From positions 256,001 through 320,000 of the forward strand of contig VMGC01000001.1 in NCBI GenBank assembly GCA_007376385.1: a DNA stretch of 64,000 bases, in the 5' to 3' direction. Below are positions 1 through 64,000 of this stretch, piece after piece. Each line of letters begins with the position of its first letter. Positions within the stretch are counted from its first letter, which is position 1. The DNA comes from Parcubacteria group bacterium Gr01-1014_8 (GTDB lineage: Bacteria > Patescibacteriota > Minisyncoccia > Phycocordibacterales > UBA2100). The notes under the pieces were generated by a model. It did not search any database. It was not told where the DNA came from and worked only from the letters and a program-made list of their open reading frames with translations. A program made the position numbers and the translations under genes.

Positions 1-2
1 AT

Positions 3-194
3 ACGGAAGACGACTGGGGAAGACTCCTTATGTCGGGGTTTGTACATCCTCGGGTTATGCAAAAAGACGGCTCGAACGTGATTATCACAAACGGACCTGA
101 CGTTTTGTCCTATGCGTGGGACAGTGTTGCGATGAAATTAGTGAATCCTCAAAGGATTGGAGAAGTACCGACAGGATGTCCTGCGCGTGAATAA
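3..194 (+). CDS. 3' end of an upstream gene (partial, start outside window); hypothetical protein
   Basis: Reading frame open from position 3 to TAA at 192-194 (…VIITNGPDVLSYAWDSVAMKLVNPQRIGEVPTGCPARE*); no recognisable family. Confidence 0.3.
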   Translation, partial: TEDDWGRLLMSGFVHPRVMQKDGSNVIITNGPDVLSYAWDSVAMKLVNPQRIGEVPTGCPARE

Positions 195-279
195 TAGATC
201 AGTTAGGTATCCTCCTCACGAGACGGTAATCAGTGTCCCTTTTCTGCCCAATACTTCGCTGATATAGTGTGCCTTCTTT

Positions 280-1173
280 ATGGTTAAAAAGATTGGCACA
301 TTTCGTGTTAAATCCGGCCTCGCGCAGATGCTAAAGGGCGGCGTCATTATGGATGTCGTGAATGCCGAACAGGCGAGAATCTCGGAAAAAGCAGGGGCGG
401 TTGCGGTGATGGCACTGGAGCGTGTTCCTGCGGACATTCGTGCCACAGGCGGCGTCGCGCGTATGTCGGACCCACGAATGATAAAAGAGATCCAAAAAGC
501 TGTGACAATCCCTGTGATGGCAAAATGCCGCATTGGGCACTTTGTTGAAGCGCAGATACTTGAGGCACTCGACGTCGACTACGTCGATGAAAGCGAAGTC
601 CTAACCCCCGCAGATGAACAATTTCATATTGATAAAACAAAATTCACAGCGCCATTCGTGTGTGGTGCGAAAGACTTGGGCCAGGCATTGCGGAGGATCT
701 CGGAGGGCGCGGCGATGATACGGACGAAGGGAGAAGCGGGGAGCGGAAATATCGTGGAAGCGGTGCGTCACATTCGTACTGTTCGGTCAGAGATCGACGA
801 AATTCAGAAACTTCACAAGAGCGGCAACACGAAAAAACTACGAGAGAAGGCGGCAGAATATCGAGTCGCATACGATCTTGTTGTACAAACGGCGAAACTT
901 GGACGATTACCTGTCGTGAATTTTGCTGCGGGCGGTATTGCGACACCTGCGGATGCAGCGCTTTGCATGCAGCTGGGCGTTGACGGCGTATTTGTCGGCT
1001 CAGGTATTTTCAAAAGTGCAGAGCCGAAAAAGCGTGCAAAAGCTATCGTGGATGCGGTCGCACATTTTAGAGATGCAAAAAAGATCGCGCAGGTAAGCGA
1101 AAATATGGGCGATGCAATGAAAGGACAGGAATTGTCGAAACTAGAAACTCGATACTCCCATAGGGGAATCTAG
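280..1173 (+). CDS. pdxS: Pyridoxal 5'-phosphate synthase lyase subunit PdxS
   Basis: 297 aa; [36 protein letters not shown] and [14 protein letters not shown] motifs typical of PdxS/SNZ family. Confidence 0.95.
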
Positions 1174-1174
1174 C

Positions 1175-1765
1175 ATGTTGCGAGTTGGTATCTTAGCATT
1201 TCATGGCGATGTCAGCGAGCACCTCCGTGCCTCAAAAGGGGCTGCTGAAAAGCTGAAACGAAAGATTATAGTATCTGAAGTGCGGACGAGATCAGATTTG
1301 AATGGATTGGATGCTCTTATTATCCCAGGAGGTGAAAGTACGACGCTTCAAAAACTCTGTGAGCGAGAAGGAATGTTTCCTGCGATGAAAAAAATCAAGA
1401 ATATATTTGGCACGTGCGCAGGTGCCATACTGCTCGCCAAAAAAGTAAGGAATAAAGCCACAAATCAGCGGACAATCGAATTGATGAATATTGAGGTCGA
1501 ACGAAATGCATACGGACGTCAGAACGAGTCATTCGAAAAAGAAATAGGAACGACGCTCGGAAAAATGGTCGCAACATTCATCCGCGCTCCGCACATTAAC
1601 AATGTAGGAAAAGGTGTCACTGTGCTTGCCAAAGATGGTGGCGAGATTCTTGCTTGCGAACAAAGGGTGGGCGACAAATACTACCTTGCGCTCTCATTTC
1701 ATCCCGAACTCACGACGACGAAATTCCACGAGTATTTTTTGAATCAAGTCGCAAGTGCGAGATAA
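1175..1765 (+). CDS. pdxT: Pyridoxal 5'-phosphate synthase glutaminase subunit PdxT
   Basis: 196 aa; class I glutamine amidotransferase, GILAFHGDV…IIPGGESTT…FGTCAG…FHPE; starts 1 nt after pdxS stop. Confidence 0.9.
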   Translation: MLRVGILAFHGDVSEHLRASKGAAEKLKRKIIVSEVRTRSDLNGLDALIIPGGESTTLQKLCEREGMFPAMKKIKNIFGTCAGAILLAKKVRNKATNQRTIELMNIEVERNAYGRQNESFEKEIGTTLGKMVATFIRAPHINNVGKGVTVLAKDGGEILACEQRVGDKYYLALSFHPELTTTKFHEYFLNQVASAR

Positions 1766-1774
1766 AATGAGTAC

Positions 1775-2362
1775 ATGGACTGGAATACATTCCTTATCGT
1801 TGTAGGAGTCAGTGTCTTCGCGGTGTATCCCGGCTTTGAATTTTTCCAGTATCTTGCGATCCGCAGAGGCCAAATACCGCGGCGAGGTGAGGTGGAGTGG
1901 AAGGGAAGATCATTCTTTCACTGGGATCGATACAAAACACTTTTGTTTGGCGACTTACTATTTGCCTCTCTCTTTAACGGATTTGCCATCTGCCTGTTTT
2001 CTTTGGAACGAAATCATCTCGGCACACTCTATTTTGTGGCAGCAGCTCTGATCGCGCTCGTCATCACGGGAGCATGGTTCGCGCAGGCCAAACGGCGTTT
2101 TGAAACCGGTGACATGCGAACTCTGCGATGGGACTGGGCATTTACAGCTTCCAACGGCCGTCCTCCGATCAGCGGTTTGTACCACCTCGTCTATTTTGCC
2201 TTTGAAGCGTTTCTTGTCTCCTTCACCCTGCTAATGTTGATTTCAGTACCTATCGAACGCTTCATACTGCTCGGCCTCATATGTTCTTCTGCAGGGTATA
2301 TCGCAACGCTTCTGTATGATATGTACGATATCGGCATGTTTCTCGGTCCCCGCACAGGCTGA
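1775..2362 (+). CDS. Hypothetical integral membrane protein
   Basis: 195 aa with several hydrophobic helices (LIVVGVSVFAVYPGF, LIALVITGAWF, LVSFTLLMLISVPI); no recognisable family. Confidence 0.5.
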   Translation: MDWNTFLIVVGVSVFAVYPGFEFFQYLAIRRGQIPRRGEVEWKGRSFFHWDRYKTLLFGDLLFASLFNGFAICLFSLERNHLGTLYFVAAALIALVITGAWFAQAKRRFETGDMRTLRWDWAFTASNGRPPISGLYHLVYFAFEAFLVSFTLLMLISVPIERFILLGLICSSAGYIATLLYDMYDIGMFLGPRTG

Positions 2363-2364
2363 AC

Positions 2365-5082
2365 TCAAAAGAGTAGGTTGTAGAAGAATGAACCAAGCTT
2401 TTTGAAGAAACCAAACACCTTTGATCCGAGCCCGGATGTTTCGACATTCCCTGCTGCTGCAACTTGAGCAGTATTGGATGGTGGAGGAAGAACGGCAAGG
2501 GGCGGGGGAACGGGCAACGTACTCGTTGCCATCTTTTGTTTCGGAGCATCCTTTTTGATTGTCGCTTTTTCGACGGTCGCTTTCTTTTCTACAACTGGTG
2601 GCATCAGTATGATCTCGGGTATTGCTTGCGGTGAGCTTGTCGAAACCGTTGATGTCGAAATGCCAAGCACGAGGGGCGTAGTCGATGCTTGCGAGTTCGT
2701 TGGGGGTGTTGAAGTTGCCGCAGACGTTGTAGAAGTCGTGGTTTGTCCTCCGCTTGCTTGAGTTGAACCCGAACCCGAAAGGGCTGAACTGGTACTTGGT
2801 TTTGTGAAATCCTGCAAGACGGAATCCCACGTTCTTCCAAGTGCCGCGGGAATCGCATACTCGGTGCTCCAGAGGCGTTGGTGAGGATCTGTGCTCATTG
2901 TTTCCAATCCTCCGTCAGTCTGTTGAAGAGACGCGAGATAATCCTCTGGCGTTTTTCCGTTGATAGTCCACGACGACATTGAGTCTCCCAATGCCGCAAT
3001 TGCTTGCAACGCCCAGCTTGTTGACTGGCCATTTTCAAACCCGCCACTTGTCTGTTGTTTTGAGTGCAGATACGTCCGTGCTCTTTCAAGGGCCTGAGCC
3101 ACGCCATCCAACGACGATACTTGTACGAGAGCCTGCATTGCTGCAGCGGTGAGGTCCACGCTTCCTTCCCACGAACCATCTGCGCGCTGCTTTGAAAGTA
3201 CGAATGCTGTCGTTTGCTGTATCGTTGCATCTCCTGCGCCGTACCCTGCACTTCGGAGGGGGAAGAGCGCGAAGATGTCATCGTTCACGAGAGAGATGTC
3301 ACCGAACTGTGTTCCGTCAAAGTATGTAAGAATTTTCTGAATGTAGTCAATCGACGCGCCTCTGTATGGGTTTACACCAAGTGCCATGAGCGCCATTGCG
3401 CGACGTTCATAATCGGTGACACTCGAGAGCCCTGTGGAATTAGTGCCCAGATATTGTCTTAAGATGTCTTTTGCGTTTTGCGAGGCGTTTCCCGCCATAA
3501 ATGCGATTGCTGCCCAATCAGAGAGGATGCTTGTCGAAAAAGATCCGCCTTCATTCTGCACCGCGACGAGAAATGCGAGCGCGCTTCCAACATTCACCTC
3601 CGCAGATGTTGGTGTGCCGGGGCCGCCTCCGCCAGGGGACTCGTCTGTCGAACCACCTCCGCTACTCGGCGGCGCGGCTGCTTCCGTAACAGCGAGCGCA
3701 GTGCTGGGGAAATAAAAATCTTCTTGTATTCCAACTGCGTAATTTCCGGCTATGCTCAGCGAGAACGTGGCTTGCCCGGATGCGTTCACCGACGACGTTG
3801 CTATCTCAAGCGGCGTGAATGGGTCATCGGGATTCGTTTCTGTAATACCTATCGTGTAGCTTTCTTCTACGGGCGCATATGAATTGCTCAAAGGGACGTA
3901 TCGCTCTGCAGTTGCAGTGAATGATTCATTGACCGCGACTTCATTGTCGCTGAGCGAGACACGGCGCGGATAGCCGAAGAAAAAGAAAACTTGTTCGCCG
4001 CCCGAAAGCGTGTACGAATCTGCTCCGACGCCGGGCGTGGAGCCGTTCACTGCATACTGCCAGTTGTCGCAAGCCTCTGCGGCAAGTGTGATGCAGCGAA
4101 TATAAAAGGAACCGTATGAATCGAAGTATTGAAGGTCCGAGATCGAGAATTTTTCGGACGCCTGGTCCGCATTCCAAAGCGCCGTGAGGGCGCTTGATCC
4201 CGAAACATCGTGGCTTGTGCCGAGCGTTGTTTGGATCGTGGTCGTGCCGGGCGCTATCGTCGTCACGCCTTGGTACGCGAGGTCATCGCCGTTTCTGATG
4301 CGCACGATCACCTCGCTCTCGGCAAGTTCGCGTACAACAAGTGGCGTTGTGGATGCATAGAAGTCTTCCGCAAGCCCGATGTTGTAGGTGTCGGCACTAT
4401 CCAGTTTGATGCTCGCGATGCCACTCTCATCGCTCGTTGCCGTTTTCACAACAGTGGGATTCCATGGCTCAGCACTGTTCGGAAGTGTTGCGCCGACAGT
4501 GGAGCCGGAAAGAGGATGCCAAGAGCCGTCGGTGTAATCATATTCTTCGACAGATACATGAACGGGAATCGTTGGAACGGTTTCTTCCGGCGCGACGGAA
4601 AATCTGCGCGGCGTACCGAAGTATAGGAATACGGTATCACCGTCCTGCAATAGGTAGTCGTCGGTACCGACTTGTGGATACGTGTCGTTCACAACGTACT
4701 GCCAGTTATGGCACTGCGGCTCTGCGGACACCGCAGGAGCCGTGATGCAATTAATGAGGAACGAGTCGAAGGAACTGAAATATGCGATGTCTGAGATAGC
4801 GAACTCATTCTCGGCGGCATCTGTAGCAACGAGAGCTGAAAGCAAACTTCGGGCCGGAGCAGAAACTGCGTCTCCTGATGTTGAAGAGATTGTTGTCGTT
4901 GCGTCAGAAAGGGGAAACGATGCCTCGCCAGTCCACACAATAGTGGTGCCATGACGGATCGTAATGGTTGCTTTTCCTGTTTCTGGTTCGGCCAGCGCTT
5001 CTTGTGCAATGCCGAATCCCATAGGAGAAAGGAGAGAAACCGTCACGAACCCTGCAATTATTTTTCGAATCATGAAAATCAT
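2365..5082 (-). CDS. Large secreted cell-surface protein with two DUF4430 beta-domains plus a prenyltransferase/squalene-cyclase-like alpha/alpha toroid domain (transcobalamin-like architecture), S/T/P-rich C-terminal linker and C-terminal hydrophobic tail
   Basis: ORF 2365..5184, start trimmed to the Met before a signal peptide (MIFMIRKIIAGFVTVSLLSPMGFGIAQEALA). Two DUF4430-like repeats (…CHNWQYVVNDTYPQVGTDDYLLQDGDTVFLYFG… and …CDNWQYAVNGSTPGVGADSYTLSGGEQVFFFFG…). Alpha/alpha-toroid repeats (GGSFSTS…DWAAIAFMAG…ADGSWEGSVDLTAAAMQAL…SGGFENGQSTSWALQAIAALG). C-terminus STTSAATSTPPTNSQASTTP…PVPPPLAVLPPP then hydrophobic tail. Confidence 0.7.
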   Translation of the reverse strand: MIFMIRKIIAGFVTVSLLSPMGFGIAQEALAEPETGKATITIRHGTTIVWTGEASFPLSDATTTISSTSGDAVSAPARSLLSALVATDAAENEFAISDIAYFSSFDSFLINCITAPAVSAEPQCHNWQYVVNDTYPQVGTDDYLLQDGDTVFLYFGTPRRFSVAPEETVPTIPVHVSVEEYDYTDGSWHPLSGSTVGATLPNSAEPWNPTVVKTATSDESGIASIKLDSADTYNIGLAEDFYASTTPLVVRELAESEVIVRIRNGDDLAYQGVTTIAPGTTTIQTTLGTSHDVSGSSALTALWNADQASEKFSISDLQYFDSYGSFYIRCITLAAEACDNWQYAVNGSTPGVGADSYTLSGGEQVFFFFGYPRRVSLSDNEVAVNESFTATAERYVPLSNSYAPVEESYTIGITETNPDDPFTPLEIATSSVNASGQATFSLSIAGNYAVGIQEDFYFPSTALAVTEAAAPPSSGGGSTDESPGGGGPGTPTSAEVNVGSALAFLVAVQNEGGSFSTSILSDWAAIAFMAGNASQNAKDILRQYLGTNSTGLSSVTDYERRAMALMALGVNPYRGASIDYIQKILTYFDGTQFGDISLVNDDIFALFPLRSAGYGAGDATIQQTTAFVLSKQRADGSWEGSVDLTAAAMQALVQVSSLDGVAQALERARTYLHSKQQTSGGFENGQSTSWALQAIAALGDSMSSWTINGKTPEDYLASLQQTDGGLETMSTDPHQRLWSTEYAIPAALGRTWDSVLQDFTKPSTSSALSGSGSTQASGGQTTTSTTSAATSTPPTNSQASTTPLVLGISTSTVSTSSPQAIPEIILMPPVVEKKATVEKATIKKDAPKQKMATSTLPVPPPLAVLPPPSNTAQVAAAGNVETSGLGSKVFGFFKKLGSFFYNLLF

Positions 5083-5098
5083 GTAATCTAGTAAATTA

Positions 5099-5644
5099 TT
5101 AATACCCCTTCTTGTATCTCCACTCGATTGAATCTCCCGAAGAAACTTTCGCCGTCGACGCCCCTGTATTTGCAGTTTTTCCATTTACGTAAAGAATCCA
5201 GTAATACCCGTTGTCGCTCCGTAGTCCGTTAATTTCTTCTACCATCACGCCGAGACCGGGGAACTCTTTCGTCTTGAATTCGAAATGTGACTTTTTCGCA
5301 AATTCTTCCATTGCTGCGAGCACTGTTCCTGATTCTTTTGCAGCGAATGTGTAGGACGTTTGGTCGTGTTGCGGGTCGGCAACAGTCGTTGCGGTCTCGA
5401 TTTTTTCAGGAGTTGAAGTAGGACGTACCTTGCTCGAACTCGTTTCGGCCATATCAACCTCGTAGGTCGAAATAGTCGTGGTTGCTGGATTGGGGATGTT
5501 TCTGGTGTCCGAGGTCGAACCTAGAGCATTGGAGTCCGATTTCGGGGAATAAATCGTATACGTCGTTGAGCCTGCGCCAAACGCAGTAAGAACCGTCACG
5601 ATCATCGCTACGAGTATTCCGGCGCTTAGATACATTTTTTTCAT
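5099..5644 (-). CDS. Small secreted DUF4430-domain protein
   Basis: Start set at MKKMYLSAGILVAMIVTVLTAFG (signal/anchor). C-terminal domain …FEFKTKEFPGLGVMVEEINGLRSDNGYYWILYVNGKTANTGASTAKVSSGDSIEWRYKKGY matches the DUF4430 / transcobalamin beta-domain pattern. Immediately upstream of the large DUF4430 surface protein on the same strand. Confidence 0.7.
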   Translation of the reverse strand: MKKMYLSAGILVAMIVTVLTAFGAGSTTYTIYSPKSDSNALGSTSDTRNIPNPATTTISTYEVDMAETSSSKVRPTSTPEKIETATTVADPQHDQTSYTFAAKESGTVLAAMEEFAKKSHFEFKTKEFPGLGVMVEEINGLRSDNGYYWILYVNGKTANTGASTAKVSSGDSIEWRYKKGY

Positions 5645-5668
5645 ATAAAAAAATCCGCGCCGAGCGGA
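5645..5668 (-). terminator. Candidate rho-independent terminator (GC stem tccgc/gcgga, 5-nt loop, followed on the minus strand by a 7-8 U tract)
   Basis: Plus strand aaaaaaa-tccgc-gccga-gcgga; the stem is short, so this is weak to moderate. Confidence 0.35.
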
Positions 5669-6105
5669 GAAGGTGAGTAACATTGGTGTATGCACCAACT
5701 TCCTGCTCGGGATATGAGCGTGTCCGCAAACCTCATTCCCGCTGCGCTGCACTCAATCGGGCTACAACTCGTGTCTCGGACTCAATGTGCCACCGGCACA
5801 CTTCGTCCTCCGACACTTCGTCTCGCCTCGATTGCGTGCCGCTCGCTTCAGGAAGCAGGTTTTCGGACCCACTCTTCAGTTGTTTGACGACCGGACTCGT
5901 TTCGCCAAACTGGCGAACATTACCGTTGCGGCACAGTGCGGGGATGTAACCCGACTTCCACAAACAACTGTAGAAAGGAGTGTACTCCAATGCGTGAACA
6001 GTGCAATGTGGATAAATCGCCCTGCAACGCACTTTGATTCTCGTCAATCAGGTTATTGATACAGCCATGAACGAGAGAGACCATTCATCGGCTAGGCTAT
6101 CGACT
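5669..6105. other. ~440-bp region with no convincing CDS between two minus-strand genes; candidate non-coding RNA locus of unknown class
   Basis: Only short Arg/Cys-rich ORFs on both strands. A terminator-like hairpin sits at its minus-strand 3' end. Region is GC-rich with many short complementary segments. Confidence 0.25.
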
Positions 6106-6348
6106 TTAACGATGCTGCTTATTATTTCTTTTGAAGTGCCATATACCGTATCCAACCATTGGGACGCTGCTGAGTATAAAAAACCAACCTCCGATGAAAC
6201 CTGCCAGTGAAGGTACGAAGTGCAACATGACAATGCCGGCGCCACAGAGGGCGGCTCCTGTGCGGACATATGCAAGAAGCGTGCGTTCATTTGCAAGGCG
6301 TGTCCGCTCCGTTGCCAGGTCATCGCGCACGGTATGCGTCTTCGTCAT
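6106..6348 (-). CDS. DUF202 (YidH-like) small membrane protein
   Basis: Start trimmed to MTKTHTV; RDDLATERTRLANERTLLAYVRTGAALCGAGIVM followed by a second TM helix, the signature of DUF202. Confidence 0.6.
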   Translation of the reverse strand: MTKTHTVRDDLATERTRLANERTLLAYVRTGAALCGAGIVMLHFVPSLAGFIGGWFFILSSVPMVGYGIWHFKRNNKQHR

Positions 6349-6379
6349 GAACGCATGATGCCTCACATCGTGTCTTCTT

Positions 6380-7210
6380 TCAACGTGACTTGTGCACCAG
6401 AGCATTCAGACGTGCCTGGGCGTCGGTTATCTTCCGAAAAGCATCATGGCTTTCGTGGTGGGAGTGGGTTTGCCAGATAGGTATCAACTCATTTAGTGTG
6501 GCAAGCATACCGGCAAGTTCAGCTTTACTTTCTTCGTGTTCAAGCCAGGAGATATCCGCATCGTTCATGATGTTCAACATACGGTTTATACGCGCAGTTG
6601 TGCGCTGGACGGCATCGAGAAGGAGTACTTCTCTGCCAGGGTCGATAACATACAGATCACTTATGACGTCGTAGAAATTCGGTATTTCTTTGAGAAGGCT
6701 TGAGATCTGTTGGTACGCGATGGTGAGCCTTTCCCACTCAGCGTCCGTGAGCGCATTGTTGTTCTCAACAAGTTGAATGACGTGATCAAAATCCTTGCGT
6801 GCAACATAAAAATCTTCTCGAATACTCCGGAACGTTAGTTCAAATGATAGCTGATGGACTTCTTTTATTGACTTGTCTTGCCGGTAAGATACGAGTTTTG
6901 CGATGAAGAGAGCGAAAAGAAACAGCTCAGTGACGCTTTGCAGAGCAGCAAAAAATCGTGAATATCCTAGAGGGACGATATCGCCGTACCCCGTGTTTGT
7001 TGCTGTTATGACACTGTAGTAAAGGCTATTGAGCATCCGGCCGAGGAAGGGAAGTTCACTTAGCCCGCTCGGTCCATTTCCTGGTACGTAACTCAAGGCG
7101 ATGTAGATAGCAGCATATATAAGTACGCTTGAGACCCAGAACAGGAAAATCACACTGTACGACAACTCGTTCACTCTATCGATGAATGTCAGTCTGTTTT
7201 TTGTTTCCAT
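6380..7210 (-). CDS. Potassium channel protein (two-TM pore domain plus cytoplasmic domain)
   Basis: K+ selectivity filter TNTGYGDIVP between two TM helices; 276 aa. Confidence 0.8.
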   Translation of the reverse strand: METKNRLTFIDRVNELSYSVIFLFWVSSVLIYAAIYIALSYVPGNGPSGLSELPFLGRMLNSLYYSVITATNTGYGDIVPLGYSRFFAALQSVTELFLFALFIAKLVSYRQDKSIKEVHQLSFELTFRSIREDFYVARKDFDHVIQLVENNNALTDAEWERLTIAYQQISSLLKEIPNFYDVISDLYVIDPGREVLLLDAVQRTTARINRMLNIMNDADISWLEHEESKAELAGMLATLNELIPIWQTHSHHESHDAFRKITDAQARLNALVHKSR

Positions 7211-7240
7211 ACCGCTGGGCTATCGGGGGGCATTAAAGCA

Positions 7241-8563
7241 CTAAAATGTAGCATTTTCTAGAAATTCTATTCGTTCTTTCATTGTTGGATGAGTGCCGAA
7301 CCACCACTGTAAGAATCTTGGCGGGTCGGGATCAACAAAACTTTGGTACGTCATTTTCCTGAATGATGTGATAGCGGGCTTAGTCGCATGCGTTAATTCG
7401 AAACCGAACACATCTGCTTTATGCTCGATGTCGCGGCTGATAGCGGAATCGATAGGGGCAGCAAGCAGCGACATGGTCGAGAGAATAACGCCAAGGAACG
7501 GGTAGAGCACGATGTCGTTGACACGCGTGGAGCCAATGCGTTTACCCCATTTTTTCAGCACGTACCAAAGAATGAGTGCGAGGAGTCCTAACGATATGAA
7601 TGTCTCGATAGCATACTGCACGATACCTCTCCACATGTCGTGTTTTACATAGTGGCCAAGTTCATGTCCAAGGATTGCCAGGATTTCGTCGTCTGTGTAA
7701 TACGTGAGCAATGTGTCATCGAGTACGACGCGTTTCGTGCTCCACAATCCCGTCATGTATGCGTTGCTCTCGAGTGTGCGAGTACTTGCGTCCTCGACAA
7801 AGACGCGGTCGACAGATATTCCGGCAGAATCGGCGAGCGTAATTATCTTTTCCTTAAGAACGCTATCTTCAAGCGGGACATTTCTGCTGAAGAGCGGGTC
7901 TATCACGACGGGAGCGATGTACCCGGTGAAAATGCTAAACAAGGTTAGAAATGCCGCACCGAGTGCCCACCAGGCTCTTGGATATTTATCCATTATCCAG
8001 TAGAGAGGTATGAATGTCGCGATCGCGAATACGAATTCGAGAAAGAGGTTCAACACGAGATCCTCGACTGCGAGAAGGGGCGTTATGTTTGAAGTTCCTC
8101 GCAGAAGCTCAATGTAATAATCGGATACATACGTTGGGAGCGCGATGAACGTTGATAGCAGAACCATTCCTAATAGATAATAGGAACGTTGTGCATGCAC
8201 GTTTCTATAGAGGCGTTTAGCAAGATTCGCGAGTGCGCTGCTTACGCCCCCAAAAATGATCAACCACGCGATGAAAAACGAGAACAAGATACCGACGACA
8301 AGACTCACCTCATAGAATGCACTCTCGAATCGCGCGACTTTTGTCCACTCGCCGTTTTCAAGGTCAATAGATTCAACAGGAGGAAGTACGTTGTCTCGAA
8401 GGTCTTTTTCATGAGAGAGAAAGGCCTCCTTTAAGGGGCCAGTCGCAAAATAATGGTACGCAGCGAATGATGCCGACTCTACTATCGCGCTGATGACAAG
8501 AAGCAGCACTATTTTTTTAAGAATACTCATGAGAATAGCGGCTCCCTCTTTTTTGATATACAT
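7241..8563 (-). CDS. M48 family zinc metallopeptidase (Ste24/HtpX-like)
   Basis: HELGHYVKHD zinc-binding HExxH motif embedded in a multi-TM protein; 440 aa; an alternative start at MSILKK is possible. Confidence 0.85.
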   Translation of the reverse strand: MYIKKEGAAILMSILKKIVLLLVISAIVESASFAAYHYFATGPLKEAFLSHEKDLRDNVLPPVESIDLENGEWTKVARFESAFYEVSLVVGILFSFFIAWLIIFGGVSSALANLAKRLYRNVHAQRSYYLLGMVLLSTFIALPTYVSDYYIELLRGTSNITPLLAVEDLVLNLFLEFVFAIATFIPLYWIMDKYPRAWWALGAAFLTLFSIFTGYIAPVVIDPLFSRNVPLEDSVLKEKIITLADSAGISVDRVFVEDASTRTLESNAYMTGLWSTKRVVLDDTLLTYYTDDEILAILGHELGHYVKHDMWRGIVQYAIETFISLGLLALILWYVLKKWGKRIGSTRVNDIVLYPFLGVILSTMSLLAAPIDSAISRDIEHKADVFGFELTHATKPAITSFRKMTYQSFVDPDPPRFLQWWFGTHPTMKERIEFLENATF

Positions 8564-8571
8564 TCTAACCT

Positions 8572-9318
8572 ATGATAGGGCTCTTTGATTCCGGTTCGGG
8601 CGGGCTCACAGTACTGGATGCACTTCGAAAAAAGGCGCCGAATGCAGATATTGTGTATTTCGGCGACATCAAGAATGCGCCCTACGGGACGCGGTCCAAG
8701 GAAGAGCTTGCGTCGCTAACAACTGCGGGCATTCGGATGCTGCAGAATTTTGGCACAGACGAACTCATCAGTGCCTGCAACAGTGCTGCTCTTTCCGTAC
8801 TCTTGGGCGCGGCGGGGCACGCGCGCATAATAGATATGACGCGCCCGACAGCGCGAGCAATGAGACAATATGCGGGAAAACGCGTACTGCTTCTTGCGAC
8901 CCCGGCAACAATCATTTCTCGTCTGTACTCAGACGCTCTTGAGACAATAGTGCTTTTGGATCCGCTCCCCATCGCAGAGCTCGCTGCCGCTATCGAATTC
9001 GGCGCTTCGAGATCCACGATACGAGACATTGTGAGAAGTTCTTTTCGAGAACGGAAAGGGAGGCAGTACGACCTGGTTCTTCTCGGGTGCACGCACTATC
9101 CACTCGCGCGCGACATTATTGAGAGAGAAGCGGAGAAGATGTTTGGAAAGGTAGAATACATAGATCCAGCAGAAGCAGTTGCTGAGGAGGCTGCGCAACG
9201 ATTTCACACGGAAGGTCGTGGAAAACTTGCGTTCAAAATCTCAAAGGACTCTGATCATTTTAGGAAGCGTGTCGCCGAACTTTGGCCGGACGCCAAATAC
9301 ACTATTCAAATAACATGA
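8572..9318 (+). CDS. murI: Glutamate racemase
   Basis: MIGLFDSGSGGLTVLDALRKKAPNADIVYFGDIKNAPYGTRS… and LLGCTHYP motifs. Confidence 0.9.
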   Translation: MIGLFDSGSGGLTVLDALRKKAPNADIVYFGDIKNAPYGTRSKEELASLTTAGIRMLQNFGTDELISACNSAALSVLLGAAGHARIIDMTRPTARAMRQYAGKRVLLLATPATIISRLYSDALETIVLLDPLPIAELAAAIEFGASRSTIRDIVRSSFRERKGRQYDLVLLGCTHYPLARDIIEREAEKMFGKVEYIDPAEAVAEEAAQRFHTEGRGKLAFKISKDSDHFRKRVAELWPDAKYTIQIT

Positions 9319-9424
9319 TTGCCCTGTCGCAGCCAGGGTGCCCGTGATTTAATGTGAGTACTTATGATTCGGACCGTTTCTTTTCGAGCGGACATTTTGA
9401 TTTTTCGGGACGCCCTTCTCTCAT

Positions 9425-10780
9425 ATGAGTGAACTACGGCAAGGACCGCCAGGAGGGCCACCGGAGGGTCCTGATGAAATCAAGGATCCAAGAGGAATTA
9501 TTCGAATGTGTCTTGGAATACTTGAGCCACTACGGTCAAAGCTTGAACTTTCAGAAGTGGAAACGAAAGCACTTGAACTCTTTTCTGCGGTGCAAGGATT
9601 AGTGCTTGCTGAATTTCTTAGCTCAACGAGAAATCCTGCTCCGTATCGGGTTATATATGATCTCATAGCACGGAATGAAGAGGGGCTCTCATTGCCTGCA
9701 AGACAGGTTGCAAACCGAATAAAATCTGCTCTAGAGCGGTTTGAGGCGAGAATGAGTCAAGCTCCCGGAACACAGAAAGCAGAGGGTTCTCCATGGCAGC
9801 CCAGAATATTGAATGACGAAGACATTAGAGTTTTTAAGGGGGATGGACTGCAAGTCTGGCGATCACTACGAACGGCAATGAGCAAAAGTCAAAAGAGCCT
9901 CGCAGATATCTCGAAAGAAACGCGAATACCATTCCCAAAAATATATAAAGCGTTTACAAGCACTTCCTTTAGGGATCCCAAAACTGGAACTCCTTTAGAC
10001 CACCCCCTCAGCGTGGGCGAGCTAACACTTGTTGGTATGGTTTGCGGTGTTCCCATTCGAACAGATGCACTTCCACCTGTTCGGGAAAGAGTGCGACGGT
10101 TGCTTTTACCTGAGAGAGCAGAAATAACTCCTTACGAAGATATTGCAGACGTTCCTCTAAAAGAAATTCCTCCGGAAAGGCTAAGCGTTGTCTCATTAGC
10201 CCAAGTAAAAAGAGATCGAGAAGCAATCTCGCAATTCATGAGTGAGGTGACCAGACTGCGATCCGCAGTTAAAAATATTCAGAAAGGGTGGGAGAAAGAA
10301 GCGGGGAGCGAAGAACATATCAGAGACTTTTTATTCAATGTTGGATCACTGACTAAGAATATGCAGGGTTTAGCGCGAGGTCAACTCGACGGAAAAAATA
10401 TGCGAACACTGGTTGAACTATACATACAACACGTAGTATTTGCGGTCATGAATATCGTAGGTCTCTATCATGTGGAACTGCGTACAAAGCTTAACCCCAT
10501 CGCGCTACGACTTTCGAAGATAACGACACCTGCAATTATTCGTGCACTTCTCGGGTCGGATTCCGATAGATCATTGACACACGAAGACTTGATTAAGGTA
10601 TTGGGTCACGTCGTCGCGCTCATGAATGTCTTGGAGCGAGAGCTTACAGCAGCTCTCGCTAGCGGGATTAAAACTAATTACGGACATGTTCGAGTTGCAG
10701 CCAGGCACCTCGTTGAAATGACGCAGGCGCTTCGTAACATTTTGCCAGAGGGAGAAATTTCTCAGCAGAAAGGCGACTGA
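9425..10780 (+). CDS. Hypothetical soluble protein, 451 aa, no recognisable domain
   Basis: Long ORF with protein-like composition and no TM segments; located between murI and murD. Confidence 0.5.
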   Translation: MSELRQGPPGGPPEGPDEIKDPRGIIRMCLGILEPLRSKLELSEVETKALELFSAVQGLVLAEFLSSTRNPAPYRVIYDLIARNEEGLSLPARQVANRIKSALERFEARMSQAPGTQKAEGSPWQPRILNDEDIRVFKGDGLQVWRSLRTAMSKSQKSLADISKETRIPFPKIYKAFTSTSFRDPKTGTPLDHPLSVGELTLVGMVCGVPIRTDALPPVRERVRRLLLPERAEITPYEDIADVPLKEIPPERLSVVSLAQVKRDREAISQFMSEVTRLRSAVKNIQKGWEKEAGSEEHIRDFLFNVGSLTKNMQGLARGQLDGKNMRTLVELYIQHVVFAVMNIVGLYHVELRTKLNPIALRLSKITTPAIIRALLGSDSDRSLTHEDLIKVLGHVVALMNVLERELTAALASGIKTNYGHVRVAARHLVEMTQALRNILPEGEISQQKGD

Positions 10781-10791
10781 CACGCGCAAAT

Positions 10792-12138
10792 ATGACCAAC
10801 AAGTACCAGTCCTTTTTTGCTGGAAAACGCATAACCATGCTGGGTCTTGGTCTTTTGGGGCGCGGGGTGGGGGACGCTGAATTTATCACGCCTCTGTGCA
10901 AAGAATTGCTCATCACCGATCGAAAATCTGAAGACGAATTGCGAGGATCGGTGGCTCGTCTGAAAAAGCATCCGAATATAACTTTTAGATTGGGAGAGCA
11001 ACGAGAAGAAGATTTTACAAACTGCGACATGGTTATCAAAGCGGCTGGTGTACCACTGGACTCACCGTATATTGCAGCGGCAAAAAAAGCAGGTGTTCCA
11101 GTGTATATGTCGACTGCTCTCTTTGCGAAATTTGCGAAGGAAATGAGCGTTACCATTGTCGGCATCACCGGTACGCGGGGAAAATCTACGGTCGTGCATC
11201 TCATCTATCACGCGCTGCACGAGGCAGGGAAACGCGCTCATCTTGGCGGAAACATTCGAGGCGTGTCAACGCTCGCGCTGCTTCCGAAGATGCAAAAAGG
11301 CGATATAGCTATTCTTGAACTTGATTCGTGGCAGCTGCAGGGATTCGGTGACCTGCAGATAAGTCCTCATATTGCCGTGTTCACGAATTTGATGCCTGAT
11401 CATTTGAATTACTATCCGGACATGGAGACGTATTTCAATGATAAGGCGAATATTTTTAAATATCAGAAAAAAGGTGATGTCCTCATCGCCGGAGACCAGG
11501 TCGAACAAAAGATCTTGCGCGCTCAGCCGACAGTTGATCCTCTGTCGCCGTTGCTTTCCAAATCGATAAAGCTGAAAATTCTCGGAGAACACAACCGAGA
11601 AAATGCTGCACTCGCTGCAGCTGCGCTCGATACGCTTGGCCTCTCTGAAGAGGTCATTCATGAAAGTCTAGGATCTTTTCGGGGTATTGAAGGACGTCTG
11701 CAGTATCTGGGCGAAACACAGGGTGTAAAAATATACAATGACAACAATGCGACAACTCCCGAAGCGACAATTGCAGCCCTTCGTGCTCTGGGCGATGGGA
11801 AAAATATCGTGCTCATCATCGGGGGCGATGACAAAAACTTGGATATGTCCAAGCTTGTGGAAGAAATCCCGAAGTGGTGCAAGGGGGTGGTTATGTTCAA
11901 AGAGAGGGGGACCGATCGAATACGCGAACAGGTTCTTGCGATGAAGGGTCAAAAAATCGACGTCTACGAGGAAAAGGGATTGGAGGCTACGGTTAAGCGT
12001 GCTTTTTCAGTCGCGAAGGAGGGGGAGACTCTATTGTTCAGCCCCGCTTTTTCATCGTTCGGAAGATACTTCAAGAACGAGTTCGACAGGGGTGACCAGT
12101 TCGTTCAGTTGGTGGATGCACACGTGAAAGCCGGATAA
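10792..12138 (+). CDS. murD: UDP-N-acetylmuramoylalanine--D-glutamate ligase
   Basis: ITMLGLGLLGRG… N-terminal Rossmann domain, GITGTRGKSTV P-loop, Mur ligase middle and C-terminal domains; 448 aa. Confidence 0.9.
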   Translation: MTNKYQSFFAGKRITMLGLGLLGRGVGDAEFITPLCKELLITDRKSEDELRGSVARLKKHPNITFRLGEQREEDFTNCDMVIKAAGVPLDSPYIAAAKKAGVPVYMSTALFAKFAKEMSVTIVGITGTRGKSTVVHLIYHALHEAGKRAHLGGNIRGVSTLALLPKMQKGDIAILELDSWQLQGFGDLQISPHIAVFTNLMPDHLNYYPDMETYFNDKANIFKYQKKGDVLIAGDQVEQKILRAQPTVDPLSPLLSKSIKLKILGEHNRENAALAAAALDTLGLSEEVIHESLGSFRGIEGRLQYLGETQGVKIYNDNNATTPEATIAALRALGDGKNIVLIIGGDDKNLDMSKLVEEIPKWCKGVVMFKERGTDRIREQVLAMKGQKIDVYEEKGLEATVKRAFSVAKEGETLLFSPAFSSFGRYFKNEFDRGDQFVQLVDAHVKAG

Positions 12139-12142
12139 AGTG

Positions 12143-12409
12143 CTAACGTGGAGATGAAAGTCTGCTCATCAGGATGGTGATCCCTTTTTGCATGTTGTCT
12201 GAGGTTTTCGAATCATTCGTGAGATCTTGGATGGTATCAAAAAGTAGTTTATCGATGCCCTGACTATTGTCGAACAGATAGGAGGGAAATTCTTCGAACC
12301 GCTCGAAGTATTCGATGAAGATATTTTTACGCACTGCAGGATCTTCGCTTGTCGCGTCCATCTTCAATTTCTGGAAATTGAATTTATCGACTTTCTTTAT
12401 AACGTTCAT
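12143..12409 (-). CDS. Small hypothetical protein (possible third gene of the DUF47-PiT operon)
   Basis: ORF 12143..12571 overlaps the PiT C-terminus; trimmed to internal Met (MNVIKKVDKF…). Charged helical composition, no SD, no homology recognised. Confidence 0.3.
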   Translation of the reverse strand: MNVIKKVDKFNFQKLKMDATSEDPAVRKNIFIEYFERFEEFPSYLFDNSQGIDKLLFDTIQDLTNDSKTSDNMQKGITILMSRLSSPR

Positions 12410-12465
12410 AAGGTTGATTGTATCTTGTTTCAACCCATCAAGATAGAAGATATCGTTCCCCTTTC

Positions 12466-13458
12466 TTAAATGAATAGCGCGTTCGCAACGAGCGCTGCGA
12501 AAAAAGCGAGCACTCCACAGCAGGGGAATGTGAATAGCCATCCTTGTATGACATTTCCAAGGACTCCCCATTTGACGTCGTTCACACGGCGAGACGAACT
12601 AGCTCCCGCTATCGATGTGGTTATTGTATGGGTGGTACTAAGAGGTACGCCAAATATGGATGCACTGATGATCGTCGCGGATGCGGCGCCCGTCGCTGCA
12701 AATCCTTGCCACGGTTTGATAGTGACCATTTTTTTGCCGATTGTTGCGATTATGCGCCATCCGCCAAGCGATGTACCAAGTCCCATGGTAAGACCGCAAA
12801 GGATGATGACCCACCACGGAATATTAAAACCCTGGACACTGCCGCCGAGAACAAGAACGAGCGTGAAAATTCCCACAAATTTCTGTCCGTCGTTCATTCC
12901 GTGTGCAAATGCCATGGCACTTGCGGTACATACATGAGCAACATCGAAAAACCGTGCAGCTTTTGTGGGGGAAGCATTCCCTGCAAACATAATGATGAGT
13001 CTGCCGATGATGAATGAAATTCCAAATCCAGCTATGACTGATAACAGCATCCCAATCAATATTTTCTCCCATCCACTCCAGAGAAGAGCATTAAAGCCGT
13101 TTCCCGCGACAGCTGCCCCCGCAAGTCCTGCTATGAGGGCATGCGATTTGCTTATTGGTAGTCCTTTGTAAGCGGCAAATCCGCCCCACAAAATTATGCT
13201 CACCATAGCCGCGGCTATCGCAGGAACGGTAACTGATTCCGTTGTGACGATGCCTTTGCCTATCGTTGCGGCTACCGCAGTCCCCGAGAGCGCGCCGGCA
13301 ATATTCAAAAACACTGCCATAGGCACTGCAAAATGGAGAGGAAGTGTTCCTGTCGAGACGACGGTGGCAATTGCGTTTGGTGCATCGGTCCAGCCGTTGA
13401 TGAACTCTGCGGAAAGGACCAAAGCAAGTGCAACAAACAACAGTATCAACTCCGTCAT
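12466..13458 (-). CDS. Inorganic phosphate transporter, PiT family
   Basis: Start trimmed to MTELILLFVALALV; GWTDAPNAIATVVSTG and GMNDGQKF motifs characteristic of PiT/PHO4; multi-TM. Confidence 0.85.
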   Translation of the reverse strand: MTELILLFVALALVLSAEFINGWTDAPNAIATVVSTGTLPLHFAVPMAVFLNIAGALSGTAVAATIGKGIVTTESVTVPAIAAAMVSIILWGGFAAYKGLPISKSHALIAGLAGAAVAGNGFNALLWSGWEKILIGMLLSVIAGFGISFIIGRLIIMFAGNASPTKAARFFDVAHVCTASAMAFAHGMNDGQKFVGIFTLVLVLGGSVQGFNIPWWVIILCGLTMGLGTSLGGWRIIATIGKKMVTIKPWQGFAATGAASATIISASIFGVPLSTTHTITTSIAGASSSRRVNDVKWGVLGNVIQGWLFTFPCCGVLAFFAALVANALFI

Positions 13459-14108
13459 GTTTCCTTTCGGGCCATAGACAGGACAAGCCGTCCGCAATGA
13501 TCCGCGCTATCCGTAATGCCCTCCAGCAGTCTGAAAAGCTTGTCCCACGCAGAGAACTCTATGGCGCTTTTGCCGGGGATATTAAATTCGGCAATAAGCG
13601 CGATTGCCGCGTTCTCTAATGTACGATCGGCTATACTCTCTGAATGTGCTAGTCGCTTGACGCATTCTTTTATGCGAGATTGGGATAATCTTTTTTCCGA
13701 AAGCATCTTGACGAGATCTCGCACGGCTGTCGTCATGGAAGCGATAATATCCAAAAATTCCAACGCCTGCGGTTTTAGCGGCGATAAGACTTTCCCATAC
13801 ATGTGTACATGCTTAGCAACGCGACGCATGCCATCGAGCATGTCGTCGAGTTCCGCTGCAAGATGAGTCACGTCGGATTTGTCGAATCGGAGAATGAATG
13901 AGTTGTCGAGGATCTCGTGTATTTGAGCCTCCGTTTCGTCACCAGTGTGTTCAAATTCTGTAATACGCTCAAGATCTGAACATTTCGTCTCACGCAAACG
14001 CTTAGCGGACAGAGCGGCTGCGTCGGAGAGCCTGAACAACATCTCAGCGAGGGGAGTGTTCTGTGATTTGCCAAACATTCGCTCGAGCGCGTTTGTAATG
14101 AGTGGCAT
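13455..14108 (-). CDS. DUF47 / PhoU-like phosphate transport regulator (Pit accessory protein)
   Basis: 217 aa helical protein (…FEHTGDETEAQIHEILDNSFILRFDKSDVTHLAAELDDMLD…); stop overlaps the PiT start in ATGA fashion, the usual DUF47-PiT pairing. Confidence 0.8.
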   Translation of the reverse strand: MPLITNALERMFGKSQNTPLAEMLFRLSDAAALSAKRLRETKCSDLERITEFEHTGDETEAQIHEILDNSFILRFDKSDVTHLAAELDDMLDGMRRVAKHVHMYGKVLSPLKPQALEFLDIIASMTTAVRDLVKMLSEKRLSQSRIKECVKRLAHSESIADRTLENAAIALIAEFNIPGKSAIEFSAWDKLFRLLEGITDSADHCGRLVLSMARKET

Positions 14109-14166
14109 AATCAGTTTTGTATCTCAATCGTACCACGTTGTCCTGTAAGGTCGTATACTGCGCTTC

Positions 14167-15465
14167 ATGACGACATCAAACAATATTTACATGGTGGGCA
14201 TGGGGGGAATCGGCATGTCAGCCCTTGCGCAACTGTTGGTCCACCAAGGCAAGAACGTAAGCGGGTCCGACAGGGAAGAGTCGCCAACGACCGCGATGCT
14301 GGGAGATAGAGGAATACAGGTTACGGTGGGCCACGACCAATGCAACATTCCTGCCGATACTGGACTTCTTATTTATAGCGACGCGGTGAATGCGGATAAC
14401 ACGGAGCGCGTGCGAGCGAGGGAGATGGGCATCAAGCAGATATCGTACTTTGAGATGTTGGGGAAAATCAGCGAGCCCGGGACAACCATTGCTGTTGCAG
14501 GAACTCACGGAAAAACAACGACTACCGGCATGCTTGCATCAATTCTTAGAGCGGCAGGCAAGGAGCCAACGGCTATAGTCGGCTCTATTGTCCGTGATTT
14601 TCCCGGCCGGACAGGGGGTTCGAATTTTCTTGCCGGACGGTCGGATCTCTATGTCATCGAAGCGTGCGAATACCGGGACCACCTTCTGGAACTGAAACCA
14701 GAAATACTCGTCATTACTAACATAGAGCTTGATCACACAGATTTCTTTCCATCGCTTTCCGCTATGCAAAATACATTTCACTCTGCAGTGGAACGTGTCC
14801 CAAAGCATGGAACAATCGTGACGGATCCCGAGAATTCGAATATTGCGCCGATACTTTCCCATATCAGCGCGCGAGTTGTCGATTACACGAAAAAGGCAGT
14901 CGGTGAATTGAAACTTATCGGTGAATTTAATCGTGAGAATGCGCGCGCCGCTCTTGCTGGTGCTCTTGCTGCCGAACCATCTCTTTCGCAAGAAGCTGCC
15001 ATACACACACTGTCTGAATTTAAAGGTTCCTGGCGCAGATTTGAATACAAAGGCGAGACACCGCATGGGGCGCTCGTCTACGATGATTATGCGCATCACC
15101 CGACGGCAGTCCGGAAGACCATTGAAGCAGCGCGTGAGAAATACCCTAACAAGCGGATCGTCGTTGCATTTCATCCGCATTTATATTCACGAACGAAATC
15201 GTTCCTTGCAGAGTTTGCTGATGCGCTTGCAACAGCCGACGATGCGATAATCGCTCCCATTTATGCGGCGCGTGAGGCGCATGATGGAAGCATTTCAAGC
15301 GATGTTCTTGCAGAGGAAATTCGAATGCGAAAAGGCAATGCACGAGCCCTGCAATCATTCGAGGCGATCCGACAGGCGCTTTCGCTTGAGCCGGGAAATA
15401 CGGTGATTATCACTATGGGTGCCGGAGATATTTATAAAGTTTCGGAACAAATTATTGTTCAATAA
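14167..15465 (+). CDS. murC: UDP-N-acetylmuramate--L-alanine ligase
   Basis: MVGMGGIGMSALAQLL… N-terminus, AVAGTHGKTTTTGMLASIL P-loop; 432 aa. Confidence 0.9.
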   Translation: MTTSNNIYMVGMGGIGMSALAQLLVHQGKNVSGSDREESPTTAMLGDRGIQVTVGHDQCNIPADTGLLIYSDAVNADNTERVRAREMGIKQISYFEMLGKISEPGTTIAVAGTHGKTTTTGMLASILRAAGKEPTAIVGSIVRDFPGRTGGSNFLAGRSDLYVIEACEYRDHLLELKPEILVITNIELDHTDFFPSLSAMQNTFHSAVERVPKHGTIVTDPENSNIAPILSHISARVVDYTKKAVGELKLIGEFNRENARAALAGALAAEPSLSQEAAIHTLSEFKGSWRRFEYKGETPHGALVYDDYAHHPTAVRKTIEAAREKYPNKRIVVAFHPHLYSRTKSFLAEFADALATADDAIIAPIYAAREAHDGSISSDVLAEEIRMRKGNARALQSFEAIRQALSLEPGNTVIITMGAGDIYKVSEQIIVQ

Positions 15466-15895
15466 GTTTTCCATATTTAATTTCGAGATCGTGGAGAGCA
15501 TCTTCAGCTGAAGTAATCTGATCCAGAAACCACGGTTCGTCCTTCCAGATTTGCCCGTCCATCCTTTTGTCGACCAAAAATCCTTTTAGTCCATCACGCC
15601 ACATCGTGAGCCGTTGTTTTGTTGTTCTGTATGCTGCTTCTCTAATGACGAGATGTTTTTTCGTTTGTCCTACAGCAGCTAAAAAGAGCGCGTATCCCCG
15701 AAGAATTTTCGCGCCCTGATTTAGAACTTGAGATTTCAATACTTGAGGGGGTGTTCTTTCCAAAGGGCCGCCCGCATTCTCAACCACCCATTCTGCTATC
15801 CTGTCCCAGTATTGAACGACCGTACGCACTCTTTCTTCAAAAGTTCCATTCGGCAAATCAAAATCTTTAAATGAACGCGACTCGGGACGGTTCAT
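15452..15895 (-). CDS. Hypothetical protein
   Basis: 147 aa ORF convergent with murC, no recognised domain. Confidence 0.4.
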   Translation of the reverse strand: MNRPESRSFKDFDLPNGTFEERVRTVVQYWDRIAEWVVENAGGPLERTPPQVLKSQVLNQGAKILRGYALFLAAVGQTKKHLVIREAAYRTTKQRLTMWRDGLKGFLVDKRMDGQIWKDEPWFLDQITSAEDALHDLEIKYGKLIEQ

Positions 15896-15956
15896 AGATA
15901 CATCTTACAGAACAGAACGATTTCCGCCACGATCTCATATATGTTACAAAGCTCGC

Positions 15957-16640
15957 ATGGGAAAACTCTCAATTGTCGCGACCTCTATTGGCAATCTCGA
16001 AGACATCACGCTCCGAGCTCTACGGATACTCAAGGAGTGTAACGTCATCTACTGCGAAGATACACGTGTTACATCAAAACTTCTCGCTCGGTATGAGATA
16101 CAGAAACCACTGTTCCGGCTTGATGTGGTTACCGAACGAGAAAAAACGCCGGAAGTTATCAATCGTTTGGAGAGGGGAGAAAAGGTAGTCTATGTCTCTG
16201 ATGCGGGAACGCCGGGCGGACTTTCTGACCCGGGCTCTTACCTTGTGGCTCACGTTCGAAAAGAACTGCCAGAGGTGAAGATCGAAGCAATTCCAGGCGC
16301 TTCACCCCTGACTGCTGCGATATCAATCGGAGGTGTTCTTATGAACGAATTCCTCTTTCGCGGATTTTTGCCGCACAAGAAAGGAAGACAGACTGCACTT
16401 AAAGAAATCGCTTCAAGCGAGAGACCCGTTGTTCTTTTTGAGTCTCCGCATCGTATCCTGAAATTGCTTGCTGAATTGGAGAAGTTGATCCCCGAAGCTC
16501 ATGTTGTCATCGCGAGGGAACTCACTAAAATTCACGAGGAAATTGTGACCGGAACGGCACGCGAAGTGGCAGCCTCACTGCAGGAGCGCGATGCCGTACG
16601 CGGCGAGTTTGTTGTTCTTGTAGAGCCTACTAGAGAGTAA
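15957..16640 (+). CDS. rsmI: 16S rRNA (cytidine1402-2'-O)-methyltransferase RsmI
   Basis: LSIVATSIGNLEDITLRALRILKECNVIYCEDTRVTSKLL, tetrapyrrole-methylase-fold signature of RsmI. Confidence 0.85.
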   Translation: MGKLSIVATSIGNLEDITLRALRILKECNVIYCEDTRVTSKLLARYEIQKPLFRLDVVTEREKTPEVINRLERGEKVVYVSDAGTPGGLSDPGSYLVAHVRKELPEVKIEAIPGASPLTAAISIGGVLMNEFLFRGFLPHKKGRQTALKEIASSERPVVLFESPHRILKLLAELEKLIPEAHVVIARELTKIHEEIVTGTAREVAASLQERDAVRGEFVVLVEPTRE

Positions 16641-16666
16641 CGCCAGGAGGCGATATACTACCGGAC

Positions 16667-16918
16667 ATGACACTAGATGCTCTCATAATGCTTCTTGGTA
16701 CATTCGTTGCGATCCTGCCTTTTTTGGGGTTTCCGAACAGTTGGGACACTATCATGTTGTTAGTTGCCGGTATTCTGCTTGTAGTTCTTGGTATCGTCGT
16801 GCGCAGAAGACTTGCTCGAAAGAATGGCGGCTCCCTAGCCGGGCAGGCCGGTCCGCATGCGCACGCCTCAGCAGAAAAATCATCTCTGGATCCTTCTCGG
16901 CATGAACCCATGCACTAA
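16667..16918 (+). CDS. Small membrane protein (2 TM), hypothetical
   Basis: 83 aa; MLLGTFVAILPFLGF and LLVAGILLVVLGIVV hydrophobic helices. Confidence 0.4.
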   Translation: MTLDALIMLLGTFVAILPFLGFPNSWDTIMLLVAGILLVVLGIVVRRRLARKNGGSLAGQAGPHAHASAEKSSLDPSRHEPMH

Positions 16919-17009
16919 ATTTTGGCATGGCTTTCGCCTTGCTTTCAGCGCGTGAGACAATGGCGTGTGACGCTTAGAATCGTACTACGTCTTCTACATA
17001 TCAATTCGC

Positions 17010-18314
17010 ATGGGAAATAATGCCAAAATTAGTGACCGGGCAGGCAGCCGTAGGCCAAAGCCCCGCCGATACGGGCTTATGCTCGCATGTGCGGCAGCTT
17101 TTCTTGCTGTTGGCCTGTATTTTAGCGGATGGAGTACCAGCATCGCCATAGCTCTATCGGGCGCATACGATACTCTGGTTCCACCGACGGTTTCATTCGA
17201 TAGAGCTGATCCGGATCCCGAAAGTGAGCCGCTTCTTCCCCCAAAACCTGTAGTCGAGCACGCTCCGACTCCTAAAGAAGTAAAGGCAGTGTACATGACA
17301 CAGTGCTACGGAGGCACGCCGTCGCTCCGCTCCGGCCTTATCAAGCTCGTTAATAACACCGAGCTGAATTCTATTGTTCTCGACCTCAAGGATTACAGCG
17401 GTACCGTATCGTTCCCATCGAAAGTTGCGCTAGAAGGAGGTGGTTGCACAATATCTGATTTTCGAGATTTAATTAAGCAAATGCACGACAACAACATTTA
17501 TGTCATCGGCAGGCTCACCGTATTCCAAGATCCCGTATATACAAAAGCACACCCTGAAGAAGCGGTACAAAGCGTTTCAAGGAACGGGCCATGGAAAGAT
17601 AGAAAAGGCCTCTCGTTCGTGGATGTCGGCTCTAGTGCATTTCACTCGTACATCATTGCACTTGCCCGCGAAGGGCATGACCTTGGCGTCGATGAGATAA
17701 ATTTTGATTACGTTCGATATCCATCGGACGGGGACATGAAGGATGCGGAGTATGCGCATTCAGAGGGGAGTCATCCGGAAATGCTCGAGAAATTCTTCAA
17801 GAAACTTAGCGAAGCAGTTCGTGCTGACCAGCCTGACCACATGCCGGTACTTTCCGCTGACCTTTTCGGGATGACGACGACCAATACGGATGATCTGAAT
17901 ATTGGGCAGGTCTTAGAACGTACTCTTCCGTATTTCGACTACATCGCGCCGATGGTGTATCCATCTCACTATCCAACGGGTTTTCATGGGTACAAGAATG
18001 TGAATGCGAACTCATATGGCATCGTACACTTTTCAATGAGCGAATCAGTGCGACGTACAGTCGCATCGACAACGCCAGTTGAAGCGCTTGCGTACGAACG
18101 TATGGGAACCTCGACACCTGCCGTCTATAAAAAACCAGTGTATGACAAGCAAAAAATGCGCCCTTGGCTCCAAGATTTTGACTACCCCGTTGCGTATACT
18201 CCAGCGATGGTGCAGGAACAGATAAAAGCGACCCACGATTCAGGACTCAACTCATGGATGTTCTGGGATCCTGCGAATAGATACGATAGCTTGCGCCAAG
18301 TGCTGTCGCAGTAG
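17010..18314 (+). CDS. Membrane-anchored putative glycoside hydrolase-like protein (DUF4015/GHL10-like TIM barrel)
   Basis: N-terminal TM (LMLACAAAFLAVGLYF) then GHDLGVDEINFDYVRYPSDGD motif reminiscent of the GHL10/DUF4015 family; 434 aa. Confidence 0.5.
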   Translation: MGNNAKISDRAGSRRPKPRRYGLMLACAAAFLAVGLYFSGWSTSIAIALSGAYDTLVPPTVSFDRADPDPESEPLLPPKPVVEHAPTPKEVKAVYMTQCYGGTPSLRSGLIKLVNNTELNSIVLDLKDYSGTVSFPSKVALEGGGCTISDFRDLIKQMHDNNIYVIGRLTVFQDPVYTKAHPEEAVQSVSRNGPWKDRKGLSFVDVGSSAFHSYIIALAREGHDLGVDEINFDYVRYPSDGDMKDAEYAHSEGSHPEMLEKFFKKLSEAVRADQPDHMPVLSADLFGMTTTNTDDLNIGQVLERTLPYFDYIAPMVYPSHYPTGFHGYKNVNANSYGIVHFSMSESVRRTVASTTPVEALAYERMGTSTPAVYKKPVYDKQKMRPWLQDFDYPVAYTPAMVQEQIKATHDSGLNSWMFWDPANRYDSLRQVLSQ

Positions 18315-18316
18315 GT

Positions 18317-19162
18317 ATGGGATTATTTGACTGGGCCAGAGGAAAATCCAACGAAAAATTGCGAGCGGGCCGGCGGGCTCGCGAGCAAATTATGTCTGCT
18401 GCACATGCAAAAGCGATTGCTGCAGCACAAAGCGAGACCATCCATGATGACTGGGCGTATATCGATTCTCCATTAGAGCTGCCTCCGGCACATATTGGGT
18501 CGTTCGATGAGACGTTCAAGAGAGTTCTTCCGGTAGAGACCTTGCCGCACGAGAGGAATTTGCGACGATATATCGAGCGCACATTTGAGCATAAGAAAGG
18601 CGGCGTTATAGGCATCGAATTTGGCGGCCCTGCGTCAAGGCTTTTTGCCGGCTTCACTCCCGGTTTTTTTAAAAAGTCGCTTGGCGTATCAATCAGGGAT
18701 TATAGAAAAGAAGAAGTGCGGCAATCTGACGCCAAACGGCACCATGCTGTCATAACTGGGAATATGTTGTGGGAAGAGACGGAAGAACGTGTGGACGAAT
18801 GGTTAGGGGGGGAAAAAGTGGATGTAGGATTTCAACGGCTTTTGGACGGGTTCGAGTTCATTCCTATAGAGCCGTATACGCTCGGTGCATGGATACAGCG
18901 GCGATACCGGCAGTTAAGCGACGTCGGCCTGCTCGTTCTGCAGGTTCCGCTTACTATGCAACCGTTCCTTAAGCCATGGTCCGAAGCAATACAAGCGAAG
19001 TGTGGTGATAGGATACAATTTCAATTCGTCGAAGGAACGAACGATCGATCAACGTTCGAAACAGGAGCGCTGCGAATTCAAAAAATGAAAGGAGCGCCCG
19101 AAGAATTGCCACCCTTAGATGCACGTACGATTCGAAATATAACTGAAATTTCTCGGAAATGA
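18317..19162 (+). CDS. Hypothetical protein (possible Rossmann/methyltransferase-like motif VIGIEFGGPAS)
   Basis: 281 aa ORF tightly packed between neighbours, no confident family. Confidence 0.5.
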   Translation: MGLFDWARGKSNEKLRAGRRAREQIMSAAHAKAIAAAQSETIHDDWAYIDSPLELPPAHIGSFDETFKRVLPVETLPHERNLRRYIERTFEHKKGGVIGIEFGGPASRLFAGFTPGFFKKSLGVSIRDYRKEEVRQSDAKRHHAVITGNMLWEETEERVDEWLGGEKVDVGFQRLLDGFEFIPIEPYTLGAWIQRRYRQLSDVGLLVLQVPLTMQPFLKPWSEAIQAKCGDRIQFQFVEGTNDRSTFETGALRIQKMKGAPEELPPLDARTIRNITEISRK

Positions 19163-19191
19163 GCAATGTGAAGCGGTGATATACTTCGGAG

Positions 19192-20820
19192 ATGCACGTC
19201 GATCAGAATAATCCGGACCGTCGTGTCACCTATTTTGCGTCCACCCATACGCGCGGCCAGCGCGAGCTTTTTGGCATTCGTGGGGAGGATCGAGGCAAGC
19301 ATATATACCTCATTGGAAAGACCGGTATGGGCAAGTCGACCCTGATGGAGAATATGGCAATTCAGGACATACAGAATGGCGAGGGCATCTGTTTTATCGA
19401 CCCGCACGGAGCAACAGCAGAAAAACTTCTCGACTTTGTACCCTACGAGCGCATCAAGGATGTCGTGTATTTTGCGCCATTTGATACCGATTACCCGTTC
19501 GGCTTTAACGTGATGGAGGACGTAGGGTATGACAAACGCCATCTTGTCGTTTCAGGACTCATCGGTGCGTTCAAGCGTATCTGGGTAGATATGTGGAGTG
19601 CTCGGATGGAATACATCCTCCAGAATACTCTCCTTGCACTTCTTGAATACCCCGACGCAACGCTCCTCGACGTGAATCGGATGCTCTCGAACAAAGAATT
19701 TCGGAAAGCGGTGATCGAGAAGATCTCGGACCCTATCGTCAAAACATTCTGGAAAGAAGAATTTGCGACCTACACCGACCGTTATACGCAAGAGGCGACG
19801 CCCGCGATACAAAACAAGGTCGGTCAATTCACTGCGAACCCGTTGGTGCGCAATATTGTGGGACAGCCAAAATCATCATTTGACCTGCGAAAGATGATGG
19901 ATGAGAAAAAGATATTCATTATCAACCTCTCGAAAGGAAGAATGGGCGAGTCGAACGCGTCGCTTCTGGGCAGCATGCTTACGGTAAAGATCTATCTCGC
20001 TGCCATGTCGCGCGCAGACGAACCCGCCTCGCGTCTCGCACAATTGCCGCGCGTCTATTTCTATGTTGATGAGTTCCAATCGATGATGAATGAGGCTTTT
20101 GCCGACATCCTTTCCGAGTCGCGAAAATATAAACTTGCGCTCACTCTCGCGAACCAATACATCGAACAGATGGAAGAAAATGTGCGTAACGCGGTTTTTG
20201 GCAACGTGGGAACGTTGATAGCGTTCCGTGTCGGCCCGTTTGACGCGGAAGTGTTAAAGACGATTTTCGAGCCGACATTCACGCCAGAGGATCTTGTGGG
20301 ATTAGGCGTTGGCCACATCTATTTGACGCTCATGATAGATGGAGTCGGTTCACAGCCTTTTTCTGCGGAGACGATACCTCCCATAGACTTGCCTTCTGTC
20401 TCGTATCGGCAAGATGTCGTGCATTATTCGCGGGCAACATACGGGCGTCCTCGGGCGGAAATGGAGACGCTTGTATTGAAGCGGCAGGAGGATTTTGCGC
20501 CGCTTTCCAAACAGGACAGGAAGAAGGCGCAAGCGGCAAAAAGGCCGGATGAGGCGGAGATGCCACATAGAGAGGAGGGTTCGAGTGCGGATCGCGCCGC
20601 CTTGCGTGCGGCATTAAGTGCGGCCAAGACAGAGGCGCCGAACATGAATGGCAAGACGCCAATTGAGATCCTTCGCGCACGCAAGGCGGCGAAGGAAGCG
20701 CGCTCATCGCACGGCGCTGATGCACAATCGCCTCCAAAGGCGGCGCAGCAGGAACAGCGAGAAGGAGAAATATCACCGGAAGTGCTGCAAAGGATCCTTC
20801 GCGGCAACGATCCAGTATGA
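19192..20820 (+). CDS. Soluble TraD/VirD4/HerA-like P-loop ATPase (type IV secretion DNA-binding-domain family)
   Basis: Walker A LIGKTGMGKST, FIDPHGA, Walker B VYFYVDEFQ, sensor TLANQ; no TM helices; Lys/Ala-rich disordered C-terminus; 542 aa. Confidence 0.75.
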   Translation: MHVDQNNPDRRVTYFASTHTRGQRELFGIRGEDRGKHIYLIGKTGMGKSTLMENMAIQDIQNGEGICFIDPHGATAEKLLDFVPYERIKDVVYFAPFDTDYPFGFNVMEDVGYDKRHLVVSGLIGAFKRIWVDMWSARMEYILQNTLLALLEYPDATLLDVNRMLSNKEFRKAVIEKISDPIVKTFWKEEFATYTDRYTQEATPAIQNKVGQFTANPLVRNIVGQPKSSFDLRKMMDEKKIFIINLSKGRMGESNASLLGSMLTVKIYLAAMSRADEPASRLAQLPRVYFYVDEFQSMMNEAFADILSESRKYKLALTLANQYIEQMEENVRNAVFGNVGTLIAFRVGPFDAEVLKTIFEPTFTPEDLVGLGVGHIYLTLMIDGVGSQPFSAETIPPIDLPSVSYRQDVVHYSRATYGRPRAEMETLVLKRQEDFAPLSKQDRKKAQAAKRPDEAEMPHREEGSSADRAALRAALSAAKTEAPNMNGKTPIEILRARKAAKEARSSHGADAQSPPKAAQQEQREGEISPEVLQRILRGNDPV

Positions 20821-21764
20821 TTCCGCAGAGAACTCTGTTGTTATCAATAGCAGCGTTGTTTGTTCCGGGTGCTGTGTCCGCGCAAGTCGTCATTACCGAA
20901 TTGATGTACGACCTTTCTGAGGGCTCTGATACAGGGCGCGAATGGATAGAAGTATGGAATAGCGGAACAGAGCCCATAGAGCTTACAAACTGGAAGTTGT
21001 TAGAAGCGAATACGAACCATGGCATAAACGCAGTAGGAACTGAAACGCTGGCCCCCGGCGAGTATGCAGTTATCGCTGACAATCCGGCAAAATTTAAAAA
21101 CGATTGGCCTTCTTTTTCGGGAATATTATTTGATTCTTCTTTTTCTCTGAATAATGCCGGTGAACAGTTGATTCTGCGTTGCTGTGGAAAAGAGCTAAGC
21201 GATAAGGATTCGGTGACGTATTCGAGCGAGTGGGGAGGTGCGGGAGACGGCGCGTCGCTCGCGAAAAGCGGTTCATCGTTCATTGCGGCGCAGCCTTCGC
21301 CGGGCTCGGGCTCAGTTGTTGCATTTGCTGTTCCTGAACCTGAATTGCGGTCAGAACCGCCACCTCAACAAAAAGCAGTACAGCAAGAAATTGCAAAGAA
21401 ATCGGAACCGGACAATAAAGAGAGTCCCGCACAAGATCCGAGCGCGGATGTTGCTTCGCAAGTTACAACAGCTCCATCTGTGCAAAAACAAGATGAGGCT
21501 CCAAAAAAGATAGCAAAGAAAACCACCCCTTCTGCTCAAAAAGACCCCGTGCAGAATTCTGAAGAGGAGGTCATTGTTGAGGCCACCGATACAAAGGGCG
21601 TAATAAGCGATAGCAATCAGGCCGCTGCGGTAGCGAGCACGGAAACGAATAACGTGATGTGGTGGGGAGGAGCAGTCACGCTTACAGCCCTCGGGGCAGG
21701 GGCAGTAGTCTTTCTACAGCGAAGCAGAAAAAAGGAATGGGATATTGTTGAGGAAAAAGAGTAG
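20817..21764 (+). CDS. Secreted lamin-tail-domain (LTD) protein with C-terminal transmembrane anchor
   Basis: Signal peptide MIPQRTLLLSIAALFVPGAVSA, LTD signature VVITELMYDLSEGSDTGREWIEVWNSGTEPIELTNWKL, long acidic/Pro-rich low-complexity region, C-terminal TM WWGGAVTLTALGAGAVVFL then RSRKKE; ATGA overlap with the upstream ATPase gene. Confidence 0.75.
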   Translation: MIPQRTLLLSIAALFVPGAVSAQVVITELMYDLSEGSDTGREWIEVWNSGTEPIELTNWKLLEANTNHGINAVGTETLAPGEYAVIADNPAKFKNDWPSFSGILFDSSFSLNNAGEQLILRCCGKELSDKDSVTYSSEWGGAGDGASLAKSGSSFIAAQPSPGSGSVVAFAVPEPELRSEPPPQQKAVQQEIAKKSEPDNKESPAQDPSADVASQVTTAPSVQKQDEAPKKIAKKTTPSAQKDPVQNSEEEVIVEATDTKGVISDSNQAAAVASTETNNVMWWGGAVTLTALGAGAVVFLQRSRKKEWDIVEEKE

Positions 21765-21908
21765 TGTATGCGAAACTCTTTTTTGGCGCAGGTGTTTTGC
21801 CGTCGCTATCTGGCACTGTTGTGCCAGCGCTCAGGCTCGTCCTCGTCAGGCCTGCGCAAACGGCAAAATACCTACGCCTTCGACGAGTTTTGCGGTGTGG
21901 TGTAAGGT

Positions 21909-22784
21909 ATGGAAATGCGAAATACAGAGAGGAAAACGATCCTCGTTACGGGAGGCGCGGGATTTGTCGGCTCGCATTTGTGCCGTAGGCTTGTGAGAGA
22001 TGGTCACAAAGTCATTTCGCTCGACAACTACTTCACTGGCTCGAAAGAAAATCATGTCGAGGGCGTTGAGTATCGAGAAGGACACACGAAGGATATCGAG
22101 GAGCACGTTACAGAAACACCCGACCTCATCTATCATCTCGGCGAATATTCCCGTGTTGAGATAAGTTTGAATGAGCCTGCGCTCGTGTGGGATCTGAACA
22201 AAGCCGGCACCTTCGGCGTTCTTGAGTTTTGGCGCAAGAAAGGCTGCAAGCTGGTGTATGCAGGCTCGTCGACGAAATTCGGCGACGGCGGGATGGGTCG
22301 CGACCAAAGTCCGTATGCATGGACGAAGGCGTCGAATACTGAACTTACAAGAAACTACGGTGCTTGGTACAAGCTGCCGTATGCCATCACATATTTCTAC
22401 AATGTGTATGGCCCCGGAGAGAGGGCGGGGGCGTATGGAACTCTTATCGAGATATTCAGACAAAAATTCTTGAAGAAAGAACCATTGACCGTGGTTGCAC
22501 CGGGAACGCAAAAAAGGAACTTCACGTATATCGACGATATTATCGAGGGATTAGTCCTGGTCGGCGAAAAAGGAGAAGGAGATGATTTTGGGCTTGGCGA
22601 TGTGCGGGAATATTCGGTGCTTGAGATCGCAAAGATGTTCGGCGGCCCTGTCGAAATGCTCCCGACCAGGGCCGGGAATCGCATGAGCTCTTCTGTTGAT
22701 ACGTCAAAAGCATCAGCCATCGGATGGAGCGTCAAGCACAGCGTCGAGGACTACATCAAGAACATTATCTCTGCGGGAACATGA
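21909..22784 (+). CDS. UDP-glucuronate decarboxylase-like NAD-dependent epimerase/dehydratase (UXS family)
   Basis: KTILVTGGAGFVGSHLCRRLVRDGHKVISLDNYFTGSKENH; catalytic YxxxK in an SDR extended fold. Confidence 0.8.
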   Translation: MEMRNTERKTILVTGGAGFVGSHLCRRLVRDGHKVISLDNYFTGSKENHVEGVEYREGHTKDIEEHVTETPDLIYHLGEYSRVEISLNEPALVWDLNKAGTFGVLEFWRKKGCKLVYAGSSTKFGDGGMGRDQSPYAWTKASNTELTRNYGAWYKLPYAITYFYNVYGPGERAGAYGTLIEIFRQKFLKKEPLTVVAPGTQKRNFTYIDDIIEGLVLVGEKGEGDDFGLGDVREYSVLEIAKMFGGPVEMLPTRAGNRMSSSVDTSKASAIGWSVKHSVEDYIKNIISAGT

Positions 22785-22825
22785 ACCCCGTGAGATAAAC
22801 TATTTGACCGTGAAGAAACGCTGAT

Positions 22826-24094
22826 ATGGAGAAAGAAAATGAAGCTCATTCCTCTGAATCGAAGGGTATATCTCATGGGGTGAAGCGCGTTTTAATTTTC
22901 TCCCTAGGATATTTTCCGAATGCCGTCGGGGGCGCAGAAGTCGCTATCAAAGAGATAACGCAGCGCATTCCAGATATCGAGTTCCACATGGTGACGAATC
23001 GCTACGATTCGACACTGCCGAAGGTAGAGAAAATCGGCAGCATACTCGTACACCGCATCGGCATCAGTTCGAAGAGGCCTTCGATAGCTGATCTGCGCCG
23101 GTGGCCGCTGCACCTCAACAAATTTTTGTATCAATTTCTTGCAGCGTGGAAAGCGATCAAGCTCCATCGAACATATAAGTACGATGCACTGTGGGCGATG
23201 ATGGCGCATTCATGCGGCGTGCCAGCCGCGATATTCAAAATGAGGAATATGGATGTGCCCTACGTGCTAACGCTCCAAGAAGGTGATCCGCCTGCCTATA
23301 TTGAGAGAAAGATGTGGCTTCTGTGGCCCTTCTTCAAACGAGCGTTTACCTCGGCCGATATCGTTCAGGCGATCTCGACGTTTCTTGGAAAATGGGCGAC
23401 GCACCGCGGCTTCAAAGGACCCTTGGAAATAATTCCAAATGCAGTTGATATTCAGCATTTTTCCGAAGAACCGCCGCTGTATTTGGTGAATGAAATAAAA
23501 GATGGACTCAGTAAGAGAATGGGGGACGTATTTGTGATAACAACGTCGCGTTTGGTACATAAGAATGCCGTGGACGATGTCATTCGAGCGCTTCCGAAAC
23601 TCCAAGAGAATGTGAAGTTCATTATTCTCGGCGTCGGACCGGACGAAGCTAAACTAAAAAAACTGGCGAAAGATCTGAATGTCGCGAAGCGGGTTCAATT
23701 TGTGGGGCAAGTGAGCCATGCCGATTTGCCTAAATATTTGAAGGCGTGCGATATTTTTATCCGTCCGTCGCGCTCTGAAGGCATGGGCAACTCCTTTGTT
23801 GAAGCGATGGCGGTGGGGCTACCGGTCGTCGCAACACAAGAAGGCGGCATTGCCGATTTTCTATTCGACGAGCGTAGGGATCCCGATAAGCCAGTGACGG
23901 GGTGGGCAGTGGACAAGGATTCGCCGGAACAAATAGTGCTTACGATAAAGGAGATCATCTCGCGGCCGGAAAAAGTGCGCGCGGTAGTCGCGACGGCGCG
24001 GGAGACGGTGAAAGAGAAGTATGATTGGGATATTATCGCGGGCGATATGTGGGAGAAAGTGTTTGCGAGATTGTTTGAAGTTCGCTCGAAATGA
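22826..24094 (+). CDS. Glycosyltransferase family 4 (GT-B, group 1)
   Basis: C-terminal RPSRSEGMGNSFVEAMAVGLPVVATQEGGIADF GT4 motif. Confidence 0.8.
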   Translation: MEKENEAHSSESKGISHGVKRVLIFSLGYFPNAVGGAEVAIKEITQRIPDIEFHMVTNRYDSTLPKVEKIGSILVHRIGISSKRPSIADLRRWPLHLNKFLYQFLAAWKAIKLHRTYKYDALWAMMAHSCGVPAAIFKMRNMDVPYVLTLQEGDPPAYIERKMWLLWPFFKRAFTSADIVQAISTFLGKWATHRGFKGPLEIIPNAVDIQHFSEEPPLYLVNEIKDGLSKRMGDVFVITTSRLVHKNAVDDVIRALPKLQENVKFIILGVGPDEAKLKKLAKDLNVAKRVQFVGQVSHADLPKYLKACDIFIRPSRSEGMGNSFVEAMAVGLPVVATQEGGIADFLFDERRDPDKPVTGWAVDKDSPEQIVLTIKEIISRPEKVRAVVATARETVKEKYDWDIIAGDMWEKVFARLFEVRSK

Positions 24095-24130
24095 AGAGAG
24101 CCGCACTGCTGCAGCTCCCTTCTCCTGTGG

Positions 24131-24301
24131 TTACCTAAGCCACAGGAGGATTAGAAGAATCGAGAGCGCCGTCATTCCCTGCACGGTCATCAAGTACGTA
24201 AGTGCGACAATTGCCCAGAGGCGAGCCTGGTGTAGCCCGAACCGGGCAAAGAACTTCGCTATAACGTACCAGATGCATACCTTGAGAACAATTCTGCCCA
24301 T
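24131..24301 (-). CDS. Small hydrophobic protein (56 aa, 2 TM), hypothetical
   Basis: Met at MGRIVLKVCIWYVIAKFF… preceded on the minus strand by a strong SD AGAGGAGGAG; lies in the gap between two plus-strand GT4 genes. Confidence 0.4.
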   Translation of the reverse strand: MGRIVLKVCIWYVIAKFFARFGLHQARLWAIVALTYLMTVQGMTALSILLILLWLR

Positions 24302-24363
24302 GGTCTCCTCCTCTACCCGCGAGGAATATAGCGCCATTTATAGCAGTGCGCTAGAGTATTCAA

Positions 24364-25503
24364 ATGCGCATTCTTATCGCGACAGGAATTTTTGAACCTG
24401 AAGCGGGCGGGCCAGCGACATACACGCCCAAAATAGCGGCAAAACTGGTCCAAGCGGGCAATGAAGTTACAGTTATTACTTATTCTGATAAGAAAAAACA
24501 CGATCTTGACTCAAGATATCCCTTTCGGTTGATACGAGTCGTTCGAGGAAAATACAAGCTCGCGAATTATTATTCTTTCTTTCGAGCAGTCTCGCCGGAA
24601 TTGGTTGGAGTAGATGTCACGTATAGCCTGGATTGGATAGCTGCGGGCCTCCCTCTCACTCTTGCAGCGATGATAAAGAATATCCCTGTCGTCATCCGCG
24701 TGGGCGGGGATTACATTTGGGAAAAATATCTGCAGTCCGGCGGGTCTCCGATGCCTCTTGCCGAGTTCAATGAACGCGGCCTGTATAAACATCAAAGAAT
24801 ACTTTTTTGGATAATTATCGTCGTATTGAGGCGCGCGTTCGTCGTGTTCAACAGCGATGCGGAGCGGGATATGTACCGCCGCTTGTATGGTCTACGAGAG
24901 GAGAGGACCGGCGTCATACACAATCCTATGCCGGAGAAGGGTTGGCTAGGAGTTGTGCGTGAGAAACCGAACAATGAACTGGTGTTTGCGGGGCGATTCA
25001 TAGCGATGAAAAACATCACGTCGCTCCTTGCGGCATATGCGACGGCGCGCACTCCATTTCGTCTTGTGCTGATGGGAGAAGGTCCGGAAGAACAGAGGAT
25101 ACGAGGGGCTATCAAAGCGCTAAAGCTCGAAGAAAAGGTATCTATATATCCGCCCATGAGGCAGCAAGAACTTTTTGAAAGGATAAAGAATTCTCGTGCG
25201 CTTGTGTTGCCGAGCTGGACTGATATTGCCCCGAACCAAGTCAGTGAAGCCATCGCGCTCGGCATTCCGATCCTTGTTACCAAAGAGAATTTTCTCGTCT
25301 TTAGAGACCAATTGCCAGACATGCTCGACCCGGCATCCGTCGAAGACATCCGCCAAAAACTGGAAATGCTTGCTGACGAGATGAGGTACCAGAGTTTTGC
25401 CGAGAAGTGCCGTCGCATTGAATTTAAGAATAGTTGGGACGATGTCGTTACGAAGCATCTTGGTGTTTTTGGGCACGTACTTTCGAAGGGCACGCGTCAT
25501 TGA
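24364..25503 (+). CDS. Glycosyltransferase family 4
   Basis: MRILIATGIFEPEAGGPATY N-terminus and GT-B C-terminal domain. Confidence 0.8.
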   Translation: MRILIATGIFEPEAGGPATYTPKIAAKLVQAGNEVTVITYSDKKKHDLDSRYPFRLIRVVRGKYKLANYYSFFRAVSPELVGVDVTYSLDWIAAGLPLTLAAMIKNIPVVIRVGGDYIWEKYLQSGGSPMPLAEFNERGLYKHQRILFWIIIVVLRRAFVVFNSDAERDMYRRLYGLREERTGVIHNPMPEKGWLGVVREKPNNELVFAGRFIAMKNITSLLAAYATARTPFRLVLMGEGPEEQRIRGAIKALKLEEKVSIYPPMRQQELFERIKNSRALVLPSWTDIAPNQVSEAIALGIPILVTKENFLVFRDQLPDMLDPASVEDIRQKLEMLADEMRYQSFAEKCRRIEFKNSWDDVVTKHLGVFGHVLSKGTRH

Positions 25504-25542
25504 AAAACGGCTCAAAAACACGTAGAGTGAGCCAAACGCACT

Positions 25543-27513
25543 ATGCGCATCTTAAGTATTTCCAGTGATTGGAACGTCTTTAGTGAAGACAGTGCCGTCG
25601 CGAGACGCCAGCGTCTGCAGGCTTCAACCGTAGAGCGGTTCGATGTGTTCATGCCGCATGGGCCCGACGAGACCATTCATATCGCAGGAAACGGGACCAT
25701 GCGCGGGTTTGGTCCCGGCAAATTGCGAGGCATGTTTCGCATGTTATGGTCCGCATTCAGGATGCAAAGACCGGATATCGTTTCTTCACAAGACCCATTC
25801 TTTCTAGGACTTCTTGCCTGGAAGATCGCAAAAGTGCGGGGAGCAAAACTGCATATACAGATACACACCGATCTTTTTGACCCGCATTTTGCAGCGCATT
25901 CTTTCACCAATCGAATTCGATTGCTGCTCGCGCGTTTCGTTCTCTCGCAAGCAGATTGCGTTCGCGTCGTGTCGGAGCGCATTAAGCGCTCATTGGATAA
26001 ATTGCATCTTCGTGTCCCGGTTTCTGTTCTTCCGGTTTTTATTGATGCGGAGGTCATTGACGCGGCGCAACCTTTGCAGAAACGCAGCGTATATCCCGAT
26101 TTCGAGAAAATAATTCTAGTCGTCAGCAGACTCGAGCCGGAAAAGAATGTTACTGCCGCCCTTCGCGCTCTGCCGGACATATTGAAAGCGCAGCCGGGCA
26201 CCGGGCTCGTCATCGTCGGCGATGGCTCTTTGCGCGAGCAGCTCGAACGTCTTGCGAAAGAGCTCGGCATTGAGAAACGCGTTGCTTTTGCAGGCTCTAC
26301 AAAGCCATATCCATACTACAAAGCTTCAGATCTATTACTTTCGACCTCTGATTACGAAGGATATGGGATGGTGGTGGTAGAAGCGCTCTATGCAGGATGT
26401 CCTGTCATCTCGTTCGATACTGGCGTCGCTCGCGAAGCAGGTGCCATAATCGTGACTCCAGAGGTTCTTGCGAGCACTGCGGCTGCCACGTTATCAGAAG
26501 GCCGCCGTGGGAAACTCGCTTTTACTTTGCCGAGCGAACAGGAATATCGTGACCTATGGCACTCACAGATCGCGCTTACGCTGGCACTGAAGAGTTCTGC
26601 CTCCGCGCCAAAAGCGGCATCGAGAAAGGCGTTGAAAATAGGTTTTATCGGGCAAGGCTTCATCGGCAAGAATTACGCGGATGACCTCGAGCGACGCGGT
26701 ATCTCGGTCACACGGTATGCTCTCGAAGAACCGTATCGGCAAAATAAAGACAAGATAAAAGATCGCAACATCGTTTTCATTGCCGTTCCAACACCGACCA
26801 CACCGAAAGGGTTCGACTATTCGATTGTGCGAGAGGCTGTCGGTCTTGTCGGGAAGGGAAGTGTTGCCGTCATCAAATCCACGCTTGCCCCGGGCACGAC
26901 AGAAAAGATACAGAAAGAATTCCCGGGCGTCATCGTGATGCACTCTCCCGAATTTCTGCGGGAAGCAACGGCGGCGTTTGATGCTGCGAGACCGGATAGG
27001 AATGTCATCGGGCTTGCCATCGATTCGCCCGAGAACAGAGAGCGTGCAAAGGACGTTCTTTCCATTCTGCCGTCTGCTCCGTTCGAGCTCATTTCAACGT
27101 CGAGAGAAGCGGAACTTATTAAGTACGCGGGGAATGCGTGGCTGTATATGAAAGTCGTATACGCGAATATGCTGTACGACCTTTCAGAGCGTTTGCATAT
27201 CAATTATCAAAGCGTGCGAGAGGGTCTTGCCGCGGACCCGCGCGTTGGAAGGTCGCACCTAGATCCGATCCACGCCAGCGGGCATCCTGGAGCTAATCCG
27301 GGTCGTGGGGCGGGAGGTCACTGTTTCATCAAAGATTTTGCCGCACTTCGCATGGAGTATGAGCAAGCTTTGCCGGATGATACTGCCGGAATCGCAGCCT
27401 TCCGTAAACTCGAGGAGAAAAATGTGCAGCTGCTTCTTGAGAGCGACAAAGACCTCGAACTCCTGCGCGGTGTATACGGAGATGAACTAGAGAATTTCCG
27501 AAGGAAGAAATAA
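25543..27513 (+). CDS. Fusion protein: N-terminal GT4 glycosyltransferase plus C-terminal NDP-sugar dehydrogenase (UDP-glucose/GDP-mannose dehydrogenase family)-like domain
   Basis: Residues ~1-340 are GT4-like (EGYGMVVVEALYAGCPVISF). From KIGFIGQGFIGKNYA the C-terminal part is UDPGDH-like: IVFIAVPTPT, VIKSTLAPGTT, MHSPEFLREATAAFD. Confidence 0.7.
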   Translation: MRILSISSDWNVFSEDSAVARRQRLQASTVERFDVFMPHGPDETIHIAGNGTMRGFGPGKLRGMFRMLWSAFRMQRPDIVSSQDPFFLGLLAWKIAKVRGAKLHIQIHTDLFDPHFAAHSFTNRIRLLLARFVLSQADCVRVVSERIKRSLDKLHLRVPVSVLPVFIDAEVIDAAQPLQKRSVYPDFEKIILVVSRLEPEKNVTAALRALPDILKAQPGTGLVIVGDGSLREQLERLAKELGIEKRVAFAGSTKPYPYYKASDLLLSTSDYEGYGMVVVEALYAGCPVISFDTGVAREAGAIIVTPEVLASTAAATLSEGRRGKLAFTLPSEQEYRDLWHSQIALTLALKSSASAPKAASRKALKIGFIGQGFIGKNYADDLERRGISVTRYALEEPYRQNKDKIKDRNIVFIAVPTPTTPKGFDYSIVREAVGLVGKGSVAVIKSTLAPGTTEKIQKEFPGVIVMHSPEFLREATAAFDAARPDRNVIGLAIDSPENRERAKDVLSILPSAPFELISTSREAELIKYAGNAWLYMKVVYANMLYDLSERLHINYQSVREGLAADPRVGRSHLDPIHASGHPGANPGRGAGGHCFIKDFAALRMEYEQALPDDTAGIAAFRKLEEKNVQLLLESDKDLELLRGVYGDELENFRRKK

Positions 27514-27517
27514 GTAC

Positions 27518-28669
27518 TTGCCCCGTGAGATAACTCACTCAGCGATGAATTCTAAATCTAGTATGAGTCATGATACGTCGAATGAGGAGGGAATGCGGAC
27601 CGGACTATCTCATGGGGTAAACCTACTCGTATGCGCGCAGACGGTAGATATTAAAGATCCGTTCAATGGCTTTTTTGTCGAATGGCTCCGAGAAATGTCG
27701 AGTCATTTTTCCAGCGTCCACGTCATCAGCCTCTCTGCCGGCGAATATTATCTTCCTTCAAATGTCCGAGTTCTCTCTCTTGGAAAGGAATCGGTGAGAG
27801 GTCCGCGCTTTGTCGTACGGTTCCGCTACATCTGGCTCTTACTTCAATACAGCTGGTCTCTGCGCCGTGAATACGATTCAGTGTTCGTGCATCAAAGTCA
27901 GGAGTTTATATTAAGCGCAGGATTTCTGTGGGCGCTTCTTCGAAAGCCTGTGTACCTGTGGCGCAATCACTATGCAGGAAATATCCTCACCGATATCGCC
28001 GCATACTTTTCGCGAAAGGTTTTCTATACCTCACATTTTTCCTATACCGCAAAATACAAGCATTCGGTTGCCATGCCTGTCGGTGTCGATGTTGAACAAT
28101 TCGCCCCAGGAGGGGATGTTGAGCGTAGAGCGCGTTCTATTCTTTTCCTTGGTCGCATCACACCTTCCAAGCGTCCGCATATGTTGCTTGAAGCGTTGTC
28201 GATAGTGCAGAAAAAGTCGATTTCTTTCAAAGCATCTCTCTACGGCTCATACCTTCCTTCCGATAGTACATATCGCGAGGAGCTTATTCAGAAAGTGAAT
28301 ACATCTGCTTTGAAAGACAGTGTCACATTTCATGAGGGGATACCGCACAAAGATGTGCCGCGTGTTTTCAATCAGTTCGAGCTGTACGTGAATCTTGCGC
28401 AAAGCGGGATGCTCGATAAGACGATATTTGAAGCCGCGGCATGCGGCGCGGTTCCGTTAACTGCGAGCAAGGACTATGCAGACATGGCAGGGGAACAATT
28501 TCTTTTTGAGAATGCAGAGGACCTCGCGAAGAAACTTGAACAATTCTTGGGAATGCCAGAAAACAAAAAAGACGAACTTCGTTCGCGCATTCGCGCTCTT
28601 GTCGTGCAAAAACACTCGCTCAAAGAATTGGGTCGTCTGCTCTCTGTTCAGATGGTTGCGTTGAATTGA
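27518..28669 (+). CDS. Glycosyltransferase family 4
   Basis: GT-B group 1 architecture; EAAACGAVPLTASKDYADMAG C-terminal motif. Confidence 0.75.
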   Translation: MPREITHSAMNSKSSMSHDTSNEEGMRTGLSHGVNLLVCAQTVDIKDPFNGFFVEWLREMSSHFSSVHVISLSAGEYYLPSNVRVLSLGKESVRGPRFVVRFRYIWLLLQYSWSLRREYDSVFVHQSQEFILSAGFLWALLRKPVYLWRNHYAGNILTDIAAYFSRKVFYTSHFSYTAKYKHSVAMPVGVDVEQFAPGGDVERRARSILFLGRITPSKRPHMLLEALSIVQKKSISFKASLYGSYLPSDSTYREELIQKVNTSALKDSVTFHEGIPHKDVPRVFNQFELYVNLAQSGMLDKTIFEAAACGAVPLTASKDYADMAGEQFLFENAEDLAKKLEQFLGMPENKKDELRSRIRALVVQKHSLKELGRLLSVQMVALN

Positions 28670-28803
28670 TTTTAGGCAGCTATTTGCCTACACTGACGAA
28701 GCATGTCATCTCTAGCGGAAAGAAACATAGTCGTAACCCCGATACCACAGCGCTTTGCGCTGGCTACGGGGCAGGCCGGCTCATTTCACGCCGTACTTTA
28801 AAT

Positions 28804-29793
28804 ATGTTGGACAAAAAAACTATCGTCGTAACTGGAGGTTTAGGGCATATTGGCTCGCGCCTTATCCGTTCGTTCGGCTCCACTGTGAATGAGATACGGA
28901 TAGTTGATAACCTCGCAACACAGCGATACCCCTCACTCTTTGATTTGCCCGAAACACCGCGAGTCCGATTTTATGAGGAGGATATTCTGACGGCGAATCT
29001 CGGAGAGATTTTCAAAGGTGCTGATGTAGTGGTGCATCTCGCGGCGATTACGAATGCTGAAGCGACTGTCGGGAAAGAGGAAGAAACAGAGGCGGTGAAT
29101 TTTGAAGGCTTGAAACGCGTTGCTGACGCGTGCGAAAAGACAGGAGCCAAGCTCATTTTTCCCTCGACGACCAGTGTGTACGGCAGTCAGGAAGCAGTTG
29201 TCGACGAGACGTGCGCAGACCTTCAGCCTCAAAGCCCATATGCTGTCTCAAAATTGAAGGCAGAGGAATACCTGACGGGGAAGCGCGGAACGGGCTTAAA
29301 GTTCGTCACTCTCCGACTCGGTACAATATTCGGCTGGTCAGTGGGAATTCGTTTTCATACGGCAGTCAATAAATTTATCTGGCAGGCGGTGAACGGGAAG
29401 GAGATAACGGTCTGGAAGACAGCGTGGGAACAGAAGCGCCCATATCTCGATCTTGGTGACTGTGTCCGCGTATTTAATCATGTCATCGAGAGTGACCGAG
29501 CGTCGAGCGAGGAAATACTGAGCGCAGCAGCGCGAACGTACGATTTGTTCGACGGAGAGATATACAATGTCGTCACGAAGAATTTTACCGTGCGCGACGT
29601 TGTCGAAGGCATTCAGAAATTTGTTCCCTCGCTTCGCGTCAAATACGTTGATTCAAAGATAATGAACCAGCTGTCTTATGATGTAGTCGCCGACAAAATT
29701 GCAAGCAAAGGGTTTGTGCCAAAAGGAGACCTTAGTGTTGCGATAGGAGAGACAATCGATAAATTAAAAACGATTGTACGCACTTCAAATTAA
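28804..29793 (+). CDS. NAD-dependent nucleotide-sugar epimerase/dehydratase
   Basis: Start trimmed to MLDKKTIVVTGGLGHIGSRLI; extended SDR, YAVSKLKAE catalytic motif. Confidence 0.8.
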   Translation: MLDKKTIVVTGGLGHIGSRLIRSFGSTVNEIRIVDNLATQRYPSLFDLPETPRVRFYEEDILTANLGEIFKGADVVVHLAAITNAEATVGKEEETEAVNFEGLKRVADACEKTGAKLIFPSTTSVYGSQEAVVDETCADLQPQSPYAVSKLKAEEYLTGKRGTGLKFVTLRLGTIFGWSVGIRFHTAVNKFIWQAVNGKEITVWKTAWEQKRPYLDLGDCVRVFNHVIESDRASSEEILSAAARTYDLFDGEIYNVVTKNFTVRDVVEGIQKFVPSLRVKYVDSKIMNQLSYDVVADKIASKGFVPKGDLSVAIGETIDKLKTIVRTSN

Positions 29794-29796
29794 CGT

Positions 29797-30972
29797 ATGC
29801 GAATACCTCTCAAACCAGTCATCGATTTTGGGAGAATGCCAATCGCAAATGCTTTTCTTGCCCCTGGACAATTCGAGGGTGAATATTTTTTCGATATGGT
29901 GGTCGGGTACGATGCCGAAACCGATGCCATCGGATTAGTGAACACCGTTCCGCCGGAGAAAATGTTCCACGAGAACTACGCGTTCTTTTCATCCACTTCA
30001 AAAGGAATGCAAAAGCATTTTTGCGAGACTGCGGAAAAACTGAAACCTCTTGCCGGGAGCGGAATTGTGGTTGAGATGGGGAGTAACGATGGCATCATGT
30101 TGGATGCATGGAAAGATCTAGGCGTGCGGGCGATAGGGGTCGAGCCTTCTAAGAATGTTGCCGCGGCGGCGCGAGCGCGCGGCCACAAGGTCATAACAGA
30201 GTTCATGAGCGAAAAGGTGGCAGACGAAATACTTTCGAGTGGAGAAGTGTCGTTCGTGTTTGGCGCGAATGTCTCGTGCCATATCGAGGATATAGAAACG
30301 TATTTCAAAAGCATTGCGAAGCTCATAGGAAAAAAGGGCGTGTTCGTTTTTGAAGACCCGTATTTTCTCGATATCGTCGAAAAGACATCCTACGACCAAG
30401 TCTACGATGAGCACGTTTGGTATTTCACGATCTCGTTCATCAACAAAATGTTTGCACCTCTTGGATATCATGTTTTTGACTGCGAGCATGTTCTTGTGCA
30501 TGGGGGAGAGTTGCGCATGTATGTGGGGCACAAAGACACACATACCGTGAAGTCAGTCGTTGAGGAATGGCAGAAGAAAGAAACCGACCTCCCTCAAAAA
30601 CTTGAACTCCTAAAGGCGAATATTCTTCTATCGAAGAGTCGTATGCGGGAGCTCCTCGTTGGTCTCAAGAAAGACGGGAAGAGAATGTGCGGGTTTGGCG
30701 CATCCTCAAAAGGAGTCATCGTATGTAATTTTTGCGAGATAGGTCCTGATTTAATTCCTTTCATCACGGATAACACGCCCGCAAAGCAGGGAAAATACTA
30801 CCCAGGGGTTCATATACCGGTTCGTCCGCAGGAAGAATTCAAAGATGTTGATGTTGCGGTGCTTTTTGCGTGGAACCATCTTGTCGAGATAGAAAAACTG
30901 CCTCTTATTCAGGAATTTCGTAAGGCAGGAGGGAAATTGGTCACGCACGTACCTGAGCCACATCTTTTCTAG
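29797..30972 (+). CDS. NDP-hexose C-methyltransferase (TylCIII/NovU-like, C-methyltransferase C-terminal domain family)
   Basis: VIDFGRMPIANAFL N-terminal motif, SAM-binding GIVVEMGSNDG, C-terminal domain typical of deoxysugar C3-methyltransferases; 391 aa. Confidence 0.75.
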   Translation: MRIPLKPVIDFGRMPIANAFLAPGQFEGEYFFDMVVGYDAETDAIGLVNTVPPEKMFHENYAFFSSTSKGMQKHFCETAEKLKPLAGSGIVVEMGSNDGIMLDAWKDLGVRAIGVEPSKNVAAAARARGHKVITEFMSEKVADEILSSGEVSFVFGANVSCHIEDIETYFKSIAKLIGKKGVFVFEDPYFLDIVEKTSYDQVYDEHVWYFTISFINKMFAPLGYHVFDCEHVLVHGGELRMYVGHKDTHTVKSVVEEWQKKETDLPQKLELLKANILLSKSRMRELLVGLKKDGKRMCGFGASSKGVIVCNFCEIGPDLIPFITDNTPAKQGKYYPGVHIPVRPQEEFKDVDVAVLFAWNHLVEIEKLPLIQEFRKAGGKLVTHVPEPHLF

Positions 30973-30992
30973 AGGTACGCTATCATGGCTCT

Positions 30993-31721
30993 ATGACGAA
31001 GATTCTGGTTACGGGTGGTTCCGGTCTGCTCGGCGGACATATTCTCGCCCTCGAGTCTTCGCTCATTTCGCCATCTCATTCGGAGATGGATATCACTGAT
31101 AAGGCGAGCGTCGAAATGGCTTTTGATAAATATCAGCCTGATACAGTGCTTCATCTTGCCGCCGCGACGAAGCCCCCAGAACATGAGAAAACACCCGCGA
31201 TCGGTATTGAGAACAACATCATAGGGACAGCGAATGTCGCGCTCGCGGCACTGAAAAGAAACGTCCGAATGGTCTACACCTCAACCGACTACTTATATAG
31301 CGGGAAAGGACCGCATACAGAGAACGAGCCTATGCTCCCGCCGTATAAATTTGCGTGGTCAAAGCTTGGAGGAGAATCTTGTGTTGCGCTTTTGCCAAAC
31401 AGTTTGATCCTTCGTCTGTCGTTCGGTCCTAGGCCTTTTCCATGGGAGAAAGTGTACAAAGACCAATTGAATTCGAAATTGTATGTGGATGAGATAGCGC
31501 CGCTCGTGCTTGCTCTAGCTCAAGGCAGTGAAGTGGGTATTATGAACGTCGGCGGTCCCCGAAATACGCTCGAGGAATATGCGCGGCGTACCAAGCCCAA
31601 TATCGAAACGATTGAAAAGCCTGAATGGGTGCCAGCGGATACGAGCCTCGATATTTCACGTATGTGCGATGTTCTCGGCATTACAGATGCGCACACGCTT
31701 TTGAAACATTACATACTATGA
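30993..31721 (+). CDS. dTDP-4-dehydrorhamnose reductase-like (RmlD family)
   Basis: MTKILVTGGSGLLGGHI…; short SDR of RmlD type, 242 aa. Confidence 0.7.
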   Translation: MTKILVTGGSGLLGGHILALESSLISPSHSEMDITDKASVEMAFDKYQPDTVLHLAAATKPPEHEKTPAIGIENNIIGTANVALAALKRNVRMVYTSTDYLYSGKGPHTENEPMLPPYKFAWSKLGGESCVALLPNSLILRLSFGPRPFPWEKVYKDQLNSKLYVDEIAPLVLALAQGSEVGIMNVGGPRNTLEEYARRTKPNIETIEKPEWVPADTSLDISRMCDVLGITDAHTLLKHYIL

Positions 31722-32164
31722 TAGATGGCGTACACATAAAAAATATAGTTCGGCACAACGACGAGCGCGGCTATTTTGCGGAGCTGATGAAAAAAGGGGA
31801 GCCGGGTTACCACGAGATAGCGCAGACAAGTTACGCTCTGACACTGCCAGGAGTTATCAAAGCATTCCACTTTCATGATTACTCTGAAACGTGGGTCGTT
31901 GTTCGAGGGAGCGCGCAAATTGTTATGTACGATGGAAGGGAAAACTCCAAGACTAAGGGAGAGACACAGGTCATCGAAGCGGGGGAAGAAAACCCTATCG
32001 TGCTTTCCATTCCTCCTCGAGTTGCACACGGATACCGCGTGAGGGGAGATGAACCCGTTGGGATGCTCTATCATGCGGGGGAGGCGTATGATGCGGGGCG
32101 GAAGGACCAGATAGGCACTATTCCGTTTAACTCGCCGGATATTAATTTCGATTGGAATTCATAA
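31718..32164 (+). CDS. dTDP-4-dehydrorhamnose 3,5-epimerase-like cupin (RmlC family)
   Basis: Start trimmed to MIDGVHIKNIVRHNDERGYFAEL (ATGA overlap with upstream gene); conserved …FHFHD…VVVRGSAQIVMYDGRE… jelly-roll motifs. Confidence 0.75.
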   Translation: MIDGVHIKNIVRHNDERGYFAELMKKGEPGYHEIAQTSYALTLPGVIKAFHFHDYSETWVVVRGSAQIVMYDGRENSKTKGETQVIEAGEENPIVLSIPPRVAHGYRVRGDEPVGMLYHAGEAYDAGRKDQIGTIPFNSPDINFDWNS

Positions 32165-32168
32165 TATG

Positions 32169-32310
32169 CCCCGTAACGAAATGTGCCTTAGGCTTGGGCA
32201 ACGTATGAAAGCAAATCACCAAAAAGAACAAATCAACAAAGTCGGACTTTACCCGACCACGCCGCGGCAGCCGACAGGCGTCTGCCGCAAAGGCACATTT
32301 ACTAACGGGG
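32169..32310. repeat. Imperfect 21-nt inverted repeat (ccccgtaacgaaatgtgcctt … aaggcacatttactaacgggg) spanning the whole rmlC-fdtA intergenic region, with a nested GC-rich hairpin (gcggcag…ctgccgc); right arm ends 2 nt before the fdtA-like start codon
   Basis: Read directly from the sequence; 17/21 arm complementarity. Confidence 0.6.
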
Positions 32311-32311
32311 T

Positions 32312-32743
32312 ATGACAATTGAACTTCGAGTTAAAAATTCTGGTTTGGTGCCGCGCACTTATAAAGAAGAGGGGGAGAGAGGCTCTCTGTTCGCGGCAGA
32401 AGACCCGCATATTCCTTTTTCCATTCGCAGGATGTATGTCATCAGCGGCGTCGATAAAGGTGTGACGCGGGGCGACCATGCACATAAAAAAACGGATCAA
32501 GTGATGTTCGTCGTGCAAGGTGAACTCACGTTGCATTTAGATGATGGGGAGACGAAGCAATCCATCAGGCTTACGAGTCGGGATGAAGGCATCCGGCTTG
32601 CGCCAATGCTCTGGCACTATATGAGCGACTTTACGCCGGATTGTATGGCGCTTGTCGCCGCGAGTTTGCCGTACAATGAATCGGATTACATTCGCGATTA
32701 CGAGGAATTCAAAAAATATGCCCGCACACTAAATTTGCGCTAA
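32312..32743 (+). CDS. dTDP-4-keto-6-deoxyhexose 3,4-ketoisomerase (FdtA/QdtA/WxcM-like cupin)
   Basis: 143 aa; RMYVISGVDKGVTRGDHAHKKTDQVMFVVQGELTLHLDDG pattern of the FdtA family. Confidence 0.8.
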   Translation: MTIELRVKNSGLVPRTYKEEGERGSLFAAEDPHIPFSIRRMYVISGVDKGVTRGDHAHKKTDQVMFVVQGELTLHLDDGETKQSIRLTSRDEGIRLAPMLWHYMSDFTPDCMALVAASLPYNESDYIRDYEEFKKYARTLNLR

Positions 32744-32749
32744 GATTTT

Positions 32750-33016
32750 ATGCACTACGTTTACACTCTCCTCAGTACGAAAGATAAGAATCTTTATGTT
32801 GGGTGTACGAATAATCTTCGACGAAGACTTGCCGAACATGATGAAGGCGAATCCTTTGCTACTGCACCGCGCAGACCATTTAAGCTCGCGTATTATGAAG
32901 CTTACGTCGCTGAAGATGATGCATTGAGGCGAGAGAAAATGCTTAAGCTGCGCGGTCAAGCACGAAAACATCTTATGACTCGTTTAGTCGCAAGTCTTCG
33001 CCAAGCGCAGAATTAG
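32750..33016 (+). CDS. GIY-YIG domain protein (small stand-alone nuclease-like, UPF0213 type)
   Basis: MHYVYTLLSTKDKNLYVGCTNNLRRRLAEHDEG… GIY…YVG…R…EH motifs; 88 aa. Confidence 0.7.
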   Translation: MHYVYTLLSTKDKNLYVGCTNNLRRRLAEHDEGESFATAPRRPFKLAYYEAYVAEDDALRREKMLKLRGQARKHLMTRLVASLRQAQN

Positions 33017-33025
33017 TGTGCGGGT

Positions 33026-34126
33026 ATGTCCATTCCATTTAACGACCTTTCCCGCGCGGCACTTGAATCCGCTGAAGATTTGAAGGCAATAGTTGAGCGC
33101 GTGATTCTTTCGGGGCGATATGTGCTCGATAGTGAAGTGGCGGCGTTCGAAAAAGCTTTTGCATCATTCGTCGGTGTTCCGTATGCGGTTGGCGTAAATT
33201 CCGGAACAGACGCGATTTTTTTGGGGCTGCGCGCGCTCGATATAAAAAGCGGGGATGAAGTTGTGACGGTCGCAAACACGGCGACTGCGACGATAGCAGC
33301 GATACGCATGACCGGTGCAACGCCCGTGTTCACTGACATTGATACGAGCTATACCATGGATCCGAATGATCTGGAGAGACGTATCACGCCAAAGACAAAA
33401 GCCATTCTTCCCGTGCATTTATACGGATTTCCTGCGGACATGCATCGCATATCGAGTATCGCAAAAAAGCGTGGACTTCCTATTCTTGAAGATGCTGCGC
33501 AGGCGCACGGCGCAACTATAGGAGAGAGAACGGTGGGACGGTGGGGGGATATAGCGGCGTATAGTTTTTATCCGACGAAGAATCTCGGCGCACTTGGCGA
33601 TGCCGGTGCTATTGCCACGAATAACGAACATCTTGCAGAGCGTATGCGACGCCTGCGCGCGTACGGCGAGAAGGCACGCTATGAATCAGTTGAAGAGGGG
33701 GTGAACAGCCGCCTTGATGAGCTGCAAGCTGCCATTCTCACGTACTCGTTATCCCGTCTTCCAGTGCGCAATGCACGCCGGCGTCAGATAGCCGAGCAGT
33801 ATCTTATGTCAATCGATAATCCGGCCGTGACGCTTCCAAAACAAACCGAGGGGGAGAGGAAGGGCGTGTGGCACCTATTCGTTGTTGAAGTTGATTACCG
33901 GGAACATTTCATCGAACACATGACACAGGAGAAAATAGGGACGGCCATCCACTATCCGATGCCTGCTTATCGGCAGAAAGCATATTCGTTTCTCAACGTG
34001 AACCCAGCAGACTATCCGGTCACGGAGCGTACTGCTCCGCGCATTGTTTCTATTCCGCTGTTTCCCGAGTTGAAGGACGAAGAGGTTGACGCGATCATTG
34101 CTGCGGTGAATTCGTACGTTCGTTAG
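33026..34126 (+). CDS. DegT/DnrJ/EryC1/StrS family PLP-dependent sugar aminotransferase (FdtB-like)
   Basis: 366 aa; AVGVNSGTDAIFLGLRAL, SFYPTKNLGALGDAG with the PLP Lys present. Confidence 0.85.
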   Translation: MSIPFNDLSRAALESAEDLKAIVERVILSGRYVLDSEVAAFEKAFASFVGVPYAVGVNSGTDAIFLGLRALDIKSGDEVVTVANTATATIAAIRMTGATPVFTDIDTSYTMDPNDLERRITPKTKAILPVHLYGFPADMHRISSIAKKRGLPILEDAAQAHGATIGERTVGRWGDIAAYSFYPTKNLGALGDAGAIATNNEHLAERMRRLRAYGEKARYESVEEGVNSRLDELQAAILTYSLSRLPVRNARRRQIAEQYLMSIDNPAVTLPKQTEGERKGVWHLFVVEVDYREHFIEHMTQEKIGTAIHYPMPAYRQKAYSFLNVNPADYPVTERTAPRIVSIPLFPELKDEEVDAIIAAVNSYVR

Positions 34127-35091
34127 GAACCTCTGTAGAACTCGATGGTCTTTTTCAATCCTTCAGCAAAGGATGTGCGCGGCTTCCAGCCGAGCTGTTT
34201 TTTTGCCTTCGACGAATCGAGGGAGTAACGAACATCGTGTCCGGGTCTGTCAGTTACGTACGTTATCATACGCGAGGCTTTATGAAGCGCGCGAAGCAGT
34301 ATTGTAGTGAGTTTTATATTGGAAAGCTCTGTTGTTCCTCCGAGATTGTATATTTCTCCACTTTTGCCTTTGTGGAACGCGCTATTGATTCCCTCGACAT
34401 TATCTTCGACGTATATCCAATTGCGGATGTTTCTTCCGTTTCCGTAGAGCGGCACCTTTTTATTCGCTAACAGATGAGTGATAAAGAGCGGAATTATCTT
34501 TTCCTCATACTGAAAAGGCCCATAATTGTTCGAAGAGCGCGTGATAACAGTGTCAAGACCAAATGTTTTGTTGTACGCGCGCACGAGCATTTCCGCGCTC
34601 GCCTTTGATGCACTGTACGGACTATTCGGGAACAATCCGTCGTCCTCTTTCGATGAGCGGGCGTGTGGGGCGAGCGAGCCGTATACTTCATCAGTCGAAA
34701 TGTGATGAAAGCGCTTCAGTTGGTATTTTTTCGCCAGTATAAGCAGGTTGTGCGTGCCGATGACATTTGTTTCTATAAAAATGTCGGGGTTCGAAATGCT
34801 GACATCGACGTGGCTCTCGGCCGCAAAGTGAATGATGTGCGTTGGTCTGTATTTCTTGAAAATTCTTTCCATTGTTTTAAGGTCGCGGATGTCAGCTTTT
34901 TCGAACGTGTAATTCGATTCTGATTCGACCTGCACATTCTTAATTCTGCCGGCGTAGGTTAGGGCGTCGACATTGATGAAAAAATACTTCGGGTACTTTC
35001 GCACAGCCCAATTGAGATAATTACTGCCGATGAATCCCGCGCCACCGGTGACAAGAATGCGTTTTGCGAATTTATTTCTTGTGGCGGTCAT
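34123..35091 (-). CDS. rmlB: dTDP-glucose 4,6-dehydratase
   Basis: ILVTGGAGFIGSNYLNWAV…, YSASKASAE catalytic motif; 322 aa. Confidence 0.9.
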   Translation of the reverse strand: MTATRNKFAKRILVTGGAGFIGSNYLNWAVRKYPKYFFINVDALTYAGRIKNVQVESESNYTFEKADIRDLKTMERIFKKYRPTHIIHFAAESHVDVSISNPDIFIETNVIGTHNLLILAKKYQLKRFHHISTDEVYGSLAPHARSSKEDDGLFPNSPYSASKASAEMLVRAYNKTFGLDTVITRSSNNYGPFQYEEKIIPLFITHLLANKKVPLYGNGRNIRNWIYVEDNVEGINSAFHKGKSGEIYNLGGTTELSNIKLTTILLRALHKASRMITYVTDRPGHDVRYSLDSSKAKKQLGWKPRTSFAEGLKKTIEFYRGS

Positions 35092-35839
35092 GTTTCTTTT
35101 TTATGTGATGGGATACGTCTATGAGACTATCTATCGTGCCGATGTCGCTCCACTTCTTTTTTAGGTGTGTAGCTCGCAACTTGCCTTCCTTGATGTATTT
35201 GTTGTTGACGTATGTTATTTCGTATTCACCACGTGCAGACGGTTTTTGGTCCCTCATCTTTTCAAAGACCGTGTTGTCGTATAGGTAGATGCCCGCGACA
35301 GCGAGATCACTCTTTGGTTTTTTCGGCTTTTCTTCGATGCTAAGCACTTCGCCTTCCTTTCCCAAAGTCGCGATGCCAAATCGATGAGGGTCTGGGACTT
35401 TCTTCAAGAAAACCATTGCTCCTTCTGTGAAGTCTCGGATATGCGCGCTAAGGTCGTCTTCAAAATAATTGTCGCCGAGGAAAAGAATGCATGGCTCATC
35501 GCCGACGTAGTCGCGCGCAATATACAGTCCTTGAGCGATTCCTCCTGGTTCGTTTTGGATACCGTAGGCAATTTGTATCTGCGATTCGTCCGTATTACGT
35601 GGCTTCCAATGCTGACCACTGCCAAGCGTGCGGACGAAACTGTCGATATGGTCTGGCGAAGTAACGACCATGATGCGACTGATACCTGCTTCAACCAATT
35701 TTTCTATGGCGTGGTATATGACCGGCTTATCGTACAGGGGGAGGAGATGCTTGTTAGTCGCAAGGGTGAGGGGGCGGAGTCTTGTACCTGAGCCGCCGGC
35801 GAGGATAATAGCCTTCCGTATCTTCATAAGTTTTGCCAT
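35072..35839 (-). CDS. rmlA: Glucose-1-phosphate thymidylyltransferase
   Basis: AIILAGGSGTRLRPLTLATNKHLLPLYDKPVIYHAIEKLVEAGI; overlaps rmlB start by 20 nt. Confidence 0.9.
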   Translation of the reverse strand: MAKLMKIRKAIILAGGSGTRLRPLTLATNKHLLPLYDKPVIYHAIEKLVEAGISRIMVVTSPDHIDSFVRTLGSGQHWKPRNTDESQIQIAYGIQNEPGGIAQGLYIARDYVGDEPCILFLGDNYFEDDLSAHIRDFTEGAMVFLKKVPDPHRFGIATLGKEGEVLSIEEKPKKPKSDLAVAGIYLYDNTVFEKMRDQKPSARGEYEITYVNNKYIKEGKLRATHLKKKWSDIGTIDSLIDVSHHIKKKHDRHKK

Positions 35840-35879
35840 TCTTGCATAAATGTCGTGTAATGTAAAAGGAGGCTCGCTA

Positions 35880-35982
35880 GGGGCGAAACAGCGTTCTTCC
35901 GGGTACGTAATTTTTCTGCTGAAAAATTACTCGGGCTTCACGCCGTCGCGTTGCAGAGCCCCTACAGAACGCTGTTTCGCCC
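35880..35982. promoter_or_regulatory. Long structured element in the rmlA/methyltransferase divergent intergenic region: 17-bp perfect inverted repeat (gggcgaaacagcgttct … agaacgctgtttcgccc) enclosing a 10-bp A/T-rich hairpin (gtaatttttc tgct gaaaaattac)
   Basis: Read directly from the sequence; lies 40 nt upstream of the rmlA start (minus strand) and ~90 nt upstream of the methyltransferase start. Confidence 0.55.
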
Positions 35983-36068
35983 TACGCTCGCAGGGGTGGA
36001 GGAGGAGATTTTTTTGTGTGCGACGCGTTGAATGTTCCAACCATCGTATCCCTGTTATACTCGCAACG

Positions 36069-36620
36069 ATGAAATACACGGAGCCCGACATCGATACGGC
36101 GTACCATACGAGTACCATCGGGAAATCGCTCTACGACCAAGTTCTTCTGCATAAACCGAAGAAAATCGTGGAAATAGGCACCCTCCACGGATACACGACT
36201 GCCATTATGGCGATGGCGCTCGATGAGTTAGGCGGGGGGCATATCAATGCATACGATTTATTTGAGGAGTATCCGTACAAGCACCCGACGTATGATGGCA
36301 CGATGGCAAATATCGGGAAGTACGGACTCTCAAAATACGTCACTCTCGCAAAAAAGGGTCTCGACGAATGGCTTGCTGCGCCCGAAGATTTTGATCTCAT
36401 GTATGTAGACGTATCAAATACGGGCGACACGATTGATGCGGTATATGCTGGTGTGAAAGATAAAATTGAAAAAGGTGCCGTTGTGCTTTTTGAGGGCGGT
36501 TCGAATGACCGGGATAAAGTTGAGTGGATATCAAAGTACAATAAGAGGCCCATCGGAGATGCAAAGGCGCCATTCAAAGTTATTGATGAGAATTTTCCTT
36601 CGCTTTCGATGCTAGGATAA
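36069..36620 (+). CDS. Class I SAM-dependent methyltransferase (O-methyltransferase family 3-like)
   Basis: ORF 35850..36620 trimmed to MKYTEPDIDTAY…; KIVEIGTLHGYTTAIMAMAL SAM motif, DLMYVD motif. Confidence 0.6.
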   Translation: MKYTEPDIDTAYHTSTIGKSLYDQVLLHKPKKIVEIGTLHGYTTAIMAMALDELGGGHINAYDLFEEYPYKHPTYDGTMANIGKYGLSKYVTLAKKGLDEWLAAPEDFDLMYVDVSNTGDTIDAVYAGVKDKIEKGAVVLFEGGSNDRDKVEWISKYNKRPIGDAKAPFKVIDENFPSLSMLG

Positions 36621-36626
36621 AACGGT

Positions 36627-37454
36627 ATGACAAAACGGCTTGCGGTAGTTGCTGGCGGATGGCATTTCCCCTTAGGTTTTTATGAAGCGATGTCTCGTCA
36701 GCAAATACCTGAAGGCTGGGAAGTTGAGTTTTTTTGCGTCTCTCATCGCGACCCGAAGCATTCTAAAGAGGAGAAAGAAGAAATCCTAGCAAACCTCGGT
36801 TGGAGTCATCGCGAAGCACTCGACCGGGTTCTCTACAAGGATTTTGCAACTATCGAATCAATGAGCGCGCTTGGGTGGAAGTACAAGGAATATCCGAACA
36901 CGATAGGCGATTGGGGCATGTCGAATCAATGGCTCGGGGAACATGATTACAAAGGGTACGAAATGTTTCTTTTTACGCACGACGATAATTTGATACTTAC
37001 CGATAAAATGCTCGTGGAAGTTTTGCAGGATACAAAAGACTGGCTCGTACTCTCGAACTCAACAGGCAATTCTCAGCGTCGTTTGCGGCAATGGCTAAGG
37101 CTACCGAAGAAATTGCATTTGCGCGGGTCATTCGAATTCTTCAGACACGAGATGCTCGATAAGATGGGAGGGAAATTTGACCTTTCGGAAACGACGCTTA
37201 CGCGCGAGGGTACGGTAGATACGCCGGGAAAATTCACGGCTCTTTCTGATTGGGGAACTACTGTTTTTCCGCTCGAGAAACTTATTGCACGAGAAAATCT
37301 TCAATCACGAATTCATTTTCTTTCGCAGTATTATCGAATGAGTAAATACTGTCTTGAAGGCGAGCGCGGGTTCATTCACAGCACTCACTTCTCAAATACC
37401 GCAGAAGAGGAGAAGGGGCTTAGAAGCATCGCAGCAGGACAAAAAGCCGCATGA
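36627..37454 (+). CDS. Hypothetical protein (275 aa) within the glycan locus
   Basis: No recognisable family; possible DxD-like HDDN. Confidence 0.5.
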   Translation: MTKRLAVVAGGWHFPLGFYEAMSRQQIPEGWEVEFFCVSHRDPKHSKEEKEEILANLGWSHREALDRVLYKDFATIESMSALGWKYKEYPNTIGDWGMSNQWLGEHDYKGYEMFLFTHDDNLILTDKMLVEVLQDTKDWLVLSNSTGNSQRRLRQWLRLPKKLHLRGSFEFFRHEMLDKMGGKFDLSETTLTREGTVDTPGKFTALSDWGTTVFPLEKLIARENLQSRIHFLSQYYRMSKYCLEGERGFIHSTHFSNTAEEEKGLRSIAAGQKAA

Positions 37455-38581
37455 ACATTGTATACATCACAAGTGCGCGTATACCGTCAGAACGGGCCTA
37501 TGGCTATGCCATCACCAAACTCTGCGAAGAGTGGGGGAAGGCGGGGCATGATGTGAGGTTGATATTGCCGGAGAGGGAACATGGTCTGCAAGATGACCTG
37601 TTCGAATACTACAAACTCGAGAGGACATTCACCATAGAAAAGATTTCGGCAAGTGACTGGATTGGAAAAAGTCTGTCGACATCGCGCGTTCACTTTGCCC
37701 TCGATCTTCTTGCGTTCGTGATCTCGTTGCGAACAGTACGATTTGATGCGGACACAGCCATCTACACCCGTGAATATCTGCTTGCGCTCACACTTCCGGC
37801 ACGGAATCTTTTTTTGGAAGTGCACACGGTACACAGCAAAGGTTTTTTGTTTCGCCGTGCATTAGGACGGGTGCGCGGGATCGTTGCGATAAGTGAGGGC
37901 GTGAAAAAGGAACTGGTCGCTCTTGGTGTCGCAGAAGAAAAAATTAAGGTTGCTCATGACGGGGTCGATCTGGATCCATTTGCACAGGCTCCGGCGGACA
38001 GAAGCGTCTGGAGGCAGTTTGGTGTCGAGCCGTCACAAAATGTTGTGTTATACGCCGGTCATTTTTACGAGTGGAAAGGAGCCGATACCTTGGCGGTCGC
38101 TGGAAAAATGCTCCCATCTGATGTGCACACGGTCCTAGTAGGAGGTGTAGATAACGAGCTGCGCGACTTTAGAGAGAAATATGCCGCTTCAAATGTGCAC
38201 ATCGCGCCGCATCGATCACGCGCAACGATACCTGTCTTACTGAAAAGCGCGGATGTGCTCGTTCTTCCGAACAGCGCAAAGGCGGAAATCTCGCGCTCAC
38301 ACGCCTCGCCGCTGAAGCTGTTCGAATACATGGCCGCGGGCGTCGCAATTGTTGCGTCCGATGTGCCTAGTCTGCGTGAAGTACTTTCTGAGGATACAGC
38401 TTTTTTCTTTAAGGCCGATGACTCGAATAGTCTCGCGGAGGTTATCGGCCGCGTGCTCAAATTGCCGGACGACGCACATTCCAGAGCTGAACAGGCAAAG
38501 AAAAAGGCGGACACATACACATGGCGTGGTCGCGCTGCCGACATCGCACAATTTCTCGACAGACTGGGGAGCAAGGGATAG
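37451..38581 (+). CDS. Glycosyltransferase family 4
   Basis: MNIVYITSARIPSERAYGYAI… N-terminus, ASPLKLFEYMAAGVAIVASDVPSLREV C-terminal GT4 motif. Confidence 0.8.
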   Translation: MNIVYITSARIPSERAYGYAITKLCEEWGKAGHDVRLILPEREHGLQDDLFEYYKLERTFTIEKISASDWIGKSLSTSRVHFALDLLAFVISLRTVRFDADTAIYTREYLLALTLPARNLFLEVHTVHSKGFLFRRALGRVRGIVAISEGVKKELVALGVAEEKIKVAHDGVDLDPFAQAPADRSVWRQFGVEPSQNVVLYAGHFYEWKGADTLAVAGKMLPSDVHTVLVGGVDNELRDFREKYAASNVHIAPHRSRATIPVLLKSADVLVLPNSAKAEISRSHASPLKLFEYMAAGVAIVASDVPSLREVLSEDTAFFFKADDSNSLAEVIGRVLKLPDDAHSRAEQAKKKADTYTWRGRAADIAQFLDRLGSKG

Positions 38582-38591
38582 CATAGACTTT

Positions 38592-40403
38592 ATGCGGTTT
38601 TTTAGGCGCCTCGGGAATATGTTCCGCCTGCTTCGGCGGGCATATGGTGCATATTCGACGCAAATAGCGGCGCTTGCTGCCCTGGGCTTTTTGGGCGGAT
38701 TGCTTGAAGGCATCGGCATCAATGCGGTTGTCCCGCTTCTGACATTCATTTTTACGGAGTCCGCGCAGGCGTTTGACCCGATCTCGAATATTCTGCGGTC
38801 AGTGTTCACATTCATCGGCATTGATTTCGCCCCCAAATATTTGCTCGCGTTCATCGTGATCATGTTCCTTGCGCGCGCTGCGGTGATGTACGCGCTCTCG
38901 TATATTCAGACGGTCATATCATTCAACTATGAGCGAGATACGCGAGTACGCGTGTTCGAAACCCTCCTGCGTTCTTCGTGGTCGCATCATCTGGCAAGGA
39001 AATTCGGACATCTGGAGACTATCATCATGATAGACGCTCCGGCGAGCACGAATCTTCTCCGCAAGTTGAGCAATCTCATCACGCTCGCGACGGGGCTCAT
39101 AATGTATCTCATTGTGGCGTTCAATATTTCTCCTGCCGTTACATTTCTGACGTTCGCCGTCGGTGTATGCGGGCTCCTTTTCTTCAGATACTTTTTGACG
39201 ATGATTCACGCGAGAAGTTCGGAGCGTGTCGCGCTCAACAAAGAAGTCGCCCACTACATGGGGGAATACGCGGCGGGCGCGAAGGCGATAAAGGCATCCG
39301 GCACTGAGGAGGTTGTCGCGGAAAGCGGTGTGGATCTTTTTTCCCGTTTAAGGAATATTTCTGTAAGCATATCCCTTGTACAGCAGGTAGCCGTACTCAT
39401 TATTCCGCCGGCCGGGATTCTATATATCGCGCTCATATTCGGTGTTGCGTACCGTACTGATTTCATCCAGCTTGCCGCGCTTCCCGCTATTATTTACCTC
39501 ATTTACCGCATCTCGCTGTACGCTCAGCAAGGGCAGGACCACCTGCAGGGTATTCAGGAACTCGTCCCTCATTTGCAGAGCGTGCTCGCGTTCGAGGAGA
39601 AATCGCGACAGAAAGAAGAGCACATCGGCGGAGATAAATTATTCGCCTTCCACAAGGAACTTCGATTTGACGATGTTCATTTTTCCTACGACGACGGTCG
39701 CGAAGCGCTAAAAGGCGTGTCATTTACTGTTAAGGGGCGCTCAACGGTTGGTATTGTCGGTCCTTCCGGTGCAGGGAAGACGACATCGGTCGATTTGATG
39801 CTGAGGCTCTTGGAGCCGACGAACGGGGCGATCACACTCGATGGTGTAAATGTGCGCGATATTTCACTGCAATCATGGCGCGCAAAAACGGGGTATGTAC
39901 CACAAGAACCGTTCCTGTTGCACGATACGATACGGAACAACGTTCTTTTTCAATTTAAAGGAAACGGAGGACAAGACGCGCTTTCCGATGCAGATGTGTG
40001 GCACTTTCTCAAGATGGCGGATGCGGAAGATTTTGTTCGCGCGATGCCGGAGGGGCTCGATTCAATGGTCGGGGACAGAGGCGTAACACTTTCAGCAGGG
40101 CAGAGACAAAGGCTCGTCATTGCGCGTGAGCTTGCTCGAAAGCCGGAACTCCTCATTCTCGACGAGGCGACGAGCGCGCTCGATAGTGAATCAGAGGCGC
40201 GTTTGCAGAAGGTCATCCAGAAACTCAAGGGTTCGGTTACTATCGTCATTATTGCCCATCGTCTCTCGACTATCTTGGAGTCGGATAAGCTTGTTGTTCT
40301 AAAAGAAGGCACGGTAGCTGAGCCAATAGCCAGCCCTGAAGCGATGCTTCGTACCGCCGGCTCGTATTTAAGCCACATTTTCTCGCTGAATAAATCACTA
40401 TGA
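38592..40403 (+). CDS. ABC transporter, fused permease/ATP-binding protein (MsbA/PglK-like exporter, likely glycolipid or lipid-linked glycan flippase)
   Basis: Start trimmed to MRFFRRLGNMF… (just after the upstream GT4 stop); 6 TM region then GPSGAGKTT Walker A, LSAGQRQRLVIAREL signature, ILDEATSALD Walker B. Confidence 0.85.
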   Translation: MRFFRRLGNMFRLLRRAYGAYSTQIAALAALGFLGGLLEGIGINAVVPLLTFIFTESAQAFDPISNILRSVFTFIGIDFAPKYLLAFIVIMFLARAAVMYALSYIQTVISFNYERDTRVRVFETLLRSSWSHHLARKFGHLETIIMIDAPASTNLLRKLSNLITLATGLIMYLIVAFNISPAVTFLTFAVGVCGLLFFRYFLTMIHARSSERVALNKEVAHYMGEYAAGAKAIKASGTEEVVAESGVDLFSRLRNISVSISLVQQVAVLIIPPAGILYIALIFGVAYRTDFIQLAALPAIIYLIYRISLYAQQGQDHLQGIQELVPHLQSVLAFEEKSRQKEEHIGGDKLFAFHKELRFDDVHFSYDDGREALKGVSFTVKGRSTVGIVGPSGAGKTTSVDLMLRLLEPTNGAITLDGVNVRDISLQSWRAKTGYVPQEPFLLHDTIRNNVLFQFKGNGGQDALSDADVWHFLKMADAEDFVRAMPEGLDSMVGDRGVTLSAGQRQRLVIARELARKPELLILDEATSALDSESEARLQKVIQKLKGSVTIVIIAHRLSTILESDKLVVLKEGTVAEPIASPEAMLRTAGSYLSHIFSLNKSL

Positions 40404-41128
40404 AAAAGAGGATAGCTATCATTCAGGCGAGAATGAATTCCTCTAGAATGCCCGGGAAAATTCTGAAGGAGATCTCGGGAAAACCGGCGCTGTGGCATCT
40501 CATAGAGAATATCCGACCCTCGAAACAGCTCACCGATATTATCGTCGCGACCACAATGAATACGGCGGATGACGTGATAGCCGATTTTACGAAGGAGAAT
40601 GCTGTCACCTGTTTCCGCGGAAGCGAGGAAAACGTACTAGAGCGATTTTATGAGGCAGCGAAGTCTATCGGTGTCAAGGATTCTGACATCATCGTACGAA
40701 TTACCGCCGATGATATATTCATGGATCCGTATATCATTGATGCGCTCGTCACTTTTTTTGATTCCACGTATCCATACTATAGATTGGTGTCCAATAGCTT
40801 CAAGCCGGGTTTTCCGTATGGTCTTTATTTCGAGCTATTTGATTTCGCTTCTCTGAAAGATGCTTATCGTAATGCGACCACGGAATCCCAAAAAGAGCAT
40901 GTGACGCCGTACATCCGCGAACACGAGGAAACATTTCCTGCTATAGCAATCGAATCAAAAGGAGTCGATCTTTCGGATGTGTATCTTTCGATTGATACAG
41001 TGGAGGACCTCGAGCGAAATCGCCGCATCATCGAGCGGTTGGAGTCGCAGAATAAAAAACATCCGTATCTCTTTACAGATGTAGTCACCGCATATAAGGA
41101 TTTAAAATTGAGCAGGGCATCTGTATGA
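40400..41128 (+). CDS. Acylneuraminate (CMP-nonulosonate) cytidylyltransferase family protein (SpsF/NeuA/LegF-like)
   Basis: IAIIQARMNSSRMPGKILKEISGKPALWHLIENI N-terminal cytidylyltransferase motif; 242 aa. Confidence 0.8.
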   Translation: MKKRIAIIQARMNSSRMPGKILKEISGKPALWHLIENIRPSKQLTDIIVATTMNTADDVIADFTKENAVTCFRGSEENVLERFYEAAKSIGVKDSDIIVRITADDIFMDPYIIDALVTFFDSTYPYYRLVSNSFKPGFPYGLYFELFDFASLKDAYRNATTESQKEHVTPYIREHEETFPAIAIESKGVDLSDVYLSIDTVEDLERNRRIIERLESQNKKHPYLFTDVVTAYKDLKLSRASV

Positions 41129-42183
41129 GCCCCATTAAAAATAACTCGCCCAAGCCCTCCGGGCGCGCTAGCGCGGGCGCTATTTCTAACGGGGCGAGAA
41201 TTGGCGTTGTGGGAAACGGTTCGATGGGGAGGCGGAGAATAAAACATTCTCAGATGTATGGATATACAGACATCACGGGTTGGGATATTAGGTCGGACAG
41301 GCGAAAGGAGGTCGAATCAAAGTTCGGAATACAAACGGTGAAGAGTCAGAAGGATTTTGAGAACTCAAAGTTCGATGCGCTATTCATTTGTGTGCCTCCG
41401 GCCGAACACTATTACTACATGAAGCTTGCGGTGAAGAACGGTTGGAATTTTATGGTGGAGAATCCAGTGTGGCATAAGGTGAAGGGACTCGATGTGCTTC
41501 AAAGGGAAGTGAAGAAGAAAAAACTGGTGGCGAACGTCAGTTGCAACGTCAGGTTCCTGAAAGCGACGCAGAGGATAAAGCAGCTTGTTCGAGATGATGT
41601 CATTGGACCGATATTGTCGGGCGTAGCCGAAGTCGGCGAATATTTGCCTGATTGGCATCCGTACGAACCGTATACCGATTACTATCCGTCCAAAAAAGAA
41701 ATGGGCGGCGGTATCGACGCGATGTGTGATCTCGACTGGCTTGTCGATATTTTCGGCGATATCCGCAGGATGAACTGTGTGTATTCGAAAAAGTCGAGCC
41801 TAAAAATCAATACCTATGACATCATTGATTTCATTCTAGAGTTCAAGTTAGGACCGCAGATAGTTCTGCATACCGACATGCTTCAATCGCCGTACGGCAG
41901 AGCGGTGAAGCTCATAAGTGAGCGCGGTGTTATCGTGTGGGAATACAAAGAACAGATAGTAAAATATTATGATCGTCGAACCAAGAAGTGGACAAAGTTC
42001 GACGAATCGGGTTCGAGAGTTAATTTCGACAATAACATCACGACGACATGGGCTGAGCAGATGTATATGGACGATTCATTTCACTTCTTCAAGTGTCTGA
42101 AAGGCGAGGCGAAGCCGCTTAACACTATAGAAAGCAATTCGAAACTTCTGAAACAGCTTCTCAAAGCCATCGACTACGCCTGA
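41125..42183 (+). CDS. Gfo/Idh/MocA-like NAD(P)-dependent oxidoreductase (PtmF-like)
   Basis: N-terminal Rossmann ARIGVVGNGSMGRRRIKH and Gfo/Idh/MocA-like layout; 352 aa. Confidence 0.55.
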   Translation: MSPIKNNSPKPSGRASAGAISNGARIGVVGNGSMGRRRIKHSQMYGYTDITGWDIRSDRRKEVESKFGIQTVKSQKDFENSKFDALFICVPPAEHYYYMKLAVKNGWNFMVENPVWHKVKGLDVLQREVKKKKLVANVSCNVRFLKATQRIKQLVRDDVIGPILSGVAEVGEYLPDWHPYEPYTDYYPSKKEMGGGIDAMCDLDWLVDIFGDIRRMNCVYSKKSSLKINTYDIIDFILEFKLGPQIVLHTDMLQSPYGRAVKLISERGVIVWEYKEQIVKYYDRRTKKWTKFDESGSRVNFDNNITTTWAEQMYMDDSFHFFKCLKGEAKPLNTIESNSKLLKQLLKAIDYA

Positions 42184-42184
42184 T

Positions 42185-43606
42185 ATGAGGATACTTGTCG
42201 TATATCCGAGGGCAGTGCCGGAGATAGAGATATTTTTTAATGACCTCAAACAAGCGGGGCACGAAATCGTCTATTGGGTCGGGGAACATAGCGGAGAGAA
42301 GAACACCCCTAAAGGCGCGATATTTCACGATCACTATGATGCGTGGGACGGCAAATCGGCTGAAGTATTCAAGAACGTCACATTCCCGCCCGCTTCTTCA
42401 GAGTTGGTAGAAAGATTGTACCGTACAGAGTCAGTTGTGCTTTCTATGATGGATAAGCATTACGATTCGGCGCCCGTGAATGAGCGAAAGCATATCTATT
42501 ATTCGATGTTGTCCTACTGGTCGGGAGTGTTGGATATGCTCAAGCCCGATGCGGTCGTCTTCGCTATAGTTCCTCACACGGTATACAACTACATTCTTTA
42601 TGAGCTCGCGCGTCTGCGCGGCCTTTTTACGCCGTGCTTTGAAGATACGTATGTTGCGTCACGCCTTTTATTTTATAAGAATTTCTGGGAAGGAAGTGAG
42701 GAACTACGTGATGCGCTCGGGCGTGCGTCCGATGCGAAGCTATCCGACTTGTCCGGAGATTTAGCGGCATATTTGAAACGATTTAAAGAGACCGAGGCAC
42801 AGCCGGCGTATATGGCCCAGCAAAAAAGACTGGGCGCGGGTTGGGGGCTCTTTCGCCACAGAGTCAGGATAGCGCGCGCTGGTCTGCTTTCCGGGAGGAC
42901 GTTCGTACTCGCGTGGAGATTTTTCAAGCGGTTGTTTGTCAGAAATCTTGCACACGAATATAGAGGAGTCGTGTCTGCGCCGGACATGTCACGGCCATAT
43001 GTATATTTTCCTCTCAATATGCAGCCCGAGCGCTCAACCTCGCCGCAGGGCGGTGTTTTTCAGGATCAGATCCTCGTTGCGGAAACAGTTGCCGCATCGT
43101 TGCCTGATGGCTGGATGCTTGTGATAAAAGAACATCCTTCGCAGTGGTGGTTGCGTGGGAAAACGCGTTACTCGAGCGCACGCTACCGCGGCTATTATCA
43201 GCGTCTTGCGCGTATACCGAACACGGTTCTCGTAGATACATTCACCAACACGTTCGAGTTGACGCGCGGTGCGCGGGCTGTCGCCGTCGTAACCGGAACT
43301 CCGGGGTGGGAAGCGATTCTGCGCAGTATTCCCGTGATCGTGTTCGGATACCCGTGGTATCGGGATTGCCCCGGAACTCTGCGAGTAGAAAATGTGGATG
43401 AGTGCAGGGTAGCGCTTGCGAGAATCGAGTCCGGGGGTCTAAAGCTGACTACTGACGGCGTGATTGCTTTTTTGAAAGCGCTTGACGCTGTGTCAGTACG
43501 TGCTTTTATTCACGATCTGATCGGGCAGACCGAACATATGAGTGAAGCGGAATCCTTTCGAAATATTGCTCTGAAGCTGAACACAGAACTCCGCGCGAAT
43601 ACATAA
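42185..43606 (+). CDS. Capsule_synth (KpsS/LpsZ)-like GT-B protein with HP motif; putative CMP-ulosonic-acid glycosyltransferase; paralog of 57971..59467
   Basis: VIKEHPSQWW … VAVVTGTPGWEAILRSIPVIVFGYPWY; collinear similarity to the ORF at 57971 (VKEHPGMTPY … VTVISGTPGWEAALLKKPVITFGHVFY). Confidence 0.55.
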   Translation: MRILVVYPRAVPEIEIFFNDLKQAGHEIVYWVGEHSGEKNTPKGAIFHDHYDAWDGKSAEVFKNVTFPPASSELVERLYRTESVVLSMMDKHYDSAPVNERKHIYYSMLSYWSGVLDMLKPDAVVFAIVPHTVYNYILYELARLRGLFTPCFEDTYVASRLLFYKNFWEGSEELRDALGRASDAKLSDLSGDLAAYLKRFKETEAQPAYMAQQKRLGAGWGLFRHRVRIARAGLLSGRTFVLAWRFFKRLFVRNLAHEYRGVVSAPDMSRPYVYFPLNMQPERSTSPQGGVFQDQILVAETVAASLPDGWMLVIKEHPSQWWLRGKTRYSSARYRGYYQRLARIPNTVLVDTFTNTFELTRGARAVAVVTGTPGWEAILRSIPVIVFGYPWYRDCPGTLRVENVDECRVALARIESGGLKLTTDGVIAFLKALDAVSVRAFIHDLIGQTEHMSEAESFRNIALKLNTELRANT

Positions 43607-43608
43607 CT

Positions 43609-44589
43609 ATGCGGGCATCATCGAACAAACAATCAGCTGCGTTGGAAAAAGCAGCTCTTTCCAAAAAGAAGGCGAGACGATCGCCTGACAAGAAGGACAG
43701 GGAGATAGCGGAAGAAATTCTGCGAATTCACTCAAAACTCAAGAAGGTTTTTATGGCCGACGGCGAGTGGAAGTGGATCAATGAGAACAAAAAAAAGAAT
43801 TATATAAAAGCGTTGCGCGATAACAATCCGGATGCTCTCGCGGCGATACTCGCAAATCTTTTTCAGGAAGACGCTTCCTACGGATTTTACACATACGAGA
43901 CAGATTCATTACAGGCGGGTATACGTGCCGACCTTGCCGTATGGAACGAATTCGTGGAGCAGAATGACATATCCCCGCTCTCGATGCCTGATGTGGGGAA
44001 TCCGCACGGTATTGTGGTCGGGGGAGTGCTCGTTGCGCCTTTCCAGCCGCGCCATGATTATTGCGCTCAGAAGATACATTCTCTCGGTCCGAAAACCGTT
44101 CTCGAAATAGGAGGCGGATACGGCGGGCTGGCGCTTCAATTGTCACGACGTTCGAATGTTAAATATATAGACTGCGATTTGCCGGAAACTCTGTATGTCG
44201 CGTACTACTTTCTCAAAAAAGCGGGATTAAACGTGAAATGGGCCATAGATACATGGCCGGATGCCCCGATTGTTCTTGTTCCTGCGAATCGAAAGAAGTT
44301 AATTCAAAAGGCAGATCTGGTGTTTAACGGCCTTTCCTTTTCCGAGATGGGAAGAGAAACGGTCGACGGGTATTTCAAATTCATAAACAACGTATGGAAG
44401 CCCCGATATATTTTTCATCAGAACAGCAACATCCTTCTTTTTCCCAATTCACCGCGGCATATCGAAGTTCTCGCGAGGGATTTTCCCATAGGTAAAATCT
44501 ATCGCGAGATCTATCGTGCAATTTCTCCATGGCAGGGAGGCAGTGGCAGGTATCGTGAGTATCTCTACGAGAGGAATCTCGAACGTTGA
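43609..44589 (+). CDS. Putative SAM-dependent methyltransferase
   Basis: VLEIGGGYGGLALQL glycine-rich motif I; 326 aa. Confidence 0.45.
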   Translation: MRASSNKQSAALEKAALSKKKARRSPDKKDREIAEEILRIHSKLKKVFMADGEWKWINENKKKNYIKALRDNNPDALAAILANLFQEDASYGFYTYETDSLQAGIRADLAVWNEFVEQNDISPLSMPDVGNPHGIVVGGVLVAPFQPRHDYCAQKIHSLGPKTVLEIGGGYGGLALQLSRRSNVKYIDCDLPETLYVAYYFLKKAGLNVKWAIDTWPDAPIVLVPANRKKLIQKADLVFNGLSFSEMGRETVDGYFKFINNVWKPRYIFHQNSNILLFPNSPRHIEVLARDFPIGKIYREIYRAISPWQGGSGRYREYLYERNLER

Positions 44590-44616
44590 TTTTTTTATTG
44601 ACGACGTAGAGCGAGA

Positions 44617-44644
44617 GAAGTGAATGTGTACTCACATTCACTTC
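44617..44644 (+). repeat. Perfect 12-bp palindromic hairpin (gaagtgaatgtg tact cacattcacttc)
   Basis: Read directly; 28 nt downstream of the upstream stop codon, no U-tract. Confidence 0.5.
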
Positions 44645-44722
44645 CGGGCCGAGGAGTCAAAATAGGTTCAATACCGCACGGCTTGCCGCGCGTCAGAACG
44701 AGCGAAGCGAGTTCCAAAAATA

Positions 44723-44757
44723 CCTCGGGGCTTTGCCCCGAGGAACCTTTATTTTCC
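44723..44757 (+). terminator. Rho-independent terminator (9-bp GC stem cctcggggc/gccccgagg, loop ttt, then U-rich aacctttattttcc)
   Basis: Read directly from the sequence. Confidence 0.5.
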
Positions 44758-44822
44758 GACGCAAACATATTTGCATTTGAGAGAGAGAGGGGGGAGTGGT
44801 GTGCCACTCGAAATGTCCTGCA

Positions 44823-44851
44823 TTGACTGGTGAGCTTTTTTAATGTAAAAA
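44823..44851 (+). promoter_or_regulatory. Candidate sigma70-like promoter TTGACT-N17-TAAAAA placing the transcription start at or near the ATG of the downstream SDR gene (possible leaderless mRNA)
   Basis: Hexamers read directly; -10 ends 7 nt before the ATG at 44859. Confidence 0.3.
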
Positions 44852-44858
44852 ATGACAA

Positions 44859-45632
44859 ATGTATCGTAAGAATTCGTATGCACTTACAGAGAGCGTAGCG
44901 TTCATTACAGGTGCTCTCGGCCAGATCGGACGGGAGATAGTCATGCGATTCTTGGAAGACGGCGCGTTTGTCTATATCGCCGACAAAGGGAAAAAGATCA
45001 GTGACGATCTCGCAAAAAAACTGAAGCGCGCGAAATTTGATAACTACCGGTACGTCACGATTGACGTGACGAGCGAGGAGTCGATACGAGCCGTGTATAG
45101 GAAACTGACGCGTCCCGTTGATGTACTTGTCAATTGTGCCGGCATTGGCGTATATACGTCGTTTGAGTCGCGAACTTCCGACGAACTCGATACCGTGTAC
45201 GCGGTAAACCTTAAGGGCACTATCCTGTGCTCCAAGATATTTTCAGCAGGCATGATGAAGAGGAAAGGGGGTCGGATCATCAATATCGGTTCTATATACG
45301 GGATTACAACGCCGGATTTTTCAATGTACGGCGATTCCGGTAGGAATTCTTCTGAGATCTACGGCGCGACGAAAGCCGGCATTATCCAGACGACGAAATA
45401 TCTTGCGGCATACCTTGCGCCGCACAATATTCTGGTGAACTGCGTAAGTCCAGGCGGCGTCTTTAATCGCCAGAAATCCTTTTTCGTCAGACGATATAAA
45501 AAGAGGACGCCGCTTCAGCGAATGGCGGCGCCAGACGATCTTACGGGTGTTATCGCGTTTCTCGCTTCGGATGAGGCGGCGTATATCACGGGACAGAATA
45601 TCGCGGTCGACGGAGGCTTTACGATATGGTGA
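44859..45632 (+). CDS. Short-chain dehydrogenase/reductase (SDR), PtmA-like
   Basis: ITGALGQIGREIV Rossmann motif, YGATKAGIIQ catalytic YxxxK; 257 aa. Confidence 0.85.
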   Translation: MYRKNSYALTESVAFITGALGQIGREIVMRFLEDGAFVYIADKGKKISDDLAKKLKRAKFDNYRYVTIDVTSEESIRAVYRKLTRPVDVLVNCAGIGVYTSFESRTSDELDTVYAVNLKGTILCSKIFSAGMMKRKGGRIINIGSIYGITTPDFSMYGDSGRNSSEIYGATKAGIIQTTKYLAAYLAPHNILVNCVSPGGVFNRQKSFFVRRYKKRTPLQRMAAPDDLTGVIAFLASDEAAYITGQNIAVDGGFTIW

Positions 45633-48028
45633 AGAAAGCCCGTAAAAAAGTATATGTGCTTGGAGCGGGAATGAGCGGGCTTGCGACCGCACTTCGGCTT
45701 GCAGAGCTCGGCGTCGATACAACCCTCGTTGAAAAAGAAAAGAAGGTCGGCGGACTCGCGGGAAGTTTCAAATGGCGCGATTTCAAGAATCTTGATTACG
45801 GACCGCATATCTACCACACACCCGACAAGAAACTGGAAGAGATATGGAAGAAGGAGTACGGCGATCTGTTCCATCAAAATGAGTTCTGGGGAAAGAACGT
45901 TAAAGGTGAGAAGTTCGACCGGTATTTTGACTACCCACTGTCATTCGAATCACTAAAAAAATTTCCTTCTGACGTGAGAAAAAAGATCATGCATGAACTG
46001 TCTCATCTCGACGAGACAAAGCTCGCAAAGGCGAAAAGTTATGCCGATTACGTACGGGAACTCGTCGGTCCCACGCTGATGGAGTATTTTTTTATCCGTT
46101 ACCCTCAAAAATTATGGGGGGTTTCCATAGATAAGATGACGGCAAACTGGGCCCCCAAGCGTGTTACATTCAGGACGAAAGACGAACATTTTCATGCAGG
46201 TCAATGGAGCGCGGTCGGGAAATACGGGTCAGGCAGGATACTGGAGAGAATGGCCGATAGATTCAAAAAAAAAGGTGGCACACTTATGCTCGGGAGTCCC
46301 GTCATGGCGATCGAGCACTCAAACGGCATCATCAAGAACATCGTACTTGACGAAAAGAAAATCAGACTTTCGTCCGACGATGCGGTTGTTTCGACGATAC
46401 CGATACCTGTCATGGCCGAGTATCTTGGCGTTAGAAATACCTTGAAATATCGTGGAGCGAAAATTGTATTTGTCGCGCTCAACAAGGAAGAGGCAATCCC
46501 CGACAAGTTCAATTTTCTTTACTACGATGCACCGGAAATAATTTTTCATCGGGTGAGTGAGCAGAAGAAATTCTGCGCGCTTGGGTTTCCAAAGAACAAA
46601 ACTGTGCTTTCGTGTGAGATCGCATACACAAAAGGGGACACGCTGGATACAACCGACGAGAAAGAGATACTGGATCGAGCTGTGAGCAGTCTCATACGTG
46701 TCGGGCTCGCCAAAAAAAATGAGGTTGAGGATGCGATGATGGTCTCCCTTCCGTACGTGTACCCTCTCTTGGTTCGCGGAAGCGAACACGAACTCGTTGA
46801 TGTGCGCGGACGTCTCGGCGCATTCAAGCAGCTCTATTGCATCGGCACCGGGGGCGATTTCCGGTACGATGACCTGCAGATACTCAATTTACGAGGGTTT
46901 GATCTCGCTGAGCGGCTTGCGTCACCTGAACTGGACGAAGATGCGGGAGAAGCTGTCAAAAAAGATTTTACGACCGGCTTTAACAACACGTTCGCGCTCG
47001 GCCGCCATACAGTTTCTGAATCCGCGCCCGCGTTCATCATTGCCGAGATCGGGCTCAACCATAACGGGAGCATGAAGCTCGCTATGGAGCTTATCGATAG
47101 GGCGGTTGAGTGCGGTTGTTCGGCCGTGAAGTTTCAGACGTACAGCGCGGGGAACAGAGTGTCGAAGGAAGTGAAGGGCAATCGATACGCCGAGAAGCTT
47201 GTAGATATGGAAGAAACAACATTCGATATGCTCAAGCGTCTGGAATTCACTACGAAAGATCACGTGCGCCTGTTTGCGTACGCCAAGCAAAAAGGAATCG
47301 AGATCTTTTCAACACCGTTCGACTTTGAAAGCGTCGATCTTCTGGAATCCCTCGGGTGCGACTTCTATAAGATTTCGTCGATGGATCTTGTGAATCTGCC
47401 GTTGATACAAAAAGTCGCAAGGACAGGGAAGCCGATGATCGTTTCGACGGGAATGTCAACGCTCGGTCAGGTCGAGGATGCCGTCAATACCATCCGGGAA
47501 ACCGGCAATAAAAATCTTGTCCTCCTGCACTGCGTCTCAATGTATCCCGCGGCGGCACAGGACGTAAACATGGCAGTTATGGGAACTCTACGGCGGGCAT
47601 TCGGAACGCCAGTCGGTTTTTCCGATCACACTATCGGTCTTTCGGCCGCGACTGTTGCGCTCGCACTCGGCGCACGTGTCATCGAACGGCACTTTACTCT
47701 CGATAGATTTATGGAGGGGCCCGATCACATTCTGTCGTCTGACCCGGATGAAATGAGAGAGCTTGTGCGTCTCAGTCATCTTATTCCCGTCATCATGGGA
47801 AAGCCAGAGAAAGTAATTCTTCCGAGCGAAACGGAAACCGTCAATAGGTTCAAGAAATGTCTGTACGCACGGAAAGACATACGTCGGGGCCAGAAAATAA
47901 CAATGGATGCGCTTGCCATAAAGGGTCCGGGAGGAGGGATATTGCCGAAATATGCCAACGTTATTGTCGGGAGGACGGCTCGAAACAGTATCAAGAGGGA
48001 TCACCCCATCCAGTGGGGCGATGTATGA
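45626..48028 (+). CDS. Fusion protein: N-terminal FAD-dependent UDP-galactopyranose-mutase-like flavoenzyme plus C-terminal NeuB-type nonulosonic acid (sialic/legionaminic/pseudaminic) synthase with SAF domain
   Basis: N-terminus KVYVLGAGMSGLATALRLAELGVDTTLVEKEKKVGGLAGSF…YGPHIYHT (UGM-like dinucleotide fold). From ~residue 450 FIIAEIGLNHNGSMKLAMELIDRAVECGCSAVKFQTY…, KISSMDLVNLPLIQ…, C-terminal SAF-like domain; 800 aa in one frame. Confidence 0.75.
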   Translation: MVKKARKKVYVLGAGMSGLATALRLAELGVDTTLVEKEKKVGGLAGSFKWRDFKNLDYGPHIYHTPDKKLEEIWKKEYGDLFHQNEFWGKNVKGEKFDRYFDYPLSFESLKKFPSDVRKKIMHELSHLDETKLAKAKSYADYVRELVGPTLMEYFFIRYPQKLWGVSIDKMTANWAPKRVTFRTKDEHFHAGQWSAVGKYGSGRILERMADRFKKKGGTLMLGSPVMAIEHSNGIIKNIVLDEKKIRLSSDDAVVSTIPIPVMAEYLGVRNTLKYRGAKIVFVALNKEEAIPDKFNFLYYDAPEIIFHRVSEQKKFCALGFPKNKTVLSCEIAYTKGDTLDTTDEKEILDRAVSSLIRVGLAKKNEVEDAMMVSLPYVYPLLVRGSEHELVDVRGRLGAFKQLYCIGTGGDFRYDDLQILNLRGFDLAERLASPELDEDAGEAVKKDFTTGFNNTFALGRHTVSESAPAFIIAEIGLNHNGSMKLAMELIDRAVECGCSAVKFQTYSAGNRVSKEVKGNRYAEKLVDMEETTFDMLKRLEFTTKDHVRLFAYAKQKGIEIFSTPFDFESVDLLESLGCDFYKISSMDLVNLPLIQKVARTGKPMIVSTGMSTLGQVEDAVNTIRETGNKNLVLLHCVSMYPAAAQDVNMAVMGTLRRAFGTPVGFSDHTIGLSAATVALALGARVIERHFTLDRFMEGPDHILSSDPDEMRELVRLSHLIPVIMGKPEKVILPSETETVNRFKKCLYARKDIRRGQKITMDALAIKGPGGGILPKYANVIVGRTARNSIKRDHPIQWGDV

Positions 48029-49065
48029 AGAGTCCCGTCATAGAGAATATTTTACGAAAGATACGCGCCGGTTCCAAACGCCGCGCGACAGGCTTTGTCA
48101 TCGGAAACACCTCCGGAGTTTTCAAACAAGGCCGATTGTATCCGATTCCTATCCGGGAGACGGGTACACTCATTTACGGCGGTGTGATCGTTCGTGATGT
48201 CGCTACCGCCGGAGCTGTCGCGCGCATGATAGACGGCAAGACGGACTACGTATTTGTTGATGCGGAAAAGAAGATCGAGACAATGTATCATGGTAAAAAC
48301 GATGTCGGCAACATCGAGCGGATGGTTCGCGGCGTCATATTGAAATCGAAGATAATTACCTACAAAGGCAACGACCTGACAAAAGACGCAATCGACTTTC
48401 TTCTCGGTCAGCTTATCGTTGATATTGGCGGAACGACTGTCGCCGTGATCGGATGCGGGAATCTCGGTGCAAAAATAGCGCTTAAATTGGTGGAGCGAGG
48501 AGCTCATGTCCGTGCGTACCGGAGGGACAAAGGGAAGCTGCGGAAAATTGTGACGGGTCTCAATCAGATAAAATCAGAACACACGCTTTCGTCCATCTGG
48601 GCGGCGCGGAGTATAGCGGATGCGTGTAAAGGTGCGAGCGCAGTTATCGCAACAGCAGACAGCCAGGGCATTATCAAACACGATCATTTGAAATTCATGA
48701 ATATCGCCCGCCCGCCCATCCTGATCGATGCGGGAAAAGGCTGTTTTTCGGATGATGTAGTGAGAAGTGATGCATACGCCATATACCGTGCCGATGTGTC
48801 CATCGCGCAAAAGCATATTTTTTCGGCGCTTCTTGAGACGAAATTACACTATGGGCGATCGATAGGACGGCGCGTGCTCGAGGATGGCAATGTGGGCCTC
48901 GTGTCGCTCGGGCTCCTTGGAAAAAAAGGGGAGGTCATCGTGGATGATATTGATTCCCCGCGGCGCATTATCGGTGTCGCTGACGGGAGGGGCAAGTTGA
49001 TGAAGAATGTCGGGAGTCAGAAGAAAGTTGTTGAGAAAATACGGCGCATGTTTAATGCATCATAA
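48025..49065 (+). CDS. NAD(P)-binding Rossmann-fold protein of uncertain function (shikimate/saccharopine-dehydrogenase-like fold)
   Basis: Start trimmed to MKSPVIENIL (ATGA overlap with upstream stop); VAVIGCGNLGAKIALKLVERGAHV dinucleotide motif. Confidence 0.45.
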   Translation: MKSPVIENILRKIRAGSKRRATGFVIGNTSGVFKQGRLYPIPIRETGTLIYGGVIVRDVATAGAVARMIDGKTDYVFVDAEKKIETMYHGKNDVGNIERMVRGVILKSKIITYKGNDLTKDAIDFLLGQLIVDIGGTTVAVIGCGNLGAKIALKLVERGAHVRAYRRDKGKLRKIVTGLNQIKSEHTLSSIWAARSIADACKGASAVIATADSQGIIKHDHLKFMNIARPPILIDAGKGCFSDDVVRSDAYAIYRADVSIAQKHIFSALLETKLHYGRSIGRRVLEDGNVGLVSLGLLGKKGEVIVDDIDSPRRIIGVADGRGKLMKNVGSQKKVVEKIRRMFNAS

Positions 49066-49070
49066 TTTCT

Positions 49071-49835
49071 ATGTCTCGGCACCCTCGCGTTATCGCAATC
49101 ATTCAGGCACGCATGTCCTCAACACGCATGCCGGGCAAAGTGCTGCTTGACCTTTTACCCGGCGTATCAGTCGTGGAATACATGCTTCGGCGTGTTTCAG
49201 CAAGTACAGAAGTCGATACGAGCATTGTTGCGACCACTGATAATCCAAGGGATGCCGTGCTGGTCGAGAACATGAAGGCGATAGGGCAGTCTTTCTTTGT
49301 AGGCAGTGAAGGGGATGTGCTAGACCGATACTACAATGCAGCAAAAAAATACGGAGCCAAGGCAGGAGACATGATAGTGCGCTTAACCTCTGATTGTCCA
49401 GTCATCGATCCCAAAGAAATCGATGCGACGGTCAGATTTTATCGTCAACATGATTTTGACTACGCCTCAAACAATCTTGAGCCATACTCATTCCCTGACG
49501 GCATGGATACTGAAGTATTTTCTTTCGAGGCCCTGGAAAAGGCGTGGAACGATGCGACCAGTCAGTCGCATCGCGAGCACGTCACTTTTTATTTCTGGAA
49601 AAATCCGCAGATCTTCAAGATAGGACAGTATGTGAATCCCAAACGAAATCAGGACGAGTATCGGCTTACACTCGATTACCCATCTGACTACGTGTTACTG
49701 AAAAAAGTTGCGGAATATTTCTCGCCGCGCATGGATTACTCCATGCAGGAAATCATTGATTTTCTGGATTCTCATCTTGACGTGAAGGCTCTGAATGCGG
49801 ATGTTGCGCGCAATGTGCACTTCAAGACGGCATGA
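49071..49835 (+). CDS. Acylneuraminate (CMP-nonulosonate) cytidylyltransferase family protein, second copy
   Basis: VIAIIQARMSSTRMPGKVLLDL… N-terminal motif; paralog of 40400..41128. Confidence 0.8.
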   Translation: MSRHPRVIAIIQARMSSTRMPGKVLLDLLPGVSVVEYMLRRVSASTEVDTSIVATTDNPRDAVLVENMKAIGQSFFVGSEGDVLDRYYNAAKKYGAKAGDMIVRLTSDCPVIDPKEIDATVRFYRQHDFDYASNNLEPYSFPDGMDTEVFSFEALEKAWNDATSQSHREHVTFYFWKNPQIFKIGQYVNPKRNQDEYRLTLDYPSDYVLLKKVAEYFSPRMDYSMQEIIDFLDSHLDVKALNADVARNVHFKTA

Positions 49836-49874
49836 CGCGACGAACAAGAAAGTTGGTGATATGCTCGGATAATT

Positions 49875-51221
49875 ATGACGATGAAAAAGACTCCGGCTGA
49901 CAGATTGCAGGGGAAGGGGCAGAAGCTCTGGAAGAAGGCCAAGACGCTCATACCTGGCGGGAACCAACTTCTTTCCAAGCGGGCGGAGATGTTTCTGCCG
50001 GATAACTGGCCCGCGTACTATTCGAAAGCGAGCGGTCCGTACGTTTGGGATCTCGATGGCCGCCGGTACATGGATGTCGGCAGTATGGCCGTCGGTAGCT
50101 GCCTTCTCGGCTATGCTGACAAAGATGTGAATAAGGCAGTGAAAGAAGCAGTTGATCGCGGTTCGATGTCCACTCTGAACGCACCCGAAGAAGTTGAGCT
50201 GGCGGAACTGCTCTGCAAGATCCATCCGTGGGCGGACATGGTGCGCTACGCGAGAGGGGGAGGCGAGAGCATGGCAATAGCTGAGCGTATCGCGCGCGCT
50301 TACACAGGACGCGACATTATTCTGTTCTGCGGATATCACGGCTGGTCGGACTGGTATCTGGCCGCGAATCTCTCATCGGATAAGGCGCTCGACGGGCACT
50401 TATTGCCGGGACTCGAGCCACGCGGCGTTCCGCGGGGGCTTGCGGGCACAATAGTACCGTTCCACTATAACAACATTGATGAGCTCGAAGCTCTTGCAAA
50501 GAAATACGGAAAGAAAGTAGCCGCAATCGTTATGGAGCCCGTGCGCAGCGAACCGCCGGAAAATAATTTTCTAAAGAAAGTGCGAAGGATGGCCGACAGG
50601 CTCGGTGCCGTTCTTGTATTCGACGAGATATCCATCGGGTGGAAACTGACATACGGAGGGGCGCATCTCCTGTATGGAGTCAACCCCGACATTGCGGTAT
50701 TCAGCAAGGCGATGAGTAATGGTTTTCCTATGGCGGCAGTGATTGGCCGAAGGGAAGTGATGCAGGCGGCGCAAAGCTCGTTCATCTCAAGTACCTATTG
50801 GACCGACAGAACAGGCCCAAGTGCGGCGCTCGCGACGCTGAAGAAAATGAAACGAGTAAATGTCACACAGCATATCAGCCGCATAGCGCGTATCACGCGT
50901 GCCGGGTGGGTGCGCCTGGCAAAGAAGCACGGACTTTCTATCGCCATCGGGTGGTCCCTGCCGTACAGTTCGTTCACGTTTACTGACCAGAAAGATACTC
51001 TTGCCCTCAAGACGCTTTTTAATCAGGAGATGCTGCGGCGTGGTTTTCTCGCTACAACGGCGTTCACTCCGTCAGCGACACATACACCGCAACACATTCG
51101 GCAGTATCTAAAAGCGGTGGACGAAGTTTTCGGCATACTTGCGGACGCGCTCAAAAAGGGGGACGTGAAGAAGCGTCTCCAAGGCCCTCCGGTCCATTCG
51201 CATTTTCAGCGTCTGAACTGA
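49875..51221 (+). CDS. Class III aminotransferase (glutamate-1-semialdehyde 2,1-aminomutase-like)
   Basis: 448 aa; LIPGGNQLLSKR…GPYVWDLDGRRYMD…VFDEISIGW…; PLP fold type I class III. Confidence 0.75.
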   Translation: MTMKKTPADRLQGKGQKLWKKAKTLIPGGNQLLSKRAEMFLPDNWPAYYSKASGPYVWDLDGRRYMDVGSMAVGSCLLGYADKDVNKAVKEAVDRGSMSTLNAPEEVELAELLCKIHPWADMVRYARGGGESMAIAERIARAYTGRDIILFCGYHGWSDWYLAANLSSDKALDGHLLPGLEPRGVPRGLAGTIVPFHYNNIDELEALAKKYGKKVAAIVMEPVRSEPPENNFLKKVRRMADRLGAVLVFDEISIGWKLTYGGAHLLYGVNPDIAVFSKAMSNGFPMAAVIGRREVMQAAQSSFISSTYWTDRTGPSAALATLKKMKRVNVTQHISRIARITRAGWVRLAKKHGLSIAIGWSLPYSSFTFTDQKDTLALKTLFNQEMLRRGFLATTAFTPSATHTPQHIRQYLKAVDEVFGILADALKKGDVKKRLQGPPVHSHFQRLN

Positions 51222-51303
51222 TAGCGTGCGTTGTTTTTTCGGTGTCGACTCCCAACTTGTTTTCGTTGACCCGCCGGCGAAGAGGCGTTACAGTGGGGCG
51301 CTC

Positions 51304-52287
51304 ATGTCTGCAAGCTATCTCCGCGGCAAGACAATTCTCATAACTGGCGGGACCGGTACGTTCGGGCGTGCAATGGTACAGCACCTGCTTGCGATGCCCA
51401 AGGTAAAGCGTGTCATTGTGTTCAGCCGGGACGAGTATAAGCAGAGTGTCATGGAGAGTGAATTTCATGACCCTCGTCTCCATTTTTTTATAGGTGATGT
51501 ACGCGACCGTAACCGGCTCGAGCGTGCGTTTAATCATGTAGATGTTGTTATACATGCGGCCGCTCTCAAACAGGTTCCTGCTCTCGAATACAATCCATCG
51601 GAGGCGATTGAGACCAATATAATCGGGACTCGCAATGTGATAGATGCCGCGCATGAGCGTAACGTAGAGCGAGTTTTGATCATTTCGTCTGACAAAGCGG
51701 TCCAGCCGATAAACCTCTACGGCGCCACAAAATTGTGCGCCGAACGTCTGGCGGTTGCCGCAAATTCCTATCGCGGGAAGCATGGCAAGACGCGCATCAG
51801 TGTTGTTCGATACGGCAATGTTATCGGAAGCCGCGGTTCTCTGGTTGAGATCATCGGAAAGCAGCGTCAAAGCGGTACATTGATGCTGACCGACGAGGGG
51901 ATGACTCGTTTCTGGCTGCATATCGATGAGATCATGAAGCTCGTAACGAACATTATCGGTTTGATGCAGGGTGGCGAGATATTCATTCCAAAGATGTCCA
52001 GTCTTCGTATAGAAGATGTCATGCGTGAGCTTGCACCTGAGTGCATCATAAAGATAGTCGGTATGCGGCCCGGTGAAAAAATGCATGAGACGTTGATGAC
52101 GGAGCATGAGGCGCCACGCGCGAAAGATCTCGGCAATATGTATGTCATTGTGCCGGAATTCCACCCGTGGACCGCAAAAAAAATGTATGCAAACAAAAAG
52201 TCGTTTCCAAAAGATCTGGTATATGTCAGCAATCATCCGAAATATCTTCTTTCACGTTCCCACGTAAAGAAAGTGCTAAAGGTATGA
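51304..52287 (+). CDS. UDP-N-acetylglucosamine 4,6-dehydratase (PseB/CapD/FlaA1-like)
   Basis: Start trimmed to MSASYLRGKTILITGGTGTFGRAMV; YGATKLCAERL catalytic motif. Confidence 0.8.
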   Translation: MSASYLRGKTILITGGTGTFGRAMVQHLLAMPKVKRVIVFSRDEYKQSVMESEFHDPRLHFFIGDVRDRNRLERAFNHVDVVIHAAALKQVPALEYNPSEAIETNIIGTRNVIDAAHERNVERVLIISSDKAVQPINLYGATKLCAERLAVAANSYRGKHGKTRISVVRYGNVIGSRGSLVEIIGKQRQSGTLMLTDEGMTRFWLHIDEIMKLVTNIIGLMQGGEIFIPKMSSLRIEDVMRELAPECIIKIVGMRPGEKMHETLMTEHEAPRAKDLGNMYVIVPEFHPWTAKKMYANKKSFPKDLVYVSNHPKYLLSRSHVKKVLKV

Positions 52288-53423
52288 AATTGCCGTACTC
52301 GCGGCAAACAATCGGCGAGGATGATATCCGTGAGGTCATACGGACGCTAAAATCTCCTTTTATCACACAGGGGCCAAAGATAGCGGAATTCGAGAAGGCA
52401 TTAGCGCGTTTTTGTCGTGCAAAGTATGCTGTTGTTTTTTCGAGCGGTACTGCAGCGCTTCATAGTGCGTACGCGGCGGCCGGTATTGGGGAAGGAGACG
52501 AGGTTATCATGCCGGCGCTTACCTTTGCCGCGACGGCAAATGCCGCGCTGTATCTCGGAGCCACGCCTGTGTTCGTAGATATTGATAAGTCCACGGCGAA
52601 TATGGATATGCGGGATGCTAAAAAAAAGATAACAAAGCACACGAAAGCTATCGTACCCGTCGATTACGCGGGGCTGCCAGCCGACCTTACAGTATGTCGC
52701 GCGCTTGCAAAAAAGCATAAACTCATTCTTATTGAGGACGGAGCACAGAGCCTCGGAGCCATATACAAAGGGAAGCCGGTTGGCACACAGGCTGACATGA
52801 CCATGTTCAGTTTCCATCCCGTGAAGACCATCACGACGGGAGAAGGTGGCGCTGTCGTAACGAACAGCAAAAAATTCTACGATTACTTGTTAATGTATCG
52901 CACGCACGGCATGACGAAGGATCCTAGGAAGTTAACAGATACAACGAAGGCCGCATGGCATCAAGAAATGCACATGCTCGGGAATAATTATCGGATGACC
53001 GATATTCAGGCGGCACTCGGAGTGAGTCAGATGAAAAAAATACGAACATTTCTTGCGAAACGACATGCGGCCGCCCGCCGGTACTTTTCTCTGCTTAAAC
53101 ATATTGAGGGACTCACGCTGCCTCCGCGCTCTTCGCTCGCGTCGTCCGCATGGCACCTTTTTGTGGTGCGCGTCGATAAAACTGTGCGTGACATGGTATT
53201 CGAAACACTTCGGGCAAAGGGGATAGGTGTACAGGTCCACTACCTGCCCGTCTATACGCATCCGTATTACAAGTCTCTGGGATATCGTGGAACGCAATGC
53301 CCGACGACGGAAGAATTCTCAGCTTCGGCGCTGTCTATTCCGCTTTTTCCGAATATTACATATCGTGAGCAGTCATATGTCGCGACTGAACTCGAGAAGG
53401 CGCTCAGGAAAGCTCGGTTTTAA
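52284..53423 (+). CDS. DegT-family aminotransferase, PseC-like (UDP-4-amino-4,6-dideoxy-N-acetyl-sugar transaminase)
   Basis: Start trimmed to MKLPYSRQTIGEDDI (ATGA overlap with PseB-like stop); FSFHPVKTITTGEGG with the PLP Lys. Confidence 0.85.
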   Translation: MKLPYSRQTIGEDDIREVIRTLKSPFITQGPKIAEFEKALARFCRAKYAVVFSSGTAALHSAYAAAGIGEGDEVIMPALTFAATANAALYLGATPVFVDIDKSTANMDMRDAKKKITKHTKAIVPVDYAGLPADLTVCRALAKKHKLILIEDGAQSLGAIYKGKPVGTQADMTMFSFHPVKTITTGEGGAVVTNSKKFYDYLLMYRTHGMTKDPRKLTDTTKAAWHQEMHMLGNNYRMTDIQAALGVSQMKKIRTFLAKRHAAARRYFSLLKHIEGLTLPPRSSLASSAWHLFVVRVDKTVRDMVFETLRAKGIGVQVHYLPVYTHPYYKSLGYRGTQCPTTEEFSASALSIPLFPNITYREQSYVATELEKALRKARF

Positions 53424-53479
53424 TTACTCATGGGAGCGGGCTATAGTGGGGTGATAATGTGTGGAAGGGACACAATCGT

Positions 53480-54391
53480 ATGACTAAATCACGCCTCGTT
53501 CTCGGCACGACGCAGCTTGGCATGCGTTACGGCTTAAACAACAGCATAGGTCAGCCGTCGAAGGAGCAGGCCTTCGAAATACTCGATGCCGCTCTGGAGG
53601 GAGGTATCGACACGTTTGATATTGCCTATGCATACGGCACTGCCGAAGATGTTATGGGGGAATGGATCGAGAGCAGGAATGTGAGGGATCGTATTTTCGT
53701 CATCTCAAAAATGAAGCCGCATGTTTTGAATGATTATCCCGACGGTACAAAGGCGGTAGACATTGTCCTTGCGGAGATTGAAAAGTCTCTTAAGCGGTTG
53801 CGGCTCAAAAAACTTGACGGATATCTTCTGCACACCCCGTCGTATGTGTATCTTGCGCACGTCATTGCGGGTCTGCATAAAGCGAAGGAGCAGGGACTCG
53901 TCGGCAATATCGGCGTATCCGTCTACGACGAACACGAGGCCCTGCAGGGCGCAGAACTCGCGCTCGACTATATCCAGATTCCGTCTAACGTGCTCGATCA
54001 GCGCATGGAAAAGACAGTTTTTTGGGAACTCGTGCGGAAAAATAATGTGACGGTATTCGCGCGTAGCCCGTTTCTTCAGGGACTTCTATTGATGGAACCC
54101 GAACACATACCGCCGCACCTTGCATATGCCCGTCCGCATGTCGAAAAACTCCGTAGCATTGCGGGAGAGAATAACCTTTCGCCGGCTCAAGCAGCGTTGT
54201 TGTTCTCGTATATTCGGTCGAAAGCCAAGCACATAGTCTTTGGTGCTGAGAGTGTCACACAGCTTGCGGAAAATATCGCGACGACGAAACACGCCAAGGA
54301 GAGCGCATGGATGGAAGAAATTGACAAAAGTTTCAGCAACATCGAACGTGCGGTAGTGAACCCGAGTCTATGGAGCACCATCAGACAATAG
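53480..54391 (+). CDS. Aldo/keto reductase family oxidoreductase
   Basis: MTKSRLVLGTTQLGMRYG…FDIAYAYG AKR N-terminal pattern; alternative start 53459. Confidence 0.75.
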   Translation: MTKSRLVLGTTQLGMRYGLNNSIGQPSKEQAFEILDAALEGGIDTFDIAYAYGTAEDVMGEWIESRNVRDRIFVISKMKPHVLNDYPDGTKAVDIVLAEIEKSLKRLRLKKLDGYLLHTPSYVYLAHVIAGLHKAKEQGLVGNIGVSVYDEHEALQGAELALDYIQIPSNVLDQRMEKTVFWELVRKNNVTVFARSPFLQGLLLMEPEHIPPHLAYARPHVEKLRSIAGENNLSPAQAALLFSYIRSKAKHIVFGAESVTQLAENIATTKHAKESAWMEEIDKSFSNIERAVVNPSLWSTIRQ

Positions 54392-54396
54392 GTGAG

Positions 54397-54849
54397 ATGC
54401 GATATCGGCGTGCCACAATGGGCGATAGCGCACAGCTTTTCATATGGCGCAACGACCCTGTAACCCGGGAAAATTCGCGGAACGGGAAGCTGCTCGAATT
54501 TACAGAACATACTCAATGGCTGGAAACGGCATTGCAGAATTCGGATCGTCAGATATACATCGCGGAATTTGAAAACGAGCAGATTGGTGTTGTTCGCACT
54601 GATCGGATTGGCGACGTATTGGAACTATCGTGGACAGTAGTACCCGAGTGTCGCGGAAAGGGGTTGGGAAAAAAGATGGTCGTCGGCTTCGTGATGGAAG
54701 TTCTCGGCAGTCCGTCGAAATTACGTGCCTCAATACGCAAAGGAAACATCGCGTCGGAGAAAATTGCGCTAGCGCTCGGCCTGCGCTCTGTTCGGGAAGA
54801 ATCTGGCGCTGATGGACCGCCGATGGTCGTCTGGGAGACCCGAATATGA
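54397..54849 (+). CDS. GNAT N-acetyltransferase, PseH-like
   Basis: …AQLFIWRNDPVTR…GKGLGKKMV; start ambiguous (54370 or 54397). Confidence 0.6.
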   Translation: MRYRRATMGDSAQLFIWRNDPVTRENSRNGKLLEFTEHTQWLETALQNSDRQIYIAEFENEQIGVVRTDRIGDVLELSWTVVPECRGKGLGKKMVVGFVMEVLGSPSKLRASIRKGNIASEKIALALGLRSVREESGADGPPMVVWETRI

Positions 54850-55565
54850 TCGTGAGTGTTTACACCGCAATTTCTTCTTGGAATTCAGGTAGAATCATGT
54901 GGCCGAAGATGGTACAAATGACCAATCTGTCAGTAGGGTATATGCTAAAAAAGACTCTTCGTTCGTCGTTTCCATCGATCTACCATGCGCTTTGGCGTAT
55001 CAAAGAATTTATGAGGACAGGTCATTTCACTAAGCGATGGGAGCACTACTATGAAGCAAATACAGGAAAAAGTCCGTGGATCACGGATGCGATACCTGAA
55101 CTCTCGAACATACAGTTGCCGGCTCATGTTGATACCATTCTCGACGTTGGTTGTGCATCGGGCCGTAGCTTCATACCGTTTGACCGGAAGCTTAAGTTGT
55201 GGGGCATCGATATCGTTCCGTATGGGCGCATAAAATGGGTTCGGCCATTCTCAAACCTGACCTATGAGCAGATTACTGTCGAAAAATTAACCGAGAGGTT
55301 TGAGCGCGAGGAAATCGATCTCTCGCATACATTTGTCTTTGAATGCGGAACTCTGATGTACATTGGGGCGGACTATCAGAACCGCTTCTTTAATGCCTGC
55401 CAGAAGCGGGGCTGCCGAAATTTCATGTTTCTTGATTATCCGCCAGGTACGGTAGGGTATGAGGATGAACATCTGAAGATATCGGAGGATCTTTTCAAAA
55501 AATCCGATAGTTCGATGAATGAAAAGTTGAAAGTCTACACCCTGATGGAATCTTCTCGCGACTGA
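54846..55565 (+). CDS. Putative class I SAM-dependent methyltransferase
   Basis: ILDVGCASGRSF motif I; 239 aa; ATGA overlap with the upstream gene. Confidence 0.5.
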   Translation: MIVSVYTAISSWNSGRIMWPKMVQMTNLSVGYMLKKTLRSSFPSIYHALWRIKEFMRTGHFTKRWEHYYEANTGKSPWITDAIPELSNIQLPAHVDTILDVGCASGRSFIPFDRKLKLWGIDIVPYGRIKWVRPFSNLTYEQITVEKLTERFEREEIDLSHTFVFECGTLMYIGADYQNRFFNACQKRGCRNFMFLDYPPGTVGYEDEHLKISEDLFKKSDSSMNEKLKVYTLMESSRD

Positions 55566-55591
55566 AAGGAAGCCGTGATAGCATCGCCATA

Positions 55592-56641
55592 ATGTTCAAA
55601 ATAGGGCAAAGGGACATAGGCAGGGGAGCGCCGGTGTTTATTGTTGCGGAAGTGTCGGGCAATCATAATGGCGACATCAAGCGTGCACTCGATATCATCG
55701 ACGCGGCGGCAGATGCGGGCGCAGACGCCGTGAAGCTGCAGACATACACGCCGGATACGATGACCATCGACTCCGACCTCCCGTATTTCAAGGTTCATTC
55801 GAAGAACAGCAAATGGGACGGGAAGACGCTTTACGAACTGTATGCATGGGCGCAAACGCCGTGGGAATGGCATGAGAAACTTTTTGCACGCGCAAAAAGA
55901 CGAGGACTCATATGCTTTTCAACGCCTTTCGATGAAACGGCTGTCGATTTTCTGGAAAAACTTAGCCAGCCCGTCTACAAAGTCGCTTCGTTCGAAGTGG
56001 TTGATATTCCTCTTCTCGAGCGGATCGGAAAGACCAAGAAGCCTGTCATCATGTCACGAGGCATGGCCACAACTTCTGAACTTTCTCTTGCATTGAAAAC
56101 ATTAAAAAAAGCGGGTGCTCCAAGCGTTGCAGTGCTCCAATGTGTGAGTGAATATCCCGCCAAGCCAGAAGACATGCATCTTTCGAATATTCCGGATATC
56201 GAAAAAAGATTTAAAGTAGTCGCTGGCCTTTCCGACCACACCCTTTCCAATGATACCGTTGTCGCGGCCGTTGCTCTCGGTGCATGCATTATCGAGAAGC
56301 ATCTTACTCTGCGGCGTGCCGATGGGGGACCTGACGCATCATTCTCTCTTGAGCCGCACGAATTCAAAGAACTCGTTGCCTCTGTGCGCGAAGTTGAGCG
56401 GGCAATAGGAAAGCCATCCTTCGAGCGCTCAAAAGGAGAGGTTGCGAATCTTGCGTTCCGCCGCTCGTTGTTTGCTGTTAAAGATATCGCGAAAGGAGAA
56501 CGATTCACCAGTCAAAATGTCCGCTCTATTCGGCCGGGGCATGGTCTTGCGCCGAAAGAGCTAACGCGCGTTCTCAAAAAGCGAGCTGCAAAAAACATCA
56601 AACGTGGAGAACCCTTGTCACTTCGGCTCTTGAGATATTGA
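55592..56641 (+). CDS. Pseudaminic/N-acetylneuraminic acid synthase family (PseI/NeuB-like) with SAF domain
   Basis: VFIVAEVSGNHNGDIKRALDIIDAAADAGADAVKLQTY…; 349 aa. Confidence 0.85.
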   Translation: MFKIGQRDIGRGAPVFIVAEVSGNHNGDIKRALDIIDAAADAGADAVKLQTYTPDTMTIDSDLPYFKVHSKNSKWDGKTLYELYAWAQTPWEWHEKLFARAKRRGLICFSTPFDETAVDFLEKLSQPVYKVASFEVVDIPLLERIGKTKKPVIMSRGMATTSELSLALKTLKKAGAPSVAVLQCVSEYPAKPEDMHLSNIPDIEKRFKVVAGLSDHTLSNDTVVAAVALGACIIEKHLTLRRADGGPDASFSLEPHEFKELVASVREVERAIGKPSFERSKGEVANLAFRRSLFAVKDIAKGERFTSQNVRSIRPGHGLAPKELTRVLKKRAAKNIKRGEPLSLRLLRY

Positions 56642-57963
56642 GACAACAGCATATGAGTCTTGATAATGTATCAATGCGTCTCCGCTCTCCCGAGGAAATC
56701 GAGGCGTTAGAAACCAACATTCTCACCTATGAGAACCCAGATGCGGATCCGAAATCGAAACGTGTTCTAGTGTCAGCGGATAACCCCGGGGCGTTCAATG
56801 CGATGCAACATATTGTTCGCGCGCTTATGCACGATTCTCGTTGCAGTGGGGTAGTTGCTCTTATGTCCGGCAAAGCAATGGAGAACTTCGACAAAGAATG
56901 TCCGGGATTTACTCATGTGCGCGATGAAGAAACGAGACCCGATGGTTCAAAGCGACTGAAGGGCATCTTTGAAGAGTTAGGCGATCTTTCAGAAAAACAC
57001 CCATTCGATGTGGCGCTTGTGTCCATTTCTGCGAAAGACGGTCCAGAAACATCGCTGCTCTTCGCAGGCAAAGGAGTGTTCGGTAAAAAGGGTTTTCTTG
57101 GGTTCGGAAGAATGAAAACGTATATGTACGTTGATGCGTGGGGAGGTCCAGGAGGCGCATTCAAACTACCGACCGATCAAATGGAAAAGATGGATGGTAT
57201 CTTTTGTAACGATAATCTCGCAAAGGGCATTATCCATCGTGCATATCCTAACTTTCCAGAGCAACGTATACAGGCACTCGGTTCCCCTGTTGCAGAGCAT
57301 ATCGACCCCTCTCGTGTGAAAGAGAATCGGGAAAAGGCTCGACAAGAGCTTAAGATATCGAGCGACAGTTTTGTCGTATTTTATATTGGTGATCGAGCGC
57401 GCGACTATGAAGGCCACTCGATATATAACCCTAATTCGAACATCGAGACATTTGAAAAAACGACTGATGTCCTGAAAACATGGGCGCAGAAGGAGAAGAA
57501 CCGCAATCGGAAAATTGCCTTCATTACGCGGCCGCACCCTCGCGATGAAGAAAAGGCTCGTTTCGAGAGAGTGGTGAGAGCCACCGCGAATGATATGCCT
57601 CCAAATATTCAGATTGTGTTTGCAACCGATACTGACGGAGAGCGCGATCGTCGCTTGTTTGGGCTTTGTGCAGATGCAGCAAATGTGGTGGCTGGTATTA
57701 TTCCCACAGATGTGCAGATGGCGCCTTTGAGAGGCAGTAACGGCATATACCTCGCCTTTCCAGAGCGGGGGCTGGGGAAAGACATTCAGTTGCAGATTTG
57801 GGGGCCGCTTGTAGGTTCTGTGGAAACGGAGAGGATAAAAATTGTATCCTCGGCAGGTGGGCTGGAGCGTGCTTTCGACGCATTTCTACAGGAGACTTCA
57901 TATGGATCCTCGGCATCGTCGGCAGGGGCAACGGCAGGAATAGTTGAAACAATACTTCGGTAA
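56638..57963 (+). CDS. Hypothetical protein (441 aa), possibly GT-B-like; contains an RPHPRD motif
   Basis: No confident family; positioned between PseI-like and the HP-motif transferase paralog. Confidence 0.45.
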   Translation: MRQQHMSLDNVSMRLRSPEEIEALETNILTYENPDADPKSKRVLVSADNPGAFNAMQHIVRALMHDSRCSGVVALMSGKAMENFDKECPGFTHVRDEETRPDGSKRLKGIFEELGDLSEKHPFDVALVSISAKDGPETSLLFAGKGVFGKKGFLGFGRMKTYMYVDAWGGPGGAFKLPTDQMEKMDGIFCNDNLAKGIIHRAYPNFPEQRIQALGSPVAEHIDPSRVKENREKARQELKISSDSFVVFYIGDRARDYEGHSIYNPNSNIETFEKTTDVLKTWAQKEKNRNRKIAFITRPHPRDEEKARFERVVRATANDMPPNIQIVFATDTDGERDRRLFGLCADAANVVAGIIPTDVQMAPLRGSNGIYLAFPERGLGKDIQLQIWGPLVGSVETERIKIVSSAGGLERAFDAFLQETSYGSSASSAGATAGIVETILR

Positions 57964-57970
57964 TGTTTGT

Positions 57971-59467
57971 ATGAAAGGCCTATTTATATTGCAGCGACGA
58001 TTTGCGTACATCGGCCATGAGATGGCGAAATTCCTTAAAGCGGACGGTGTTGCCGATGAATTTTGCGGGTACGTGCAAGTACGCGACGGCTATAGATTTC
58101 TGAAGGGCCAGAGCGATATCCGTTATACCGGATTAATTCTTGATGAGGACATACAGAAACAGTACAGAGATGAAAAACTTGATATCGCATATCTTGCGAA
58201 ACTTGAAGAAGAGTACGGCACGCTTTGGAAATATATCAATGTGGATCGCGTCATCAGTCACGGACAACTTGTGCGTGAGTACCCTTTTGACCGCTCGCCA
58301 TATACGCACGAAGAAATGCTCCGCATGGTGCAAGTGTATGCAAAGAACATCGAAGCGTTTCTTGATAGAGAGAAGCCGGATTTTGTCTTTGGCTACATAT
58401 TCGGCAGTCTCGGCATGCTTCTTCTCCATGACATGGCACAGAAACGCGGTATTCCAATTCTTACGACAATAGTTCCCTCGACGCGCGATCTTGTCTCGGT
58501 AACCGGTTCGTACGAGCGTATCACCGGAGTCGAAGAAAGGTTCCGCGACAATCTAAAGAAACCGTTAGAGCAGATAGAATCATACAGCGAAGCGCGGGAT
58601 TTTCTTGAAGAATTCCGCAGAAAACCCTTTGTCTATACGAAAGTCGTTGTTTCTCGGGTGAAGGGAGGACGCTTTGCGCAATTCTCGTTCTTAAGACCTC
58701 GGCAGGTGTTGTGGACTCTGTACTTCAATTTTTTCCACATTTTTATCGAATGGATGCGCGATAGCGAACGCCGCACAGACTACTCGACTGTGAACCCGTT
58801 TTTTCATGTGTATGACCATGTAAAGAGAAAATTACGCAACCTCGTCGGACTCAATGATCTCTATGATGTATTCGATACGTCGAAGTCGTACGCGTTTTTT
58901 CCCTTACAGTACGAGCCTGAAACGACGCTGCTTCTCCTCGCTCCGAACGAGACAGATCAAGTGCAGACGATTACTCGCACCGCCTGTTCGCTTCCTGCAG
59001 GCATGCTTCTGTATGTGAAAGAGCACCCTGGCATGACCCCGTACCGTCCGCGCGCGTTCTATCGCAGACTAAAAAAAATACCGAACGTCCGTCTCATGAA
59101 TCCCGCGCTTTCGAGTTTCGAGATCATCAAACACTGCAGATTGGTGACTGTTATCAGCGGTACGCCGGGCTGGGAGGCCGCCCTTCTCAAAAAACCAGTC
59201 ATCACGTTCGGCCACGTTTTTTACAATGCCTTGTCATTCATTGGAAAATACCGTGTGCCTGAAGAATTGCCGGAACTTGTCCGGAAGCAACTTAGCGTGC
59301 AAACAGATGATAAGGAATTGCTTGCATTCCTTGCTGCTCTTTTTGCGGATTGTGCGTCGCTTGACTTGATGTATTTGTGGGAGATAGAAGAAAACGAAGA
59401 AAAGCGCCGCGTAGGTTTCAAGAAGTTTGCGGATGTGCTCGCTGCGAAGATACGTTTGATAGAATGA
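57971..59467 (+). CDS. Capsule_synth (KpsS/LpsZ)-like GT-B protein with HP motif; putative CMP-ulosonic-acid glycosyltransferase; paralog of 42185..43606
   Basis: ORF track begins at a TTG (57944) overlapping the upstream gene; trimmed to ATG 57971. YVKEHPGMTPY … VTVISGTPGWEAALLKKPVITFGHVFY. Confidence 0.55.
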   Translation: MKGLFILQRRFAYIGHEMAKFLKADGVADEFCGYVQVRDGYRFLKGQSDIRYTGLILDEDIQKQYRDEKLDIAYLAKLEEEYGTLWKYINVDRVISHGQLVREYPFDRSPYTHEEMLRMVQVYAKNIEAFLDREKPDFVFGYIFGSLGMLLLHDMAQKRGIPILTTIVPSTRDLVSVTGSYERITGVEERFRDNLKKPLEQIESYSEARDFLEEFRRKPFVYTKVVVSRVKGGRFAQFSFLRPRQVLWTLYFNFFHIFIEWMRDSERRTDYSTVNPFFHVYDHVKRKLRNLVGLNDLYDVFDTSKSYAFFPLQYEPETTLLLLAPNETDQVQTITRTACSLPAGMLLYVKEHPGMTPYRPRAFYRRLKKIPNVRLMNPALSSFEIIKHCRLVTVISGTPGWEAALLKKPVITFGHVFYNALSFIGKYRVPEELPELVRKQLSVQTDDKELLAFLAALFADCASLDLMYLWEIEENEEKRRVGFKKFADVLAAKIRLIE

Positions 59468-59471
59468 CCGT

Positions 59472-60464
59472 ATGAAGATTTTGATTACAGGAGGAGCCGG
59501 CTTTATCGGGTATCATCTGGCGAAAAGACTTTCATCAGAGGGACACAATATAACGATTGCGGACAATTTCTTCCGCGGAAAGCGGGATGCTGAACTGGGG
59601 GCGCTATTAAAAAATCCGAACGTTCATCTCGTAGAGGCTGATCTATCGCAAAAAGACGCATGGAACGCCCTTGGGAAGGGATACGATCAGGTGTACCATC
59701 TCGTCGGTATCAACGGCACAAACCTGTTCTATGAAATTCCTCATGAAGTACTCCGTATTGGTGTTGCAAGTACGATGCATGCACTGGACTGGTTTCGGGG
59801 AGTGAACGGCGTGCCGGATGCAAAAATCCTATATACCTCAAGCAATGAGGCGTATGCGTCCGCACTTGAGGCGTATGGCTCGCTTCCGCTTCCCACACCG
59901 GAGAATGTGCCGCTTGTTATCGCGGACACGTACAACCCACGTTGGTCGTATGGAGGACAGAAGCTGATAGGGGAGCTGTTCTTTATTCATTACGCCAAGG
60001 CATATAACTTCCGGATGGTGATAGTGCGGCCGCACAATTTTTACGGACCTCGGTCAGGTTATGGACATGTTATTCCGGGGACGTTGGAAAAGATCAGAGT
60101 GAAGACGGATCCATTCCCGCTTCCCGGCGCAGACGAGACGCGTTCTTTTTGTTACATCGACGATGCGGTGGAAGCGATGCAGGTAGTTATGGGATCGCGC
60201 GCGACGGATGGAGGAACATACCACATCGGCAATCCGAACGAATTAAGCATGGAAGCGCTGGTTCAGGAAATATTCAATATTGCAAAGTGGCACCCGAAGA
60301 CACTTGAGAAAAAATTGTCTCCTGCGGGGAGCGTGAAGCGACGGCTCCCTGATGTGTCAAAGTTAAAGCGCGATACCGGTTGGGAGGCGAAAACTACTCT
60401 TGAGGAAGGTCTTAGGAAGACTGTGGAATGGTACCTTCTGAATCCGAAAGGAGATTCTCGCTAG
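59472..60464 (+). CDS. NAD-dependent nucleotide-sugar epimerase/dehydratase
   Basis: MKILITGGAGFIGYHLAKRL…, YGGQKLIGE catalytic YxxxK. Confidence 0.8.
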   Translation: MKILITGGAGFIGYHLAKRLSSEGHNITIADNFFRGKRDAELGALLKNPNVHLVEADLSQKDAWNALGKGYDQVYHLVGINGTNLFYEIPHEVLRIGVASTMHALDWFRGVNGVPDAKILYTSSNEAYASALEAYGSLPLPTPENVPLVIADTYNPRWSYGGQKLIGELFFIHYAKAYNFRMVIVRPHNFYGPRSGYGHVIPGTLEKIRVKTDPFPLPGADETRSFCYIDDAVEAMQVVMGSRATDGGTYHIGNPNELSMEALVQEIFNIAKWHPKTLEKKLSPAGSVKRRLPDVSKLKRDTGWEAKTTLEEGLRKTVEWYLLNPKGDSR

Positions 60465-61744
60465 AGATACGCATCAAAAAAAGATGCAAAGACCTTGATA
60501 ACATGGACTACGTGCGCTTTTGTTAATGCGGGGTGACAGCCGATGAAAACGCTCTGGTCCCGAATTGTGCGGGCGACGGGCAGTTCTCCCACTATACGCT
60601 GCGGTTCGTCTCGGAATGCCGGCTGGTCGGGGAGACATCCGCCAAAAAAAGGCCTTGTTTCTATACCCTTTGATTCGAGGCATTGGACGAATTCAAGACG
60701 AGAGAACGGGGCAGTTTTTTTTACTACGAACGGATACCCGTAATAGCTGTGGAATGCTCCCTTCGCTACTTTTGGGAGCTCGAGAAATTGTTCATATTTC
60801 TGGAATTTGTTGTTGTAGATCTGTATTGTTGCTATACGTTTTGCGTTCAACGCATCAAGTTTTTTTATTTGTTCGATACCGAGGGAAGCGGCTATGTCGG
60901 TCATACGGACGTTGTAGCCGATACGGGTGAAGATATAGCGCGCGTCAAATCCTGAAAGGACCTTGTCTTTATACGTGAACCGATTCGCATTCGCGATACT
61001 AGGAGGGAGTCTGCCAAATTCACGCAGCGATTGCAGCAGGTCGCGCATGGATTCATCGTTGGTAAATATCATGCCGCCTTCGCCTGTGGTTATGTTATGC
61101 GCCACAAAAAAACTGAGTGTCGCGATATCACCGAACGAGCCGACTTTTTTTCCGCCGATAGCCGCGCCATGCGCCTCGCAGCAATCTTCAAGGACGAGCA
61201 GGTCGTGTTTCTTTGCGATGCTCATGATGGCACCCATGTCCGCGGGATTACCGAAGGTATGCACCGGCATGATGACGCGCGTCTTCGGCGAGATCGCCTT
61301 TTCGACCCCTTTCGGGTCGATGTTCCACGAGGTCGGATCGATATCGACATAGACGGGGATGAGTCCGACTTGGATGATGGGGGAAGCGACAGTGGCGAAT
61401 GTCGTCGCAGGAAGAATGACCTCAGAACCCTTGGGGACAATTCCCGATGCGACAAGCGCCGAGAGAGCGAGCAGGTTAGCTGAAGAACCGGAATTTACGG
61501 CAACAGCGTACTTCACGCCAACATATTTCGCGCATGCATCCTCGAATTGCCTGACTTTTGGGCCCTGTGAGATCCTGAGGTCAATGAGCGACTGAAGCGC
61601 ATTTGTTATCTCCTTATGGTCAAAAACGGGCCAGCTGATGGTGACAATGCCGGGGGCGGGAACATTGTCATGCTTTTTCTCCTGCATGATCGTTTTAACC
61701 AGCGCGTTCAGTTTTGTGCGGGAGTTATTTTTTGTCTTTTTCAT
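60461..61744 (-). CDS. RfbH/DdhC-ColD-like PLP/PMP-dependent NDP-4-keto-6-deoxyhexose 3-dehydratase-like enzyme (DegT superfamily, His in place of the PLP lysine, no Fe-S cysteine motif)
   Basis: Collinear with Salmonella RfbH (NSGSSANLLALSAL; IPVYVDIDPTSWNID; VLEDCCEAHG; GSFGDIATLSFFVAHNITTGEGG; IGYNVRMTDIAAS; RIVGELPVARTIRDQSVFIGCHPALT). The position of the Schiff-base Lys reads AHN (His) as in E1/ColD. Region after REFGR lacks the E1 cysteine cluster. 427 aa. Confidence 0.7.
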   Translation of the reverse strand: MKKTKNNSRTKLNALVKTIMQEKKHDNVPAPGIVTISWPVFDHKEITNALQSLIDLRISQGPKVRQFEDACAKYVGVKYAVAVNSGSSANLLALSALVASGIVPKGSEVILPATTFATVASPIIQVGLIPVYVDIDPTSWNIDPKGVEKAISPKTRVIMPVHTFGNPADMGAIMSIAKKHDLLVLEDCCEAHGAAIGGKKVGSFGDIATLSFFVAHNITTGEGGMIFTNDESMRDLLQSLREFGRLPPSIANANRFTYKDKVLSGFDARYIFTRIGYNVRMTDIAASLGIEQIKKLDALNAKRIATIQIYNNKFQKYEQFLELPKVAKGAFHSYYGYPFVVKKTAPFSRLEFVQCLESKGIETRPFFGGCLPDQPAFRDEPQRIVGELPVARTIRDQSVFIGCHPALTKAHVVHVIKVFASFFDAYL

Positions 61745-62663
61745 TGTGCGTAAGAAAGTGAGTAATCGTCTTTTCCAGGCCGTCTTTCAGCGATGTGCGC
61801 GGCTTCCATGATAGAAACTTATTTGCTTTGGCAGTCGAGAGTCTGAATGGGGAAACCTCAATGCGTGCCGGGCGGGTGTCGGCATGCGAGGATACTATCG
61901 TAATTGTTTTTCCCAGTCGATGTTCCAATAGATTTTTTACGGTCTGGGCTATCTGTTTGAGAGCAATGGATCGGCCGCCTATGTTATATACCGCGTTCTG
62001 AACCTTTTGCGGTGCCCTCATGGCACAGAGGAATGCATCGGCAACATCTTCAACGTAAATGAAATTCTTTCGTATGGTGAGCGCGCCGACTGTAATTGTA
62101 TCGCTGGATATCATTTTTTGAATGACATCTGAAATGAACATCGAACGTGGCTGACCCGGCCCATAGACGCTGTCGAGTCGAAGAATAATGTACGGAATAT
62201 CGTACAGGCGTTGATAGGTTTCAAGCAGTGTCTCGCACATAATCTTTGCCGCTGTATAGGGTTCTATAGGGACAGGCCGTTTCTTTTCTGTGACTGTTCC
62301 GCTGTATGTTCCGTAGAGTCGATCTGTAGATGCAAAGATAATAAGCGGCTTCATTTCTTTTTTGCGGAATGTCTCAAGCACGTTCATCAGTATCGAGGTG
62401 TTGTGTTCTATTCTCTGTCGGGGTGCTTCCAAAGAAGCATTGATATCGATACTGCCGGCCAGATGGATGAACACATCGCAATTCTCTATCGCTTTCTCGA
62501 CCGATGCAGCATCGAGCAGGTTCGTCCGTATGTTTTTTACAGAAGGGATGGTCGCAGTCTCGTGTAAGAGCGCGGTGACGTTGAGTCCTTCGGCAGAGAG
62601 CTTTCTGCACACGTGAGAGCCGATAAAGCCGGCGGCGCCTGATACGACAACGTGAGTACTCAT
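61725..62663 (-). CDS. NAD-dependent nucleotide-sugar epimerase/dehydratase
   Basis: MSTHVVVSGAAGFIGSHVCRKL…; YTAAKIMCE catalytic motif. Confidence 0.8.
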   Translation of the reverse strand: MSTHVVVSGAAGFIGSHVCRKLSAEGLNVTALLHETATIPSVKNIRTNLLDAASVEKAIENCDVFIHLAGSIDINASLEAPRQRIEHNTSILMNVLETFRKKEMKPLIIFASTDRLYGTYSGTVTEKKRPVPIEPYTAAKIMCETLLETYQRLYDIPYIILRLDSVYGPGQPRSMFISDVIQKMISSDTITVGALTIRKNFIYVEDVADAFLCAMRAPQKVQNAVYNIGGRSIALKQIAQTVKNLLEHRLGKTITIVSSHADTRPARIEVSPFRLSTAKANKFLSWKPRTSLKDGLEKTITHFLTHNEKDKK

Positions 62664-63778
62664 ATTTCCGCTGCCGTCTGCAGTATTTTTCGTAATCTTA
62701 CCGCGAGGGTGCGATGGTCAAATTCAGATATTCGCTTGGCCGCGGCATGACTAAGTGTTTCGCGCATGTTCGGTGATTCTACGAGTTTTTCTATCGCTTT
62801 AGCAAGCGACACGGCGTCGTTGTCTTTGAACGTAAGAGTCGCCTCGCCTGCGAGCCATTCGAGTCCTCCTCCTTCGGGGACGACGACGGGACGGTGCACG
62901 GCAAGTGCTTCAAGGAGGAGTACCGATGAAAGTTCTTTGTGGAAGCGCGGATAGATGAATATGTCGCAATTGGCGAGTGTTGCATGCATTTCATGTTTTG
63001 ACACCCACCCTGGAAAATGAACAGTGTTCCCGATGCCGCGCGCCCTCGCTTGTTCTTGAAGTGCTTCACGTTCTGGGCCGTCGCCACTTAAGGTAACCGC
63101 TATCATTTCACGCTGCTGCTTCGGAAGAAGCGCAAGCGCATCTACGAGAAGGTTGAATCCCTTATCTTGGATCATGCGTCCCGATGCGAAGATACGCACG
63201 ACATTATCCTTTTTTTCGTGCGGCAATTTCTGCAATAGAGTGTTGTCGACAAAATCAGGCATCACGGAATGGTTCGACGAGGGGATGCGGATGCCGAATG
63301 CGCGGTAGCGTGCGGCGAGTTGTGGAGTGGTAAAGATAAAGTGGTCTATATGAGGTGCGAGGAACTTGTTTAAAAATCGTTCTATGTATTGACGTATGCG
63401 TGCGCGGAATGTGCTTGCGTTCCATGCGAGAGATTCGCGATTGTAAAATGCGACGACCGGCTTGCCGCCGAGTATGCGGTAGAGTGCGCCTCCGTAGGCA
63501 AATTGTCCTTCAATATGAAATACGTCCGTACTCTGCTGATGTTTACGGAGGATTTGAAGTATCTTCCAATGGATCTTGTGAAGCGTTTTTGGGGAAGAGA
63601 TGGATTCCTCGATGACTGTGTATGGCAGGTTCTCCAGTTTATTTAGCTCCGAAAAGACCGTAACTACTTGTACGTCCTCGCCAAGAGCTTGCATATCGCG
63701 GACTTTTAGGTCGAGGTCCGGTACAGAGCCGCCCGCGGATTCAAGATTGATTTTTGATGTAACGAACGTGACGCGCAT
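62660..63778 (-). CDS. Glycosyltransferase family 4
   Basis: GT-B group 1; …PRFHKELSSVLLLEALAVHRPVVVPEGGGLEWLAG…. Confidence 0.75.
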   Translation of the reverse strand: MRVTFVTSKINLESAGGSVPDLDLKVRDMQALGEDVQVVTVFSELNKLENLPYTVIEESISSPKTLHKIHWKILQILRKHQQSTDVFHIEGQFAYGGALYRILGGKPVVAFYNRESLAWNASTFRARIRQYIERFLNKFLAPHIDHFIFTTPQLAARYRAFGIRIPSSNHSVMPDFVDNTLLQKLPHEKKDNVVRIFASGRMIQDKGFNLLVDALALLPKQQREMIAVTLSGDGPEREALQEQARARGIGNTVHFPGWVSKHEMHATLANCDIFIYPRFHKELSSVLLLEALAVHRPVVVPEGGGLEWLAGEATLTFKDNDAVSLAKAIEKLVESPNMRETLSHAAAKRISEFDHRTLAVRLRKILQTAAEI

Positions 63779-63789
63779 ATCGATAGCGT

Positions 63790-63975
63790 CTATCCGCGTT
63801 TCGTAAATCGTTTAGCAATGAGTGCCGGGTTCAAAACATATTTGAGGAGCGAATGACGCAGCTCTCTCAGCGCATGCCAACCGGAAATATGAGGGTCAGG
63901 CCAGTTTGAGTACCACTCTGGCATAAGAGGATATTTTTCTTCGAGCGCACGATGCTGATCATTCGATACATACAT
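63790..63975 (-). CDS. Short ORF at the window edge, hypothetical (may be the 3' part of a longer gene starting beyond 64000)
   Basis: 61 aa ORF; no homology recognised. Confidence 0.2.
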   Translation of the reverse strand: MYVSNDQHRALEEKYPLMPEWYSNWPDPHISGWHALRELRHSLLKYVLNPALIAKRFTKRG

Positions 63976-64000
63976 AGCTTTTAAAAGAAGGGGTTTTACA

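Follow-up and report, generated by a model that had tools for sequence, protein, structure and literature searches.

The window analyzed here is a 64-kb stretch of a MAG of Parcubacteria/Paceibacteria, representing a tiny uncultured bacterium of groundwater. Positions 17010 to 21764 (+ strand) carry genes for a membrane-anchored DUF4015 protein (17010-18314, 434 aa), a protein with a predicted methyltransferase fold (18317-19162, 281 aa), an ATPase (19192-20820, 542 aa), and a lamin-tail-domain (LTD) surface protein (20817-21764, 315 aa). The ORF coordinates bear out the first-pass annotation's description of four same-strand genes with spacings of 2, 29, and −4 nt. The overlap between the ATPase and LTD genes is a genuine ATGA (sequence context CCAGTATGATTC), which had been taken to imply co-translation; as a sequence feature it suggests translational coupling of the two genes but does not show co-translation. 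As the three gene junctions contain no terminator-like sites, and their promoter-like matches equal the number expected from shuffled sequence, co-transcription is plausible but unproven.

The ATPase is a soluble P-loop ATPase of the VirD4/VirB4 (TrwB-like) branch of the FtsK-HerA superfamily, with a conserved core at approximately residues 8 to 430. Its earlier assignment to the type IV secretion (T4SS) ATPase family, made from its motifs and apparent lack of transmembrane (TM) helices, was upheld by Pfam matches to TrwB_AAD_bind (7e-11), T4SS-DNA_transf (2e-7), DUF87 (1.5e-5), and TraG-D_C (1.6e-5) and by TM prediction, which found no TM segment. Against NCBIfam models of type IV coupling protein (T4CP) type it scored 48 bits, far below the cutoff of 366, and structure comparison identified VirB4 and TrwB, rather than FtsK, as the closest folds. 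Across 79 homologs, long forms included, G42, K43, G45, G47, and K48 of the Walker A motif (GKTGMGKST, residues 42 to 50; 19315-19341, +) are invariant, as are all residues (Y291, V292, D293, E294, F295, and Q296) of the Walker B motif (YVDEFQ, residues 291 to 296; 20062-20079, +); the FIDPHGA motif occupies residues 68 to 74. Going by its homologs TrwB, VirB4, and HerA, the protein would form a hexameric ring. The core is followed by a low-complexity, mostly disordered linker (residues 431 to 525; 20482-20766, +; pLDDT 38 to 81) whose length differs among homologs, and the tail as a whole (residues 431 to 542) is rich in A/R/E/P/K with a net charge of +3. Near its end lies a conserved peptide, EISPEVLQRIL (20767-20799, +; consensus E[VI]PEDVL[KR]xxL), within which the model places a helix at residues 529 to 536. 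This peptide is present in nearly all short forms from both the close and the divergent sets of related loci; its presence is independent of the downstream gene and does not covary with the partner. A separate long-form paralog carries a TM segment and DUF8128 and resides in its own secretion-like cluster.

The gene directly downstream is predicted to encode a surface protein of the type-I membrane class: behind the signal peptide come an LTD at the distal end, a stalk, a TM helix, and finally a tail on the cytoplasmic side. Its orthologs likewise lie 3' of the ATPase. The signal peptide (MIPQRTLLLSIAALFVPGAVSA, hydropathy 2.1) is predicted to be cleaved before QV, leaving the LTD (residues 20 to 135; 20874-21221, +; PF00932, E = 2.3e-14, 54 bits versus a cutoff of 34) as the membrane-distal module. 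The stalk (residues 151 to 278), rich in A/S/P/Q/V/E/K, is present as first described, but with a net charge of −7 it is only mildly acidic. The C-terminal TM helix, WWGGAVTLTALGAGAVVFLQ (residues 282 to 301; 21660-21719, +), is an uncharged, Gly/Ala-rich segment of 20 aa with a hydropathy of 1.5; a TM helix is kept in 59 homologs, and 90% or more of the 59 orthologs share W282. Signal peptide, LTD, and anchor thus all stand as originally read. The tail, RSRKKEWDIVEEKE (21720-21761, +), carries the motif EWDI(I/V)EE as part of a terminal KKEWDI(I/V)EE. W308 and I310 are invariant, and at least 90% of the 59 orthologs share E307 and E312. Several LTD-TM orthologs stop immediately past the TM helix and have no tail.

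The first two of the four genes are less constant. The DUF4015 protein (+; PF13200, E = 6e-79; TM helix at residues 22 to 40) is indeed membrane anchored and glycosyl hydrolase-like, but its initial label of "GHL10-like" is approximate, since in Pfam GHL10 returned no score and GHL6 and GH18 matched only weakly. Its gene occurs in 44 of 80 close loci and lies immediately 5' of the ATPase in 29/72 close and 20/59 divergent loci, making it a frequent yet dispensable syntenic neighbor rather than a core part. The 281-aa protein (+) is a near-orphan with no match in Pfam, NCBIfam, PADLOC, or PDB sequences and just two remote relatives among 5.8e9 proteins. Its AF2 model (pLDDT 65) suggests a class I SAM-methyltransferase fold, the top 50 Foldseek matches all being methyltransferases, and the gene appears to be an unrelated, lineage-specific insertion in a variable hotspot. 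It was found in only 2 of 80 related loci; given this count and that for DUF4015, the four-gene operon proposed earlier is not a conserved unit, and the conserved core consists of two genes, the ATPase and the surface protein. Upstream, a conserved and syntenic 83-aa protein (tm83; 16667-16918, +) with two predicted TM helices (residues 5 to 23 and 27 to 45) occurs in 69 of 80 loci. It has no Pfam family and only marginal similarity (12 bits) to the N termini of long-form ATPases; a role as a membrane anchor is possible but unsupported.

A survey of homologous neighborhoods agreed with the earlier expectation that the ATPase is linked to LTD-type surface proteins, as the partner lies directly 3' of it in 57/64 close and 20/55 divergent loci, with a junction of at most 33 nt or an overlap in 39 of 58 cases. 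The two genes are probably often translationally coupled. The partner is absent from beside the ATPase in the other 35/55 divergent loci, and the ATPase tree requires at least seven gains or losses of the partner while the ATPase is retained. The adjacency survives in several separate, deep branches of this tree, although other neighbors change. However, the whole block (murC-rsmI-tm83-DUF4015-ATPase-LTD-epimerase-GT4), with peptidoglycan and glycan biosynthesis genes as the flanks of the ATPase, is syntenic, and adjacency therefore provides no independent functional evidence; with murC, rsmI, epimerase, and GT4 conserved alongside, the linkage cannot be cleanly separated from general synteny. 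The most persistent neighbors in divergent loci are DUF4015 upstream and GT4 downstream of the ATPase, and the variable gap of the locus often carries an L,D-transpeptidase/DD-carboxypeptidase fusion. The ATPase is the slowest-evolving gene of the block, with a median identity of 64.6% among divergent loci compared with 51.1% for RsmI and 44.1% for MurC, and it stays highly conserved where the LTD partner is absent (e.g., locus L167). This ATPase subfamily is chromosomal rather than viral, vertically inherited, unusually slow-evolving, and widespread in Paceibacteria-type CPR bacteria.

Two features of the surface protein go beyond gene order. One is the tail: the EWDI(I/V)EE motif was found solely on the ORF directly 3' of the ATPase, in 58 loci plus the window and nowhere else, and a generalized form of it gave 67 ATPase-adjacent matches versus 3 elsewhere among ~13,500 ORF segments, these 3 being two antisense ORFs and one short ORF of 66 aa. 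Judged from this pattern, a physical partnership of the ATPase with the tail is plausible. The other is a domain swap. A ComEA-type HHH_3 domain (E down to 4e-22) takes the place of the distal LTD, at the same position, in 7 + 3 orthologous proteins, which keep the PKD domain, TM helix, and tail; the minimal form, at locus L131, consists of signal peptide, HHH_3, TM helix, and tail. DNA binding by bacterial LTDs is putative, and ExeM degrades extracellular DNA even without its LTD (PMC6085458), but secreted DNases show the same alternation between LTD and duplicate HhH (PMC4486849). Because the distal LTD is exchanged for a ComEA-type HHH_3, the idea of surface DNA binding gains independent support, and the swap is consistent with such a role for the LTD protein. 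The first-pass view of the locus as a DNA uptake, export, or processing device is thus partly supported, by the evidence on DNA binding and by the linkage to LTD-type proteins in other genomes, the latter being qualified by the synteny and the repeated gain and loss of the partner.

As a conserved conjugation-type motor adjoins a surface protein with a DNA-binding-like tip, the pair may constitute a DNA-handling device. We tentatively favor the reading that the functional unit is this two-gene pair, a surface DNA receptor and an ATPase for DNA translocation, rather than a four-gene operon. The surface protein would act as a ComEA-like receptor capturing extracellular double-stranded DNA; its cytoplasmic tail would recruit the TM-less ATPase ring to the membrane, much as proposed for TraI and TraJ of pIP501, a precedent for anchoring a TM-less T4CP through a separate membrane protein (PMC13037476); and the ATPase would power DNA translocation, with import the most likely direction, through a channel encoded elsewhere, such as ComEC or a T4SS-like pore. 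The DUF4015 protein, resembling a cell wall or glycan hydrolase, may or may not assist. ComEA is annotated in just 31% of CPR genomes, and a different mode of DNA binding has been suggested on that ground (PMC6744442). Deleting comEC in S. epibionticum abolished competence and left viability unaffected, and the T4CP homolog proved nonessential (PMC12857230, PMC12102498); DNA uptake would thus not by itself account for the strong conservation of the ATPase.

That conservation, exceeding that of MurC and RsmI and persisting where the LTD gene is missing, would also be expected of a cytoplasmic DNA translocase or repair motor with a housekeeping function, syntenic with, but not coupled to, an independent surface protein. 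Such a motor could serve chromosome segregation, resolution, or end processing in the manner of FtsK or HerA, with its gene lying in a conserved block of cell envelope genes, and the syntenic peptidoglycan and glycan flanks and the neighbor-independent C-terminal peptide fit it as well. We nevertheless consider this explanation rather unlikely, as the tail motif is confined to the ATPase-adjacent gene, overlaps or very short gaps between the two are frequent, their adjacency is held in deep branches despite changing neighbors, the nearest folds are those of VirB4 and TrwB, not that of FtsK, and no NurA-like or other repair partner lies near the ATPase. Slightly less probable still is that the ATPase is an orphan T4CP delivering substrates to a remote Patescibacterial T4SS, typically encoded near dnaA, with the LTD protein an adhesin or otherwise unrelated. 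No VirB, ComEC, pilus, or channel families and no T4SS or relaxase gene were found among the 34 window ORFs profile scanned, in line with the earlier statement that this is not a classical T4SS; this does not exclude a T4SS elsewhere, because Patescibacterial T4CP genes usually lie far from virB4, only 148 of the 5,713 VirD4-type T4CPs from 2,918 Patescibacteria genomes being near virB4 (PMC12102498). In its fold and Pfam families the ATPase agrees with T4CPs, and the TM-less TraJ of pIP501 functions with a monoderm T4SS (PMC13037476). On the other hand, the ATPase has no canonical N-terminal TM domain, and TrwB, PcfC, and MobB mutants without this domain are nonfunctional in conjugation; conjugative T4CPs are heterogeneous in sequence, length, and architecture (PMC7431656), whereas this ATPase is highly conserved. 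Further, most Patescibacterial T4SS clusters have no relaxases (PMC12102498), and the long-form paralog is a better T4SS candidate.

An explanation without DNA, in which the ATPase reads the acidic tail as a client signal, appears quite improbable. The ATPase would then help in assembling, positioning, or turning over the surface protein, or would energize the export of some wall or glycan product of DUF4015 and GT4. The genes for these two persist most in divergent loci, and the variable gap often holds the transpeptidase/carboxypeptidase fusion. T4CP complexes can recognize acidic C-terminal peptides, such as the E-block signals of Dot/Icm DotM. The folds of LTD and PKD are Ig-like and are found in association with carbohydrate-active proteins as well, according to a passage of PMC6085458 that cites Mans 2004. 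Against this, the exchange of LTD for a ComEA-type HhH points to nucleic acid rather than glycan, and the surface protein, having a normal Sec signal peptide, needs no special exporter. To our knowledge, there is no precedent for glycan export by T4CP-type ATPases.

Among known systems, ComFA would be a purely functional analog of the ATPase in its proposed role, being a cytoplasmic ATPase that works behind a surface receptor and channel to draw DNA inward (bioRxiv 10.1101/2021.10.29.466550; PMC12663950); ComFA proteins are DEAD-box helicases, a fold family unrelated to FtsK-HerA. The archaeal Ced system (CedA, CedB, and CedD) shows that T4SS-family ATPases can drive DNA import rather than export (bioRxiv 10.1101/2024.09.27.615246), but CedB and CedD are VirB4-like proteins that have TM and N-terminal domains and operate together with a pilus and a VirB6-like channel, CedA. 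No such component is encoded here, and the similarity of the ATPase to NCBIfam CedD is negligible (23 bits versus a cutoff of 600, P-loop region only). ExeM and halotolerant DNaseI-family nucleases are also secreted or anchored proteins with an accessory LTD, sometimes with PKD, or duplicate HhH (PMC6085458, PMC4486849). In contrast to these, a domain scan detected no nuclease domain in the window protein or its orthologs, and the match to NCBIfam ExeM is negligible (13.9 bits versus a cutoff of 1300). ComEA is likewise a membrane-anchored extracellular protein, and 10 orthologous loci carry its type of HHH_3 tip, but the window protein has an LTD instead of HhH and a reversed topology, its signal peptide being cleavable and its anchor C-terminal. 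It further differs in its PKD and stalk modules, in its conserved tail on the cytoplasmic side, and in being linked to a T4CP-like ATPase instead of comEB/comEC. Compared with the T4CPs TrwB of R388, VirD4, TraD, Cagbeta, and DotL, the ATPase has no N-terminal TM domain and instead has a long disordered linker and a conserved terminal peptide; its further differences are a chromosomal location, vertical inheritance, and far stronger conservation than that of conjugative T4CPs. TraJ of pIP501 resembles it as a soluble VirD4-like ATPase of a monoderm whose putative tether is the separately encoded membrane protein TraI (PMC13037476), and Patescibacterial T4SSs are related to the MPF-FATA class, as in pIP501 (PMC12102498). 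No Tra or VirB genes adjoin the window ATPase, and its candidate anchor, a surface protein, combines a large ectodomain of DNA-binding type with a conserved tail in the cytoplasm; any likeness to TraI would be one of role.

The four forward-strand genes of the locus lie where the first-pass annotation had placed them, at 17010 to 18314, 18317 to 19162 (the 281-aa protein), 19192 to 20820 (the ATPase), and 20817 to 21764 (the lamin-tail-domain [LTD] surface protein), with spacings of 2, 29, and −4 nt, and the ATGA overlap of the ATPase and LTD genes is present in the sequence. Profile searches bore out the domain assignments made there, except that the label “GHL10-like” for the first protein stood only in part: the N-terminal transmembrane (TM) helix is present and DUF4015 is matched over its full length (PF13200; E = 6e-79, 265.8 bits, Pfam profile positions 1 to 313 of 313), but GHL10 itself gave no score. 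None of the three gene junctions contains a terminator-like site, promoter-like matches there are at the level expected from shuffled sequence, and co-transcription of the four genes is plausible. As a conserved unit, the four-gene operon could not be upheld. Among 80 reference-genome loci (close loci), all with an ATPase of at least 64% identity and covered over 8 to 10 kb on either side of it, the 281-aa gene has homologs in 2 and the DUF4015 gene in 44, next to 80 for the ATPase, 69 for an 83-aa protein with two TM helices (2-TM protein), 66 for rsmI, 63 for the LTD gene, 59 each for the epimerase gene and murC, and 55 for GT4. Synteny extends to unrelated genes, murC and rsmI among them, so gene adjacency within this close clade is weak functional evidence.

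A narrower pairing, that of the ATPase with the membrane surface protein encoded directly downstream of it (the partner), is marked by a distinctive cytoplasmic tail. In the window, both the signal peptide and the C-terminal TM anchor proposed for the LTD protein were confirmed, the anchor being uncharged, Gly/Ala rich, and 20 residues long; the LTD matches PF00932 at residues 20 to 135 (54.1 bits versus a gathering score of 34.3), and the stalk is of low complexity as described but only mildly acidic (net charge of −7). Behind the anchor follow 14 cytoplasmic residues, FLQRSRKKEWDIVEEKE. The gene directly downstream of the ATPase nearly always encodes a type I membrane protein ending in WW(L)GA-TM-RR.GKKEWDI(I/V)EE, and an alignment of 59 partner proteins shows no variation at W308 and I310 and at least 90% conservation of W282, E307, and E312. 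The strict tail motif was found in 58 loci and the window, only on the ATPase-adjacent open reading frame (ORF), in a search of approximately 1.1 Mb plus the 64-kb window. The two genes overlap or are separated by at most 33 nt in 39 of 58 cases, with the same ATGA overlap in five, as judged from heuristic start calls. Some partner orthologs have no tail.

The ectodomains contain an LTD in 47, PKD in 39, and a ComEA-type HHH_3 domain in 7 of the 59 proteins from close loci and in 19, 18, and 3, respectively, of the 21 from divergent (metagenomic) loci. Individual architectures show HHH_3 taking the place of the membrane-distal LTD and of nothing else: the HHH_3 orthologs keep the PKD, the stalk, the TM helix, and the tail, along with a weak second LTD-like domain. 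The window protein has an LTD and no HHH_3, which in orthologs from 10 loci occupies the same position. A minimal partner, in locus L131, consists of a signal peptide, HHH_3, the TM helix, and the tail in 201 aa.

The ATPase-LTD linkage first proposed from this one locus recurs in other genomes. A relaxed tail motif, defined as a TM helix followed by a C-terminal [DEQ..][FWY]xI[IV..][DE], adjoins the ATPase in 57 of 64 close loci and 10 of 50 divergent loci, and it occurred elsewhere only three times among approximately 13,500 ORF segments (two antisense and one a short 66-aa ORF); a hidden Markov model (HMM) of the strict EWDIIEE tail had essentially no matches in divergent loci. Of 80 metagenomic loci, 55 had enough downstream sequence to be classified, and the gene behind the ATPase encodes a signal peptide-LTD/HhH-TM protein in 20 of them, is GT4 directly in 25, and is another gene in 10, including three for proteins of approximately 840 aa and one that is pilin-like. 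The three large proteins (833 to 856 aa; L094, L104, and L110) are encoded approximately 350 to 410 nt downstream of the ATPase, and their N terminus, M..LKKLF.SENDKLLEKYQ, is SecA-like by eye; the type IV pilin-like gene (L097, positions 2543 to 3187) follows after a 302-nt gap, with the prepilin N-methylation motif KGFSLIELLV and a Pfam N_methyl match of 4e-6. On a neighbor-joining tree of ATPase cores, which carries no support values, the presence of a membrane partner changed at least seven times; one large clade keeps the partner almost throughout, and in the other it is scattered. This distribution is consistent with an adjacency that is ancestral, persisted in several deep lineages, and was deleted time and again, which argues for selection on the linkage; it also shows that the ATPase can do without a partner next to it.

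The ATPase passed the Pfam gathering thresholds of TrwB_AAD_bind, T4SS-DNA_transf, DUF87, and TraG-D_C. The Walker motifs GKTGMGKST and YVDEFQ and the motif FIDPHGA, all quoted in the first-pass annotation, are present, the catalytic residues of the Walker motifs are invariant in 79 homologs, and Pfam and PDB matches agree on an FtsK-HerA-type nucleotide-binding domain. An all-alpha domain is inserted into it: TrwB_AAD_bind covers residues 36 to 346, and the AlphaFold2 monomer model (pLDDT of 86, pTM of 0.78) has a helical block at residues 113 to 237, between the Walker motifs. In Foldseek searches, the best TM-scores were obtained with TrwBdeltaN70 (0.61 to 0.67; approximately 420 columns aligned with TrwB), followed by Cagbeta, DotL, and HerA. 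Therefore, the ATPase is placed in the VirD4/VirB4 branch of the FtsK-HerA superfamily and is more than a KaiC/RecA-like protein, the contrary grouping that the first-pass annotation had raised. NCBIfam cutoffs were not reached (the best were TIGR03743, with 48 bits versus 366, and NF045973, with 37 versus 250). The family is very large and comprises two forms, short and long, with at least 8,000 database matches, the top 120 of which all have at least 64% identity, and with 5,666 clusters at 50% identity (E ≤ 1e-30). The window ATPase was correctly described as lacking TM helices: a hydropathy scan found none in it, and no TM segment was found in any of 73 representatives of the short soluble form, whose members share the N-terminal motif (V/I)TYFA.T.FR...FGIK.

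Short-form ATPases end in a variable, low-complexity, disordered linker followed by a conserved peptide (positions 20482 to 20799 in the window, residues 431 to 536) with the consensus E(V/I)PEDVL(K/R)xxL, modeled as a helix. The peptide is kept whether or not an LTD/HhH partner follows and does not covary with a tail-bearing neighbor, so it probably binds something else.

The ATPase is chromosomal in origin. Viral contigs carried no close relative, and a search of 2.9 million gave just 10 that were distant, the best of them bordering an integrated element and lying on its chromosomal side; we therefore rejected a viral or mobile origin. Membership in a defense system was likewise rejected, the sole PADLOC hit being a generic ATPase-level match to mad8 (58 bits) with no other component. 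In locus L167, a serine recombinase and an N6/N4 DNA methylase (positions 7988 to 11296) lie directly downstream of a short-form ATPase of 58% identity and represent the edge of an integrated element; the 3′ side of the gene may therefore be an integration site in some lineages.

Long-form relatives have an N-terminal TM helix and a DUF8128 domain of approximately 350 aa before the ATPase core (1,028 to 1,140 aa in L081, L083, and L085, each spanning positions 1 to 10500). They are found in a separate conserved cluster beside secDF, with no LTD, and this different neighborhood is therefore uninformative on the ATPase-LTD pair. The cluster comprises, in order, a giant protein (>1,100 aa), DUF5663, an unknown protein, a second DUF8128 ATPase (approximately 840 aa), a small protein, a sigma70_r4/HARE-HTH protein, and the long ATPase. 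The layout of TM helix, N-terminal domain, and ATPase resembles that of VirB4 and CedD, and a secretion-like apparatus may be encoded by this cluster in Berkelbacteria-type CPR. Searches by tblastn and phmmer for a DUF8128 domain encoded separately near short forms were both negative. The 2-TM protein (positions 16667 to 16918, forward strand; consensus MTLD.LIML.GAFVA.LPFLGFPNSWD...GIVVRRR) belongs to no known family and is conserved between rsmI and either the DUF4015 gene or the ATPase gene in the 69 loci that have it. The idea that it is a split-off coupling-protein TM domain found no support; its match to long-form N termini (12 bits) is at the level of composition, and other genes often lie between it and the ATPase.

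The 281-aa gene occupies a variable hotspot upstream of the ATPase, behind the 2-TM protein or DUF4015 gene. In other loci (L010, L015, L022, L029, L036, L042, L043, L046, L049, L050, L053, and L058), the hotspot holds a fusion of L,D-transpeptidase and DD-carboxypeptidase (9 loci), a 370-aa TM protein (5 loci), ParE toxins (4 loci), or an ECF sigma factor. The 281-aa protein has no sequence match in Pfam, NCBIfam, or PDB, and a search of 5.8 billion proteins gave no more than two remote relatives; its model is of moderate quality (pLDDT of 65), and as every one of the 50 best Foldseek matches in PDB is a methyltransferase (TM-score of up to 0.66), we predict with moderate confidence a class I S-adenosylmethionine (SAM)-methyltransferase Rossmann-like fold with seven strands. 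Its IEFGGPxS block resembles SAM motif I by eye only. Elsewhere in the window, a 939-aa protein (positions 2365 to 5184, reverse strand) whose only recognizable domain is DUF4430, in two copies, is probably a large surface protein and has no EWDIIEE-type tail; a 147-aa ORF between murC and rsmI (positions 15452 to 15895, reverse strand), which overlaps murC at its stop over 14 nt and matches no Pfam family, is of uncertain status as a gene. Rfam and tRNA searches found no RNA genes in the window.

The reading best supported by these observations is a two-gene module that combines a ComEA-like surface DNA receptor with a TM-less ATPase ring of T4SS (type IV secretion system) type, and we infer a mechanism in which the surface protein would serve as the receptor and its cytoplasmic tail would recruit the ring. 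We lean slightly toward the ATPase and surface protein being physical partners and, to a similar degree, toward DNA being the ligand of the partner ectodomain, although DNA binding by bacterial LTDs is unproven (PMC6085458). DNA import as the net function is a tentative suggestion, and equally tentative is the broader proposal that Paceibacteria-type CPR possess a lineage-specific, two-part DNA capture and translocation module with a swappable LTD/HhH-tip receptor, the tail of which docks an exapted ATPase as an import motor. General synteny, repeated partner loss, and the lack of a nearby channel gene count against the module. The first two points speak for the view that the ATPase is a housekeeping translocase whose neighbors are merely syntenic, and the ATPase is also the slowest-evolving gene of the neighborhood, with a median identity of 68.8% in close loci versus 64.6% for MurC and 62.8% for RsmI and, for its core in divergent loci, 64.6% versus 44.1% and 51.1%. 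The confinement of the tail motif to ATPase-adjacent ORFs and the apparent selection on the linkage lie on the other side, and we consider the housekeeping view rather doubtful.

That the ATPase could instead be an orphan type IV coupling protein (T4CP) of a distant T4SS is suggested by its fold and Pfam families and by the orphan T4CPs already reported from Patescibacteria, with 5,713 homologs, most of them far from virB4 (PMC12102498). The exaptation suggested for these homologs in the same paper speaks for the two-gene module. The family of the ATPase is already annotated as [quoted passage not shown] However, the N-terminal TM domain that anchors the ring of a canonical T4CP is absent from the window ATPase, and we regard this role as unlikely. 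The ATPase also departs from canonical T4CPs in its genetic surroundings, as a T4SS or relaxase association was found neither among the 34 window ORFs scanned nor in the locus neighborhoods, and from VirB4 in lacking the N-terminal domain of approximately 400 aa that precedes the ATPase domain there. The same 34 ORFs include no VirB component, as the first-pass annotation had noted, and no ComEC or pilus protein. A role in envelope assembly would suit the surroundings: upstream are genes for PdxS/PdxT, a channel, an M48 peptidase, a Glu-racemase-like protein, MurD, a phosphate transporter, MurC, and an RsmI-type methylase, and positions 21909 to 64000 form a surface-glycan or capsule biosynthesis cluster of approximately 40 kb, with an epimerase, several GT4 glycosyltransferases, DegT aminotransferases, a dehydratase, an ABC exporter, Capsule_synth proteins, and NeuB. 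We think envelope assembly quite improbable. Two unusual fusions were seen in the glycan cluster, GT4 with UDP-glucose dehydrogenase (positions 25543 to 27513, 656 aa) and a flavin amine-oxidase/GLF-like domain with NeuB and SAF (positions 45626 to 48028, 800 aa).

The two-gene module, if real, would join two questions about CPR in one concrete hypothesis. Only 31% of CPR genomes have an annotated ComEA, though these bacteria are thought to scavenge DNA (PMC6744442), and thousands of VirD4-like Patescibacterial genes lie away from any T4SS without a known role (PMC12102498); the module would explain both DNA binding by ComEA-poor genomes and the role of the abundant “orphan” coupling proteins. 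It counts against the module that S. epibionticum stays viable without comEC and that a T4CP homolog is nonessential there (PMC12857230, PMC12102498). Our literature search found no description of a short soluble subfamily with such extreme conservation and a terminal peptide, of a recurrent partner with a unique cytoplasmic tail, or of the LTD/HhH tip exchange. Confirmation of docking and DNA binding would raise the interest of the finding from moderate or good to high; a pairing that is only syntenic would still leave a useful result, the definition of a highly conserved subfamily of short-form ATPases and the demonstration that the four genes of the “operon” do not form a unit.

Several known systems resemble parts of the proposed module. 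Like ComEA, the window surface protein is extracytoplasmic and membrane tethered, by its signal peptide and C-terminal TM helix, but its topology is the reverse of that in Bacillus subtilis, where ComEA is anchored by its N terminus. C-terminal sorting signals (LPXTG, PEP-CTERM, and GlyGly-CTERM) place their motif before a TM helix and a basic end and occur on many proteins per genome, whereas the partner tail has its conserved motif after the TM helix and basic cluster and, in the loci examined, occurs once per locus and only beside the ATPase; the NCBIfam LAETG sorting-signal score of the LTD protein is 14.3 versus 30. LTDs and duplicate HhH motifs also alternate as accessory modules on secreted DNases, where they have been proposed to be functionally analogous (PMC4486849), but the window partner has no nuclease domain. 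For docking, a precedent may be found in pIP501, in which the TM-less T4CP TraJ is believed to have TraI as its anchor (PMC13037476). Finally, the module would be a further example of the exaptation of a conjugation-type motor, here for a chromosomal role that may be directed toward import, with a parallel in the archaeal Ced system, in which T4SS-family ATPases import DNA (bioRxiv 10.1101/2024.09.27.615246).

Follow-up and report, generated by a model that had tools for sequence, protein, structure and literature searches.

An intact glycan locus of a Parcubacteria bacterium contains a widespread cassette with a flavin domain-NeuB fusion, a putative nonulosonic acid pathway

Positions 21909-63778 of the window (the 64,000-nucleotide stretch analysed) from Parcubacteria bacterium Gr01-1014_8 (CPR) are a glycan locus of 38 consecutive intact genes, as defined by the ORF map. 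Judged from its sequence, the cassette at 44859-51221 is a widespread, uncharacterised pathway type of nonulosonic-acid biosynthesis and not a legionaminic/ptm one. With somewhat better than even confidence, we read the whole as a native, intact glycan locus in four blocks, including an uncharacterised FAD-NeuB cassette that would be fed by a dTDP-type branch.

An intact locus, probably native to its host

The glycan block spans 42 kb, is 96% coding and shows frequent 4-bp overlaps between genes. The ORF map reveals no frameshift, internal stop or pseudogene in the 38 genes, which are thus not the fragments that had been considered a possibility. An additional ORF (24021-24395) was rejected as spurious, being overlapping and without a family match. 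Family calls are based on Pfam bit scores and NCBIfam equivalog cut-offs. By these, 35 of the 38 genes match sugar-nucleotide, nonulosonate, glycosyltransferase or export families, strengthening the initial annotation of a large surface-glycan island; 54846, a probable SAM methyltransferase, has sub-threshold Pfam matches only, and the remaining two, 36627 (275 aa) and 56653 (436 aa), lack any match in Pfam and NCBIfam. As for horizontal acquisition, previously raised as a question, no signal was found in GC or tetranucleotides when island and flank were compared: GC is flat across the island and the flanking housekeeping DNA, and the tetranucleotide correlation (0.93) equals that of within-region controls. 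This speaks for a locus native to its host. Gr01-1014_8 is a groundwater bacterium with a tiny genome.

Glycan assembly and export

The first block would be responsible for assembly and export, via six GT4 glycosyltransferases, an orphan GT-B protein and an MsbA/PglK/HepA-like ABC exporter. It is listed here with a methyltransferase and a protein of no recognised family.

22826..24094 (+) GT4 glycosyltransferase a; PF00534 128 bits; PF13439
24364..25503 (+) GT4 glycosyltransferase b; PF00534 60 bits
25543..27513 (+) GT4 fused to a partial nucleotide-sugar dehydrogenase-like domain, 656 aa; PF00534 104 bits; PF03721/PF00984
27518..28669 (+) GT4 glycosyltransferase c; PF00534 49 bits
36069..36620 (+) class I SAM methyltransferase (Methyltransf_24); PF13578 46 bits
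36627..37454 (+) 275-aa protein of no recognised family; no Pfam/NCBIfam match
37451..38581 (+) GT4 glycosyltransferase d; PF00534 74 bits
38592..40403 (+) ABC exporter, fused TMD-NBD, HepA/MsbA/PglK-like; PF00005 and PF00664
56653..57963 (+) orphan GT-B-fold protein, 436 aa; structure model, pLDDT 65 (low confidence)
62660..63778 (-) GT4 glycosyltransferase e; PF00534 99 bits

The GT4 genes (22826, 24364, 25543, 27518, 37451 and 62660) number six rather than the "at least 7" counted earlier, besides two Capsule_synth-like putative transferases. In the 25543 protein, the dehydrogenase-like part lacks PF03720 and scores 124 with TIGR03026 against a cut-off of 190. The exporter, correctly described from the outset as MsbA/PglK-like, is a candidate glycolipid flippase scoring 300, 260 and 209 bits with the HepA_fam, MsbA and PglK models, each under its cut-off. 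No target protein, priming transferase, Wzx/Wzy or oligosaccharyltransferase is found within the window, and the S-layer or pilin target proposed earlier is pure speculation. A minus-strand ORF is cut off by the end of the window, and the island may thus be longer than 42 kb.

The NDP-6-deoxyhexose branch

The second block comprises the following genes.

21909..22784 (+) extended-SDR NDP-sugar epimerase/dehydratase, 291 aa; PF01370 150 bits
28804..29793 (+) extended-SDR NDP-sugar epimerase/reductase; PF01370 124 bits; start refined
29797..30972 (+) TylCIII-type sugar C-methyltransferase; PF08484 121 bits; PF08421 32.3 vs cut-off 31.3
30993..31721 (+) short RmlD-like SDR, 242 aa; 83 bits vs cut-off 224
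31718..32164 (+) RmlC-like cupin (3,5-epimerase family); PF00908 65 bits; TIGR01221 46 vs 156
32312..32743 (+) FdtA/WxcM-like 3,4-ketoisomerase; PF05523 126 bits
33026..34126 (+) DegT-family sugar aminotransferase; PF01041 359 bits
34123..35091 (-) RmlB, dTDP-glucose 4,6-dehydratase; TIGR01181 413 > 365
35072..35839 (-) RmlA-like sugar-1-phosphate nucleotidyltransferase, 255 aa; PF00483 201 bits; TIGR01207 238 vs 361
59472..60464 (+) extended-SDR NDP-sugar dehydratase/epimerase; PF01370 138 bits
60461..61744 (-) RfbH/E1-like DegT-family PLP/PMP enzyme; NF011936 381 vs 423
61725..62663 (-) extended-SDR NDP-sugar epimerase/dehydratase; PF01370 169 bits

The dTDP-type 6-deoxyhexose branch predicted earlier is borne out, with RmlB above its cut-off and RmlA-like, FdtA, DegT, RmlC-like and TylCIII-type genes present. 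The RmlD-like gene is there too, its match being confined to the N-terminal half of the RmlD profile (positions 1-148 of 285). Neither the 21909 SDR nor the DegT aminotransferase meets an NCBIfam equivalog. RmlA-like and RmlB proteins would produce NDP-4-keto-6-deoxyglucose, which the FdtA-like isomerase, DegT, RmlC/RmlD-like proteins, further SDRs, RfbH-like enzyme and TylCIII-type C-methyltransferase could then tailor.

The pseudaminic acid branch

In the third block, PseB-like, PseC, GNAT and PseI proteins would make pseudaminic acid.

51304..52287 (+) PseB-like UDP-GlcNAc 4,6-dehydratase (inverting); TIGR03589 396 vs 408; PF02719 305 bits
52284..53423 (+) PseC aminotransferase; TIGR03588 459 > 423.5
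53480..54391 (+) aldo/keto reductase (AKR); PF00248 145 bits
54397..54849 (+) GNAT N-acetyltransferase, weakly PseH-like; PF13302 42 bits; TIGR03585 43 vs 93
54846..55565 (+) probable SAM methyltransferase, 239 aa; sub-threshold Methyltransf_25/11/23, E 0.01-0.1
55592..56641 (+) PseI pseudaminic acid synthase; TIGR03586 475 > 340

As far as equivalog models tell, this branch is real, since PseC and PseI pass their cut-offs and PseB falls just under; of the Pse-like module as first described, it is the GNAT that is only weakly PseH-like. It had gone unnoticed in the initial annotation that the branch lacks PseG and PseF equivalogs, none being recognisable in the glycan block with NCBIfam. The orphan protein with a modelled GT-B fold is the best candidate for the UDP-releasing PseG role, or may be a further transferase, while CMP activation could be provided by one of two SpsF-like cytidylyltransferases. 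The aldo/keto reductase was rightly recognised. Three methyltransferases of the locus have family support; the 54846 protein, in which an LDVGCASGR motif is seen, is a probable fourth.

A conserved cassette with a FAD-NeuB fusion

The conserved cassette, our fourth block, runs in the order SDR, FAD-NeuB, NADunk, CT2 and class III aminotransferase, and is listed with related genes.

40400..41128 (+) cytidylyltransferase CT1 (CTP_transf_3, SpsF/6OEW-like); PF02348 118 bits; best PDB match 6oew
41125..42183 (+) GFO/IDH/MocA oxidoreductase; PF01408 46 bits
42185..43606 (+) Capsule_synth-like putative ulosonic-acid transferase 1; PF05159 34.5 bits vs cut-off 20
43609..44589 (+) NanM-family putative sugar O-methyltransferase; TIGR04371 75 > 44
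44859..45632 (+) classical SDR, PtmA-like below cut-off, first cassette gene; PF13561 161 bits; PtmA model 127 vs 350
45626..48028 (+) in-frame fusion of UGM-like FAD domain (aa 1-~445) and NeuB+SAF synthase (aa ~455-800); PF03102 301 bits; PF08666; PF03275; PF01593
48025..49065 (+) NADunk, two-domain NAD(P)-binding protein of 346 aa, uncharacterised; constant companion of FAD-NeuB
49071..49835 (+) cytidylyltransferase CT2 (CTP_transf_3); PF02348 97 bits; 6oew E 7e-36
49875..51221 (+) class III (GSA-aminomutase-like) aminotransferase AT3; PF00202 153 bits; NF004856 273 vs 486
57971..59467 (+) Capsule_synth-like putative ulosonic-acid transferase 2; PF05159 31 bits vs cut-off 20

This second module had been read as Leg/ptm-like. 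Its NeuB-family synthase, two cytidylyltransferases, GFO/IDH/MocA and SDR proteins and class III aminotransferase are all present, but the Leg/ptm identity is rejected: LegB, LegC and PtmA models score far below cut-off and there is no NeuC/LegG-type gene. What had escaped notice is the UGM-like FAD domain of about 450 aa to which the second NeuB is joined.

The fusion protein is 800 aa long. Its NeuB domain can be aligned with N. meningitidis NeuB over the full length, retains the histidines of SDHT and ERHFT and scores 375 with TIGR03569, below the cut-off of 400; as anticipated, both NeuB-family synthases group with NeuB/PseI, not KdsA. The FAD part matches PF03275 (GLF, 33.5 > 26.3) and PF01593 (Amino_oxidase). 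When its profile was compared with the PDB, the top 17 matches were all UGMs, with a full-length alignment to T. cruzi UGM (E 3e-21). Equivalents of K. pneumoniae UGM residues Y155, W160, R174, R280, Y314, Y349 and D351 are conserved in the FAD-domain family, while N270 and R343 are not, in an alignment of which two of three segments are individually insignificant. Among proteins without the fusion, the closest relatives of the FAD domain are uncharacterised PRK07208-type oxidoreductases.

CT1 and CT2 (41% identical) are SpsF/6OEW-like. The family check proposed for them gave a mixed outcome: in the PDB they are closer by score to KdsB than to any NeuA, and they reach neither KdsB nor PseF cut-offs in NCBIfam, CT1 lying far below both. 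B. subtilis depends on a cytidylyltransferase of SpsF type to display Leg (PMC7439481). CT2 is presumably the CMP-activating enzyme of the cassette, the split of CT1 and CT2 between branches being arbitrary. Each nonulosonate branch is followed by one Capsule_synth-like protein, and the two share a KEHP-containing C-terminal domain; an HP motif has been described for T. forsythia Pse/Leg transferases of the BFO_1060 family (PMC5420450), whose model the 57971 protein matches weakly (27 vs 200).

Distribution and gene neighbourhoods

NeuB lies directly downstream, in the same frame, in 77 of the 82 loci with this FAD domain, a set drawn from many phyla and including two archaeal MAGs. Arcobacter iocasae KX21116 and Rheinheimera sp. 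YQF-1 are cultured carriers. The fusion gene also occurs in about 15 further species genomes of Patescibacteria, so that calling the locus unusual for the lineage was an overstatement. Of the seven Patescibacteria with long flanks that were mapped, six carry the cassette and one a minimal locus. Among 50 FAD-NeuB loci with long flanks, NADunk is nearby in 88% (immediately downstream in 29 loci), a PtmA-like SDR and a cytidylyltransferase in 66% each, RmlB-like genes in 48%, an ABC exporter in 42%, RmlA-like genes and AT3 in 28% each, and RfbH-like genes in 20%. The CT2-AT3 pair recurs in many loci, and AKRs also adjoin the fusion in other genomes. In eight loci annotated with Pfam, no NeuC (PF02350) or PseG-type gene lies within 10 kb of the fusion; a PF02350 epimerase occurs in an Arcobacter locus (L080), 4 kb downstream. 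Several loci also encode another NeuB, this one joined to a cytidylyltransferase, which makes it harder to tell which NeuB makes the final sugar.

Four patescibacterial loci (L014-L017) have RmlA, RmlB, RmlD-like, C-methyltransferase, SDR, FAD-NeuB, NADunk, CT2, AT3 and ABC genes in a single run, the C-methyltransferases adjoining the cassette being homologues of the TylCIII-type 29797 protein. The minimal five-gene locus (L006/L013) consists only of cytidylyltransferase, RmlA-like, RmlB-like, FAD-NeuB and SDR genes flanked by housekeeping genes; in L013, the RmlA-like and RmlB-like proteins are 63% and 57% identical to those encoded at 35072 and 34123 in Gr01-1014_8. The dTDP branch is unlikely to be a separate pathway: other genomes have RmlA/RmlB orthologues right beside the fusion gene. 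We infer that this branch feeds the FAD-NeuB synthase. The association occurs often but not in every locus, and Rml genes are frequent in glycan loci of all kinds. In Nitrospiraceae (L087, L019 and L020), FAD-NeuB and NADunk are isolated, without sugar-nucleotide genes around them, so the precursor may be a common metabolite.

Proposed working of the cassette and comparison with UGM

The sequences themselves show the gene content, its integrity, the family assignments, and the fusion with its taxonomic spread and neighbourhoods. Taking supply by the dTDP-type branch as our working hypothesis, we infer a scheme that extends to the substrate, the product, the roles of the flavin domain, NADunk, AT3 and AKR, and the glycan acceptor. 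The second block would provide an NDP-6-deoxyhexose, whose nucleotide the UGM-like flavin domain would displace as UGM does, releasing or handing over a ring-opened aldose. The fused NeuB domain would condense this aldose with PEP to give a 9-deoxy-non-2-ulosonic acid, which SDR, NAD(P) enzyme, class III aminotransferase and NanM-type O-methyltransferase could tailor by oxidation, amination and O-methylation. CT2 would then produce the CMP-sugar, to be joined to the glycan by a Capsule_synth/BFO_1060-like transferase.

The proposed unloading of an NDP-sugar for NeuB is by analogy with UGM, which displaces the nucleotide via a flavin-sugar adduct. Against it, the FAD domain, UGM-like by PDB profile, scores 60 with the UGM equivalog model, under the cut-off of 304.

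Gene content and integrity of the island

The island (window 21909-63778) holds 38 consecutive genes and is 96% coding in our ORF mapping, with 4-bp start/stop overlaps being common. The initial annotation had allowed for its ORFs being fragments or pseudogenes, which none of the 38 genes is, all reading frames being uninterrupted. One ORF (24021-24395) was discarded as spurious because it overlaps genuine genes and has no family match. Annotation of the island ORFs with Pfam and NCBIfam bears out nearly the whole gene list first read from the sequence. The GT4 transferases, however, number six (22826, 24364, 25543, 27518, 37451, and 62660) rather than at least seven. It is very probable that this is an intact glycan locus with two synthases, and overall the island is an elaborate yet recognisable glycan locus. 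The main genes of the island and its flank are listed below.

Genes of the island and its upstream flank (window coordinates; single numbers are gene starts)
10792-12138 and 14167-15465: MurD-like and MurC-like ligases, flank DNA
19192-20820: TrwB/VirD4-like type IV coupling protein, preceding the LTD protein
20817-21764: lamin-tail-domain (LTD) protein (PF00932, 54 bits), immediately upstream of the island
21909, 28804, 59472, 61725: further extended SDRs
29797: C-methyltransferase, with family support
36069 (+): Methyltransf_24 methyltransferase, with family support
38592 (true start): ABC exporter, HepA/MsbA/PglK-like, under all equivalog cut-offs
40400-41128: CT1, cytidylyltransferase
43609: NanM-family O-methyltransferase, with family support (TIGR04371 passed)
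44859: SDR, first gene of the cassette
45626-48028 (+): FAD-NeuB fusion, 800 aa
48025-49065: NADunk, NAD(P)-binding protein
49071-49835: CT2, cytidylyltransferase
49875-51221: AT3, class III aminotransferase
60461: RfbH/E1-like PLP enzyme, 381 vs a cut-off of 423

RmlB, of the dTDP-type branch, scores above its equivalog cut-off (TIGR01181, 413.4 > 365.1). The RmlA-, RmlC-, and RmlD-like genes fail theirs (238 vs 361, 46 vs 156, and 83 vs 224, respectively) and pass at the Pfam family level; the RmlD-like protein covers no more than the N-terminal half of RmlD. Pfam clearly identifies FdtA (126 bits), a DegT aminotransferase, and a TylCIII-family C-methyltransferase. The gene at 54846 encodes a probable fourth methyltransferase, judging from family matches that are all sub-threshold. 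Within 25543-27513, a GT4 is fused to a nucleotide-sugar-dehydrogenase-like region, which is an unusual architecture; this region spans no more than positions 71-278 of the 413-position profile and is devoid of the UDP-binding C-terminal domain. We found no priming phosphoglycosyltransferase, Wzx/Wzy, ligase, or oligosaccharyltransferase in the 64-kb window.

The first 21.7 kb of the window consist of ordinary genes according to family searches (PdxS/PdxT, two DUF4430 proteins, an M48 protease, a PHO4 transporter, and a DUF4015 hydrolase). The MurC/MurD-like ligases of this flank are consistent with peptidoglycan synthesis in the host CPR bacterium and have no bearing on the island. Since LTD proteins are probably surface-exposed, the one abutting the island is a conceivable glycosylation target. 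At the other end, a minus-strand ORF (63790-64000), whose stop falls just past the last GT4 gene, exits the window edge, and the glycan locus may therefore extend further.

Comparison of the island with the upstream 21.8 kb gave no signal of the horizontal acquisition that the initial annotation had raised. GC is flat at ~0.49 over the whole window, the tetranucleotide correlation between the two regions is 0.93 (controls inside either region give 0.91-0.94), and GC3 is 0.54 vs 0.50. A recent acquisition was therefore rejected, and the locus looks native.

The intergenic segment 35880-35983, flanked by the rmlA-like gene (-) and by the methyltransferase gene that begins at 36069 (+), carries an 18-bp near-perfect inverted repeat around two smaller hairpins. 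Its predicted RNA fold has an MFE of -62.3 kcal/mol (z -3.7), equalled by 0 of 200 shuffles. The arm sequence occurs once in the window, and an Rfam search gave no match. It may serve the divergent glycan operons as a leader or a regulatory element.

Pse-like branch, cytidylyltransferases, and candidate transferases

As for the first synthase branch, PseC (52284-53423) and PseI (55592-56641) pass their models (TIGR03588, 459 > 423.5; TIGR03586, 475.2 > 340.25). The PseB-like gene (51304-52287) lies just under its cut-off (TIGR03589, 395.9 vs 407.75), the next model, FnlA, being far lower. The GNAT gene at 54397 is weakly PseH-like (TIGR03585, 42.6 vs 93.1; PF13302 present). No island ORF matches the PseG UDP-sugar hydrolase in Pfam or NCBIfam, and the island has no PseF equivalog, with CT1 scoring 26.6 vs 205.7 on TIGR03584 and CT2 giving no match. 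An orphan of 436 aa (56653-57963) is a candidate for the PseG step, with at most a GT-B fold predicted by a model of pLDDT 65 that was built on an alignment of 8 sequences only.

CT1 and CT2, which like the NeuB-type synthases were classed by curated HMM cut-offs, are 41% identical paralogues, and both pass the general PF02348 model only. Neither reaches a KdsB, PseF, or any other equivalog in NCBIfam, the KdsB matches being confined to the N-terminal half, with scores of 47-79 bits (cut-offs 155-281). Their best solved relative in the PDB is 6oew, which is uncharacterised, followed by KdsB enzymes. A Kdo reading of CT1 and CT2 was rejected in view of the missed KdsB cut-offs and of the match to 6oew. 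The proviso that the nonulosonic-acid genes might instead group with KdsA/KdsB can be set aside for the synthases as well, which match NeuB/PseI and not KdsA. CT1 and CT2 appear to resemble the SpsF type, a cytidylyltransferase needed by Bacillus subtilis for legionaminic acid display (PMC7439481).

Pfam Capsule_synth is matched above its cut-off by the products of two further genes, 42185 and 57971, which have a common C-terminal domain with a KEHP motif; the N-terminal halves are unrelated. An HP motif has been described for the Pse/Leg transferases of Tannerella forsythia, the BFO_1060 family (PMC5420450). The model for this family (NF046086) gives 27.3 vs 200 with 57971 and no match with 42185. 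On sequence grounds, both proteins probably act like nonulosonate transferases, outside the BFO_1060 family.

The second synthase is fused to a flavin domain

The second synthase gene encodes a fusion, FAD-NeuB, in which the C-terminal 350 residues form a full NeuB+SAF synthase (PF03102, 301 bits with a cut-off of 22; PF08666, 36 bits with a cut-off of 21) that aligns end to end with Neisseria meningitidis NeuB (E 1e-57). Both metal-binding histidines, which we take to be H215 and H236 of the N. meningitidis enzyme, are kept (GFSDHT and ERHFT vs GLSDHT and ERHFT of 4ipi/1xuu). The fusion fails the synthase equivalogs, with 375.2 vs 399.65 for NeuB_NnaB (TIGR03569) and 302.8 vs 340.25 for PseI (TIGR03586).

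The initial annotation had read the module around this synthase as Leg/ptm-like, which would yield a decorated legionaminic acid from UDP-/GDP-GlcNAc, while the dTDP branch would separately make 3-amino/3-C-methyl 6-deoxyhexoses. The NeuB domain does score better with NeuB_NnaB (375 bits) than with PseI (303), the SDR matches PtmA weakly, two CTP_transf_3 genes are present, and FdtA, DegT, and the C-methyltransferase would suffice for independent dTDP-sugars. However, the LegB, LegC, and PtmA models are all far under cut-off. For LegB (TIGR04180, cut-off 475), the top scores are 142, on the RmlB gene, and 138, on 61725; for LegC (TIGR04181), 247 vs 420, on the PseC gene; and for PtmA (NF050062), 127 vs 350, on the SDR. 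A PF02350 gene for a NeuC/LegG-type hydrolysing epimerase and a second N-acetyltransferase are both absent from the island. Moreover, we know of no counterpart in characterised Leg pathways for NADunk, for the class III aminotransferase, or for the conserved UGM-like domain on the synthase (UGM, UDP-galactopyranose mutase). A Leg/ptm-type second module is thus unlikely in our judgement, and the cassette formed by the SDR, FAD-NeuB, NADunk, CT2, and AT3 (44859-51221) is probably a distinct pathway type.

The N-terminal 445 residues of the fusion form an FAD domain that matches GLF (PF03275, 33.5 > 26.3), Amino_oxidase (62 bits), and NAD_binding_8 (PF13450, 51 bits), and the GxGxxG FAD Rossmann motif is invariant in the family. 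When a profile of 11 homologues was run against the PDB, the 17 best matches were all UGMs. It aligns full length with Trypanosoma cruzi UGM (E 3e-21), while amine oxidases and demethylases match its first ~60 residues only, which are the dinucleotide-binding motif. Since the UGM equivalog fails (TIGR00031, 60.1 vs 303.75), the domain belongs to the UGM superfamily without being a UGM orthologue. Among named NCBIfam models, it is closest to the PRK07208 oxidoreductases ("hypothetical protein"). We take nine residues to bind substrate in Klebsiella pneumoniae UGM, and seven of the nine are kept. The equivalents of Y155, W160, R174, R280, Y314, Y349, and D351 are invariant, in alignments of which two of three segments are individually insignificant, and those of N270 and R343 are not conserved. 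R174 and R280 are the UDP-diphosphate-binding arginines of UGM.

We tentatively propose that NDP-6-deoxyhexoses from the Rml-type branch would be the precursors of the FAD-NeuB synthase, and that the flavin domain would unload them. As in UGM chemistry, the reduced flavin would attack C1, the nucleotide would be lost, and a ring-opened iminium would form. The UGM-like domain would pass the aldose on to NeuB and would take the place of the usual hydrolase. The SDR, NADunk, AT3, GFO, AKR, and the NanM-type methyltransferase would tailor the resulting acid, and CT2 would activate it. The lack of conservation at R343 and N270 speaks against flavin unloading. It fits with the FAD domain being a redox tailoring enzyme of the amine-oxidase/dehydrogenase type that has the aldose or the completed nonulosonate as its substrate, e.g., making a keto group for AT3. 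The free aldose would then be supplied by NADunk or by an unrecognised hydrolase, and the FAD domain would unload no nucleotide. Amino_oxidase being the strongest Pfam match of the domain and the PRK07208 oxidoreductases its closest named models agree with redox tailoring, as do its non-fused relatives, which are FAD proteins of 420-480 aa and form a large family, and the SDR, GFO, and AT3 partners, which suggest oxidation/transamination chemistry. We nevertheless find this reading rather doubtful. The top PDB matches are UGMs without exception, amine oxidases being confined to the Rossmann start, and the R174, R280, Y155, Y314, and Y349 equivalents are invariant.

The fusion and its neighbourhood in other genomes

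A word-indexed protein search with the fusion returned 766 proteins at E <= 1e-10. Among the best 120 of these, nearly all are ~800 aa with both domains present, and the source names are Patescibacteria, Anaerolineales, Elusimicrobia, Gammaproteobacteria, Thermodesulfobacteriota, and Omnitrophota. The FAD-domain profile, run against one genome per GTDB species, found 86 relatives. These include ~15 Patescibacteria, as well as Nitrospiraceae, Elusimicrobia, Omnitrophota, Terriglobia, Planctomycetes, Magnetococcales, SAR11, SAR116, SAR86, Prochlorococcus, a contig labelled Leptospira, and two archaeal MAGs; the cultured carriers are Arcobacter iocasae KX21116 (locus L080) and Rheinheimera sp. 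YQF-1 (L081). When 1.84 billion cluster representatives were searched exhaustively with HMMER, the fused clade amounted to ~45 clusters at 50% identity and was set apart by score from the large family of stand-alone 420-480-aa FAD proteins. NeuB follows the FAD domain in the same frame in 77 of 82 loci, four of the five exceptions being on short contigs, and an in-frame fusion upstream of NeuB fits a pre-condensation step, which argues against redox tailoring. The initial annotation had called this island unusual for its lineage. Same-clade relatives bear similar cassettes, so it is not exceptional.

Window proteins were mapped on 50 loci with long flanks, which gave the shares listed below.

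Genes near the fusion (share of 50 loci)
NADunk: 88%, the next gene downstream in 29 of these 44 loci
PtmA-like SDR: 66%
CTP_transf_3 cytidylyltransferase: 66% (33 of 50 loci, within 10 kb)
RmlB-like dehydratase: 48%
ABC exporter: 42%
RmlA-like: 28%
Class III aminotransferase (AT3): 28%

The NADunk homologues bearing source names are all "hypothetical" or NAD(P)-binding-domain proteins. The predicted NADunk structure is confident (pLDDT 93) and has no whole-protein structural relative, the match to known dehydrogenases being limited to its Rossmann half.

The five-gene block 44859-51221 is matched gene for gene in six patescibacterial loci (L011 and L014-L018), and Arcobacter L080 has the same five genes with AT3 relocated upstream of the SDR. 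In L014-L017, the order is RmlA, RmlB, RmlD-like, C-methyltransferase, SDR, FAD-NeuB, NADunk, CT2, AT3, and ABC. This contiguity suggests that the dTDP-type sugars are precursors rather than end products. RmlA/RmlB also lie directly upstream of the fusion in SAR86, Arcobacter, and a spirochaete MAG (L064), and RfbH-like enzymes and SDRs of the kind found near the window's right end are further recurrent neighbours. The simplest natural form of the pathway is a locus on a 516-kb contig of a CPR MAG (L006/L013, 7431-13279), which has five genes, CT, RmlA-like, RmlB-like, FAD-NeuB, and an extended SDR, between the housekeeping genes FUR/Zip and RuvX/DUF5652. Its RmlA-like and RmlB-like proteins are 63% and 57% identical, respectively, to those of the window. 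That orthologous RmlA/RmlB abut the fusion in other genomes, including this minimal locus, is a further point against an independent dTDP branch beside a Leg/ptm-type module. In eight Pfam-annotated loci, no NeuC- or PseG-type gene lies at 10 kb or less from the fusion (0/8); in Arcobacter L080, a PF02350 gene lies 4 kb downstream of it.

Other arrangements were also seen. In L003 (13472-15223), L030, L031, L033, L061, and L079, FAD-NeuB and NADunk are followed by a second NeuB fused to CTP_transf_3 (583 aa in L003), so these loci, from several phyla, hold two NeuB domains. In L087 (10001-13489, Nitrospiraceae UBA2166), L019, and L020, FAD-NeuB and NADunk are an isolated pair among non-glycan genes, with no cytidylyltransferase or sugar-nucleotide gene within 10 kb. 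In L088, a 175-kb JGI metagenome contig, the fusion sits in a classical Wzx/Wzy-type capsule/EPS locus, its neighbours being Poly_export, Wzz, a Wzy_C protein, and a Glycos_transf_4 priming enzyme. This shows that the same synthase is used with different assembly machineries across lineages.

Together, the fusion and NADunk might constitute an unrecognised nonulosonic-acid route that starts from an Rml-type NDP-6-deoxyhexose, replaces NeuC/PseG/LegG by flavin displacement, and leads to a new sugar class, a possibility that we put forward with caution. Two observations are at odds with flavin unloading of an Rml-type precursor, namely the second NeuB that some loci carry as a fusion with a cytidylyltransferase and the isolated FAD-NeuB and NADunk of the Nitrospiraceae loci. 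The lone pairs (L087, L019, and L020), with no cytidylyltransferase near, would suit a different role, in which the two proteins make a soluble, non-glycan 2-keto-3-deoxy acid from a common aldehyde, as a metabolite, osmolyte, or cofactor precursor, the presence in glycan loci being secondary. We consider this very improbable, given the cytidylyltransferase within 10 kb in 33 of 50 loci, usually along with ABC exporters, glycosyltransferases, and sugar-nucleotide enzymes, and given that the window pair lies inside a glycan operon with 4-bp overlaps with its neighbours.

Implications

Nonulosonic acids (sialic, pseudaminic, and legionaminic) shape surface charge, phage/host recognition, and immune evasion, and CPR bacteria are thought to live host-attached via their surfaces. 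The present bacterium, whose genome we assume from its lineage to be ~1 Mb or less and whose contig here measures 408 kb, devotes at least 42 kb to surface glycans. The new element is the fusion-centred cassette, a broadly distributed, uncharacterised form of nonulosonic-acid biosynthesis. To our knowledge, every characterised bacterial route starts from UDP-/GDP-GlcNAc, with a dedicated hydrolase freeing the hexose. A synthase fused to a UGM-like flavoenzyme, beside Rml-type genes and NADunk, points to a different pathway entry and possibly to new sugars. In the literature that we searched, the coverage of which was incomplete, there was nothing on nonulosonic acids in CPR/Patescibacteria or on Pse/Leg/sialic-acid synthases with CPR. 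No title among those listed concerned a NeuB-FAD or NeuB-UGM fusion, an absence that is no proof of non-publication.

If flavin unloading of Rml-type precursors were true, it would yield new nonulosonic acids, e.g., without a 5-N substituent, aminated post-condensation, or O-/C-methylated, and such sugars would be on the surfaces of CPR, SAR11, SAR86, SAR116, Prochlorococcus, Nitrospirae, and Omnitrophota. Because the family occurs in some of the most abundant marine bacteria, the product could be an environmentally common yet unseen surface sugar. The cultured A. iocasae KX21116 and Rheinheimera sp. YQF-1 open the question to direct test.

Comparison with characterised pathways

The CMP-pseudaminic pathway of Campylobacter jejuni and Helicobacter pylori (PseB/C/H/G/I/F) shares with window 51304-56641 PseB-like, PseC, GNAT, and PseI genes, here in a single operon. 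In contrast to that pathway, the operon has an inserted AKR and a probable methyltransferase, and the sole candidates for the missing steps are the orphan, possibly GT-B, protein and the SpsF-like cytidylyltransferases. With CMP-legionaminic pathways, the window shares a NeuB-family synthase nearer to NeuB_NnaB than to PseI, CTP_transf_3 cytidylyltransferases, and a PtmA-like SDR. Compared with those of C. jejuni (LegB/C/H/G/I/F and Ptm) and B. subtilis (SpsM/C/D/G/E/F; PMC7439481), however, it has no LegB, LegC, LegH, or LegG equivalents, and its synthase is fused to the UGM-like flavin domain. The products of 42185 and 57971, each adjoining a nonulosonate branch, have Capsule_synth and the HP motif in common with T. 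forsythia Tanf_01245/TFUB4_00887/BFO_1060 (PMC5420450) and with KpsC/KpsS-type beta-Kdo transferases, although the BFO_1060 model is far from reached.

The dTDP-type branch shares RmlA-like, RmlB, FdtA-like, DegT, and TylCIII-family C-methyltransferase genes with the dTDP-3-amino-3,6-dideoxyhexose (FdtA/FdtB/FdtC) and TylCIII/EvaC-type pathways. It differs from the former in that an FdtC-type N-acyltransferase is absent from the island, and from the latter in that a 2,3-dehydratase is absent, an enzyme that the characterised TylCIII-type substrates are known to require.

Relative to solved UGMs, the FAD domain is ~15-20% identical, as estimated from printed alignments. Because it is, unlike UGM, always fused to NeuB, its product is presumably no nucleotide-furanose destined for a furanosyltransferase. 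The dTDP-D-fucofuranose pathway of Escherichia coli O52 consists of RmlA-RmlB-Fcf1-Fcf2, in which the UGM homologue Fcf2 acts on dTDP-D-fucose, an activity that is a precedent for the substrate class proposed for the UGM-like domain. This gene set is paralleled by the minimal locus, with its RmlA-like, RmlB-like, and SDR genes and the UGM-like domain of the fusion.

Follow-up and report, generated by a model that had tools for sequence, protein, structure and literature searches.

Enzymes of the UDP-glucose dehydrogenase (UGDH) family contain three domains, of which the C-terminal one keeps the UMP moiety of the substrate in place, and share an active site of six conserved residues, namely Thr, Glu, Lys, Asn, a Cys nucleophile and Asp (PMC3129169). 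In the window described here (the whole stretch of 64,000 nucleotides that was analysed), one open reading frame (ORF) joins a GT4 glycosyltransferase (GT) to a UGDH-like dehydrogenase from which this UDP-binding domain is absent. Among enzymes of related pathways, ArnA consists of a formyltransferase and a UDP-GlcA decarboxylase, and WbpO/WbpP and TviB/TviC are dehydrogenase-epimerase pairs. We know of no covalent dehydrogenase-glycosyltransferase fusion that has been characterised, and a literature search found no description of either the two-domain UGDH-like family considered below or a GT4-dehydrogenase fusion.

Architecture of the GT4-dehydrogenase protein

The ORF (Table 1) starts with ATG, contains no internal stops and encodes a protein that is a 100% match to one deposited Parcubacteria MAG protein. 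A first-pass annotation had described it as a complete GT4 unit followed by a UGDH-like N-terminal and central region, a description confirmed by the Pfam domains, and the peptides that it quoted (IVFIAVPTPT, VIKSTLAPGTT and SPEFLREAT) are all found in the ORF.

Table 1. Positions in the window of the fusion ORF, its parts and its operon partners
Feature	Position	Strand	Basis or remark
Whole fusion ORF (GT4 - linker - short UGDH-like dehydrogenase)	25543..27513	+	656 aa, stop codon included
GT4 (GT-B, retaining) half, residues 1-349	25543..26589	+	Pfam, Foldseek, pLDDT mostly >85
GT4 E-x7-E motif (E272...E280)	26356..26382	+	Conservation, 73 family members
Linker, variable and disordered, residues ~350-362 (~13 residues)	26590..26628	+	pLDDT, split relatives
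NAD-binding Rossmann domain, residues ~363-519	26629..27099	+	PF03721; without ~32 residues of canonical insertion after beta2
GxGxxG dinucleotide-binding motif (G370-Q-G-F-I-G375)	26650..26667	+	G370, G372 and G375 invariant
Central all-helical (dimerisation/active-site) domain, residues ~520-610	27100..27372	+	PF00984; K527 and N531 invariant
Catalytic loop G-R588-G-A-G-G-H-C594-F-I-K597-D598	27301..27336	+	Alignment to GGSCFPKD of solved UGDHs
Conserved helical C-terminal tail, KN..LL..S.KD.DLL..VYG	27373..27510	+	Family-specific, stands where the UDP-binding domain would be
Extended SDR, operon partner	21909..22784	+	291 aa; syntenic in relatives
GT4, operon partner	22826..24094	+	422 aa; kept in operon type A, most of 80 loci
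GT4, operon partner	24364..25503	+	379 aa; locus comparison
GT, operon partner	27518..28669	+	383 aa; directly downstream of fusion ORF; only Glycos_transf_1 half recognisable

In the GT4 half, Pfam matches were obtained for Glyco_trans_4_4/Glyco_transf_4 at residues 32-170 and for Glycos_transf_1 at residues 185-298 (1.1e-29), all above the gathering cut-offs (PF13579, 45.9 bits; PF13439, 49.4; PF00534, 103.7; PF13692, 87.6). GT4 membership is indicated by the recognition of both Rossmann-like domains by GT4 models. Across 73 family members, E280 is invariant, E272 is conserved in at least 90%, and R196 and K201 are invariant; by analogy with GT4 enzymes in general, the E-x7-E motif and these basic residues are presumably involved in binding the donor (phosphate). 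The best Foldseek matches were BshA, MshA and PimB', which share the GT-B fold (E ~1e-15, target-normalised TM 0.62-0.71) and the E-x7-E motif but are only 14-21% identical to this half. No equivalog model of NCBIfam reached its cut-off with the GT4 half, the scores being far below.

The GT4-dehydrogenase junction was checked at residues 330-360 and runs in a single reading frame throughout. Together with the occurrence of the same architecture in more than 110 independent clusters (90%-identity clustering, 45-80% identity), which a search for the fusion in other genomes recovered, this excludes a sequencing frameshift. In the AF2 model, linker residues 350-359 have a pLDDT below 50, the pTM of the whole fusion protein is 0.58, and an interface between the GT and dehydrogenase (DH) halves is not predicted.

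In the dehydrogenase half, UDPG_MGDP_dh_N (PF03721) matches residues 402-495 (1.4e-14, 54.5 bits vs a cut-off of 27), although only over profile positions 71-179 of 187, and the central UDPG_MGDP_dh domain (PF00984) matches residues 521-608 (4.1e-16, above the gathering cut-off). R391 after beta2 and E395 four residues further may bear on a preference for NAD or NADP. The catalytic loop holds the nucleophile Cys594 and Asp598 as well as a family-specific Arg588, and C594 in GGHCFIKD aligns with GGSCFPKD of 4a7p; across the family, C594, K597 and D598 are constant, and R588 is kept in at least 90% of members. The full UGDH catalytic set of six (T447, E470, K527, N531, C594 and D598) shows no variation among 73 fusion proteins and next to none among 59 diverse members of the short family. 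The arginine of a DPR(I/V)G motif is conserved in short dehydrogenases as well; in UGDH structures, the diphosphate of the substrate is contacted by this arginine of the neighbouring subunit.

The C-terminal UDP-binding domain is missing, which leaves the dehydrogenase half with about 295 aa where canonical enzymes have about 390-450. PF03720 was not found in the fusion protein by Pfam even at E<=1, and hhalign of the short family against canonical UGDH covered only canonical residues 2-294 of 438, with no counterpart of the short-family tail past residue 294. This bears out the earlier remark that the dehydrogenase part is short (~300 vs ~400 aa). In the tail, N627, L630, L631, K636, D637, V644, Y645 and G646 are invariant among the 73 fusion proteins. 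The half scored 123.9 bits on TIGR03026, under the cut-off of 189.8, and the dehydrogenase module alone was predicted as a compact fold (pLDDT 93.5, pTM 0.89).

Alignment with UgdH thus located the catalytic Cys (C594) that had been looked for, whereas the C-terminal UDP-binding domain is absent. The first-pass annotation had considered a truncated or binding-only domain, and had named a lack of the catalytic Cys and the UDP-binding domain as the sign of a degenerate remnant. Loss of the domain has no such meaning here: the catalytic set is invariant, the predicted fold is compact, and a large family normally consists of the short module as a protein of its own, so the half is not a remnant. 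It is best explained, from conservation and predicted structure, as a putative catalytically competent short UGDH-like dehydrogenase.

The short UGDH-like family and its operons

Members of the short family have about 280 aa and two domains (NAD-binding and central), with the UDP-binding domain absent. A contig scan with the family alignment detected the family in at least 536 species-representative genomes, nearly all titled Patescibacteria. Automatic annotations of its members read "hypothetical", "NAD(P)-binding domain-containing protein" or "glycosyltransferase". Among 80 species surveyed over ±10 kb around each match, the short dehydrogenase is stand-alone in 63, fused to GT4 in 13 and fused to a UDP-hexose 4-epimerase in 4. 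The same GT4 and dehydrogenase are neighbouring separate genes in 24 species, with a stop codon, a gap of 3-354 nt and a start codon at the position of the linker, which corresponds to the former intergenic spacer. GT4-fused dehydrogenases form one clade, with 65-93% identity to each other, and this monophyly points to a single lineage-specific fusion of operon neighbours. The fusion unites genes that are adjacent but separate in most relatives, a point going beyond the first-pass annotation.

All identified fusion partners of the short dehydrogenase (GT4, GT2, SDR, ATP-grasp and APS kinase) are binders of nucleotides or nucleotide sugars, and both orders, GT4-DH and DH-GT4, occur. Among the top 150 relatives, 17 multidomain or longer proteins were found by Pfam to lack PF03720, the canonical tandem P0266 excepted. 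A search for a hidden divergent UDP-binding domain in the longer relatives (P0261, P0235 and P0134 among others) gave no PF03720 match; the tail of P0261 is of low complexity. P0111 is a natural tandem. The C-terminal membrane half of P0133, considered as a GT-C, gave no Pfam match.

The gene 3.6 kb upstream of the fusion ORF had been taken for a UXS-like UDP-glucuronate decarboxylase, an assignment that is unconfirmed. Its PDB matches tie (GalE 4zrm, 4.3e-30, vs UXS1 2b69, 4.6e-30), leaving no clear UXS best match, and the protein reads AGSSTKFGD and YAWTK, with S-T-K where UXS and ArnA have T-S-E; the Thr/Glu motif of the decarboxylases (T-S-E-V-Y-G) is absent. By motif and matches it is only a generic extended SDR. 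Orthologs with 59-71% identity were found at the equivalent position in two related loci (L001 and L003), and the gene sits in the slot that is filled by a true UXS in four related operons (L036, L061, L062 and L065), so that it may act on UDP-GlcA.

Elsewhere, stand-alone short dehydrogenases adjoin authentic UXS and WbpP-type 4-epimerases, authentic UXS being the most specific recurrent neighbour. In L007 (stand-alone dehydrogenase P0282), the true UXS (9470-10402) matches human UXS1 at 2.4e-116 and has the motifs ASTSEVYG/YDEGK; in L008 (P0311), the value is 6.8e-80 and the motifs are ASSSDVYG/YEEGK. In operon type B, the dehydrogenase is encoded by the first gene; next come a 4-epimerase, either fused to it or encoded separately, and an authentic UXS. 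Dehydrogenases of operon types A and B are interleaved and equally similar. Rosetta-stone evidence on the order of steps comes from the GT4-DH, DH-epimerase and UXS-GT4 fusions.

Proposed function and its alternatives

What was observed directly is the architecture, the catalytic conservation, the autonomy and spread of the short module, and the genes linked to it (UXS, 4-epimerases and GTs). As to function, we consider it fairly probable that the protein is a bifunctional, lineage-specific fusion in which the short dehydrogenase makes an NDP-uronic acid, most probably UDP-GlcA, for the GT4 and the GTs of the operon. Among the alternatives of the first-pass annotation, this favours synthesis of a uronic acid by the dehydrogenase for transfer by the GT joined to it. 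Fusion of two adjoining operon genes would have given rise to the bifunctional GT4-dehydrogenase. Most likely, the dehydrogenase converts an NDP-hexose to the uronic acid at C6 by the NAD+-dependent four-electron oxidation of the alcohol that is usual for its class, which would pass via a thiohemiacetal/thioester on Cys594. UXS and 4-epimerases as neighbours and fusion partners suggest UDP-glucose as the most probable substrate, with UDP-glucuronate as the product. The uronate or a derivative may then be used by the GT4 half, the three neighbouring GTs and the operon SDR, with putative transfer by the fused GT, and the end product would be a uronic-acid-containing surface glycoconjugate. The fusion may also allow channelling between its two halves. 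Candidate features that may hold the nucleotide are Arg588, the arginine of DPR(I/V)G, the loop inserted ahead of the Cys and the conserved tail. A milder reading, overlapping with this explanation, would regard the short dehydrogenase as the first NDP-sugar 6-dehydrogenase to bind its nucleotide without a dedicated domain and as the sole UDP-GlcA source of a bacterial radiation.

The same chemistry could serve another nucleotide sugar: UDP-GlcNAc or UDP-GalNAc, as in the 6-dehydrogenases WbpO/TviB, or dTDP-glucose, as in CalS8. This is unlikely: authentic UXS, the most specific recurrent neighbour, needs UDP-GlcA, and the best sequence matches are UDP-glucose dehydrogenases. Rather doubtful, too, is oxidation of the hexose C6 once a GT has attached the hexose to a lipid or glycan acceptor. 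Without its UDP-binding domain, the enzyme would have an active site open to such a bulky non-nucleotide substrate, and uronic acid formation after glycosyl transfer would be a new reaction for the UGDH superfamily. However, the type B dehydrogenase precedes, or is joined to, enzymes whose only substrates are UDP-sugars (4-epimerase and authentic UXS), the type A and B dehydrogenases are interleaved, and the arginine presumed to contact the diphosphate is conserved; to our knowledge, C6 oxidation at the polymer or lipid level has no precedent in the superfamily.

Little credence is given to a short module that has no activity by itself and depends on a nucleotide-binding domain borrowed from another protein or protein half. 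In the fusion ORF, the lender would be the C-terminal Rossmann domain of GT4; in other members, it would be an SDR, a GT2 or some other protein that binds nucleotides, either fused to the module or encoded next to it. The nature of the fusion partners is in keeping with such borrowing, as is the near-constant adjacency of the module to genes for nucleotide-binding proteins. However, most modules are stand-alone (63/80), their neighbours vary with no universal partner, GT4 precedes the dehydrogenase in some fusions and follows it in others, and the model of the isolated dehydrogenase is closed and confident. Docking of the GT4 C-domain in the place of the lost UDP-binding domain likewise found no support, in view of the disordered linker, the pTM of 0.58, the lack of a predicted interface and the stand-alone state of most relatives. 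A decaying remnant, a mis-joined neighbour gene or another assembly or frameshift artefact, to which the missing C-terminal domain and the sub-threshold TIGR03026 score might point, has a negligible chance of being correct and is refuted by the more than 110 independent clusters with the same fusion, the monophyly and mutual identity of the fused forms, and the invariant catalytic residues and family-specific tail.

With synthesis of an NDP-uronic acid by the short dehydrogenase as the preferred reading, a group of ultra-small bacteria at phylum scale appears to run UDP-uronic-acid pathways (UXS, 4-epimerase and many GTs) with a dehydrogenase of ~280 aa. Confirmation of the activity would define the minimal catalytic core of the UGDH class and a new mode of holding the nucleotide, would correct the automatic annotations of the short family, and would offer a first handle on the glycan operon of 5-6 genes that is conserved in Parcubacteria; the surface glycoconjugates of these bacteria are probably important in their episymbiotic way of life.

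Comparison with known enzymes

How does the short dehydrogenase compare with described enzymes? Beta-hydroxyacid dehydrogenases (HIBADH/tartronate semialdehyde reductase, ~290 aa) are close in size, but are only 13-20% identical, and their structural similarity ranks behind that of UGDH. Their NAD_binding_2 domain (PF03446) scored 15.1 bits, short of its cut-off of 21, and matched no more than residues 365-396. HIBADH performs a single hydride transfer, whereas the UGDH-type active site of the dehydrogenase half (Cys/Lys/Asn/Asp) implies a four-electron oxidation via a thioester. In canonical UGDH/Ugd/HasB (PF03721+PF00984+PF03720, TIGR03026), the UDP-binding Rossmann domain that is absent here extends from canonical residue ~295 to the end, and the N-domain has an insertion, ~32 residues of which are missing from the short family. 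The fusion ORF, in turn, has an 8-residue insertion in the pre-Cys loop, which reads G-R-G-A-G-G-H-C instead of the canonical G-x-G-[FY]-G-G-S-C, and the conserved C-terminal tail is a feature of the short family, not of canonical UGDH.

Short phage proteins named "UDP-glucose dehydrogenases" (Campylobacter phage F379, 256 aa; Microbacterium phage Fireman, 262 aa; BFVD) have the size of two domains and a fold like that of the dehydrogenase half (Foldseek E 1e-11 to 4e-17, TMt 0.68-0.76), but are 20-23% identical, uncharacterised and not fused to a GT. ArnA, WbpO/WbpP and TviB/TviC resemble the present protein in that successive steps of UDP-uronic-acid metabolism are physically coupled; they differ in that the dehydrogenase coupled here is one without a UDP-binding domain, and its fusion partner is a glycosyltransferase.

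Architecture and integrity of the fusion protein

The 656-aa ORF, proposed in the first-pass annotation to be a GT4-dehydrogenase fusion, runs in a single frame from an ATG start with zero internal stops, and the peptides quoted there are present in its translation. The product is a 100% match to a deposited 'Parcubacteria group bacterium Gr01-1014_8' protein labelled UDPglucose 6-dehydrogenase. Above the Pfam gathering cut-offs, it contains a complete GT4 unit (residues 32-314; PF13579, PF13439, PF00534 with E = 1.1e-29, and PF13692), and two domains of the UDP-glucose/GDP-mannose dehydrogenase family, NAD-binding (PF03721, residues 402-495) and central (PF00984, residues 521-608). The third domain of this family, UDP-binding PF03720, was not matched in the ORF even at E<=1, and the NCBIfam model TIGR03026 was matched at positions 71-278 of 413 only (123.9 bits, below the cut-off of 189.8). 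The same architecture was found in >110 protein clusters (defined at 90% identity), at 45-80% identity to the query, in Parcubacteria, Kaiserbacteria and Paceibacterota metagenome bins. These clusters and the invariant catalytic residues rule out an artefact or remnant.

In an alignment of 73 fusion proteins, G370, G372 and G375 (GxGxxG), T447, E470, K527, N531, C594 and D598 are invariant. HMMER alignments to solved UGDHs identified the last six as counterparts of the active-site residues Thr131, Glu161, Lys220, Asn224, Cys276 and Asp280 of human UGDH (PMC3129169). The GT4 half retains E272 and E280 (E-x7-E motif), R196 and K201 in the same alignment. This conservation shows that purifying selection acts on each half as an enzyme. 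AlphaFold2, run on the 73-sequence alignment (mean pLDDT 88, pTM 0.58; pLDDT <50 at residues 350-359), predicted both halves to be confidently folded with a flexible linker between them, and no GT4-dehydrogenase interface was predicted in this model. The Foldseek matches of the GT half are BshA, MshA and PimB', all of them retaining GT4 enzymes.

A large family of short dehydrogenases

The relatives of the dehydrogenase half form a large family that exists autonomously. When residues 355-656 were searched exhaustively with phmmer against 1.84 billion representatives, 136 were matched at E<=1e-30, nearly all of them stand-alone proteins of 260-310 aa; among the relatives scanned, PF03720 was found only in one canonical tandem UGDH (E~1e-29). 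A profile search of an annotated database gave 120 stand-alone Patescibacteria proteins (274-336 aa), named at source 'hypothetical protein', 'NAD(P)-binding domain-containing protein' or 'nucleotide sugar dehydrogenase'. When species-representative genomes were scanned for the family peptides GRGAGGHCF and GFIGQG[WF]I, these were found in at least 536; by record label, the best 80 are nearly all Patescibacteria lineages, with a few bins labelled Gammaproteobacteria or similar. The sequences are public under generic and inconsistent labels, and no description of the two-domain family or of the GT4-dehydrogenase fusion was found in the literature.

Further architectures include the dehydrogenase followed by GT4 (reverse order), joined to GT2, to an SDR or to a Ddl-type (D-Ala-D-Ala-ligase-type) ATP-grasp domain, preceded by APS kinase or HTH, followed by a polytopic membrane domain (~385 aa, no Pfam match), and in tandem with both catalytic Cys retained. 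The ATP-grasp, APS kinase, membrane, HTH and tandem forms are represented among the related proteins P0126, P0188, P0133, P0215 and P0111. A second, more divergent copy (47% identity) lies directly upstream of the fusion gene in locus L025, and a WbpP-like SDR separates two copies in L072. Phage proteins of 256-308 aa (BFVD A0A7L8ZKG0, A0A481VXA9, A0A6J5MZQ6), from Campylobacter phage F379, Microbacterium phage Fireman and an uncultured Caudovirales phage, are labelled UDP-glucose dehydrogenase and are of two-domain size like the short dehydrogenases. Dehydrogenases of the domain-less kind may have originated, or have spread, beyond Patescibacteria.

Operon context and origin of the fusion

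ORFs were called in the best 80 of the at least 536 species loci and classed by BLASTP against seed proteins. The dehydrogenase is stand-alone in 63 of the 80, fused to GT4 like the window's in 13 and fused to an SDR in 4. GT4 lies within 3 kb in 68 loci and an extended SDR within 10 kb in 52; a UXS-type SDR lies within 3 kb in 10 and within 10 kb in 14, and a canonical UGDH with its C-domain was found within 10 kb in 0 of the 80. The window's operon type A, [SDR291]-GT4-GT4-GT4fus-DH-GT, recurs among these loci (GT4fus being the GT4 that matches the fused half); in type B, which recurs as well, the dehydrogenase is followed by a 4-epimerase, UXS (or SDR291 in the UXS slot) and two GT4s. SDRs beside stand-alone dehydrogenases were identified by best PDB match against solved structures. 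The SDR299 type, found after the dehydrogenase in L007 and fused to it in L036, L049, L066 and L078, matches WbpP/GalE-class 4-epimerases (1sb8 1.8e-54, 4zrm 2.1e-52). The dehydrogenase module is linked to UDP-uronic-acid enzymes and glycosyltransferases.

Was the upstream SDR291 rightly called UXS-like? Its UXS identity is not demonstrable, since it matches GalE-type 4zrm (4.3e-30) and UXS1 (4.6e-30) equally, all its NCBIfam matches are sub-threshold, and it reads S-T-K at the site of T-S-E in UXS/ArnA. It is a conserved operon member (orthologs 59-71% identical in L001 and L003) and fills the UXS position in L036, L061, L062 and L065, which makes a role on a UDP-uronic acid plausible.

In 24 species, GT4fus and the dehydrogenase are separate genes whose spacing is 3-354 nt (median ~45) and whose relative frame varies. 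When the dehydrogenase modules were placed in a neighbour-joining tree, the fused forms (13 from the loci, plus that of the window) grouped as one clade with 65-93% mutual identity. The fusion thus arose a single time, when two neighbouring genes lost the stop codon and the spacer that separated them. Type-A-split and type-B dehydrogenases are interleaved in the tree, with identity of 0.64 between types vs 0.63 within, so that it is reasonable to extend inferences from UXS-linked dehydrogenases to the fusion protein of the window. Taken by itself, the fusion is an ordinary Rosetta-stone event.

Window synteny (TrwB-like ATPase, LTD protein, SDR291, 1-2 GT4s, fusion, GT) is shared by relatives with 46% and 58% identity. 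Fusions are frequent in Patescibacteria glycan operons: UXS-GT4, SDR291-GT4 and dehydrogenase-4-epimerase (L030, L040, L063, L073, L074; L036, L049, L066, L078), a 1042-aa SDR-SDR-DegT protein and a ~1193-aa protein of PMT_2 with two GT4 units. Elsewhere in the window, the 800-aa ORF has an unusual domain combination. The ABC exporter and Capsule_synth genes are capsule-type export/assembly genes in a Parcubacteria genome, adjoining the GT operon. The RmlD-like ORF overlaps the RmlC-like one by 97 nt, which could reflect truncation, frameshift or a compact fused arrangement. No tRNA or tmRNA genes were found in the 64 kb.

Features of the window and of related species loci (L handles)
Sequence	Position	Strand	Feature	Remarks
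Window	1-64000		Whole window	GC skew positive throughout; large ORFs nearly all on + strand
Window	19192-20820	+	TrwB/TraG-like coupling ATPase	With LTD, directly upstream of glycan operon
Window	20817-21764	+	Lamin-tail-domain (LTD) protein	
Window	21909-22784		SDR291	291-aa extended SDR
Window	25543-27513	+	GT4-dehydrogenase fusion	656 aa
Window	26707-26730		Fusion residues 389-396	R391-Y392 site
Window	30993-31721	+	RmlD-like ORF	242 aa only; profile positions 2-149 of 287
Window	31625-32164	+	RmlC-like cupin ORF	
Window	38349-40403, 42185-43606, 57944-59467	+	ABC exporter and two KpsC/KpsS-like Capsule_synth proteins	
Window	40400-41128		CMP-sugar cytidylyltransferase	Module of 800-aa ORF
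Window	41125-42183		GFO_IDH_MocA oxidoreductase	Module of 800-aa ORF
Window	45626-48028	+	800-aa ORF	N-terminal flavin amine-oxidase/UDP-galactopyranose-mutase-like domain, NeuB (nonulosonic acid synthase), SAF
Window	49875-51221, 52167-53423		Aminotransferases	Module of 800-aa ORF
L001	519-3879		TrwB/TraG-like ATPase and LTD	Syntenic with operon; relatives as distant as 46%
L003	1-2227		TrwB/TraG-like ATPase and LTD	As in L001
L003	14502-17630		Large operon fusion protein	
L006	11361-14855		Large operon fusion protein	
L006	6063-6992		SDR	Adjoins dehydrogenase; WbpP 4.7e-73
L007	9470-10402		SDR	Two genes downstream of dehydrogenase; human UXS1 2.4e-116; ASTSEVYG, YDEGK
L008	7857-9425		SDR	Overlaps dehydrogenase stop codon; UXS1 6.8e-80

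Proposed reaction and comparison with canonical UGDHs

The substrate of the dehydrogenase module would be an NDP-hexose, most probably UDP-Glc, and its oxidation would proceed via a thiohemiacetal/thioester at C594. The resulting uronic acid, its epimer or its decarboxylation product would then be used by the fused GT4 and neighbour GTs, which would build a surface glycoconjugate. Candidates for holding UMP are R588 (>=90% conserved throughout the family), the conserved DPR(I/V)G arginine, the loop insertion and the conserved tail. We take the DPR(I/V)G arginine to be the equivalent of human UGDH Arg260, a residue by which the partner subunit contacts the substrate. A different nucleotide sugar, UDP-HexNAc or dTDP-Glc, is a rival substrate; CalS8 is a structural neighbour of the module, and RmlA and RmlB are encoded in the window. 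As further rivals, the short dehydrogenase would depend on a partner's nucleotide-binding domain, or oxidation would follow glycosyl transfer.

In profile-to-sequence alignment, the short family covers canonical UGDH residues 2-294 of 438 (probability 99.5%), with two gaps behind beta2 of the N-domain that add up to ~32 residues. For the C-terminal Rossmann domain of the canonical enzyme, this alignment shows no counterpart, and a conserved helical tail of ~30-45 residues (KN..LL..S.KD.DLL..VYG) occupies its place. The pre-nucleophile loop reads G-R588-G-A-G-G-H-C594, whereas canonical UGDHs have G-x-G-[F/Y]-G-G-S-C, and an 8-residue insertion precedes it in the window's protein. After beta2, the family has an invariant R391-Y392 and then E395; at this site the Asp of canonical UGDHs (human Asp36; PMC3129169) specifies NAD. 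Either NAD or NADP may therefore be the preferred coenzyme.

The protein is an enzyme of the UGDH superfamily that lacks the nucleotide-binding domain and, in this case, is joined to its operon-neighbour GT4. A phylum-wide, apparently functional UGDH without the domain thought to anchor the substrate would surprise specialists. In structure comparison, the predicted dehydrogenase fold scored 21.7-24.0 (21-31% identity) against NDP-sugar 6-dehydrogenases (2o3j 24.0, 7kws 23.9, 4a7p 22.5, UDP-ManNAc dehydrogenase 4r16 21.9, and CalS8 with TDP-glucose, 4xr9, 21.7), and 18-19.8 (13-20% identity) against ~290-aa two-domain beta-hydroxyacid dehydrogenases. As modelled, the module is a UGDH active site in a HIBADH-like architecture.
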